The notes: generated by a model from the sequence alone, not told the origin. DNA of 32,000 nucleotides from an uncultured Chloroflexia bacterium (GCA_963704755.1 OY969938.1:4170001-4202000), one strand, 5' to 3'; numbered from the stretch's first letter, positions 1 through 32,000 are shown. A program made the numbers and translations.

Positions 1-536
1 GAATACCCGGGGGTCATCGCCCTGGCGCCGGTGGTGGTTTGCTGGTGGCCGATCATGACCTTGGCCAGGCCGAAATCGACCAACGAGATCTGGCCCTGCG
101 GGGTAATTTTGATATTTCCTGGTTTAATATCCCGGTGGATGATGGGCGGCGTGCGGGTGTGCAGGTAAGTCAGGGCGTCGCAAATGGCCGAGCCGATCAG
201 TATCACTTCCGACTCGGGCAAGGTCTCGCAGCGCTCGATGCGCTGGCGCAGGTCCTCGCCATCGATGTAATCCATGATCAGATACTGGCCCTGCCCAGGA
301 ATCGTAAAATAATCGCCGACCCGGGGCAGATAAGGATGCCTTAAACTAGCAAGGATGTTCGCTTCTCTTTGGAATTGGCGTGAATACTCGTCTGTAAGGA
401 AAAGGTTCTCCTTGACCGCTACGAATATTCCTAAATTCTCATCCGTTGCTTTATAGACAGCCCCCATCCCACCCTGGCCCAGGATGGATACTATTTTGTA
501 GCGGTTTGAGAGGACAGTCCCTGGTGCGAGCGCCAT
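1..536 (-). CDS. Serine/threonine protein kinase, N-terminal catalytic domain (partial; the gene continues past the window start)
   Basis: Absent from the ORF track because it runs off the edge. My minus-strand translation from ATG 536-534 reads MALAPGTVLSNRYKIVSILGQGGMGAVYKATDENLGIFVAVKE (Gly-loop plus VAVK lysine). It continues with IIHRDIKPGNIKI (catalytic loop, nt ~100-143) and LVDFGLAKVMIGHQQTTTGARAMTPGY (DFG/activation segment, nt 1-~95). These are Hanks-type kinase signatures. Confidence 0.9.
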   Translation of the reverse strand, partial: MALAPGTVLSNRYKIVSILGQGGMGAVYKATDENLGIFVAVKENLFLTDEYSRQFQREANILASLRHPYLPRVGDYFTIPGQGQYLIMDYIDGEDLRQRIERCETLPESEVILIGSAICDALTYLHTRTPPIIHRDIKPGNIKITPQGQISLVDFGLAKVMIGHQQTTTGARAMTPGY

Positions 537-780
537 TGTATTTGATTGTACTCAATATAAAAAGGATACGCAACGAGTTTGATCTCGGATCCCAGTAGTT
601 AGCAAAAATGATAGGTTAATGCTTGGTCAAACCAAAGATCAAAAAGACAGGCAAAAAAGTGAACGGAACAGTCTGCCGCAAATAAATTATTGGGATATGC
701 TGACCGCTCTAGCCGTTCGAGAAATTTAGGATATACATATCCCCGGTCGATATTATAATCCATGGTGCGATAAATTGACG

Positions 781-789
781 TGCTATAAT
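781..789 (+). promoter_or_regulatory. Candidate extended -10 promoter element (TGCTATAAT) for the TP-repeat protein gene
   Basis: A TGnTATAAT match lies 34 nt upstream of ATG 823 in an AT-rich spacer. No convincing -35 element was seen. Sequence pattern only. Confidence 0.3.
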
Positions 790-822
790 CACCTTCAGTA
801 ATTTTCAGGTATTCGTTCTAAC

Positions 823-1881
823 ATGAACCTCGATATTCGCACTGCAGTTCAAACAACTTTTATCATTCTGCTGGTCATTGCATTTCTCAGCATATTCGTC
901 GGTATCCGGACGATTCGTTCCGGCCGGAAACTTTTATATTATCGCAAGCGCCGTGAACGGACGAACCAGGGTTGGCGGGCAGTCTTGATGGCTTTTGTTT
1001 TGGTGGGGGTCAGTATTGCCGTACGCCGCTATGCTGAGCCGGTTGCTTACCGATATTTTCCGCCGACGGCAACCGTTACCCAGACGCCCACTATCACCCT
1101 GACGCCGACGATTACCCTGACGCCGACCATTACCCTGACGCCGACCATTACGTTGACGCCCGAGTTCTCCTCTACGCCCCAACTCCCGACCGATATTGCC
1201 GGTGAAATTGTCACGACCGTAACTCCGAATCCGGATGCTGTCTTCAGCGCGGTGGTGCTATCCAAGGATATCGATGACAACTTCCAACCGATCGACCCGG
1301 CGACCGAATTCGATAACCCGGTTGGCACGCTGTACGGAACCTTCAGTTACAACAACATGACCGAAGGGTCCCAGTGGACGGTGATTTGGGTCCGTATGGC
1401 GGACCGGGCCGTCATTTGTTCCGAGTCCAACCCTTGGGACGGGAGCACCGGTGGGTATGGCTATGTCGAATGCAGCCCTGATTCGGATCAGTGGATGCCA
1501 GGCGAGTACCAGGTGCAAATCTTTGTCGGCACCCAATGGTCGAGCTCGGGTGAATTTTCGGTGCTGGGCGAGCCGCCCACCCCGACGATTACGCAAACCC
1601 CCACGCGTACGCCGACCACTTCGCCAACCATTACGCTAACTCCCAGCATCACCCCCACACCCAGCATTACGTCTACGGCCAGCCTTACTCTGACACCCAG
1701 CGACACGGTGACGCGTACCCCGACCCGGACGTTAACGCCGTCCCGGACGCCGACACCTACCCTGACCCGCACCCCGACCAACACCTATACTCCCAGCCGG
1801 ACGCCGACCATCACGCGCACGCCTACCAAAACGGCCACCCCGCGCCCGTCCGATACGCGCTGGCCCTCGCCAACGCCTTAA
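823..1881 (+). CDS. Membrane-anchored protein with Thr/Pro-rich repeat linkers flanking a Cys-containing globular domain (function unknown)
   Basis: ORF-track protein of 352 aa. It has an N-terminal TM helix (FIILLVIAFLSIFVGI), a TPTITL x4 linker, a ~150-aa non-repetitive domain, then a long C-terminal T/P/S/R-rich tail. It is divergent from the Ser/Thr kinase. Confidence 0.7.
   Translation: MNLDIRTAVQTTFIILLVIAFLSIFVGIRTIRSGRKLLYYRKRRERTNQGWRAVLMAFVLVGVSIAVRRYAEPVAYRYFPPTATVTQTPTITLTPTITLTPTITLTPTITLTPEFSSTPQLPTDIAGEIVTTVTPNPDAVFSAVVLSKDIDDNFQPIDPATEFDNPVGTLYGTFSYNNMTEGSQWTVIWVRMADRAVICSESNPWDGSTGGYGYVECSPDSDQWMPGEYQVQIFVGTQWSSSGEFSVLGEPPTPTITQTPTRTPTTSPTITLTPSITPTPSITSTASLTLTPSDTVTRTPTRTLTPSRTPTPTLTRTPTNTYTPSRTPTITRTPTKTATPRPSDTRWPSPTP
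1084..1155 (+). repeat. In-frame 18-bp tandem repeat x4 (ACGCCSACSATYACSYTG, encoding TPTITL)
   Basis: Read directly: units at 1084-1101, 1102-1119, 1120-1137 and 1138-1155 differ only at synonymous or near-synonymous positions. Confidence 0.9.
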
Positions 1882-1910
1882 TTTTGGCTTTTTATATATC
1901 AGGATTCATT

Positions 1911-2022
1911 GTGACTGCTCAGCCTGGCGGGGAAAAAAACCGAATTTGAGGTGCATGCGGGGGCTCCGCCCCCGCATGCACCTCAAATTCGGGAACTTCT
2001 TAACAGGAGCCTGAGTAGTTAC
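1911..2022. mobile_element. MITE-like nested-palindrome element, copy A (112 bp)
   Basis: Termini are GTGACTGCTCAGCC...GGAGCCTGAGTAGTTAC. The central hairpin 1940-1992 has a perfect 25-bp stem (CCGAATTTGAGGTGCATGCGGGGGC, loop TCC). The flanking 8-mers GATTCATT and AATTCTTT match 6/8. It shares its architecture with copies B, D and H. Confidence 0.7.
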
Positions 2023-2031
2023 AATTCTTTT

Positions 2032-2982
2032 TTAAATAACCAGGTTTTCGTACAGCATTTCCAGGGTCAGGTTAGGCACAACTGCGCCGGAAACAGTCAG
2101 GGTCATCGACGCAGCGGTGACACCCAGGCGAATGGCTTCATCGAGGTCCAGGTCGTTGAGCAGGGCGAAAATCGCCGTGGCCGTCATCGCATCCCCCGCA
2201 CCGGTGCTGTCCTTGATTTTGGTCAACATGGCCGGGACGTGCCCGCTGGTCTCGGAGGAGGCGTAACAAACACCCGCTTCGGCAATCTGGATCACGGCGA
2301 TGCCGGTGCCCTGGCGGACCAGTTCACGGGCCGCCTGTGAAGCGCTGGTGCGCCCGGTCACGGTGACCTGGTTCTCGAGCAGTACATTCGTTTCGGTGCG
2401 GTTCGCGGTCAGCATCGCGATTTCTGGGATATACGGGCGCAAGCCGGCCGCCAGCGATGTCGAGGTGGCATCGGCAAAGACGGAAACTTTGGCGCGTTTG
2501 GCCAGGGAGAATACGGTTTTCAAGGCAGCCGGGGTCAAATTGGAGTCGGTGAAGATCACACTGGCTCCTTTGAACAGGTCGAAACGGTCCCGAAGCACCT
2601 GGGGGGTGATGCAGGTGGACACGGCAATATCGTCCAGGGCGTAGTTCAAATCGCCATCTTCGTTCAAGACCGCCAGGTAAGCCCCGGTGCGGTAATCTTC
2701 CACCCGCAGGCAAGGGCTGACGTCCACTCCGGCGGCGGCGGCTTGATTAAGGATCTGCCGGCCGATAAAATCGTTGCCGACGGCGCTGATCAGGCGCACG
2801 GGCTGGCCGAGCCGTGCCAGGGTCTCGGCAATATTGCGGGCTACACCGCCATACGAGGTGGTTACTTTAGCCGGATTGGAAGTCCCTGGTTCAGGGAGGC
2901 TGGCCGGGCGGCCAACTACGTCCAGGGTTGCAGTGCCGATCACGAGAACCGGCTTGTCCTTTTGGAAATGGGAAATATCCAT
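2032..2982 (-). CDS. PfkB-family carbohydrate/nucleoside kinase (ribokinase fold; pseudouridine-kinase-like)
   Basis: 316 aa. It has an N-terminal VIGTATLDV motif, GGVARNIAETLARLG, and the C-terminal PfkB signature DSTGAGDAMTA. Confidence 0.85.
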   Translation of the reverse strand: MDISHFQKDKPVLVIGTATLDVVGRPASLPEPGTSNPAKVTTSYGGVARNIAETLARLGQPVRLISAVGNDFIGRQILNQAAAAGVDVSPCLRVEDYRTGAYLAVLNEDGDLNYALDDIAVSTCITPQVLRDRFDLFKGASVIFTDSNLTPAALKTVFSLAKRAKVSVFADATSTSLAAGLRPYIPEIAMLTANRTETNVLLENQVTVTGRTSASQAARELVRQGTGIAVIQIAEAGVCYASSETSGHVPAMLTKIKDSTGAGDAMTATAIFALLNDLDLDEAIRLGVTAASMTLTVSGAVVPNLTLEMLYENLVI

Positions 2983-3166
2983 AGCGATCCTGTTCTTTTG
3001 TCCTTGAACCGTAAGAGATGGTAGGAATTTTACCAGAAGCGCAGGTCAAACATCGCGCCGGGCCGGGATAAAGCGGGTGATTTATGTCACCAACCGGGAA
3101 ATTCTTTACGTTTAGGTAAAAATAGCCCCTGGCTGGATTGGTGTATATGATTTTCTTATCTCCTTA

Positions 3167-3175
3167 TGCTAAAAT
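3167..3175 (+). promoter_or_regulatory. Candidate extended -10 element (TGCTAAAAT) upstream of the proline dehydrogenase gene
   Basis: A TGnTAAAAT match lies 46 nt upstream of ATG 3221. Sequence pattern only. Confidence 0.3.
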
Positions 3176-3220
3176 CAATTTACTTGCGGGAAAATCCTTC
3201 CGAGGAGAAACCAACTAAAT

Positions 3221-4180
3221 ATGTTGCGCTCTTTCTTCATTGCTCTTTCGAAAGCGGCCTGGGCTCAACGGACCATCACCCATTGGAAGTTCGCCTGGCG
3301 GGCGGCCTCGCGGTTTATCGCCAGCGAGCGTGTGGATGAAGCCCTCGAAGTAGTCAAGCAATTGAATGGCCAGGGAATTTTTGCTACCCTGGACCACCTG
3401 GGGGAGAACACAACCTCATTGGCTGAAGCACAGCAGGCTACCGATGAGATTGTGGCCATCCTGGAGGCGATTGCGGCGCAAGGGTTACGTTCGAACGTCT
3501 CCGTCAAGCTGTCGCAATTGGGCCTGAGCCTGGATCCGCAGGCGGCGTACCAAAACCTGAAGCGTATCCTGGACGAAGCCCGCCTGCACAAAAACTTCAT
3601 CCGGGTGGACATGGAAGATTCGGCCGTTTGCCAGGTGACCCTGGATCTGGTCCGGCAGGCGCGAGAAGACGGCTATGACAACGTGGGCACGGTAATCCAG
3701 TCTTACCTCTTTCGCAGCGAGCAGGACGTGCATGACCTGGCCGCTCACAGGATTCCGGTAAGGTTGGTGAAAGGCGCCTACAAAGAACCGGCCCAGGTCG
3801 CTTACCCGCGCAAAAAAGATGTCGATGACAGCTTCGATCGCCTGACCAATATCCTGATCCAGGCTGAAATGGAGAGTAGGCAAGGAGATCTCCGCCCGGA
3901 TGGTCATTTCCCGCCGCTGACCGCGGTGGGCAGCCATGACTTGAACCGTATCCGCCTGGCCGAGGAAACCGCGGCCAGGGTTGGCCTACCCAAAGAGGCC
4001 TTGGAATTCCAGATGCTGTATGGCATCCGGCGCGATTTGCAGCGTGAGCTGGTCGAAAAGGGTTACCCGGTGCGCGTGTACGTGCCCTTTGGGACGCGTT
4101 GGTACCCTTATTTCATGCGCAGGCTGGCCGAACGGCCGGCCAATGTATGGTTCTTTATCTCGAATTATTTCCAGGGCTAA
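3221..4180 (+). CDS. Proline dehydrogenase (monofunctional PRODH)
   Basis: 319 aa with motifs VKLSQLGL, IRVDMEDS, VIQSYLFRSEQD, RLVKGAYKEP, GSHD, EFQMLYGIR and a C-terminal YVPFG..WYPYFMRRLAERPANVWFF. Confidence 0.9.
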   Translation: MLRSFFIALSKAAWAQRTITHWKFAWRAASRFIASERVDEALEVVKQLNGQGIFATLDHLGENTTSLAEAQQATDEIVAILEAIAAQGLRSNVSVKLSQLGLSLDPQAAYQNLKRILDEARLHKNFIRVDMEDSAVCQVTLDLVRQAREDGYDNVGTVIQSYLFRSEQDVHDLAAHRIPVRLVKGAYKEPAQVAYPRKKDVDDSFDRLTNILIQAEMESRQGDLRPDGHFPPLTAVGSHDLNRIRLAEETAARVGLPKEALEFQMLYGIRRDLQRELVEKGYPVRVYVPFGTRWYPYFMRRLAERPANVWFFISNYFQG

Positions 4181-4192
4181 AAGCAAACCATT

Positions 4193-4927
4193 ATGCCGGA
4201 AGAATCAACTCGTCCCCTGGCAGTCGTGACCGGCGCATCGCTGCGGATTGGTAAGGCGATTGCGTTGGAATTGGCCGCCCGGGGATATGCCATTGGCCTG
4301 CACTACCATACCTCGCAAAGCGCTGCTCAACAAACCGCAGCGGAAATCGAAGCCCTGGGCAGCCGGGCCATTTTGCTCGAAGCCGATTTGGGCGACCCGG
4401 CTCAAATCGAGCGGATTTTCGCACAGGTCGCTGCGATTCCGGGGAAGTTAGGCGTTCTGGTCAACTCGGCCTCGTCGATGCCTGCCGGGGACCTGCGCGA
4501 AACGACCCTGGAGGAATGGGACCGGGTGCTGGATTTGAACTTGCGCGCCCCCTGGCTGTGCGCTAAGGCAGCGGCGCACCTGATGGAAGATTCTGGCGGG
4601 GTTATCATCAATATTACCGACAGCAGCCTGCAAAAGGCCTGGGCCAAATACCCGCTCTATCAAATCAGCAAGACCGGGCTGGAAGCGCTGACCCGCAGCC
4701 TGGCGCGGACACTGGCCCCGGCCATCCGGGTCAATGCGGTGGCGCCGGGCCTGATCCAACCCGCGGATGGTTTTCCCGAAGAGGAATGGCAGCGCCTGGC
4801 CGGACGCACACCACTGGGCCGAACGGGCAGCCCGCAGGCGGTCGCCCAGGCGGTCGCATTCCTGATCGAAAACGGCTACATTACCGGCGAAACCCTGGCC
4901 GTGGATGGTGGCTATCGCTTAACCTGA
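4193..4927 (+). CDS. SDR-family oxidoreductase (pteridine-reductase-like short-chain dehydrogenase)
   Basis: 244 aa. It has the TGASLRIGKAIALELA Rossmann motif, YxxxK (YQISK) and a VNAVAPG segment. Confidence 0.85.
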   Translation: MPEESTRPLAVVTGASLRIGKAIALELAARGYAIGLHYHTSQSAAQQTAAEIEALGSRAILLEADLGDPAQIERIFAQVAAIPGKLGVLVNSASSMPAGDLRETTLEEWDRVLDLNLRAPWLCAKAAAHLMEDSGGVIINITDSSLQKAWAKYPLYQISKTGLEALTRSLARTLAPAIRVNAVAPGLIQPADGFPEEEWQRLAGRTPLGRTGSPQAVAQAVAFLIENGYITGETLAVDGGYRLT

Positions 4928-4946
4928 TAGTACAATTGATTTTGCT

Positions 4947-5426
4947 ATGAAAAAATTCTTGCAGACACCGCTCGGGGAATTCCTGAGAATATCACAACCG
5001 GTCACATTGTTTCTGGGTCTGTTTTTCTACAGCCTGGGAGCAGGAGTAATCATCTATCGCGGTGGGATTGTCGATTGGGCCATTTTTTGGATTGGCCTGA
5101 TGAGCGTCCTTTTGCTGCAGTTGACTGCGATTTATCTGAATGCGTTTTTCTCGCGCATGCGTATTCCGCGCACCCAAAAGCCGGATGACCATCGCAATAA
5201 CCTCGATAACCCGAATAACTCTTCGCGAAACGGTTTCTTGTTGGCTGCGGTGTCGTCTCTGACGGCCGTGGCCATGCTGACCGTGCTGCTGAATGCCCGC
5301 GGGGCAATTTCGCTTTCTTCGGCTTTACTGTTTGGTTTGGCTTTGGTGTTGATTTTCGCTTACGCCGTACCGCCATTCCGGTTGATCTACTCGGGATACG
5401 GCGAGCTGGTCCAGGGGCTGTTTTAA
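4947..5426 (+). CDS. UbiA-superfamily-like polytopic membrane protein, fragment 1 of 2 (interrupted at the G-run 5414-5417)
   Basis: 159 aa with several TM helices. It ends ...VPPFRLIYSGYGELVQGLF*, and the sensible continuation (AVLTILIPALGYLLQ...) is in the -1 frame. The family call rests on overall topology and the PPxRL...GxGE pattern, so it is only moderately secure. Confidence 0.55.
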   Translation: MKKFLQTPLGEFLRISQPVTLFLGLFFYSLGAGVIIYRGGIVDWAIFWIGLMSVLLLQLTAIYLNAFFSRMRIPRTQKPDDHRNNLDNPNNSSRNGFLLAAVSSLTAVAMLTVLLNARGAISLSSALLFGLALVLIFAYAVPPFRLIYSGYGELVQGLF

Positions 5427-5482
5427 CCATCCTGATCCCGGCCCTCGGGTACCTTCTGCAGGATGCGAACCTGTTCCAGGCG

Positions 5483-5860
5483 TTGGGTATGTTTACCTTC
5501 CCGCTGCTGGCTTTGTACCTGGCCATGGCGCTGGCGCTATCCCTGGAGACATACTTCACCGAGATCAAGGCCGGCCGGCAGAACCTGATGGTCCGCCTGG
5601 GCTGGCAGCGCGGCATGACGCTGCACAATATGCTCATTCTTTTCGCTTTTCTGTTGATCGGCCTGGGACCGCTGGCTAATTTCTCCTGGTCGCTCACCTG
5701 GCCGCGTTTACTGGCTTTTCCCGTGGGTCTGTTCCAGATATGGCAGATCTGGCAAATTGGCAACGGTGCACGCACCCAATGGCGTTTGCTGCGAGTCACT
5801 GCCCTGGCCACCTTCGGGATCAGCCTGTACTTGACTGTATTCATGCTCTGGTTAGGATAA
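5483..5860 (+). CDS. UbiA-superfamily-like membrane protein, fragment 2 of 2
   Basis: The ORF-track ORF starts at TTG 5483. The same frame is open well upstream, and from 5417 it reads GAVLTILIPALGYLLQDANLFQALGMFTFPLL... It contains LETYFTEIKAGRQNLMVRLG where UbiA enzymes carry the second Asp-rich motif followed by ...TLxVRLG. Confidence 0.55.
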   Translation: MGMFTFPLLALYLAMALALSLETYFTEIKAGRQNLMVRLGWQRGMTLHNMLILFAFLLIGLGPLANFSWSLTWPRLLAFPVGLFQIWQIWQIGNGARTQWRLLRVTALATFGISLYLTVFMLWLG

Positions 5861-6001
5861 GCCAGGGCTTGAAACGATCCGCCGGAAACGGTAAGATTAC
5901 AGCGTTAAAACGGTGTCACCTGCCTATCCTGGCCAGGATGAATATTCAGGGGGCGCCGCTAAAAATAAACAATTCTAGTGAACCTACCAAAGGAGGTTTC
6001 T

Positions 6002-6460
6002 GTGTTATTAGAAATTAACTCCCCTGCGCCGGATTTTTCCCTCGAAGATGAGACGGGAAAAGTGCACACGCTGTCAGAATTCAGGGGCAAACCGGTTGTT
6101 TTATACTTTTACCCCAAAGATGATACCCCCGGTTGTACAACCGAGGCTTGCAGCTTCCGCGATGATTACGATACTTATACCGAAGCAGGTGTAACGATCC
6201 TGGGCGTAAGTCCTGATTCGGTCAGCTCGCACGCGAAGTTCAAACAAAAATATAACCTGCCTTTCTCTCTATTGGCGGATACCGGTCACAAGATCTGTGA
6301 TGAATACGGAACATGGGGCCGGAAAAAGTTTATGGGTAAGGAATACGACGGCGTTTTGAGGACCACATACCTGATCGGTGCGGATGGGAATATATTGAAG
6401 GTATTCCCGGATGTCAAACCGGCCGGTCATTCCATGCAAGTCCTGGAAGCGGTAAAGTAA
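6002..6460 (+). CDS. bcp: Thiol peroxidase / peroxiredoxin Bcp
   Basis: Motifs are APDFSL, GKPVVLYFYPKDDTPGCTTEAC (peroxidatic Cys) and LGVSPDS. I prefer GTG 6002 over the track start 5978, because AGGAGG at 5991-5996 sits 5 nt upstream of it. Confidence 0.9.
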   Translation: MLLEINSPAPDFSLEDETGKVHTLSEFRGKPVVLYFYPKDDTPGCTTEACSFRDDYDTYTEAGVTILGVSPDSVSSHAKFKQKYNLPFSLLADTGHKICDEYGTWGRKKFMGKEYDGVLRTTYLIGADGNILKVFPDVKPAGHSMQVLEAVK

Positions 6461-6471
6461 CTTGTAAAATC

Positions 6472-6505
6472 AGAACAGGCCTGCGGTTCTATGCAGGCCT
6501 GTTCT
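6472..6505. terminator. Hairpin terminator after bcp (13-bp stem AGAACAGGCCTGC, 8-nt loop)
   Basis: A perfect inverted repeat was read directly, 12 nt after the bcp stop. It lacks a clean T-tract, so its efficiency is uncertain. Confidence 0.55.
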
Positions 6506-6515
6506 TCAAGAGGAA

Positions 6516-6562
6516 GTCACTACTCAGGCTAGTTCGGAAATTTTGGGTAGCTGAGTAATTAC
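6516..6562. mobile_element. MITE-like element, miniature copy F (47 bp, central hairpin absent)
   Basis: GTCACTACTCAGGCT...GTAGCTGAGTAATTAC. The flanking 8-mers are AAGAGGAA (6508-6515) and AAGAGGAG (6563-6570), matching 7/8. Confidence 0.55.
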
Positions 6563-6661
6563 AAGAGGAGAAGAATTGTGGGGGAAAGAAGCACTTACCG
6601 GTAAAAAGTTAGGGATTATCGCGAAGAGGATAGGTCCCGGTTATCCTGATTCGCGTAGTTT

Positions 6662-7222
6662 TCAGCCGGTCTGCAAGGCCGCGTGCGGCCGTAACTGGCA
6701 GGCAATCGCCTTGGGAAGCGGCAAAGCTGCATTGAAGGTGATCACTTCCGCGTCGATAGCTTTTTGGCCCAGGGTGGCTGCCACTGAAATGCGATGGTGG
6801 CCATCGCGGATGAAATAGTAATCGCCGATCTGGATCAGTTCCACCGGGGGCAGCGGGCAGCCGCTTAAGTACGCCTGTGCAAGGGCAACCCAGCGGTCCC
6901 GAGAGGCCATTCTAACCGGGTGGAAGTTGAGGTCGAAATCTTGTTTGCGCCCTTCGCTGCCGATGATCAGGTCGATGGGCACAGCCTTGAAACCGCTGTA
7001 ATAACTGCCCTGGACGTGCAGTCCAGCCTTCACTTCATTGAGGTCCAGCAGCCACATGGGCTGGCGTAAGATCATCGCTTTGAAGCGGGTGATTTTGCCA
7101 TGTTCCAGGGTACTGCGGAAGAAATTCATAGCCGACATTAACTGGCGTTGGCGGATGGCTTTCTCACTGTTTTGAAAGTCATTTATCTCTATTTCTAATA
7201 GGTTGGTCTTGAAATCGATCAT
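6662..7222 (-). CDS. ParB/Srx-fold (ParB-like nuclease domain) protein
   Basis: 186 aa. The C-terminal half contains ELIQIGDYYFIRDGHHRISVAATLGQKAIDAEV, with the DGHHR box typical of ParB N-terminal/sulfiredoxin-fold domains. I do not recognise the N-terminal ~100 aa. An AGGAGA RBS lies 7 nt upstream of ATG 7222. Confidence 0.7.
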   Translation of the reverse strand: MIDFKTNLLEIEINDFQNSEKAIRQRQLMSAMNFFRSTLEHGKITRFKAMILRQPMWLLDLNEVKAGLHVQGSYYSGFKAVPIDLIIGSEGRKQDFDLNFHPVRMASRDRWVALAQAYLSGCPLPPVELIQIGDYYFIRDGHHRISVAATLGQKAIDAEVITFNAALPLPKAIACQLRPHAALQTG

Positions 7223-7251
7223 GGCCGTTCTCCTGTTTTTATTTCAAGATC

Positions 7252-7288
7252 GTAACTACTCCCCTACTGAACTTGCCTGAGCTGTTAC
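7252..7288. mobile_element. MITE-like element, miniature copy G (37 bp)
   Basis: GTAACTACTCCCCTACTGAACTTGCCTGAGCTGTTAC is flanked by a perfect 8-bp direct repeat TCAAGATC (7244-7251 and 7289-7296). Confidence 0.65.
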
Positions 7289-7390
7289 TCAAGATCATTA
7301 TAGGGTTTGGGCTGTTAAACAACCCCCGCCATCTGGTCGGTCTGACCATGGACGGCGGGGGAGGGTTTATCCTGGCCGAATGGACAGGCC

Positions 7391-8056
7391 CTAGGGAGTG
7401 GCTTCGGCCCGGGCGCGGATGCCCAGCATCATTTTGCGTTCCATAATAAAGCTGACCAGGCTGAAGGCCCGGCTTACCTGGCCGGAAAACCCGGGAGTAT
7501 CCACAGTGCGGGTGCGCACGACCAGGCGGGTGGATCCGTCCGGTTGGCCGGTTAAAGCGAATTGCCAGGTGCTGGTGCATGGCTCGGGGAGTTGGTCCTC
7601 CATGCCAAAACAGGCGACCAGTTGGTTGGGCGCTTGCATCGATATGACGTAAGCGCCTGGGCCGGGTTTGACGAAATAATCCGTGGGGGTAAAGCGAATA
7701 AAATCGCCGGCCGCAAGGCCCTGCCATTTGGCCTGGATTTCAGCGGTCGAGTGGACTTTAAGGCCGATCAGGTTTTCGAGGGCGTCATAACTGTACATGC
7801 CGCCGCGGTCCACGCCGAGCTGGACCAGCCAGGCCCACACCTGTTCGGGTGGCGCTTGAATGGTCAGGGCATGAGTGACCTGGGTGACCGGCTGAACGAT
7901 GAGTTCGTCACCGGGCATGGCGGCGCTTACTTCAGCGTCAGTTGCGCCCCAGTGGGCACTCCAGGGCAAGACGACCAGGTAGACCAGTCCAACCAGGACA
8001 ATCAATACGCCCAAAATTATGGCAAGGGTCGTAAAAAACGGGTGGTGTTTCATCAT
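7391..8056 (-). CDS. SRPBCC-superfamily (START/polyketide-cyclase-like) protein with an N-terminal TM anchor
   Basis: 221 aa. It has an N-terminal TM helix, then HALTIQAPPEQVWAWLVQLGVDRGGMYSYDALEN, which is typical of SRPBCC ligand-binding-fold proteins. Confidence 0.65.
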   Translation of the reverse strand: MMKHHPFFTTLAIILGVLIVLVGLVYLVVLPWSAHWGATDAEVSAAMPGDELIVQPVTQVTHALTIQAPPEQVWAWLVQLGVDRGGMYSYDALENLIGLKVHSTAEIQAKWQGLAAGDFIRFTPTDYFVKPGPGAYVISMQAPNQLVACFGMEDQLPEPCTSTWQFALTGQPDGSTRLVVRTRTVDTPGFSGQVSRAFSLVSFIMERKMMLGIRARAEATP

Positions 8057-8123
8057 TTTCTCTTGTTTTCTGTTGCAAGCAACCAGGAGGCACGCTCAAA
8101 AATGGTTTTTGTCATTTGAAGGA

Positions 8124-8879
8124 TTATTTCAGCCAGGCCAGGTAGGCCAGCCCACCCAGTCCGAGCGAATCGTGGATGACGTGCGAAACGATGCTCCAGC
8201 GGATGGAACCGGCCTTTCGGGCGTAATAAGCATAGAGCAGGCCCAGGATGATGGCATAGATCACGAAGGTGGTCATTCCGCCAGCCATAGAGCTGGCCAA
8301 TACCGACTGTGGGCAGACGTGCCAAAGGCCAAAGGTCAGCGAGGGGTAAATGGTGTTCCACCAGGAGTTATTGGGAAACAGCGCAATAAACACACCCCGC
8401 CAGAGGATTTCCTCCGTGATACCGATCACGATCCCCAAAGCCAGTGAGGCCAGCAGAATGGGCAGGTTAATTTCTCCCACCCGGCGCACGAACACAAAGA
8501 ATAGCGGGAAAAGAATAGGCGTCCACAGGCACAGGTGTGATTTCCAATCCAGGTCGCGAAAATCCTGGCGATCCTGCATCAAGCGGGCGATTTTTTGGAA
8601 GCCTCCCAGGGCCCAGGCCGGGAAAAGTATGCACCAGACCAGCCAATACACCCCAAAAGCTAGTAAATACCCACCCGGGTATCCAAACTGGCGGTTGGCA
8701 ACCTGAAAAACGGTATACATCGACACGATCAGTACGAAGGGAGCGAGCAGGGTGACGGCTTGTTTAAAGGTCAATGGTTTCTGCATAGATACTCTGGATA
8801 GTCTTGCGCTGCTTTTCCCTCGCGGGCTGCTTTCGGGATCGGTCCGGACTTGTTGAAATTTTGTTGAAGGGATGTTCAC
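8124..8879 (-). CDS. CPBP-family intramembrane glutamic endopeptidase (CAAX protease / Abi family)
   Basis: Diagnostic motifs are EEILWRG, FGLWH and HVIHD in a polytopic membrane protein. The start is ambiguous: the internal Met at 8786 gives MQKPLTFKQ.... Confidence 0.85.
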   Translation of the reverse strand: MNIPSTKFQQVRTDPESSPRGKSSARLSRVSMQKPLTFKQAVTLLAPFVLIVSMYTVFQVANRQFGYPGGYLLAFGVYWLVWCILFPAWALGGFQKIARLMQDRQDFRDLDWKSHLCLWTPILFPLFFVFVRRVGEINLPILLASLALGIVIGITEEILWRGVFIALFPNNSWWNTIYPSLTFGLWHVCPQSVLASSMAGGMTTFVIYAIILGLLYAYYARKAGSIRWSIVSHVIHDSLGLGGLAYLAWLK

Positions 8880-8941
8880 TGTCGTACTTCCGTAATTGAA
8901 TTTTTGTCAAGCCCGTCCAGGCCGGCCGCAGGTGGATGTGC

Positions 8942-9328
8942 CTATTGGGCAACTGCGGAACCGTGCAGGCGCGCGATTTGGGGCAGCAGCAGAACGCACG
9001 GGACCAGGTGGATTTCCTTGACGCTTTCCAGGATTTGAGCCGTGCGGGACCGGATTACCTGGCTGGCCAGGGAGAAGATGCCGTGGGAAACTTTCCCATC
9101 GACGATCAGGTCACTGCTAAACGTGTGGATCTTTCCGTTGACCTGCGCGCCTTCTTCCAAAGTCACGTGGGCAAATAATGAAACCAGATCTCCCTGGATG
9201 ATCCTGCCGGATGGAACCGTATATTCCCCACCGATGATGAAAACGGCCCGGCTTCCGGCAATAAAGATACCAAAGACCAGTAATGCGAGGACGGTCGCGA
9301 AAGTGAGTACAGCCAACAGGAATTTCAT
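8942..9328 (-). CDS. Small membrane-anchored protein, possibly bactofilin-like beta-helix repeats (function unknown)
   Basis: 128 aa. It has an N-terminal TM helix, then G/V/I-periodic segments (IIQGDLVSLFAHVTLEEGAQVNGKIHTFSSDLIVDGKVSHGI). It overlaps the upstream receiver gene by 4 nt, which suggests translational coupling. Confidence 0.55.
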   Translation of the reverse strand: MKFLLAVLTFATVLALLVFGIFIAGSRAVFIIGGEYTVPSGRIIQGDLVSLFAHVTLEEGAQVNGKIHTFSSDLIVDGKVSHGIFSLASQVIRSRTAQILESVKEIHLVPCVLLLPQIARLHGSAVAQ

Positions 9329-9696
9329 TCTTTCTCCCTTTTTTCACATAAGCACTTGAAGGCTTTAATAATTTCCAGGGGGGCATCGCCTTTATCGATG
9401 TACGCATCGGCTTTTTCATCCAGGGCGGCCAGTTTTGCATCCGGGTTGGCGCTGGTGACAATGACCAGCATCCCTGGGACGCAAGCCCTTAGGGCTTTGA
9501 TCCGCTCGTGAGCCGGCAGGCCGGGAAGTTCCCAATCCAACACGATACAATCGGGTTGGGTGGTTTCTGCCAGTGCCAGGGCCTGCTCCATGTCATATAC
9601 TTCGTCGATCTGCGGCGTTGCAAAACGCGTTTCCAGCATCAATCGTAAAGCCGAGTGAAGAGCACAGTTGTCGTCTGCCAGTAATATCCTGTTCAT
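9325..9696 (-). CDS. Single-domain response regulator (CheY-like receiver)
   Basis: 123 aa with ILLADDN, DCIVLDWELPG (phospho-acceptor Asp), VIVTS and DAYIDKG (Lys). Confidence 0.85.
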   Translation of the reverse strand: MNRILLADDNCALHSALRLMLETRFATPQIDEVYDMEQALALAETTQPDCIVLDWELPGLPAHERIKALRACVPGMLVIVTSANPDAKLAALDEKADAYIDKGDAPLEIIKAFKCLCEKREKE

Positions 9697-9787
9697 ACCA
9701 TTACCTTAAAGCAGTTTAAGGCAAATTGGCTCGCACAGCCTCGGCCCGCGGGCGAGTCTGACCCTGGTCAAGTGGATAGGAATTTTT

Positions 9788-9818
9788 GTTTTACACGCGG
9801 CATCCCTGCGTGTAAAAC
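9788..9818 (-). terminator. Hairpin (11-bp stem GTTTTACACGC/GCGTGTAAAAC) downstream of the LuxR regulator gene
   Basis: Inverted repeat read directly, in the spacer after the stop of the minus-strand kinase/regulator operon. Confidence 0.45.
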
Positions 9819-9831
9819 CGGATTTAAAAAA

Positions 9832-9872
9832 ACAAAGTGATTGTGCGGGCTTAGCCCGCGCAATCACTTTGT
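9832..9872 (-). terminator. Long hairpin (19-bp stem, one G-T pair, loop TTA) 25 nt downstream of the LuxR regulator stop
   Basis: ACAAAGTGATTGTGCGGGC-TTA-GCCCGCGCAATCACTTTGT was read directly. It is flanked by A-run/T-run context. Confidence 0.55.
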
Positions 9873-9896
9873 TCTCGGCAATTTTTGGGGGATGGG

Positions 9897-10532
9897 TTAG
9901 ACCAATTTTTTTTGCAAAGCCAAAGTGACGGCGGCCACGCGGTTATCGACGCCCAGCTTGGAGAGGATGTTACTGATATGGTATTTGACCGTGGACAGGC
10001 TGACGAACAGCCGGTCGGCGATCTCGGCGTTGTTCAAGCCATCCACCAAAAGCTTGAGCACTTCCTGTTCGCGATCGGTCAAATGGTCGAATTCGGCCGG
10101 CCTGGTGGCGGCCTGGACCAGGGCCTGGGCAGCTTCGGGGGAGAGGGTCATCTTGCCGACAAAAGCCGAGCGAATTGCCCCGGCCAGTTCGCGGGCTGAG
10201 ATATTTTTCATCAGGTACCCACAGGCTCCGGCCTGCAGCGCCCCCTGGACCAGGCCATCTTCCTGGAAGCTGGTCAGGGCCAGCACCCTGACCGCGGGAT
10301 ATTTCTCGTGGATGAGGCGGGTGGCGGTCACGCCGTCCATTTCGGGCATCATCAGGTCCATCAGGATAACGTCTGGTTTGAGCAGTCCGCAGCGCACCAG
10401 GGCTTCTTCTCCGTTTTCGGCTTCACCGATCAGCTCCAGCCCAGGCATTACACTGAGGAAAGCGCTCAAGCCGCTGCGAACGACAGCGTGGTCATCAACG
10501 ATCATCACGCGAATTCTAGTGGGTTCATCCAT
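9897..10532 (-). CDS. NarL/FixJ-family response regulator (REC + LuxR HTH)
   Basis: 211 aa with VMIVDDH, DVILMDLMMPEMDG, LTDREQEVLKLLVDGLNNAEIADRLFVSLSTVKYHISNILSKL. Confidence 0.9.
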   Translation of the reverse strand: MDEPTRIRVMIVDDHAVVRSGLSAFLSVMPGLELIGEAENGEEALVRCGLLKPDVILMDLMMPEMDGVTATRLIHEKYPAVRVLALTSFQEDGLVQGALQAGACGYLMKNISARELAGAIRSAFVGKMTLSPEAAQALVQAATRPAEFDHLTDREQEVLKLLVDGLNNAEIADRLFVSLSTVKYHISNILSKLGVDNRVAAVTLALQKKLV

Positions 10533-10534
10533 CC

Positions 10535-11194
10535 TTAATTCTCCCTTACAGCTATCGTATCTTGCCAGAAGATCGTAATTTGCGCGCCTTTTCCCGGCCG
10601 GCTGTCAATTTCCAGCCTGGCCTGGATCGCTTCGGCCCGTTCGCGCATGATCTGTAGGCCCAGGTGGTCGGGCGGGACCAGGGCCGGGTCGAACCCGCGG
10701 CCGTTGTCGCGGATCGATAGCCTGACACCATCCCCATAAGCAATTTCGACGACGACCTGGTTGGCCTTGGCATGTTTGACCACGTTATTGAGGGCTTCCT
10801 GGGCAATGCGGTACAGGCTGACCTGTACGTTGGGGGGCAGCTTGGCCTGTCCCTGGACGCAAAACTGGATCGGCAGGCGCGCCCGACCAATCTGCGATTC
10901 GCACAACTGGCGCAGGAGATCACTTAAGGGTATCTCGACCAGGGCGTTCGGGCGCAGCTCCACCAGCAAGGTACGCATTTCAGCCAGGGCGCCGCGGGTC
11001 AACTGGCGCAGTTCTTCCAGCCGCTTGAGCCCCTCGGACTGGTTCATTTCCCATATGTCTGGCAGGACTTCGGCGATCAGACTGGCGGAAAAGAGCGTCT
11101 GGGTGACTGCGTCGTGCAGGTCGCGGGCCAGACGCGTGCGTTCGGCCAGGACGGCCTCTCCGGCCGCTTTTTCGGCCAGGGCCTGCTCGAACTC
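10535..11194 (-). CDS. Histidine-kinase core (HisKA_3 H-box + HATPase_c), the C-terminal part of the propeller sensor kinase, separated from it by a frameshift
   Basis: The track ORF 10535-11047 starts at an internal Met. The same frame read upstream gives EFEQALAEKAAGEAVLAERTRLARDLHDAVTQTLFSASL, which contains the H-box (His codon at 11114-11116). No ATG/GTG/TTG precedes it, so it cannot be an independent gene. Downstream motifs are EALNNVVKHA, DNGRGFD and GLQIMRERA. Confidence 0.85.
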   Translation of the reverse strand, partial: EFEQALAEKAAGEAVLAERTRLARDLHDAVTQTLFSASLIAEVLPDIWEMNQSEGLKRLEELRQLTRGALAEMRTLLVELRPNALVEIPLSDLLRQLCESQIGRARLPIQFCVQGQAKLPPNVQVSLYRIAQEALNNVVKHAKANQVVVEIAYGDGVRLSIRDNGRGFDPALVPPDHLGLQIMRERAEAIQARLEIDSRPGKGAQITIFWQDTIAVREN

Positions 11195-13856
11195 GTTTGC
11201 GCTGTTCGATCTCCTGGTTGAGCGCCAGGGTGCGTTCCTTGACCCGCTGCTCTAACTCCAGACGTTTATTTTGCACATCGTTGATGCGCCATTCGATACC
11301 GCCGATCAACAGCGCGGCCAGTGCGGCCAGGCAGGTCAACTGGAACCATAACATTTGCCAGATAGGCGGGGTCACGCTGATGGGGATAGAGATACCGGTC
11401 TCATCCCAGACCCCATCGCTGTTCGCGGCTTTGACTTTGAAGACATAGTTGCCGCCCGGCAGGTTGGTGTAATTGGCGTAATGGCGGTTGCCGGCCTGGA
11501 TCCAGCCCCGGTCGAAACCTTCCAGGGTGTACTCGTACTGGTTTTTCTGCGGCGCATGGTAATCCAGGGCGGCGAATTCGAACGAAATGAAGTTTTGCTT
11601 GTAAGAGAGATCGACCGGCTTTGTACCGGTCGTATCGATCGGGTAGGGTTGGTTGAAGACGGTGAAATTGGTGACGACGACCGGCGGGGGCACCGGGTTG
11701 GAGACGATTTCCAGCGGGTTGAACACCGACATGCCGTTGATGCCGCCAAAATAGAGGGTGCCATTGTGGGCTTTCATATAGGCATTCGAGCTGAACTCGT
11801 TGCTTTGCAGACCGTCGCTGCTGTAATAGTTTGTGAAGGTGCCTTTCAATGTGTCATATTTGGACAGGCCGTTGTTGGTCGTGATCCACAGATTGGCCAT
11901 GTCGTCTTCCAGAATGCCCAGGACAGTCGCGTTGGGCAGCCCGTCTTTTTCCAGGAAATGCTGGAAACCGCCCGTCTGCGGATCGAAGCGGTTCAGGCCG
12001 CCTTCGGTGCCCACCCAGGTGGTGCCTTCGCTGGCATTCAGGATCGGCCAGACCAAGTCCTGGCTGAGGCTGTTGGGGTCATTCGGGTCGTGGCGATAAA
12101 TCTGGAAAGAAGCTTTAGCCGGATCGAAATTGTCGGTGTCGTTCAGGTCCAGGCGGTTCAAGCCGCCGCCCCAGGTGCCAATCCAGAGGACATTATGCGT
12201 ATCCAAGGACAGGCCAACGACCTGGTTGTAGGAAAGCAAATCGGCTTTGGCCGGGTCATTGCGATAATGGATGAACACCCCCGTTTTGGGGTTGAACCGG
12301 TCCAGCCCATCGAACGTGCCCAACCAGAGCTGGCCGGAACGGTCCTGCAAGATAGGGGTGATGTTGTCGTTGATCAGGCTGTTGGGGTTATTTGGGTCGT
12401 GGGGATAATGGGTGAACTGGCCAGTGGAGGGGTCGTAGCGGTCCAACCCGGAACCCATCGTACCGATCCAGAGGGTCCCTTGCAGGTCGGTCAGCAGGCC
12501 TAAGACCAGGTTGTTGGCCAGGCTGTTGGGGTTGTCCGGGTCATGCATAAAGCGCTCGAAGCGGCCGGTGGCGGGGTGAAAAAGATCCAACCCGCTGCCC
12601 CAGGTGCCGACCCAAATGTCACCATTAGGAGCTTCGGCGAAGGCGCCGATGGTGCTGCCACTCAGGCTGCTGGGGTTGTTGGGGTCGTTGCGGTACAGGC
12701 GGAAACGGGAACTTGCCAGGGAGAGCTTATTGATGCCGTTGTTGGCGCTGCCGGCCCACAAGATGCCGGAGCGGTCCAGGCACAGCGACCAGATGGTGTT
12801 GGGGCTGATGCTTTCCGGGACCAGCGGGTTATTCTTGAAATGATGGAACACACCCGGCTGGGATAACTGCATCACGTCCAGACCGTCCTGCCAGGTACCA
12901 ACCCACAGCAGGCCGGAATCCGCATCGCCGATCATCGAGATCAGGTTATCCGATGCCAGGCTGGAGGAGATATCGGGATTGTTGGTGTAATGGACGATCT
13001 TTCCGCTGGCCGGGTCGAGGTGGTCCAGGCCACTCCCTTCCAGGCTGTAACCGCCGGTGGCAATCCAGAGAGTACCGTCTGCGGCGGGATAAATGCCGGA
13101 TATGTTGTCGCTGGCCAGGCTGGCCGGGTCATCCGGGTTGTGGGTGAAGCGTGTGAAGGTTTGGGCAGCCGGATCGAAGCGGTTGAGGCCGTTTCCTTCC
13201 AGGCCGAAGGCGCCCGTGCCAACCCACAGGTTGCCTTGCGGATCTTCGGCAAGTTTGGAAATAACATCGCTGCTCAGGCTGTGGGGATCCTTTGCGTCGC
13301 TGCGATAATGGATGAATCCGCCGGTAGAAGGGTTGAACAAATCCAGGCCGCCCGAGGTCCCAACCCACATCCGGCCGTGCGAATCCCACAGGAGCGATGA
13401 AACGATACCCGAAGATAAGCTGGCAGGGTTCGCTGGGTCCGGAACGTAGCGGGTGAAATTGTCGCTGGCCGGGTCGAGGATACTTATCCCGCCGCCCCAG
13501 GTGCCCACCCACAAGCGACCCTGGCCGTCTTCCTGCAGCGAGAGGACGCTGTTGTAGCCGATAGATTCAGGGTCGTCCGGGTTGTTTTTGTAAACCTTGA
13601 AGTTGTAACCGTCGTAGCGATTAAGGCCGTCCTGGGTACCGAACCAGATGAAACCCTGCTGATCCTGATAGATGACCAGTCCGGCGTTCTGGGACAGGCC
13701 ATCGTCGCTGGTGAGGTGCTCGAAATGGTTCAGGCTGCCCGGGTAATAGGTGAACGTTGTATCGTCGCCGGCGGCATGGGCTAACGAAGTGCCTGGGCAA
13801 GCAAAAATAATCAGGGCAATACATGCGCAGAAAAGAATGCCTTTTAATCGGGTCAT
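10980..13856 (-). CDS. Periplasmic two-component-regulator propeller / Y_Y_Y sensor domain plus TM helix, the N-terminal part of a sensor histidine kinase
   Basis: It has a signal peptide, then more than 14 repeats of the ...NxVxxLxxDxxGxLWIGTxxGLNRFDPxTGxFxHY... blade motif. These are followed by a Y_Y_Y-like segment (YEYTLEGFDRGW...YVFKVKAANSDGVW), one TM helix and a coiled coil. After ...LNQEIEQRK the frame becomes Arg/Pro/Gly-rich nonsense. Confidence 0.85.
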   Translation of the reverse strand: MTRLKGILFCACIALIIFACPGTSLAHAAGDDTTFTYYPGSLNHFEHLTSDDGLSQNAGLVIYQDQQGFIWFGTQDGLNRYDGYNFKVYKNNPDDPESIGYNSVLSLQEDGQGRLWVGTWGGGISILDPASDNFTRYVPDPANPASLSSGIVSSLLWDSHGRMWVGTSGGLDLFNPSTGGFIHYRSDAKDPHSLSSDVISKLAEDPQGNLWVGTGAFGLEGNGLNRFDPAAQTFTRFTHNPDDPASLASDNISGIYPAADGTLWIATGGYSLEGSGLDHLDPASGKIVHYTNNPDISSSLASDNLISMIGDADSGLLWVGTWQDGLDVMQLSQPGVFHHFKNNPLVPESISPNTIWSLCLDRSGILWAGSANNGINKLSLASSRFRLYRNDPNNPSSLSGSTIGAFAEAPNGDIWVGTWGSGLDLFHPATGRFERFMHDPDNPNSLANNLVLGLLTDLQGTLWIGTMGSGLDRYDPSTGQFTHYPHDPNNPNSLINDNITPILQDRSGQLWLGTFDGLDRFNPKTGVFIHYRNDPAKADLLSYNQVVGLSLDTHNVLWIGTWGGGLNRLDLNDTDNFDPAKASFQIYRHDPNDPNSLSQDLVWPILNASEGTTWVGTEGGLNRFDPQTGGFQHFLEKDGLPNATVLGILEDDMANLWITTNNGLSKYDTLKGTFTNYYSSDGLQSNEFSSNAYMKAHNGTLYFGGINGMSVFNPLEIVSNPVPPPVVVTNFTVFNQPYPIDTTGTKPVDLSYKQNFISFEFAALDYHAPQKNQYEYTLEGFDRGWIQAGNRHYANYTNLPGGNYVFKVKAANSDGVWDETGISIPISVTPPIWQMLWFQLTCLAALAALLIGGIEWRINDVQNKRLELEQRVKERTLALNQEIEQRKRVRAGPGRKSGRRGRPGRTHASGPRPARRSHPDALFRQSDRRSPARHMGNEPVRGAQAAGRTAPVDPRRPG

Positions 13857-14033
13857 ATAAACTTTTGTTACAGAGGAATTTTGGAGAGGTCCCAGCTTGA
13901 GCCGATCATATTAAACGGTAATTTGCTCCCGGTGCTCATCCGTTCATTTGAAGGGAAACTGAATGACTCCCATCCCATATTATAGCGAATTGGCTAGAAT
14001 TAAGTTAACATTAATAAGGCATCTCGCGAATTA

Positions 14034-14075
14034 AAAACAAAGCGGACCACGATACTGCGGTCCGCTTTGTTTTTG
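14034..14075 (-). terminator. Rho-independent-type terminator after the Rrf2 gene
   Basis: AAAAACAAAGCGGAC...GTCCGCTTTGTTTTT is a 15-bp stem with A/T runs on both sides. It lies 21 nt from the Rrf2 stop. Confidence 0.65.
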
Positions 14076-14095
14076 TAAAGTCGTTTTATAGCCGA

Positions 14096-14566
14096 TTAAT
14101 CAGCGGGGACGACAGCGTTGGAAAATTGGCCGGCAATCTTGCTGACTTTGATCATATTGGCATTGTGATCGGCCAGGGTTTTCAGGGTTGTCGAAGCCAT
14201 GTGCTCGACAATTTTGGTCTGCAGATCGTCCCACATGAATTGGGACGAGCAGGTATCCTGGCGTACACAATTATCGTTGCAATCCAGGCAAGGCGTAACG
14301 CAGATTGGCCCTTCGAGGACTTCGGCAACTTTGAGTACGGTGACCTGTTCGGGAGAATGGTTAAGGCGTAAACCTCCGCGCGGGCCGGGGGAGGCCTTGA
14401 TCAGGCCAGATTGCATCAAGGTGTGTGCAATTTGATGCAGGAAAGGCAGTGGGATTTGTAGCTGTTCTGATAATTGCGCGCTGGGGATAGGCAGATCGTT
14501 ATTAGGTACCGACAAAGCGATCATTAACTGCAAACCATAATCCAGCCTGCGGCTTATTCGAAACAT
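14096..14566 (-). CDS. Rrf2-family transcriptional regulator (IscR/NsrR-like) with a Cys-rich putative cluster-binding segment
   Basis: 156 aa. Motifs are MFRISRRLDYGLQLMIAL, a wHTH with PFLHQIAHTLMQSGLIKASPGPRGGLRL, and the Cys segment CVTPCLDCNDNCVRQDTC. Confidence 0.9.
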   Translation of the reverse strand: MFRISRRLDYGLQLMIALSVPNNDLPIPSAQLSEQLQIPLPFLHQIAHTLMQSGLIKASPGPRGGLRLNHSPEQVTVLKVAEVLEGPICVTPCLDCNDNCVRQDTCSSQFMWDDLQTKIVEHMASTTLKTLADHNANMIKVSKIAGQFSNAVVPAD

Positions 14567-15195
14567 GTGCTCACCTCTAACTAGAGAATTCTTGGTAACT
14601 GCCCAGGCGGTTGCCTGTACGGATATGATTTAAAAAGAAAATGGATACGCCTGAGAACGTACGCCCCCACGCACACCCATTCTTTTTATTCTCTTACCAG
14701 CCCAGGTTGAGCGGTTACTATTTTTATCAAGAATAACGGTTGGGTAACTTTTTAGTAAGTGACAAATATACCACTTCGGCATGTAGATATTCTTAATTAT
14801 GACAAAGTATATACACTTTCGACCTTGAGAGAGTTCATTAATTTACATTCTTGCTCTATATTGGCGATAAAGCCGGAATAATTGCATTTCAGGTCCGAAA
14901 ATCTATCCAACACCATGTTTTTCTTATCTTTACCTGGTAGGTGTCGCTGCGAGCGAATTTTACGGAGCGATCTCAATGCTTGCAGGTTATCGCGATGGCC
15001 GGCGCTGCCGAAAGCGCCATACCGCTAGAATAGCGTCGGCGGCAGTAGTGACTTTAACATGGCTTTTTATCTGACGGAGAACGGCTCTTTCCGTTTATAA
15101 TTTTGCCGATTGACAATATCGCAATTGCCGAGGGGAAGACCACGGCAATTTGTATCGGGTAGATTAGTATCTTACGAACACGCATAGGAGAGGAA

Positions 15196-15624
15196 ATGAA
15201 CAAACCGGTTAGTGTAATTCTGATTCTGCTCGTTTTTGGCGCGGTGTTTCTGGCAGCTTGCAGCGGCGGCGGAGCGACGGCCACATCCCTGCCGCCAGTC
15301 CCCAGCGAGTACCAGGGAAAAACCGATCCTTACACCGGGGATGCAACGGCGATTGCGGCCGGGAAAGATATTTTCGAGGCCAACTGCGTGACCTGTCACG
15401 GTGAAACCGGCGAAGGCAATGGCCCGGCAGCTTCGGCGCTGGACCCAAAGCCGGCGAATTTAAGCGCCGTGGTCAACTCGCTGGATGATGATTATATGTT
15501 CTGGCGGATTTCGGAAGGTGGGGGCATGGCGCCTTTCAATTCGGCGATGCCGGCCCAAAAAGGGAATTTGAGCGAAGACCAAATCTGGCAGGTGATTAGT
15601 TACGTCAAGACCCTGGCAAAGTAA
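15196..15624 (+). CDS. Class I c-type cytochrome, probable lipoprotein
   Basis: 142 aa. It has a signal peptide with lipobox LAAC, the heme-binding motif CVTCHG and a distal Met region (MPAQ). An AGGAGAGG RBS lies upstream. Confidence 0.85.
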   Translation: MNKPVSVILILLVFGAVFLAACSGGGATATSLPPVPSEYQGKTDPYTGDATAIAAGKDIFEANCVTCHGETGEGNGPAASALDPKPANLSAVVNSLDDDYMFWRISEGGGMAPFNSAMPAQKGNLSEDQIWQVISYVKTLAK

Positions 15625-15629
15625 ATATT

Positions 15630-15680
15630 GGGGCAATAAAAAAGGCGGCGTGCCAAACACGCCGTCTTTTTTATTGCCCC
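15630..15680 (+). terminator. Strong hairpin terminator after the cytochrome c gene (23-bp stem, one G-T pair)
   Basis: GGGGCAATAAAAAAGGCGGCGTG-CCAAA-CACGCCGTCTTTTTTATTGCCCC begins 6 nt after the stop codon. Confidence 0.7.
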
Positions 15681-15814
15681 GAGAAACGGAAGACCCATAA
15701 CCAGACGAACAGAAATTCAAGCGGTTTCGTGAGGCGCTCCCGCGAGGATGCGATTGCCCGGCCATTAAGTACTTCGAACGAGACGAGTGAAAAGAATCGG
15801 GGTAAAATCAATTC

Positions 15815-17650
15815 ATGAATGCTCCTCACCGCTCGTTCTTTCACCGGCCAGCCCTGGCCAGCGGCGCCAGTTTTTTCGGGGTGCTGGTTGTCGAATATGG
15901 CTTGTGGCGGCTGGCGGGAGGACCGGAACAGCGCGGGTGGGATTTCTGGTTGTTCTGGCTGATTGCCATCCTCCTGGCGGTCACGATTACCGGCTTGACC
16001 CAGGCCTGGTTGAATTCTCGCCTGGTCCGCCAAACCGCTCAACAAGATCTGGCCAAGCAGAAAAAACAGTTCCACGGCTTGGAACAGCGCCTGGACGGGA
16101 TGGTACGGCTGAACCAGTTGGTGATCGATGCCCAATCCGAAAAAGAGCTGGTCGAAAATGCTTTGGAAGTCATCGCCGGGATGACGATGGCCGTGGGCTG
16201 CTCTTTTATGCCCTTCGACGAGTGGGGCCAACCCTTGGGCACCTATACCTACGGCGAATTCCCGGCCCCGGTGCTGCGGGCCTGGGCAGAACACCTGAGC
16301 AATAATGCCGTCCGTAACCGCTGCCGGGTCTGCCAGAAGCTGGAATCGAGGACCGGCGAGGTTTGCCCGCTGCTGGAAATGCCCTTTTCGGACTCGATCC
16401 GGGTATATTGCCTGCCATTGAACCGCGACGAGCGGATCGCGGGTATGCTGAACATCTATTTGCCCTTCGATCATCCCCTGGATGAAGAGTTTTATAAGTT
16501 TTTAGTGGTCCTGCTGCGAGAATTGGTTCTGGCGGTAGAGATGATCCGCCTGCGCGGCAAGGAATTGGCCACTTTACAGCAGCTTCACATGCTGGACAAT
16601 GAAGAAGAGACCTTACAGACCACCATTACCCGCCTGCTGGAAGGCTTGAGCGACGCGCTGGATTTCGAGGCCGCCCGCATCGATTTCAAAACGGCCCCCC
16701 CGCAGTTTCCCGGTTTGCAGGTCATTTACGGAGAACTGCCCTGGCTCAATTCTGCCGAAGCCGACGCGATCATTTCGGATTTGCTCGCCAGCGACTGTCC
16801 CGGCCCGGGATCGCGGGTGTTCAAGCGCCTGGTCAGCGGAGAGCTGCAGACCATTATTGCCCCATGCTGCTTGCCGGAAGGCGGGGTGATCGGGGCGATG
16901 ATCCTGGCAGCCGGCCACCCGGTGGTTTTGCGGGAACGCCAGGTTTCTCTGGTCGAAACAGTAACCGTCCAGGCAGCCGTGCTGGTCGAGAACGTACGCA
17001 AACAGCTTGATCGGGAGTACCGGGTGGTCATTCAGGAACGTGTTCGCCTGGCCAGGGAAATCCACGACAGCCTGGCCCAGACCCTGGCCTACCTCAAGCT
17101 GACCGCCGCGCAGATGCAGAGCCAACTGGCCAACGGCGATTTGACCCGCCTGGAACAATCGATCAACCAGAGCTACAAGGCCCTCTCGGATGCGTACCTG
17201 GAAACCCGCCAGGCGATAGATAATTTGCGCCTGGCCCCGCTCAAGAGCATGGGCACCTGGGTGGATCAGCTTGTCCAGGATTTTCAGACCACCAGCGGGC
17301 TTAAAGCCGCCTCCAGCGTGCCGGATAAATTGCCAGATATCAGCTCGGAAATACAGGCGCAGCTCCTGCGAATCGTCCAGGAGGCGTTGAGTAATGCCCG
17401 CAAGCATGCGCAGGCTTCACAGGTGTGGGTCAACCTGCGCACCTGGAACGGAGACCTGATCCTGGAGATCAGCGATGATGGAATCGGTTTTTCGGCCGAG
17501 GATGTCCCCGAGTTTTCCCGCCATGGACTTCGCGGTATGCGCGAGCGGGCTGAATTGATCGGCGCAGACTTTCAGATCACCAGCCAACCAAACAAAGGGA
17601 CAACCATTCGTTTACAGTTACCCCTGAACATTGAGGAGACACCTGCATGA
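15815..17650 (+). CDS. Sensor histidine kinase (2 TM, coiled coil, GAF-like domains, HisKA_3, HATPase_c)
   Basis: 611 aa. Motifs are the H-box REIHDSLAQTLAYL, EALSNARKHA, DDGIGF and GLRGMRERAELIG. It overlaps the downstream regulator by 4 nt (ATGA). Confidence 0.9.
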   Translation: MNAPHRSFFHRPALASGASFFGVLVVEYGLWRLAGGPEQRGWDFWLFWLIAILLAVTITGLTQAWLNSRLVRQTAQQDLAKQKKQFHGLEQRLDGMVRLNQLVIDAQSEKELVENALEVIAGMTMAVGCSFMPFDEWGQPLGTYTYGEFPAPVLRAWAEHLSNNAVRNRCRVCQKLESRTGEVCPLLEMPFSDSIRVYCLPLNRDERIAGMLNIYLPFDHPLDEEFYKFLVVLLRELVLAVEMIRLRGKELATLQQLHMLDNEEETLQTTITRLLEGLSDALDFEAARIDFKTAPPQFPGLQVIYGELPWLNSAEADAIISDLLASDCPGPGSRVFKRLVSGELQTIIAPCCLPEGGVIGAMILAAGHPVVLRERQVSLVETVTVQAAVLVENVRKQLDREYRVVIQERVRLAREIHDSLAQTLAYLKLTAAQMQSQLANGDLTRLEQSINQSYKALSDAYLETRQAIDNLRLAPLKSMGTWVDQLVQDFQTTSGLKAASSVPDKLPDISSEIQAQLLRIVQEALSNARKHAQASQVWVNLRTWNGDLILEISDDGIGFSAEDVPEFSRHGLRGMRERAELIGADFQITSQPNKGTTIRLQLPLNIEETPA

Positions 17651-18300
17651 CCAGCACACCCATTCATCTGGTAGTTGTCGATGACCACGCATTGTTTCGC
17701 CGCGGATTGATTGGATTGTTGAGCGACTTGCCTGAGTTCGATGTCGTCGGGGAGGCCGCCAATGGGCAGGAAGCGCTGACGGTGATCTATAAATCCAGGC
17801 CGGACGTGGTTTTACTGGATGTAAACATGCCGGAAATGGATGGGATTCAGACGGTCGAAGAACTGCGAAGGAATAATTACTCCGGGCGGATTTTGATGCT
17901 GACCATCTCGGAACACGAGGAAGATTTGCTGGCAGCCATCCGCATGGGCGCAGATGGATATATTTTGAAAAATACCGAGCCGGAAGACCTGCGTAAATCC
18001 ATTTTGCATGTTTTTCAAGGCGAGGGGGTACTTTCACCGGAAGTGACCGGGGCCGTGCTGCGCGCATTGGCCCATCAAGGCGAGGCGTCTAACCAGGTCC
18101 CGCTGAGCGACCGGGAGCTGGAGGTGCTGGATTGCCTGGCCACCGGGCAGACCACCAACCAGATCGCCATGCATCTGTTTATTTCTGAAAACACGGTGAA
18201 GACCCACGTCAGGCATATTCTGGAGAAGCTGGAAGCCTCGAACCGCACCGAGGCGGTCAGCAAGGGCTTGCAATTGGGGCTGATTCAAAAGAAGGATTAG
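17647..18300 (+). CDS. NarL/FixJ-family response regulator (REC + LuxR HTH)
   Basis: 217 aa with VVVDDHALFRRGL, DVVLLDVNMPEMDG, LSDRELEVLDCLATGQTTNQIAMHLFISENTVKTHVRHILEKL. Confidence 0.9.
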   Translation: MTSTPIHLVVVDDHALFRRGLIGLLSDLPEFDVVGEAANGQEALTVIYKSRPDVVLLDVNMPEMDGIQTVEELRRNNYSGRILMLTISEHEEDLLAAIRMGADGYILKNTEPEDLRKSILHVFQGEGVLSPEVTGAVLRALAHQGEASNQVPLSDRELEVLDCLATGQTTNQIAMHLFISENTVKTHVRHILEKLEASNRTEAVSKGLQLGLIQKKD

Positions 18301-18303
18301 GAT

Positions 18304-18358
18304 GTAGATATTTTATCGAACCGAAGGTTAAACCCATCCGGTTCGATAAGATATCTAC
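18304..18358. repeat. Long palindrome (20-bp stem with one G-T pair, 15-nt loop) directly after the regulator stop
   Basis: GTAGATATTTTATCGAACCG...CGGTTCGATAAGATATCTAC, read directly. Confidence 0.7.
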
Positions 18359-18370
18359 TTTAATCCAGCG

Positions 18371-18404
18371 AAAGCGGGTGATTTCCAAATCACCCGCTTT
18401 TAAA
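18371..18404 (+). terminator. Rho-independent terminator (13-bp stem AAAGCGGGTGATT, loop TCCA, T-rich tail)
   Basis: Read directly. It follows the kinase/regulator pair. Confidence 0.7.
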
Positions 18405-18474
18405 GTTTAATTAACCTAAAAAAGAGGGGAAAAATATCGCAATTAAGACAAAATTTGTGTAAATTTAAATAGCT

Positions 18475-18831
18475 ATGGAAAGTATGGAGAAACCACAATA
18501 CCGGCGGGTGTTGATCGCCTCGGCCAACCCATTATTCGGTAAAGGGCTGGAGAAGCTGATCCAGCGCCAGGGGTCGACCACCGAAGTTCAGATCCGGCTG
18601 GTGCGTGCAACCGTGGAACTGCTGCACGAAATGGAAACCTGGCGGCCGGACCTGGTTTTTGTCGATTACGACGACAAATCTATTTCGCGGGTGGATTTCT
18701 TGCAGAAGTTCGTCGACAGCGACTATCCCGCCCAGGTGATGCTGGTCTCGCTTCACGCCGATGGTGTGGTGGTGTACGACCGCAAAACAATGACCCCCGC
18801 TCAGGTAGGCGACTGGCTGAACCTGCCTTGA
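18475..18831 (+). CDS. Receiver-like (pseudo-receiver) domain protein
   Basis: 118 aa. RVLIASANPLFGKGLEKLI aligns by eye with NarL-type ILIVDDHPLFREGL but has SA in place of the acidic DD pair. PDLVFVDYDD retains the beta-3 Asp. There is no output domain. Confidence 0.6.
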   Translation: MESMEKPQYRRVLIASANPLFGKGLEKLIQRQGSTTEVQIRLVRATVELLHEMETWRPDLVFVDYDDKSISRVDFLQKFVDSDYPAQVMLVSLHADGVVVYDRKTMTPAQVGDWLNLP

Positions 18832-18859
18832 GCCGCTCGCTGGATGTGGGCCAGAGAGG

Positions 18860-19465
18860 ATGCTAATGCAGCACAAAATTCTTGTGGGCTTGATTGGTGT
18901 ACTGGCCGGATTGATCCTGGTGTGGGGTGTGGCTACCTTGCGGCCCTACCAGTTGAAGGGATCGCCGATCAACCCGCCCGTGTCCGCACCGCCGATTCGC
19001 CTGGCGCGCGCGGATGGGAGTCAATACGATTCCAGCCAACAGGCCGGCCATATCCAGGTGGTTTTTTTCGGCTATACCTATTGCCCCGATATCTGCCCCA
19101 CCACGCTGGCTAATTTCAAGACAGTCAAGTCCGACCTGGGGTCATTGGCCCAATACGTCAACTTTGTGTTTATCTCCGTCGATCCGCAGCGGGATACCCC
19201 GCAGAAGATCCAGGATTATGCAGCCGGTTTCGACCCGGCTTTTATCGGTCTGTCCGGCAGCGAGGCGGATTTATCCCCGGTTTGGCAGGAGTACGGCGTC
19301 TATCGCGAGATCGACACCAGCCAGAGCACCACCAATTACACAGTCAACCATTCGACGGTGACTTATCTGATCGATCGGCATGGGGATCTGCGCCTGACTT
19401 ATGCCTACGGCACCAACCCGGCCGATATCGCGAATGACATCAGCTACTTGCTCAAGGAGCAATAA
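18860..19465 (+). CDS. SCO1/SenC-family copper chaperone (thioredoxin fold)
   Basis: 201 aa. It has a TM anchor, FFGYTYCPDICPTTL (the CxxxC copper site) and a conserved downstream His (VNHST). ATG 18866 may be the true start, because GAGAGG lies 6 nt upstream of it. Confidence 0.9.
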   Translation: MLMQHKILVGLIGVLAGLILVWGVATLRPYQLKGSPINPPVSAPPIRLARADGSQYDSSQQAGHIQVVFFGYTYCPDICPTTLANFKTVKSDLGSLAQYVNFVFISVDPQRDTPQKIQDYAAGFDPAFIGLSGSEADLSPVWQEYGVYREIDTSQSTTNYTVNHSTVTYLIDRHGDLRLTYAYGTNPADIANDISYLLKEQ

Positions 19466-19483
19466 AGAAAATCATGTTCTGCC

Positions 19484-19583
19484 GAAACTACTCAGCTACT
19501 GTGAAAGAGGGGGTATTTTTTTCGCGCGCGAATCGCGTGAAAAAAATTGCCCTCCAAATTTCAGAACCAGCCTGAGGATTAAC
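19484..19583. mobile_element. MITE-like element, copy H (100 bp) carrying a different central hairpin
   Basis: The left end GAAACTACTCAGCTACTGTGAAAGA matches copy B's GTAACTGCTCAGCCCAACTGTGAAAGA. The right end AGCCTGAGGATTAAC matches AGCCTGAGTAGTTAC at 12/15. The centre is ATTTTTTTCGCGCG-CGAAT-CGCGTGAAAAAAAT. The flanking 8-mers GTTCTGCC and GTTTTGGC match 6/8. Confidence 0.6.
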
Positions 19584-19615
19584 GTTTTGGCCGCCACGCA
19601 AGAAGAGAATCAACT

Positions 19616-20437
19616 TTGAAAAAATTTTTTACTTTGCGTTGGATTTTAACGACTTTACTGGTACTGGCTGCCGTGGCGGTGTTGATCCGCCTGGGTTTCT
19701 GGCAGTTGGATCGCCTGGCGCAGCGGCGGGCGTTCAATGCCTCGACGACCGCGCAAATGAATGCCCCGGCCCTGGATCTGAACCAGTCCCAGCCGGTGGA
19801 CCAGTTGAGCGGAATGGAATACCGGTCGGTCAAAGTCACGGGCGAATATGATTTCAGCCAGCAAATTCTGCTGCGTAACCAGACCTGGCAGGACCAGATC
19901 GGCTATTGGGTGCTGACTCCCCTGAAAATCGACGGCACATCACAGGCAGTCCTGGTGGACCGCGGCTGGATCCCTTATGACCAGGCCGATCCGGCCAAAC
20001 TGGCCCAATACCAGGAACCGGGTAAGGTGACGGTCGAGGGCATGATCCGCCAGGCGCAATTGAAGCCGGTCTTTGGGCAGGTGACCGACCCGACCCTGGC
20101 CCCAGGCCAAACCCGCCTGGACACCTGGAACATTGTCGATATACCTCGTATCCAGAGCCAGACCAGCCTGACCTTGCTGCCGGTCTGGATCCAGGAAGCG
20201 CCTGACCCGGCCTGGACCGGGCTGCCTTACCGGGCACTGCCGGTCATCGAGATCAGTGAAGGACCGCACTTAAGTTATGCTATCCAATGGTTCAGCTTTG
20301 CAGCGATCCTGGTGTTGGGTTATCCCTTTTACGTGCGCGGCCGGATCAATGGAAAGCCGCGTAAAAAGAAACGAAAGCTTGATCAAGCGGTAGCGCAGGA
20401 GAATCCGGCTCGAGGCGAGCATTTTTCAGCGCATTGA
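19616..20437 (+). CDS. SURF1-family cytochrome oxidase assembly protein
   Basis: 273 aa. It has an N-terminal TM helix followed by RLGFWQLDRLAQRRAFNA, VLVDRGWIP, and a C-terminal TM with HLSYAIQWFSFA. The start is TTG. Confidence 0.85.
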   Translation: MKKFFTLRWILTTLLVLAAVAVLIRLGFWQLDRLAQRRAFNASTTAQMNAPALDLNQSQPVDQLSGMEYRSVKVTGEYDFSQQILLRNQTWQDQIGYWVLTPLKIDGTSQAVLVDRGWIPYDQADPAKLAQYQEPGKVTVEGMIRQAQLKPVFGQVTDPTLAPGQTRLDTWNIVDIPRIQSQTSLTLLPVWIQEAPDPAWTGLPYRALPVIEISEGPHLSYAIQWFSFAAILVLGYPFYVRGRINGKPRKKKRKLDQAVAQENPARGEHFSAH

Positions 20438-22320
20438 AACGTCAGAGAGGACCTATGGAACCCTTAGAAGAAAGCTCCGTAGAAAACGAAGAAGGAATCC
20501 CGGCAGTACACGCCCGTAAAGCGCCGCCTTTCCGGTTTGAATTTTGCCATTTTATCCTGGCAGGCGCTTTAGTCACATTTATCCTGGTGCTGCTGGGCTA
20601 CGTGCTGCGATTCAACCCGACCGGTCTGGCCTGCCCGGATTGGCCCACCTGTTACGGCCAACTGGTATTCCCCGATGAGCTGGCGGCCCGCCTGGAGATG
20701 CTCCACCGCATCACGGCCGGGCTGGCGGTCCTTTTAGTCCTGGCCGGCTGGATTTGGGCCGGACGGCGGTCAGGGACCGGACGGCTGGTCAAGTACAGCC
20801 TCGGCGCAGCGACCCTGCTGATGGTCATCCAGGGCTTCCTGGGCCGGGGATTGATCCTGCCGGGCGCCAGCCGCTTGCTGGAGCCGGTTCACCTGGCCCT
20901 GGCGCTGCTTTCGCTATCTTTAACTGCGGTCGCCAGTGTTACGGCATTTTACGAGGCTGCCGGTCAGCCTGCCCGGCGAGACGGCTTTTTTGTCACCCGG
21001 TTTTCGTATCTGGCCGGGCTGGCCGCCGCGGGCGTGTTCGTTTTGATGATCTCCGGCGCGCTGGTGAGCAATTTCAACGCCGGGGCGGCTTGCAGCGGCT
21101 TTCCGCTTTGCGCAGGCGGGTTGCCGGCGGGCGGGCTGGCCTGGCTGGCCTTTGCACACCGCCTGGTGACCCTGGCAGTTACTTTTGTGGTGGCGATTGT
21201 GGTCATCCGCGCCTGGCGCTACCATTATGGCGAGCCGGTTTTATTGTCGGCGGCAACGGCGGTGGGTGTTTTGTTTGCCGGGCAGGTCTTGATCGGCGCG
21301 CTCAAGGTAGAGCGGGGTTTTCCGTTGGACCTGGTCGGGCTGCATGCCGCGCTGACCTCGGCCTTGTGGGCGGCCCTGGTGATCCTGGCGATTTCGGCCG
21401 GAATTGCTCAGGAACCCAATGCGGCCGAAATGGCAGTTTTGTCGGCCAATCGCGCCGGCGGATGGCAGCGGGTCAAGGCGTTCTATAACCTGAATAAGCC
21501 GATCATTGTGGCTTTGCTGCTGGTGACCACCTACGCCGGAATGGTCGTGGGGGCCAAACGGCTCCCCAGCCTGAGCCTGACCCTTTGGACGCTCTTGGGT
21601 GGAGCGCTGGCGGCGGGCGGGTCGAGCGCGCTCAACCAGTACATCGACCGGGCCGCGGATGGGCATATGCAGCGCACCTCCAAACGGCCGCTTCCGGCCG
21701 GGGTGCTCACCCCGGCGGAAGGGCTGGCGTATGGTATCGCGGCCTGCCTGGCGGCTTTCTTCCTCCTGGCCGGGTTCGTCAATTTGCTGGCGGCCGTACT
21801 TTCGGTGGCCGGGATGGTCTATTACGTATTGGTGTACAGCATCTGGCTGAAATACGCCACCGTACAGAATATTGTGATCGGCGGCGGAGCCGGAGCCATA
21901 CCCCCGCTGGTCGGCTGGGCCGCTGCAACCGGCAGCCTGAACGTACCCTCGCTGTTCCTGTTCGCGCTGGTTTTTATGTGGACACCGCCCCATTTTTGGG
22001 CGTTGGCGCTGGTCCGCCGCAAGGATTACGCCCGCGCCGGGGTCCCGATGCTGCCGGTGGTCAAGGGCGAACACGAAACCCGGGTGCAAATCTTTATTTA
22101 CACCCTGGAACTGGTCGCTTTGACCCTGCTCATGCCAGTTTTCAAGATCGGCGGCAGTTTCTACCTGGTTTCAGCGGCAGTGTTGGGATTGTGGATCATT
22201 TATTCGGCCTGGCGGGTACTGCGAACGCCGGGCAACAAGGTCGCCTGGCAGATGTACCGCTACTCGAGCATGTACCTGGCCTTTATCTTCCTGGCGCTGG
22301 TGATCGATGCCCTGATTTGA
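20434..22320 (+). CDS. ctaA/ctaB: Fused heme A synthase (CtaA/COX15) and protoheme IX farnesyltransferase (CtaB/COX10, heme O synthase)
   Basis: The N-terminal half has CPDWPTCYG and ACSGFPLC Cys pairs plus four His-bearing helices (MLHRITAG, EPVHLALA, FAHRLVTL, GLHAALTS). The C-terminal half has LNKPIIVALL, ALNQYIDRAADGHMQRTSKRPLPAG, IGGGAGAIPPLVGWAA and WTPPHFWALAL..RKDYARAGVPMLPVV. The probable true start is ATG 20455, with GAGAGG 5 nt upstream. Confidence 0.9.
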   Translation: MKRQRGPMEPLEESSVENEEGIPAVHARKAPPFRFEFCHFILAGALVTFILVLLGYVLRFNPTGLACPDWPTCYGQLVFPDELAARLEMLHRITAGLAVLLVLAGWIWAGRRSGTGRLVKYSLGAATLLMVIQGFLGRGLILPGASRLLEPVHLALALLSLSLTAVASVTAFYEAAGQPARRDGFFVTRFSYLAGLAAAGVFVLMISGALVSNFNAGAACSGFPLCAGGLPAGGLAWLAFAHRLVTLAVTFVVAIVVIRAWRYHYGEPVLLSAATAVGVLFAGQVLIGALKVERGFPLDLVGLHAALTSALWAALVILAISAGIAQEPNAAEMAVLSANRAGGWQRVKAFYNLNKPIIVALLLVTTYAGMVVGAKRLPSLSLTLWTLLGGALAAGGSSALNQYIDRAADGHMQRTSKRPLPAGVLTPAEGLAYGIAACLAAFFLLAGFVNLLAAVLSVAGMVYYVLVYSIWLKYATVQNIVIGGGAGAIPPLVGWAAATGSLNVPSLFLFALVFMWTPPHFWALALVRRKDYARAGVPMLPVVKGEHETRVQIFIYTLELVALTLLMPVFKIGGSFYLVSAAVLGLWIIYSAWRVLRTPGNKVAWQMYRYSSMYLAFIFLALVIDALI

Positions 22321-22338
22321 TGAGCTTGCGTAACAAAG

Positions 22339-22373
22339 GAGCCGTCCCGCAACAATTTCGGACGGCTCTTTTA
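22339..22373 (+). terminator. Rho-independent terminator after ctaA/ctaB
   Basis: GAGCCGTCC-12 nt-GGACGGCTC is followed by TTTT, 19 nt after the stop. Confidence 0.7.
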
Positions 22374-22386
22374 CTGCATATTTTGT

Positions 22387-22434
22387 TTTATTGTTTTCGA
22401 AACCGGCATATATGCCGGTTTCGAAAACAATAAA
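22387..22434. repeat. Perfect 48-bp palindrome (24-nt arms)
   Basis: I checked TTTATTGTTTTCGAAACCGGCATA|TATGCCGGTTTCGAAAACAATAAA base by base. It lies between convergent ctaA/ctaB and rsfS. Confidence 0.85.
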
Positions 22435-22464
22435 TTTTATTTCAGGCAGGCTCGAGCTGACCCG

Positions 22465-22770
22465 TCACTGCAAGCGCAGCAGCACCTTGCCTTCACTCCA
22501 CAACTCTTCCAGGCGATAATAATCGCGCTGCTCGGGGGAGAAGAGGTGAACGATTACGTCGCCCAAGTCACACAAGACCCAGCCGGCCTCTGAGTTCCCC
22601 TCTTTGCGGCCGTTGATTTGAAACGACTTCTTAGCGGTTTCCAGGGCGACATCGGCCAGGCTGTCGAGCATGCGGGCACTGGTGCCCGAACAAATGATAA
22701 AGTAATCGGCGAAGGAGGATTGTTTTTGAATGTCAATGAGAAAAATTTTCTCGCCTTTTTTCTCTTCCAA
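22465..22770 (-). CDS. rsfS: Ribosomal silencing factor RsfS (Iojap family)
   Basis: Motifs are KKGEKIFLIDIQKQSSFADYFIICSGTSARM, GWVLCDLGDVIVHLFSPEQRDYYRLEELW. The track start TTG 22770 removes the usual first helix. The frame is open up to 22812 (NLNPIEVARGIVNAL), so the true start may be non-canonical (CTG 22809). Confidence 0.85.
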   Translation of the reverse strand: MEEKKGEKIFLIDIQKQSSFADYFIICSGTSARMLDSLADVALETAKKSFQINGRKEGNSEAGWVLCDLGDVIVHLFSPEQRDYYRLEELWSEGKVLLRLQ

Positions 22771-22958
22771 AGCATTAACGATACCGCGGGCTACTTCAAT
22801 TGGATTCAGGTTTCACCTCAAAAAGATAGATTTGGATACCGGGTCCAGCGGCCCGGCCAGAGAAAATTTTAACATATTTTCTGTTCGGGCAGGTAAACTT
22901 GCACCCGGCTTAGGGGTAAAGAAGTTTCACCGCAGAGTACGCTGAGAAGAAATTTTAT

Positions 22959-23021
22959 AAAGAGCTAATTTGAGGTGTTTGCGGAGGCTTCCCCTCCGCA
23001 AACACCTCAAATTAGCTCTTT
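22959..23021. repeat. Stand-alone copy (C) of the MITE central hairpin: perfect 29-bp stem, loop CTTCC
   Basis: AAAGAGCTAATTTGAGGTGTTTGCGGAGG-CTTCC-CCTCCGCAAACACCTCAAATTAGCTCTTT. Its core is near-identical to the copy B hairpin. No GTAAC termini are present. The right arm overlaps the last codons and the stop of thpR. Confidence 0.85.
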
Positions 23022-23599
23022 TTTAAGGATATCTCGGCCAGGCGGGTGTAGATGGGGCCGTTGGGGCGCAGGTCGCTGCGGAAGAGGGTGATACCGCCCG
23101 CGTTGAACTCACCCAGCAGGCCAACCTGGACCTGCCCCAGGGCGGCCGCTATCCGGGCAACTTCCTCGCCGCGGGCCGACTGCTGCACCCGGCCCAGGGT
23201 CAGGTGGGGCGAAAATCCGCGCGCTTCCGGCTGGAACCCGGCCTGGGCCGCCTGAGCCTCTACCAGGCGGTACAGCCCTTCCAGGGCCGGCGGGGCTTGC
23301 AGCCCGGTCCAAACCACCCGCGGGCGGCGGAGGTTGGGGAAGGCCCCCAGGCCGGTCACCTGGATCGGGAAGGGGACCACGGATTGTAGGGCCGGTTTTA
23401 GCCCGGCGACGAGCCTGTTCAAGCTCTGCGGAGCCGCATCGCCCAGGAATTTGAGCGTCAGGTGGGTGTTTTCAGTGGCTACCCAGCGGATACCGCTCAA
23501 GCGCAGGGCCTGCAGGCGTTGGGTCAACCCGGCAAGCTGCTGCCGGATGGGTTCCGGGAGTTCGATGGCGACGAAGGCGCGGATCAGGTTAGGGGGCAT
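23012..23599 (-). CDS. thpR: RNA 2',3'-cyclic phosphodiesterase (ThpR/LigT, 2H phosphoesterase)
   Basis: 195 aa with the two H-x-T-x motifs, HLTLKFLG and HLTLGRV. Confidence 0.9.
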   Translation of the reverse strand: MPPNLIRAFVAIELPEPIRQQLAGLTQRLQALRLSGIRWVATENTHLTLKFLGDAAPQSLNRLVAGLKPALQSVVPFPIQVTGLGAFPNLRRPRVVWTGLQAPPALEGLYRLVEAQAAQAGFQPEARGFSPHLTLGRVQQSARGEEVARIAAALGQVQVGLLGEFNAGGITLFRSDLRPNGPIYTRLAEISLKKS

Positions 23600-23703
23600 G
23601 ATGAGGCAGTATAACGAGGGCTATAGGTGCTGTCAAGCGGGGAACTGGAGGAAAAAGAGGTTAACCACGGAGTCACGGAGGTCACGGAGAAGAGAAGAAG
23701 AGA

Positions 23704-23774
23704 AAGAGGAATTACTGTTTAAAAAGCAATGGCCTAAAGCAGATCGGCCCGGTCTCCAGACCGAGGTCGCTCTT
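23704..23774 (+). repeat. Direct repeat unit 1 (~71 bp) of the non-coding island
   Basis: AAGAGGAATTACTGTTTAAAAAGCAATGGCCTAAAGCAGATCGGCCCGGTCTCCAGACCGAGGTCGCTCTT recurs at 23871-23942 with roughly 85% identity by eye. The 35-nt core GCCTAAAGCAGATCGGCCCGGTCTCCAGACCGAGG is identical in both. Confidence 0.85.
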
Positions 23775-23870
23775 TGTCGCGATCAAGAGATTACACCGCA
23801 GAGACGTTGAGCGCGCGGAGAAAAAGAATTTAACTACAGAGGATACAAAGAACATGGAGAAAAGATTGAA

Positions 23871-23942
23871 AAGAGGAATTGTTCTCCAAAAAGACAATTG
23901 CCTAAAGCAGATCGGCCCGGTCTCCAGACCGAGGCCGCTCTT
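23871..23942 (+). repeat. Direct repeat unit 2 (~72 bp) of the non-coding island
   Basis: AAGAGGAATTGTTCTCCAAAAAGACAATTGCCTAAAGCAGATCGGCCCGGTCTCCAGACCGAGGCCGCTCTT. See unit 1. Confidence 0.85.
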
Positions 23943-24261
23943 CAATGCAGTTATTTCAAGCCAATGGGCTGGTTCGCTGGCGTAATGGGTGAAAAGGCGT
24001 CGGTCTTTCAAGCCCATAGGCTGGCCGGCCGGTGCTTTTTGCCTCCTCCTGGCCTCCCCCAAAATCCAAAGTGCGGATTTTAGGGGAGGAATTTGGCTCT
24101 TCCCTCCAAATCGGTTTTTGATTTGGGGGGAAGCAGGGAAGGGGGGCGGAGCGCTGGTTTTACAAGCCAAGGGGCTGGTTGGCTGGCGCCGAAGAGAACT
24201 CGAATTAATCCACCCGTTTAGGGTAAAATTGTTCCCGTGCAGGTGAAAGGAGAACTCTTCT

Positions 24262-24816
24262 TTGAAAAAAAGTTACCGTGATTATCTCGTTCTGGTATTG
24301 ATTTCTGGTGTGATCATTGTGTTGGACCAGTGGACCAAAGCGCTCGTACGCAGCAACCTGGCGGTAGGTGAGTCGTGGATGCCGTGGAGCTGGCTGAGCC
24401 CGTTTGCGCGGGTGCTGCACTGGTACAACAACGGGGTCGCATTTGGCTTGTTCCAGAATGGAGGGGTCATTTTTATCATTTTGCCGGTGGTGGTTGTCCT
24501 GGCGATCATTTTCTATTACCCGCGGGTCCCGGCGGAAGATTGGTTCCTGCGCCTGGCCCTGGGGTTGCAGCTCGGGGGAGCGTTGGGTAACCTGATCGAC
24601 CGGCTGACCGTCGGGCACGTGACCGATTTCATTTCAGTGGGTAACTTCCCCATCTTCAACGTGGCCGATTCGGCTATCACCGTGGGTGTATTCATCCTGA
24701 TTTTGGGGGTCTGGCTGCAGGACCGGCACGAACGTCAAGCCCAGCAAAACCCGTCCGGCGAAGGCGAGCCCGGCCCAGACGATTCGGCCAGCGAACTGCA
24801 CAAATTAAATGAGTGA
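24262..24816 (+). CDS. lspA: Lipoprotein signal peptidase (signal peptidase II)
   Basis: 184 aa with [36 protein letters not shown] and [11 protein letters not shown]. The start is TTG, with AGGAGA 8 nt upstream. Confidence 0.9.
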
Positions 24817-25729
24817 GCGCAAGATCGAATTCGATCACCAGGGGGCGAGCGAACGCCTGGACAAGGTGCTGGTAGCCCGGCTGCCCGAGTTTTCCCGCTC
24901 GCGGCTGCAAGGACTGATCAAGGATGGCTTTGTGCAGGTGGCCGGAAAAGCGGTGGCAAAGACCGGCTTTTCGGTCGAGCCGGGCATGGCTGTGGCGGTC
25001 ACTTTGCCGCCCGCCGAACCGGTCGGCCTGGTACCGGAAGATATTCCTCTGGATATCGTCTACGAAGACGACAACATGCTGGTGGTCAATAAGCCGGCCG
25101 GGATGGTCGTGCATCCCTCGGCCGGTCACACCGACGGCACATTGGTGCATGCGGCGCTGGCGCATACGCCCGAGATGGAAGGGATTGGCGGCGAATTGCG
25201 CCCCGGTATCGTCCACCGCCTGGATAAGGACACCTCCGGCCTGATCTTGATCGCCAAGAACGACCGCTCCATGCGCTGGCTGCAAGACCGCTTCCGCTTG
25301 CGTGAGGTGAGTAAGATTTACCTGGCGCTGGTCGATGGCCGCCCGCCGACACCGGAAGGCCGCATCGAAGCCGCAATCGCCCGAGATCCCTCGCACCGCA
25401 AAAAAATGGCCGTGGTATCGCCGGACCGGGGCCGTGAGGCGGTGACCGAATACCGCACGCTGGAAGAATTCGACGGGTTTACCCTGCTGGAGGCACACCC
25501 CTTGACCGGGCGTACTCACCAGATTCGCCTGCACATGGCGTTTATCGGCTGCCCGATCAGCGGCGACCAGGTGTATGGACATCGTAAGTCCAGCCTGGAG
25601 ATCTCACGCCATTTCCTGCACGCCGGCCGGATCACCTTGCGGCTTTTAGGCGAGACTGCCGAGCGGACCTTCGAGGCGCCTTTGCCGGACGACCTCGAGG
25701 CAGTGTTGGCGGTTTTGCGCGGGCGGTGA
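24809..25729 (+). CDS. rluD: RluA-family 23S rRNA pseudouridine synthase (RluD-like, with an N-terminal S4 domain)
   Basis: 306 aa with RLDKVL (S4), [12 protein letters not shown], the catalytic [16 protein letters not shown], and [10 protein letters not shown]. It overlaps the lspA stop. Confidence 0.9.
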
Positions 25730-25813
25730 AAAAATCCCCCCTGCCCCCCCTTGAAAAAAGGGGGGAAAGAAAAGGCCCTTGAAAAAGGGAAATAGAATTA
25801 CAAATTTAATATC

Positions 25814-25925
25814 GTGGCTGCTCAAGCTTATGTTCAAAAGGTCTCGAATTTGACGTGTTTGCTGGGGCGAAGCCCTAGCAAACACGTCAAATTCGGTTTC
25901 CTTACCCGAACGGTTGAACCGTTAC
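25814..25925. mobile_element. MITE-like element, copy D (112 bp)
   Basis: GTGGCTGCTCAAGC...CCGTTAC. The central hairpin 25845-25895 has a 24-bp stem with a single G-T pair (CGAATTTGACGTGTTTGCTGGGGC). The flanking 8-mers TTAATATC and GAAATATC match 6/8, with the last six identical. Confidence 0.6.
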
Positions 25926-25957
25926 GAAATATCCATACCTGGGAGAAAAGTGTCATT

Positions 25958-27001
25958 ATGGAAAAAATCATTGATCTGCGTTCCGATACAGTGACCCAGC
26001 CCACACCGGCCATGCGCAAGGCTATGGCCGAAGCGGAAGTGGGCGACGATGTGTACGGCGAAGACCCCACTATCAACCGGCTGGAAAAATTGGGCGCGCA
26101 GAAAATGGGCAAGGAAGCCGGGTTATTCGTTACCTCGGGGACAATGGGCAATTTGATCGGTGTTTTGGCGCACTGCCAGCGCGGGGATGAAGCGTTGATG
26201 GGTCACCTGGCGCATACTTTCCTGTTCGAGGCCGGCGGAATCTCGGCCCTGGGCAGTGTGTTTGCCCATACCTTGACCAACCAGCCGGACGGTTCGGTCC
26301 TGCTGGACGACATCCGCGCGGGAATCCGCGGGGCGGACATCCACCAGCCGGTCACCCGGCTGCTGGTATTGGAAGACACCCATAACCGCTGCGGTGGGAC
26401 GGTGTTGAGCCGGGAATACCTGGCCCAGGCCGGCCAACTGGTCCATGAGAATGGACTGGTCTTTCACCTGGACGGGGCGAGGATCTTCAATGCGGCGGCT
26501 GCCCTGGGCATAGAGGCACGCGAATTGGCCGCGCCGGCCAATTCGATCACTTTTTGCCTGAGCAAAGCCCTGTGCGCCCCGGTCGGCTCGGTGTTGTGTG
26601 GCAGCGAAGCCTTTATCGCCCGCGCCCGGCGTATCCGCAAGATGTTGGGTGGGGGCATGCGCCAGGCCGGTGTGCTGGCGGCAGCGGGTATCATCGCCAT
26701 CGAGGAGATGAGCGGCCGGCTGGCGCAGGATCACCAGCGAGCCCGCAGCCTAGCCCAGCGGATCGGCGCGATTCCCGGGATGGAATTGACCTACGGTATG
26801 CCACAGAGCAACCTGGTTTTCGTCAACCTGGTCGAAGACGCTCCCTTGACGGCCAGCGAAGTGGTCGGCCGGTTGGGGCAGAGCGGCATCAAGGTCGGCG
26901 CGGTCGGGCCGATGGCCTTCCGCCTGGCGACCCATTATTGGATCGATGACGAGGCCGTGGATCGCACGGTAAGCGCTTTCCGGCAAGTGTTGGGAGCATA
27001 A
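25958..27001 (+). CDS. ltaE: Low-specificity L-threonine aldolase (PLP-dependent)
   Basis: Motifs are IDLRSDTVTQPTPAMRKAMAEAEVGDDVYGEDPTINRLE, the SGTMGN and FCLSKALCAPVGS (PLP Lys) motifs. I prefer ATG 25958 to the track's GTG 25814, which lies inside MITE copy D. Confidence 0.9.
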   Translation: MEKIIDLRSDTVTQPTPAMRKAMAEAEVGDDVYGEDPTINRLEKLGAQKMGKEAGLFVTSGTMGNLIGVLAHCQRGDEALMGHLAHTFLFEAGGISALGSVFAHTLTNQPDGSVLLDDIRAGIRGADIHQPVTRLLVLEDTHNRCGGTVLSREYLAQAGQLVHENGLVFHLDGARIFNAAAALGIEARELAAPANSITFCLSKALCAPVGSVLCGSEAFIARARRIRKMLGGGMRQAGVLAAAGIIAIEEMSGRLAQDHQRARSLAQRIGAIPGMELTYGMPQSNLVFVNLVEDAPLTASEVVGRLGQSGIKVGAVGPMAFRLATHYWIDDEAVDRTVSAFRQVLGA

Positions 27002-27007
27002 AATAGC

Positions 27008-27065
27008 GGCGAGTATAAAAAAGAGCCGCGCGGTTACAACCGCGCGGCTCTTTTTTATACTCGCC
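27008..27065. terminator. Bidirectional terminator: perfect 26-bp stem between convergent ltaE and the GGDEF gene
   Basis: GGCGAGTATAAAAAAGAGCCGCGCGG-TTACAA-CCGCGCGGCTCTTTTTTATACTCGCC, checked pair by pair. A/T runs inside both arms give U-tracts in either direction. Confidence 0.75.
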
Positions 27066-27073
27066 GGAAGATA

Positions 27074-28660
27074 CTAGGATTCTACCCGTGGCTCGATCTG
27101 GTCACGGCCGCGTTCTTTGGCCCGGTAGAGGCGCCGGTCGGCCAGATCGACCAGCTCTTCGATGCTGGCGCACTCGCTGGGCAGCTCCGCGATACCCTGG
27201 CTGATGGTCGGGCAGGGCACAATATGATTCTCGCGATCTATGATCGTGAGATGAGTCAGGGACGCACAAATGCGGTTCGCCACCTGGTAGGCCTGGGCGA
27301 TACCGGTATCCGGCAAGAAGATGGCGAACTCTTCGCCACCCCAGCGGCCAACCCGGTCGGACTTGTGGATGCTGCGCTTGATTTCGCGGGTCAGTTCGAC
27401 CAGCACCCGGTCGCCAACCAGGTGCCCGTAGGTGTCGTTGTAGATTTTAAAACGATCGATATCCAACATAATCAGGCTCAGTGGGGTCTGGAATGTCGAG
27501 GCTTCACGCGCGTGGAAATCCAGCTCGGATAGGAACGCGTTGTGGTTCAACGCCCCGGTCAGCGAGTTGAGCTTCGAGCGGGTTTCGACCTCGGTGTGGT
27601 GGACGGCGTTGGTGAGTGCGACCGAGGCTTGTTGGGCAATATTGACCAGTAAATCCAGGTCGCCGTCATCGAAGGCGTAGCGGTCGTAGCTGGCCACAGC
27701 GATGATCCCGAATACGGCGCCTTCGCTTTCCAGGGGACAACCCATCCAGGACAGGCTGGTCATGGGCTGGCCTACGATAGTGTAGTCAGAGGAGCTGCCG
27801 GATGCCGGTAACAAGTTTTCGATCAAAAGCGGTTTTTTCGAGCGGATGACCTTTTCTGCCAGGGTATCCTTCATGGGAATATCGCTGCTGGGAAAGAATT
27901 CACCATCGTCATAGAGCAGCTCCAGGTGAACCGAATCGCCGCGCACCATACCGAGATAATAAGTATCCGCCGAAAGGGCAGATTGGATCGTCGAGGTGAC
28001 CAGGGCGATGACCTGGTGCATTTCCAATGAAGAGGACAGGCTGCGAGCGACGTTGTTGAGTGTTTGTAGCCGGTGAGTCTCCCGCCCAAGCGAATTTCCC
28101 AGCCGCACGAGTGTTTCGGTGATCAATATCGATCCGATGGGAACAAAGAAAAAGTCCACGTTGACCAGGGTAGGGGCGTACGAAATTATCCGGCTGTGGA
28201 CGAGGTATTCGGCCAGGATGGCGATGAAGATATAGCCGTAGGCCTGCCAGCGGCCAACGATCACGGCCAGCGAGATCAACAGGCACAGATTGATGATCAG
28301 AAATGGCGCGCCAAAGGTTTGGCTCTGGATCCAGGCGATAGGGATGGCGACCAGGTAGTTCAATCCTACCAGCAGCCGGCGTGCGCCGGGATGGTGGGTG
28401 ATGAGGGGCACGAAATAAAAAAAGACCCCTACAAAATAAACCAAAAGGCCAATTACAATCCAGGGAACGACCTTTTGGGTAGTTGCGAAAATACCATGGA
28501 CGCTGGCGTAAATGATCCAACTCAAATTTAGGAGGATTTCGACCACAAAAATGGGCAGGGTTAGCTGCTGCTGTTTGTTTAAAGAAAAGGGGAGTGAAAT
28601 GTGGAAACGTTTTTTCATCGGGCACTTTACCAGTAAATATATAATATCTACTGTGGTCAA
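27074..28660 (-). CDS. Membrane-bound diguanylate cyclase (multi-TM N-terminus, GAF, GGDEF)
   Basis: 528 aa. It has about 6 N-terminal TM helices, a GAF-like middle region and a GGDEF domain with active site RWGGEEFAIFL. The position of the inhibitory RxxD site reads HKSD. Confidence 0.9.
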   Translation of the reverse strand: MTTVDIIYLLVKCPMKKRFHISLPFSLNKQQQLTLPIFVVEILLNLSWIIYASVHGIFATTQKVVPWIVIGLLVYFVGVFFYFVPLITHHPGARRLLVGLNYLVAIPIAWIQSQTFGAPFLIINLCLLISLAVIVGRWQAYGYIFIAILAEYLVHSRIISYAPTLVNVDFFFVPIGSILITETLVRLGNSLGRETHRLQTLNNVARSLSSSLEMHQVIALVTSTIQSALSADTYYLGMVRGDSVHLELLYDDGEFFPSSDIPMKDTLAEKVIRSKKPLLIENLLPASGSSSDYTIVGQPMTSLSWMGCPLESEGAVFGIIAVASYDRYAFDDGDLDLLVNIAQQASVALTNAVHHTEVETRSKLNSLTGALNHNAFLSELDFHAREASTFQTPLSLIMLDIDRFKIYNDTYGHLVGDRVLVELTREIKRSIHKSDRVGRWGGEEFAIFLPDTGIAQAYQVANRICASLTHLTIIDRENHIVPCPTISQGIAELPSECASIEELVDLADRRLYRAKERGRDQIEPRVES

Positions 28661-28697
28661 GAATGTGTTTGGTTTTAGATATATTTTGGTTTAATTT

Positions 28698-28808
28698 GTA
28701 ACTGCTCAGCCCAACTGTGAAAGACCCCGAATTTGAGGTGTTTGCGGGGGCAAAGTCCCCGCAAACACCTCAAATTCGGGAACTTCATAACAGAGCCTGA
28801 GTAGTTAC
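28698..28808. mobile_element. MITE-like element, copy B (111 bp), the cleanest copy
   Basis: GTAACTGCTCAGCC...GAGCCTGAGTAGTTAC. The central hairpin 28726-28780 has a perfect 24-bp stem and a 7-nt loop. A perfect 8-bp direct repeat TTTAATTT flanks it, at 28690-28697 and 28809-28816. Confidence 0.75.
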
Positions 28809-28927
28809 TTTAATTTTATGATTCATTAATCGACTGAATTTGGGAAAACTTTGCAGGTAAGGGCCGGAATCGCCGACTTAATTTTTCCGGAAAGGAATTG
28901 GCTGCAGGCTGGCGCATGGATGACCTC

Positions 28928-28936
28928 TGATATAAT
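28928..28936 (+). promoter_or_regulatory. Candidate extended -10 element (TGATATAAT) upstream of the PNP gene
   Basis: A TGnTATAAT match lies ~105-125 nt upstream of the candidate start codons. Sequence pattern only. Confidence 0.3.
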
Positions 28937-28971
28937 ATTAAGGTAACGAATTAATCTATCTTGCGAAGTGT

Positions 28972-29022
28972 GGTGTTTATAATTATTTCGCGTGCGAAGC
29001 ACGCGAAATAATTATAAACACC
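28972..29022. repeat. Perfect palindrome (24-bp stem, loop GAA) in the putative 5' leader of the PNP gene
   Basis: GGTGTTTATAATTATTTCGCGTGC-GAA-GCACGCGAAATAATTATAAACACC, checked base by base. Confidence 0.85.
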
Positions 29023-29041
29023 TTCATCGAAAAAACGATCC

Positions 29042-29890
29042 GTGGAGGTGGATGTGAGTGAGTGGATTACCCTTTCCCAAATCGATCAAGCCAGCCAATA
29101 TATAAAAGAACGTATCCACACCCGGCCGGAAACTGCCCTGGTGCTCGGCTCCGGGTTGAATGGCCTGGCCGATATGGTGGACCAGGCTGATTTTATCGAC
29201 TATAAAGATATCCCGAATTGGCCAGTCTCGACGATCGAAGGGCATGTTGGCCGGTTGGTCATCGGCCTGTTGGACGGCATCCCGGTGATGGTGATGCAGG
29301 GCCGCACTCATTACTACGAAGGGTATACCATCGGCCAGGTGACTTTCCCGGTGCGGGTCATGCAGCGCATGGGCATCAAAACTCTGATCCTGACCAATGC
29401 CGCCGGCGCAATCAACCCGGATTACCAGCCAGGGGATGTGATGCTGATCCAGGACCACATTAACCTGGTGGGTATGACCGGTGAAAATCCCTTGCGCGGT
29501 CCCAACCTGGATGAATTCGGTCCGCGTTTTCCGGATATGAGCCAGGTTTATGACAGCGAACTGCGCCTTTTGTGCCACGAGATCGCCCAGGCCGAGGGAA
29601 TCACCCTGCGGGAAGGGGTGTACGTATGGCTGTCGGGGCCATCTTTTGAAAGCCCGGCCGAACTGCGCTTTTTAAGATCCATCGGGGCCGATGCAGTGGG
29701 GATGTCAACGGTACCGGAAACAATCGTCGCCCGGCATGGGGGCACACGGGTTTTAGGCCTGTCCGGAATCTCCAACAAAGCCAACCTGGATGGCAGCACC
29801 CAGACCACCCACCAGGAAGTGTTGGAAGCCGGAAAACTTCTCGTTCCAAAGTTGACCCGATTGATTTGGGGGTTGCTCGCAAGAATTTAA
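29042..29890 (+). CDS. punA: Purine nucleoside phosphorylase (trimeric PNP/PunA family)
   Basis: Motifs are ALVLGSGLNGLAD, HVGRLVIG, GRTHYYEGY, LTNAAGAIN, GPRFPDMS, GPSFESPAE and GADAVGMSTVPE. GTG 29054 is a likelier start than 29042, because GGAGG at 29044-29048 lies 5 nt upstream of it. Confidence 0.9.
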   Translation: MEVDVSEWITLSQIDQASQYIKERIHTRPETALVLGSGLNGLADMVDQADFIDYKDIPNWPVSTIEGHVGRLVIGLLDGIPVMVMQGRTHYYEGYTIGQVTFPVRVMQRMGIKTLILTNAAGAINPDYQPGDVMLIQDHINLVGMTGENPLRGPNLDEFGPRFPDMSQVYDSELRLLCHEIAQAEGITLREGVYVWLSGPSFESPAELRFLRSIGADAVGMSTVPETIVARHGGTRVLGLSGISNKANLDGSTQTTHQEVLEAGKLLVPKLTRLIWGLLARI

Positions 29891-29891
29891 G

Positions 29892-30030
29892 GTTTCTGTG
29901 TCAGATTTGCCGGATGATTTTCCCTCCTCGGGCTCGTACAAAAAGGATCCGAATTTGAGGCGTTTGCCGGTACGAAGCATCCGCAAGCCGCTCCAATTTG
30001 GGTTTTTTGGCCGTTGGGCCAAACCATTAC
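29892..30030. mobile_element. Decayed MITE-like copy E (boundaries uncertain)
   Basis: From ACAAAAAGGATCCGAATTTGAGGCGTTTGCCGG... to ...GGGTTTTTTGGCCGTTGGGCCAAACCATTAC it aligns by eye with copy D (...TCAAAAGGTCTCGAATTTGACGTGTTTGC...CGGTTTCCTTACCCGAACGGTTGAACCGTTAC). The hairpin arms no longer pair well and I found no flanking duplication. Confidence 0.35.
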
Positions 30031-30142
30031 GAATAATCGTTGTGAGAATGTACAAGAGTCCGTTGGCGCAGGCTTCAGGCGTGACAATCGATCGGCTTAT
30101 GCAGCGCTAACATGATCCCTGGCCGGTGGTTCAACTGAAATT

Positions 30143-30850
30143 ATGAAAGAAATTCTGAGGTATCTAAAATCCTATGAGGTGTGGATTTATGCGGTGCTTG
30201 GGTTGGGTCTGCTCTTTTCATTGCGGCATATCCTGCTCGCCCTGCATGAATTACGCATCTCTGTCTTTGGCCTCGAAAAGGAGACGGCTCAACGGCGCCT
30301 GGGCGGCGCATTGTCGATCTTTGTATTTCTATGCATCCTGGGGATTGCCGAACTGGTCATGACCTCGGTGGTGTTCCCTGATTTCCCGAACGTTCAGGCT
30401 CTTGCCACACCGACAGTGGATCTTTTGTCCACCCCGACGGAAACGCTCGCTCCGGCCTTGTTGCCTACCGCGACCCAGGTGGGTATTCCGACTATCGACG
30501 TCTCGAACTCAACCGACGGCTGCGTAGCGGGCCAGATCGAATGGTCATCTCCAAAAGATGGCGACACATTGCAGGGCGTCGTCACCCTGGAAGGTACGGT
30601 CAGCATCCCCAATATGGGCTTTTACAAATACGAGTATTCTCAGGCGGGGACCGACATTTGGGTGCCCATCGCTGCGGCGACGACCGGTGTGGTGAATGGC
30701 CCGCTGGGTGGTACCGGCAGTGGTACCTGGGATACCAGCCAGGTGGATCCGGGAGATTATTTACTGCGCCTGGTGGTCACGGACAATGTCAACAATGTTT
30801 TTGCTCCCTGTGTGGTTTCGGTAAGGATCATTGCTCCCAAGGAGAATTAA
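30143..30850 (+). CDS. Membrane-anchored extracytoplasmic protein with a PT-rich linker and a beta-rich (Ig-like?) domain, function unknown
   Basis: 235 aa. It has two N-terminal hydrophobic helices, a TPT/LSTPTETLAP linker, then IEWSSPKDGDTLQGVVTLEGTVS...GDYLLRLVVTD. The next gene follows with no gap. Confidence 0.6.
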   Translation: MKEILRYLKSYEVWIYAVLGLGLLFSLRHILLALHELRISVFGLEKETAQRRLGGALSIFVFLCILGIAELVMTSVVFPDFPNVQALATPTVDLLSTPTETLAPALLPTATQVGIPTIDVSNSTDGCVAGQIEWSSPKDGDTLQGVVTLEGTVSIPNMGFYKYEYSQAGTDIWVPIAAATTGVVNGPLGGTGSGTWDTSQVDPGDYLLRLVVTDNVNNVFAPCVVSVRIIAPKEN

Positions 30851-31390
30851 ATGCCAGAAGTTGAAATCAGGCCGGTCGTTGCAGCAGACATTCCCGAATT
30901 GATGAAAATCGATCTTTCCAGCCAGAGCGAATACGTCTGGCAGATGGATCGTGCCATTGCAGATAACGAAGTCACCATCAGTTTCCGTGAAATCCGCTTA
31001 CCCCGCTCCATCCGAATCGAGTATCCACACGCGATCGACTGGACTGGCGGCAAAGTTGGCGGCCAAAACGGTATGCTTATTGCAGTCCTTAATGGAGCGC
31101 CGGTGGGGTATATCAATTTGGACGACGGCCAGGTTCCGCGTACAGGCTGGGTCAAAGACCTGGTTATCCAACCTCAGGTCCGCCGCCAGGGGATTGCGAT
31201 TGCACTGATTCTGGCAGGGCAGGAATGGGCCATCCGGCGCGGGCTGCGCCGCATGATTCTGGAAATGCACTCCAAGAACCACCCGGCGATCCGGTTGGCG
31301 TTGAAGTTGGGCTTCGAATTCAGTGGGTATAATGATCAATATTACGCTAACCAGGATATCGCGTTGTTTTTTGCCAGGATGCTCAGGTAG
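30851..31390 (+). CDS. GNAT-family N-acetyltransferase
   Basis: 179 aa. The acetyl-CoA-binding motif is VRRQGIAIALILAGQEWAIRRG, followed by NHPAIRLALKLGFEFSG. Confidence 0.85.
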   Translation: MPEVEIRPVVAADIPELMKIDLSSQSEYVWQMDRAIADNEVTISFREIRLPRSIRIEYPHAIDWTGGKVGGQNGMLIAVLNGAPVGYINLDDGQVPRTGWVKDLVIQPQVRRQGIAIALILAGQEWAIRRGLRRMILEMHSKNHPAIRLALKLGFEFSGYNDQYYANQDIALFFARMLR

Positions 31391-31431
31391 CCTGGGTAAA
31401 ATATTTATTACAGGGTAATTAACGCTTGGTT

Positions 31432-32000
31432 ATGATTATTAGCACGATCAACCAGATTTTGCTGGCCGGGACAGCCATCACGGCCATCTCTCTGCTGTTA
31501 TATTCACTGACTTTCAACTTGCGCGTGCGGGTAGCGCGCGCGTTCGCCTTGATTTTGGTTTGCCTGGTGATTATCTACACCGCCGAATCGCTGGCGAGTG
31601 TCTCAACCAATGACACCCAGCTAACCTTTTGGCTGCAGGCGCAATGGCTGGGGATTTCGTTTATTCCGGCTGCATATTTGCATTTTTCGGATGCAGTTCT
31701 GGCAACGACCGGTAAACCCAGCCGTGGGCGGCGAATTGCCGTCAGCCGGCTGTCCTACTTGATCTCTGGGATGTTCCTGATTACCCTGCCATTTGGCTAC
31801 CTGGTTGGCCAGGTAGCACCCGATCGCCTGCCGGCGCCGCATCTGCAAGCCACCTGGCTGACAGATTTATTCATGCTGTATTACATCGTGGTCATGCTGA
31901 TGGCCTGGTATAACTTTATCCGGGCCTGGCAGCGCACGGCCACGGCGACCAGCCGGCGGCGCCTGGGGTATTTGCTGGCCGGCGCCGGCGCCCCAGCCCT
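31432..32000 (+). CDS. Polytopic membrane sensor N-terminus (resembles the 7TM N-terminal domain of sensor kinases/cyclases); partial, continues past the window end
   Basis: Not in the ORF track because it runs off the edge. My translation from ATG 31432 reads MIISTINQILLAGTAITAISLLLYSLTFNLRVRVARAFALILVCLVIIYTAESL...FWLQAQWLGISFIPAAYLHFSDAVL...RRRLGYLLAGAGAPA, with no stops to nt 32000 and at least 5 TM segments. The functional call is tentative. Confidence 0.55.
   Translation, partial: MIISTINQILLAGTAITAISLLLYSLTFNLRVRVARAFALILVCLVIIYTAESLASVSTNDTQLTFWLQAQWLGISFIPAAYLHFSDAVLATTGKPSRGRRIAVSRLSYLISGMFLITLPFGYLVGQVAPDRLPAPHLQATWLTDLFMLYYIVVMLMAWYNFIRAWQRTATATSRRRLGYLLAGAGAPA

Follow-up and report, generated by a model that had tools for sequence, protein, structure and literature searches.

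Miniature mobile elements with ISBst12-group ends and a central palindrome in an uncultured Chloroflexia bacterium

Introduction

Bacterial MITEs are non-coding mobile elements with inverted-repeat ends and target duplications, and they can carry promoter or terminator activity. According to ISfinder summaries, 8-bp duplications are made by several IS families. One of these is classical IS66, whose ends start with GTAA (GTAAGCG). That GTAA ends with an 8-bp duplication are a hallmark of the IS66 family is backed by the study of ISDge4, a member of the ISBst12 group of that family, which has terminal inverted repeats GTGACTACTCAGCA / GTAACTGCTCAGCA and an 8-bp repeat, and whose transposition was observed experimentally (PMC12898284). 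An IS on the Geobacillus plasmid pHTA426 is also classed as IS66/ISBst12 (PMC8024623).

Here we describe repeats in a 32,000-nucleotide stretch of DNA from an uncultured Chloroflexia bacterium (the window). These repeats are a real family of MITEs, with about nine copies in the window (9 per 32 kb) and a full size of about 110 bp. The best explanation, which we consider very probable, is that they are MITEs whose ends are those of the ISBst12 group (IS66 family), and that their transposase is supplied in trans.

Results

Copies in the window

None of the elements has coding capacity; their length is 100-124 bp, or 37-47 bp in derivatives with deletions. A 14-nt terminal inverted repeat, GTAACTRCTCAGSC, is found at both ends of the copies and is the sole family-wide feature. 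An initial reading from the sequence alone (the sequence-only reading) had also included subterminal boxes in the shared architecture, but these are limited to this genome's subfamily. The 12-mer GTAACTRCTCAG occurs 13 times in the window with at most 2 mismatches, versus 1.8 expected, and an nhmmer profile of the family retrieves copies A, B, D, E, and C from the window (E values of 1e-30 to 1e-11). The copies listed in the sequence-only reading are all present at the coordinates that it gave, except for the start of E, and it overlooked one copy (the 14595 copy, below). The spacing between copies is about 3-5 kb, and they lie amid housekeeping genes in both orientations.

The best-preserved copy is B (28698-28808, plus strand, 111 bp), whose ends both have 0 mismatches to the consensus and whose duplication (TTTAATTT/TTTAATTT) is perfect (8/8). 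B lies between a divergent GGDEF gene (minus strand) and a purine-nucleoside phosphorylase gene (plus strand). Copy A (1911-2022, plus strand, 112 bp) is a full-length MITE that sits between two convergent stop codons; its ends are GTGACTGCTCAGCC and GCCTGAGTAGTTAC, its core contains a perfect hairpin of 25 bp at the centre, and the 8-mers on its two sides (GATTCATT/AATTCTTT) match at 6/8 positions. Copy D (25814-25925, minus strand, 112 bp) runs in the opposite direction to A and B; its ends (GTAACGGTTCAACC and GCTTGAGCAGCCAC) have diverged, and its flanks match at 6/8. The end of D is 33 nt upstream of the start codon of a threonine aldolase, and D is also found in a Logan contig (L001, 99.87% identical). 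Copy H (19484-19583, plus strand, 100 bp) has degraded ends (GAAACTACTCAGC and GCCTGAGGATTAAC) and 6/8 flanks; it has the left box ACTGTGAAAGA in common with B, and its hairpin is different and imperfect. The 14595 copy (14595-14718, 124 bp) is in a divergent intergenic region and has ends GTAACTGCCCAG and TTGAGCGGTTAC and flanks that match at 5/8; its core is a different, unrelated one and lacks a strong hairpin (z = -0.3).

Two copies are miniatures. F (6516-6562, 47 bp) consists of two terminal repeats with almost no core, and its flanks (AAGAGGAA/AAGAGGAG) match at 7/8. G (7252-7288, 37 bp) has a perfect 8-bp duplication (TCAAGATC/TCAAGATC) and lies about 30 nt upstream of the start codon of a gene on the minus strand (6662-7222). 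For A, B, D, F, G, and H, these flank matches are as the sequence-only reading had stated.

Copy E (29917-30030, minus strand) has decayed: its hairpin and both ends are mutated, and its flanks show no recognisable duplication. It was originally thought to start at 29892, but profile positions 1-107 align to 30030-29924 (E = 1e-15), which places E at about 29917-30030 and in the opposite orientation. Copy C (22954-23026) is a hairpin only, with a stem that is 89% identical to the hairpin of B, no terminal repeats, and runs of A/T on both sides. We interpret C either as the relic of a copy or as a related terminator that acts in both directions. Within the window, only B and G have perfect duplications, and A, D, H, E, and the 14595 copy have decayed.

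Target-site duplications and insertion sites

At least 119 stretches from other genomes match the family. Our comparison drew on 154 unique copies, taken from the window together with 119 related stretches of other genomes. Because the genome scan demanded one perfect 12-mer end, the conservation of the ends among these copies is partly built in by the selection, which does not affect the duplication test or the sample of ISs picked by protein similarity (see below).

The flanking 8-mers are identical for 84 of the 154 copies and match at 7/8 for another 27, versus a chance expectation of 0.06 perfect matches if flanks are swapped between copies. The signal is confined to offset 0 and length 8. 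This comparison with controls, which the sequence-only reading had proposed as a check, strongly supports its view that these are non-autonomous transposable elements with terminal inverted repeats and 8-bp duplications. The duplicated target sites are 33% GC, versus 55% in the surrounding DNA, and 14 of the 154 copies are inside a long open frame, versus 83% of random points.

Insertion polymorphism is seen in relatives. If the L106 copy is removed together with one copy of its duplication, then the locus is collinear with the orthologous locus in L031, and there are two more cases of presence/absence (L031 versus L106 and L071 versus L006). The expected presence/absence at orthologous loci, coinciding with the termini, was seen in these three cases among relatives; for the window, we found no relative with above 90% identity, save one near-identical contig.

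The central palindrome

Most of the cores (86% of 131) fold far better than shuffled sequences do, with a median z of -7.9. Typically, the core forms a perfect, roughly 25-bp palindrome whose loop is 3 nt long; the spacers beside it are not palindromic. The interiors vary between genomes, yet the hairpin is kept across 53 sequence clusters. In the central helix, 9 of 23 pairs are changed on both sides and 0 are changed on one side only. All of the substitutions in the stem are from one Watson-Crick pair to another, with no G-U pairs. Furthermore, the loop is found in both orientations: in one cluster, 11 loops are TTC and 10 are GAA, and elsewhere we found TCC/GGA, AAA/TTT, and GCA/TGC. Within one genome, the flip and flop loops are present at about 1:1. 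The coupled changes in the arms, the lack of wobble pairs, and the flipping loop together point to a palindrome at the level of DNA, not RNA. We infer that the palindrome forms hairpins or a cruciform in DNA, and any role for the hairpin is likewise putative.

It is possible, but rather unlikely, that the element was domesticated by the host, so that the hairpin was retained as a terminator, an insulator, or an mRNA stabiliser, and transposition was merely its mode of arrival. This reading supplements the MITE explanation and does not supplant it. Nearly all copies are intergenic, hairpins are retained in the 53 clusters, and the ordinary terminators of this genome are also long perfect hairpins (15630-15680, 27007-27066, and about 9835-9870). 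Also, on its minus strand, A has a terminator-like hairpin that leads into a T run; on both strands of C the hairpin has T-rich tails, and D weakly resembles this. However, a hairpin followed by a T run is not found in B, H, F, G, or the 14595 copy, and a T tract beyond the hairpin is missing from B, from H, and from most of the copies in other genomes. Two copies (B and the 14595 copy) lie between divergent genes, in promoter regions; G and D are just upstream of start codons; and copies occur in both orientations. The intergenic placement is also explained by a preference for AT-rich targets together with the loss of insertions in genes, and G-U pairs, which are absent from the stem, would be tolerable for a function at the RNA level. 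The earlier suggestion that copies double as terminators fits A (minus strand), C, and weakly D, but not B, H, or the 14595 copy.

We think it unlikely, though worth stating, that the palindrome itself plays an active part in the element at the level of DNA and is no mere passenger. It might extrude as a hairpin or cruciform in vivo and so unite the two 14-bp ends for one transposase complex (DNA of about 110 bp is otherwise too stiff to loop), or there might be a single-stranded or fold-back intermediate. By either route, each round would rebuild a perfect stem and randomise the orientation of the loop. This would account for stems that are hypervariable yet perfect, for the absence of wobble pairs, and for the roughly 1:1 ratio of flip and flop loops.

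A very stable fold with compensatory changes, and the location of some copies in 5' leaders, might instead suggest structured non-coding RNA genes or cis-regulatory RNAs. This is highly improbable: a search of Rfam gave 0 matches at the gathering score and only miRNA-like hairpins below it (the best had 38.7 bits versus a threshold of 180). The 8-bp target duplications and the insertion polymorphism also count against it, and the copies face either way and turn up in all kinds of intergenic surroundings. Just the 14-nt ends are conserved, while the body of the "RNA" is replaceable, and the stem without G-U pairs and the flipping of the loop also argue against RNA.

Autonomous partners

ISs of the ISBst12 group measure about 1.55 kb. 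Full-length ISs with the same ends as the MITEs are 1.43-1.83 kb and contain one ORF of 485-505 amino acids, without tnpA or tnpB. The IS on pHTA426 is 1,635 bp, with ends GTATCTATTCAGCCC / GGGCTGAATAGTTAC and duplication GACGAGTT, and its single ORF of 485 amino acids has DDE_Tnp_IS66, zf-IS66, and DUF6444 domains. A transposase bounded by these ends matches PF03050 (DDE_Tnp_IS66) at 1.9e-64 and also PF13005 (zf-IS66). Among the matches listed, all 120 relatives have precomputed hits to DDE_Tnp_IS66 and zf-IS66.

In metagenomes, the ends of such ISs have 0 mismatches to the MITE consensus, and the ISs on contigs of 72-87 kb have a perfect 8-bp duplication. When 80 metagenomic loci were picked by protein similarity alone, the right end was found in 74 and both ends in 59, with the ends spaced 1.43-1.83 kb apart. 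The consensus of 135 IS ends from these loci is GTAACTRCTCAGSC, which is identical to the MITE consensus. On one 120-kb contig, a full IS occurs together with a MITE of 123 bp, and both have perfect duplications. Short metagenomic contigs with the IS have matching flanks in only 8 of 51 cases, which we assume is due to chimeric assembly of multi-copy repeats. The MITE and IS ends have no common sequence beyond the outer 16-18 nt or so, and thus an origin of the MITEs from a known IS, through internal deletion, is not supported so far.

The IS66-like type of mobiliser that the sequence-only reading had predicted is borne out by these full-length elements, which combine DDE_Tnp_IS66 and zf-IS66 domains with the same 14-nt ends and 8-bp duplications. 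The predicted partner is of the single-ORF ISBst12 subgroup of the IS66 family, however, and not of the anticipated tnpA/B/C type.

Alternatively, the MITEs could owe their mobility to a different family with 8-bp duplications (ISL3, IS256, IS6, or IS1595), so that the likeness to ISBst12 would be coincidental. We found no transposase gene in the 32-kb window, which is part of a 4.87-Mb genome, or in the 119 MITE-bearing genome stretches, and 8-bp duplications are not peculiar to one family. But the agreement over 14 nt between the MITE consensus and the protein-selected ISBst12-group ends has a negligible probability by chance, and the end motifs of those four families, including the ISL3 and IS256 alternatives that had been raised earlier, begin with GG and not GTAAC. 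We therefore consider a different mobiliser to be very doubtful. The copies in the window may be fossils or may rely on a partner elsewhere.

Under the ISBst12 explanation, a DDE transposase of this group, supplied in trans, would bind both 14-bp ends and move the MITE. Staggered cutting at insertion would create the 8-bp duplication, for the most part at AT-rich sites between genes. What lies between the two ends is replaceable, and the palindrome might be kept perfect by template-switch correction or by selection, for instance for bringing ends that are about 110 bp apart into reach. A few copies (A and C) probably also terminate transcription. Such a transposase presumably acts, or acted, in this particular genome.

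Finally, because the elements are hairpin-forming, intergenic, and numerous, with AAC...GTT in their ends, we considered integron attC sites and REP-like palindromes moved by a RAYT/IS200-type tyrosine transposase, and both are extremely improbable: attC sites have RYYYAAC...GTTRRRY cores and form arrays in the same orientation between cassettes, while GTTAC does not fit GTTRRRY and our copies lie dispersed among housekeeping genes and point either way. REPs are 20-40 bp long, have a head of GTAG or CGTC, and make no target duplication (PMC3733652), unlike the present elements, which measure 100-124 bp, have GTAAC as their head, and are flanked by 8-bp duplications.

Comparison with known systems

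The known systems closest to these MITEs are in the ISBst12 group. ISDge4 from Deinococcus geothermalis has the same terminal repeat (GTAACTGCTCAGCA / GTGACTACTCAGCA), the pHTA426 copy has the end GTAACTATTCAGCC, and metagenomic members of the group have exactly GTAACTRCTCAGSC; all have the same 8-bp duplication as the MITEs. ISDge4, ISBst12, and ISGka4-like elements (Geobacillus) are autonomous, at 1.5-1.6 kb with transposases of 449-505 amino acids. In contrast, the elements in the window do not exceed 124 bp and have no genes, and their likeness to this group is confined to the outermost 14-18 nt.

The transposase of classical IS66 (for example, the copy on the E. coli plasmid pAVS0456-A) has the DDE_Tnp_IS66 catalytic domain, as in the ISBst12 group. 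Classical IS66 differs in having three genes (tnpA-tnpB-tnpC) and a length of 2-3 kb, and its transposase has a C-terminal GRKNWLF motif that is absent from ISBst12-group proteins.

For the palindrome, parallels come from the flip/flop of parvovirus terminal repeats, the inversion of hairpin loops in chloroplasts, and the template-switch correction of quasipalindromes in E. coli, in which the loop also occurs both ways and the arms change together. These are analogies of mechanism only, as there is no sign of rolling-hairpin replication here. We know of no bacterial MITE with a hypervariable perfect central palindrome and a flipping loop.

Correia elements (Neisseria), Nezha, Chunjie, MITEPsy (features tabulated in PMC3189936), and ERIC are short, non-coding, high-copy, and intergenic, like the MITEs in the window, but have other ends, other duplication lengths, and links to other IS families. 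In the literature library that we searched, no MITE was attributed to IS66/ISBst12. The family is new, while its kind is already known: it is fairly ordinary bacterial "jumping DNA" that is unusual chiefly in its density and in its odd central hairpin.

Copies in the window

The window contains a genuine, dense family of MITEs that bear the ends of the ISBst12 group, a single-ORF branch of the IS66 family. The elements are non-coding and about 110 bp long, with terminal inverted repeats (TIRs) of 14 nt, 8-bp target duplications, and a central hairpin. The copies that had been listed from the sequence alone were seen as described (A, 1911-2022; F, 6516-6562; G, 7252-7288; H, 19484-19583; C, 22954-23026, which is hairpin only; D, 25814-25925; and B, 28698-28808, which is the best preserved), but a copy at 14595-14718 had been overlooked and the bounds of the decayed copy E were off. 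A family profile puts E at about 29917-30030, in reverse orientation, and picks up A, B, D, E, and C in the window with E values of 1e-30 to 1e-11. A repeat search of the window independently grouped A, B, C, D, and E, with D inverted relative to A and B. Furthermore, the 12-mer GTAACTRCTCAG has 13 matches (up to 2 mismatches) in the 32 kb, versus 1.8 expected, and no shuffle attained 13. The weak profile match at 9814-9886 is not a member of the family: it is a terminator-like hairpin from which the terminal repeats are absent.

In the copy at 14595-14718, the terminal repeats are good but the core is unrelated and forms no strong hairpin; evidently, the core is replaceable. We also noticed minimal elements of 28-47 bp that are hardly more than two terminal repeats (L181:2502-2537 and L227:1649-1676 among the genome stretches that we fetched, and F and G in the window); G has a perfect duplication. 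With a copy roughly every 3.5 kb, these MITEs would shape many of the promoters, leaders, and 3' ends in this DNA.

Evidence for transposition

We scanned 185,579 species-representative genomes for one exact end, a gap of 65-95 nt, and a loosely specified second end, and at least 119 stretches matched. Among the matches listed, most are from Chloroflexota MAGs (Anaerolineae, Thermoflexales, Caldilineales, and Dehalococcoidia); others are on contigs labelled Verrucomicrobiae (up to 737 kb), Elusimicrobia, Acidobacteria, Ignavibacteriales, Armatimonadota, Deltaproteobacteria, Parabeggiatoa, Methylobacter, or Gammaproteobacteria. Paired end matches in the window and in the stretches listed gave 154 unique copies with flanks.

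The flanking 8-mers match perfectly for 84 of these 154 copies and at 7 of 8 positions for another 27, while swapping the flanks between copies gives an expectation of just 0.06 perfect matches. The mean flank identity is 6.6 of 8 at offset 0, versus roughly 2.0-2.9 of 8 if one flank alone is shifted (a partial signal persists if compensating shifts are applied to the two flanks). Exact duplications of 6, 7, 10, or 11 nt did not occur; those of 4, 5, 9, and 12 nt occurred once each; and the chance-prone lengths of 2 and 3 nt occurred 12 and 7 times. Flank identity is confined to the 8-mers at the element ends, which is the signature of a staggered 8-bp cut, so the target duplications that had been proposed from the window's copies are borne out. 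The composition and location of the targets also fit transposition: the duplicated sites have 33% GC, versus 55% in the surrounding DNA, and just 14 of the 154 copies lie within an open frame of at least 150 codons, versus 83% of random points.

In three orthologous pairs among the fetched stretches, a copy is present in one member and absent from the other. For one pair (L106 versus L031), deleting the element and one copy of the duplication makes the alignment run straight through the site. Thus, in these relatives, presence or absence at orthologous loci coincides with the termini, as expected if the elements are mobile. For the window's own copies, we obtained no base-exact empty sites, as there was no sufficiently close relative among those looked up. 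In the fetched MAG stretches, all matches to the window's proteins were distant, two of the proteins had no cluster mates at 90% identity, and a 3.8-kb Logan contig that is 99.87% identical to the window also contains copy D.

Two of the fetched stretches contain compound arrangements. At L030:744-988, a partial and a full copy are in tandem and the 8-mer ATGAAAAC is present three times; at L119:4002-4272, an outer pair of ends with the perfect duplication AATTCCGC encloses an additional right end. Also, short tandem motifs (GATAGT(C/G), AGAGTCAGAGT, TATTCCC, and AGTAGTT) crowd the intergenic DNA around the MITEs in these MAGs (L031:6590-6700; L106:2780-2960 and 4186-4230; L071:6256-6300).

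Full-length elements with the same ends

The sequence-only reading had predicted an IS66-like mobilizer, with IS66-type tnpA/B/C genes. Local tblastn with five transposases found no transposase in the window or in the MITE-bearing stretches listed (of at least 119). Candidates for a full-length IS in the MITE-bearing stretches did not hold up: both for pairs of TIRs with matching flanks at a distance of 0.2-8 kb and for generic GTAA/TTAC inverted repeats at a distance of 0.9-3.5 kb, all that emerged was separate MITEs paired by chance around ordinary genes.

Full-length elements with these ends are found elsewhere. ISDge4 from Deinococcus geothermalis belongs to the ISBst12 group of the IS66 family: it encodes a single transposase of 449 amino acids, has TIRs of GTGACTACTCAGCA and GTAACTGCTCAGCA and an 8-bp direct repeat, is present in nine copies, and has been seen to transpose experimentally (PMC12898284). 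One IS66/ISBst12 element is listed for plasmid pHTA426 of Geobacillus kaustophilus (PMC8024623). We found that the IS on pHTA426 (14107-15741; 1635 bp) has the ends GTATCTATTCAGCCC and GGGCTGAATAGTTAC, a perfect duplication (GACGAGTT), and one ORF of 485 amino acids with the Pfam domains DDE_Tnp_IS66 (1.9e-64), zf-IS66, and DUF6444. Metagenomic relatives of this transposase are extremely numerous. Contigs that encode one such relative, P0189, contain a 1598-bp element whose ends (GTAACTGCTCAGCC...GGCTGAGCAGTTAC) have 0 mismatches to the MITE consensus, and another relative, P0259, is found on contigs of 72-87 kb in a 1565-bp element with the perfect duplication CTTTGCTG.

We then selected 80 metagenomic loci by protein similarity only (45-98% identity). 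The right end was present at 74 of the 80 loci and both ends (with up to 3 mismatches) at 59, at a spacing of 1.43-1.83 kb; 8 of the 80 loci have perfect duplications. The consensus of 135 ends from these loci is GTAACTRCTCAGSC. The same consensus was obtained from 294 pooled ends, in which positions 1-12 are near-invariant and positions 13-14 are strongly preferred; this conservation is partly by construction of the scan pattern, and the protein-selected loci are an independent sample. Finally, one of the 80 protein-selected loci is on a 120-kb contig where a full element (duplication CTTGGAAC) is 7.5 kb from a 123-bp MITE; the ends of this MITE are perfect, and its duplication is TTCCTTTG. 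Given the ends of ISDge4, of the pHTA426 element, and of the metagenomic elements, as well as the co-residence on the 120-kb contig, the prediction was right at the level of the family: full-length IS66-family elements share the ends and the 8-bp duplications. But the type of element was mistaken, as these belong to the single-ORF ISBst12 subgroup, and so would the putative partner in the window's own genome.

Other searches for a partner were unproductive. A protein query with part of an IS66-family tnpC on an E. coli plasmid, which a tnpB peptide had located by tblastn, returned only enterobacterial relatives; a guessed region of the Sakai chromosome contained no IS66; and the ends of a Ruminococcus IS66 copy, which a consensus peptide picked up, are different. 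DNA patterns that joined the TIR to a back-translated GRKN...NG motif matched nothing real in viral and metagenome scans because ISBst12-group transposases do not have that motif. Four viral contigs (L123-L126) share one conserved phage gene, with an identical span of 194 nt, that matched the pattern by chance; identical spacing among matches may reflect one conserved gene instead of a mobile element.

We also noticed an IS110-family element of about 1.9 kb (with a DEDD_Tnp_IS110 gene) that is inserted within the terminal repeat of P0189-type ISs, precisely between GGCTGAG and CAGTTAC; the repeat continues on the far side of the insertion, without a duplication. The insertion is in the right repeat in six contigs (L141:1675-3569; L144:1674-3568; L139, L143, L145, and L148) and in the left repeat in L155 (near 3217, minus strand). 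This looks like site-specific targeting of the terminal repeat, so the ends of the MITEs could be targets too.

A variable core with a conserved hairpin

Inward of position 14, there was no conservation among the 294 pooled ends, and sorting the 131 full-length copies by their interiors gives 53 sequence clusters. A and B are grouped with copies from three Anaerolineaceae/Anaerolinea MAGs. The "subterminal boxes" that had been described for the window's copies are a feature of this subfamily but not of the family as a whole.

In 86% of the 131 full-length copies, the core folds far better than shuffled sequences (median z of -7.9), typically into a perfect stem of about 25 bp with a 3-nt loop. 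The sequence of the stem varies between clusters and between copies, but the two arms vary in concert. In the window's subfamily, 11 of the 23 pairs of the central helix are invariant, 9 have changed on both sides, and 0 have changed on one side only; the overall pairing is above that of all 500 shuffles and of all slid controls. A 26-copy cluster from two other MAGs has the same pattern of concerted arms. The near-absence of G-U pairs argues for constraint on both strands, and hence on DNA rather than RNA. Rfam contained no matching family.

When the non-palindromic spacers are used to orient the alignments, both orientations of the loop triplet are found (in one cluster, TTC 11 times and GAA 10 times), and other clusters have the pairs TCC/GGA, AAA/TTT, and GCA/TGC. 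From these alignments, we read the flipped loops as the probable result of repeated inversion, or of templated copying, across a palindrome that would truly form in the DNA. Quasipalindrome template switching could keep the stem perfect without selection; alternatively, there might be selection for a structure that helps to pair two ends that are only about 110 bp apart. A modular core with concerted arms and loop flips offers natural data on the behavior of palindromes in bacterial DNA, and it could help to explain how the ends are paired by IS66-type transposases. The flip-flop of the hairpin is the part of the finding that deserves an experiment.

Gene context and terminators

A, F, and C lie between convergent genes; B and the copy at 14595-14718 lie between divergent genes; and H, D, G, and E lie between co-directional genes, with D and G about 30 nt upstream of start codons. 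A consensus scan identified a hairpin with a T tail in A (minus strand), C (both strands), and, weakly, D, while B and H were not flagged. The suggestion that the copies double as terminators is therefore plausible for a minority of them (A, C, and weakly D), but it is not a property of the family, as B and H have no T tail.

The window also contains long perfect palindromes, with arms of 23-29 nt, that do not have the family's ends (15630-15680, 22387-22434, 27007-27066, 28972-29022, and about 9835-9870). Several of these are flanked on each side by A/T runs and are located between convergent genes, in the manner of bidirectional terminators; an AT-rich one, at 28972-29022, is just upstream of the phosphorylase gene. 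The terminators of this genome resemble the core hairpins of the MITEs.

The window is ordinary chromosomal DNA (about 55% GC) that encodes, among other proteins, a sugar kinase, proline dehydrogenase, an SDR reductase, a NarX/NarL-like two-component pair, heme o synthase, a GGDEF protein, threonine aldolase, and purine-nucleoside phosphorylase. It has other repeats as well. In the ORF at 823-1881, 18-nt repeats (families D2 and D3) form long runs that encode a Pro/Thr-rich repeat protein. An ORF of 958 amino acids (10980-13856, minus strand) has about 7 diverged repeats with 84-nt cores at a spacing of 141-168 nt, and in NCBIfam, it matched only PorZ-like propeller proteins, weakly and below threshold. 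A 54-nt direct repeat (23721-23774 and 23889-23942; 93% identity, 168 nt apart) is adjoined by three copies of a 36-nt repeat (23947-24188).

Relation to known elements

The MITEs fragment metagenome assemblies and are liable to be misread as regulatory RNAs; the 14-nt end together with the 8-bp duplication provides a simple annotation rule for masking them. To our knowledge, the transposition mechanism of the ISBst12 lineage is poorly known. In the searchable literature, we found no description of this repeat or of MITEs derived from IS66/ISBst12. As a kind of element, the MITE is well known; here, a very abundant and hitherto unrecognized repeat of Anaerolineae and other Chloroflexota is assigned to a transposon lineage, the ISBst12 group of the IS66 family.
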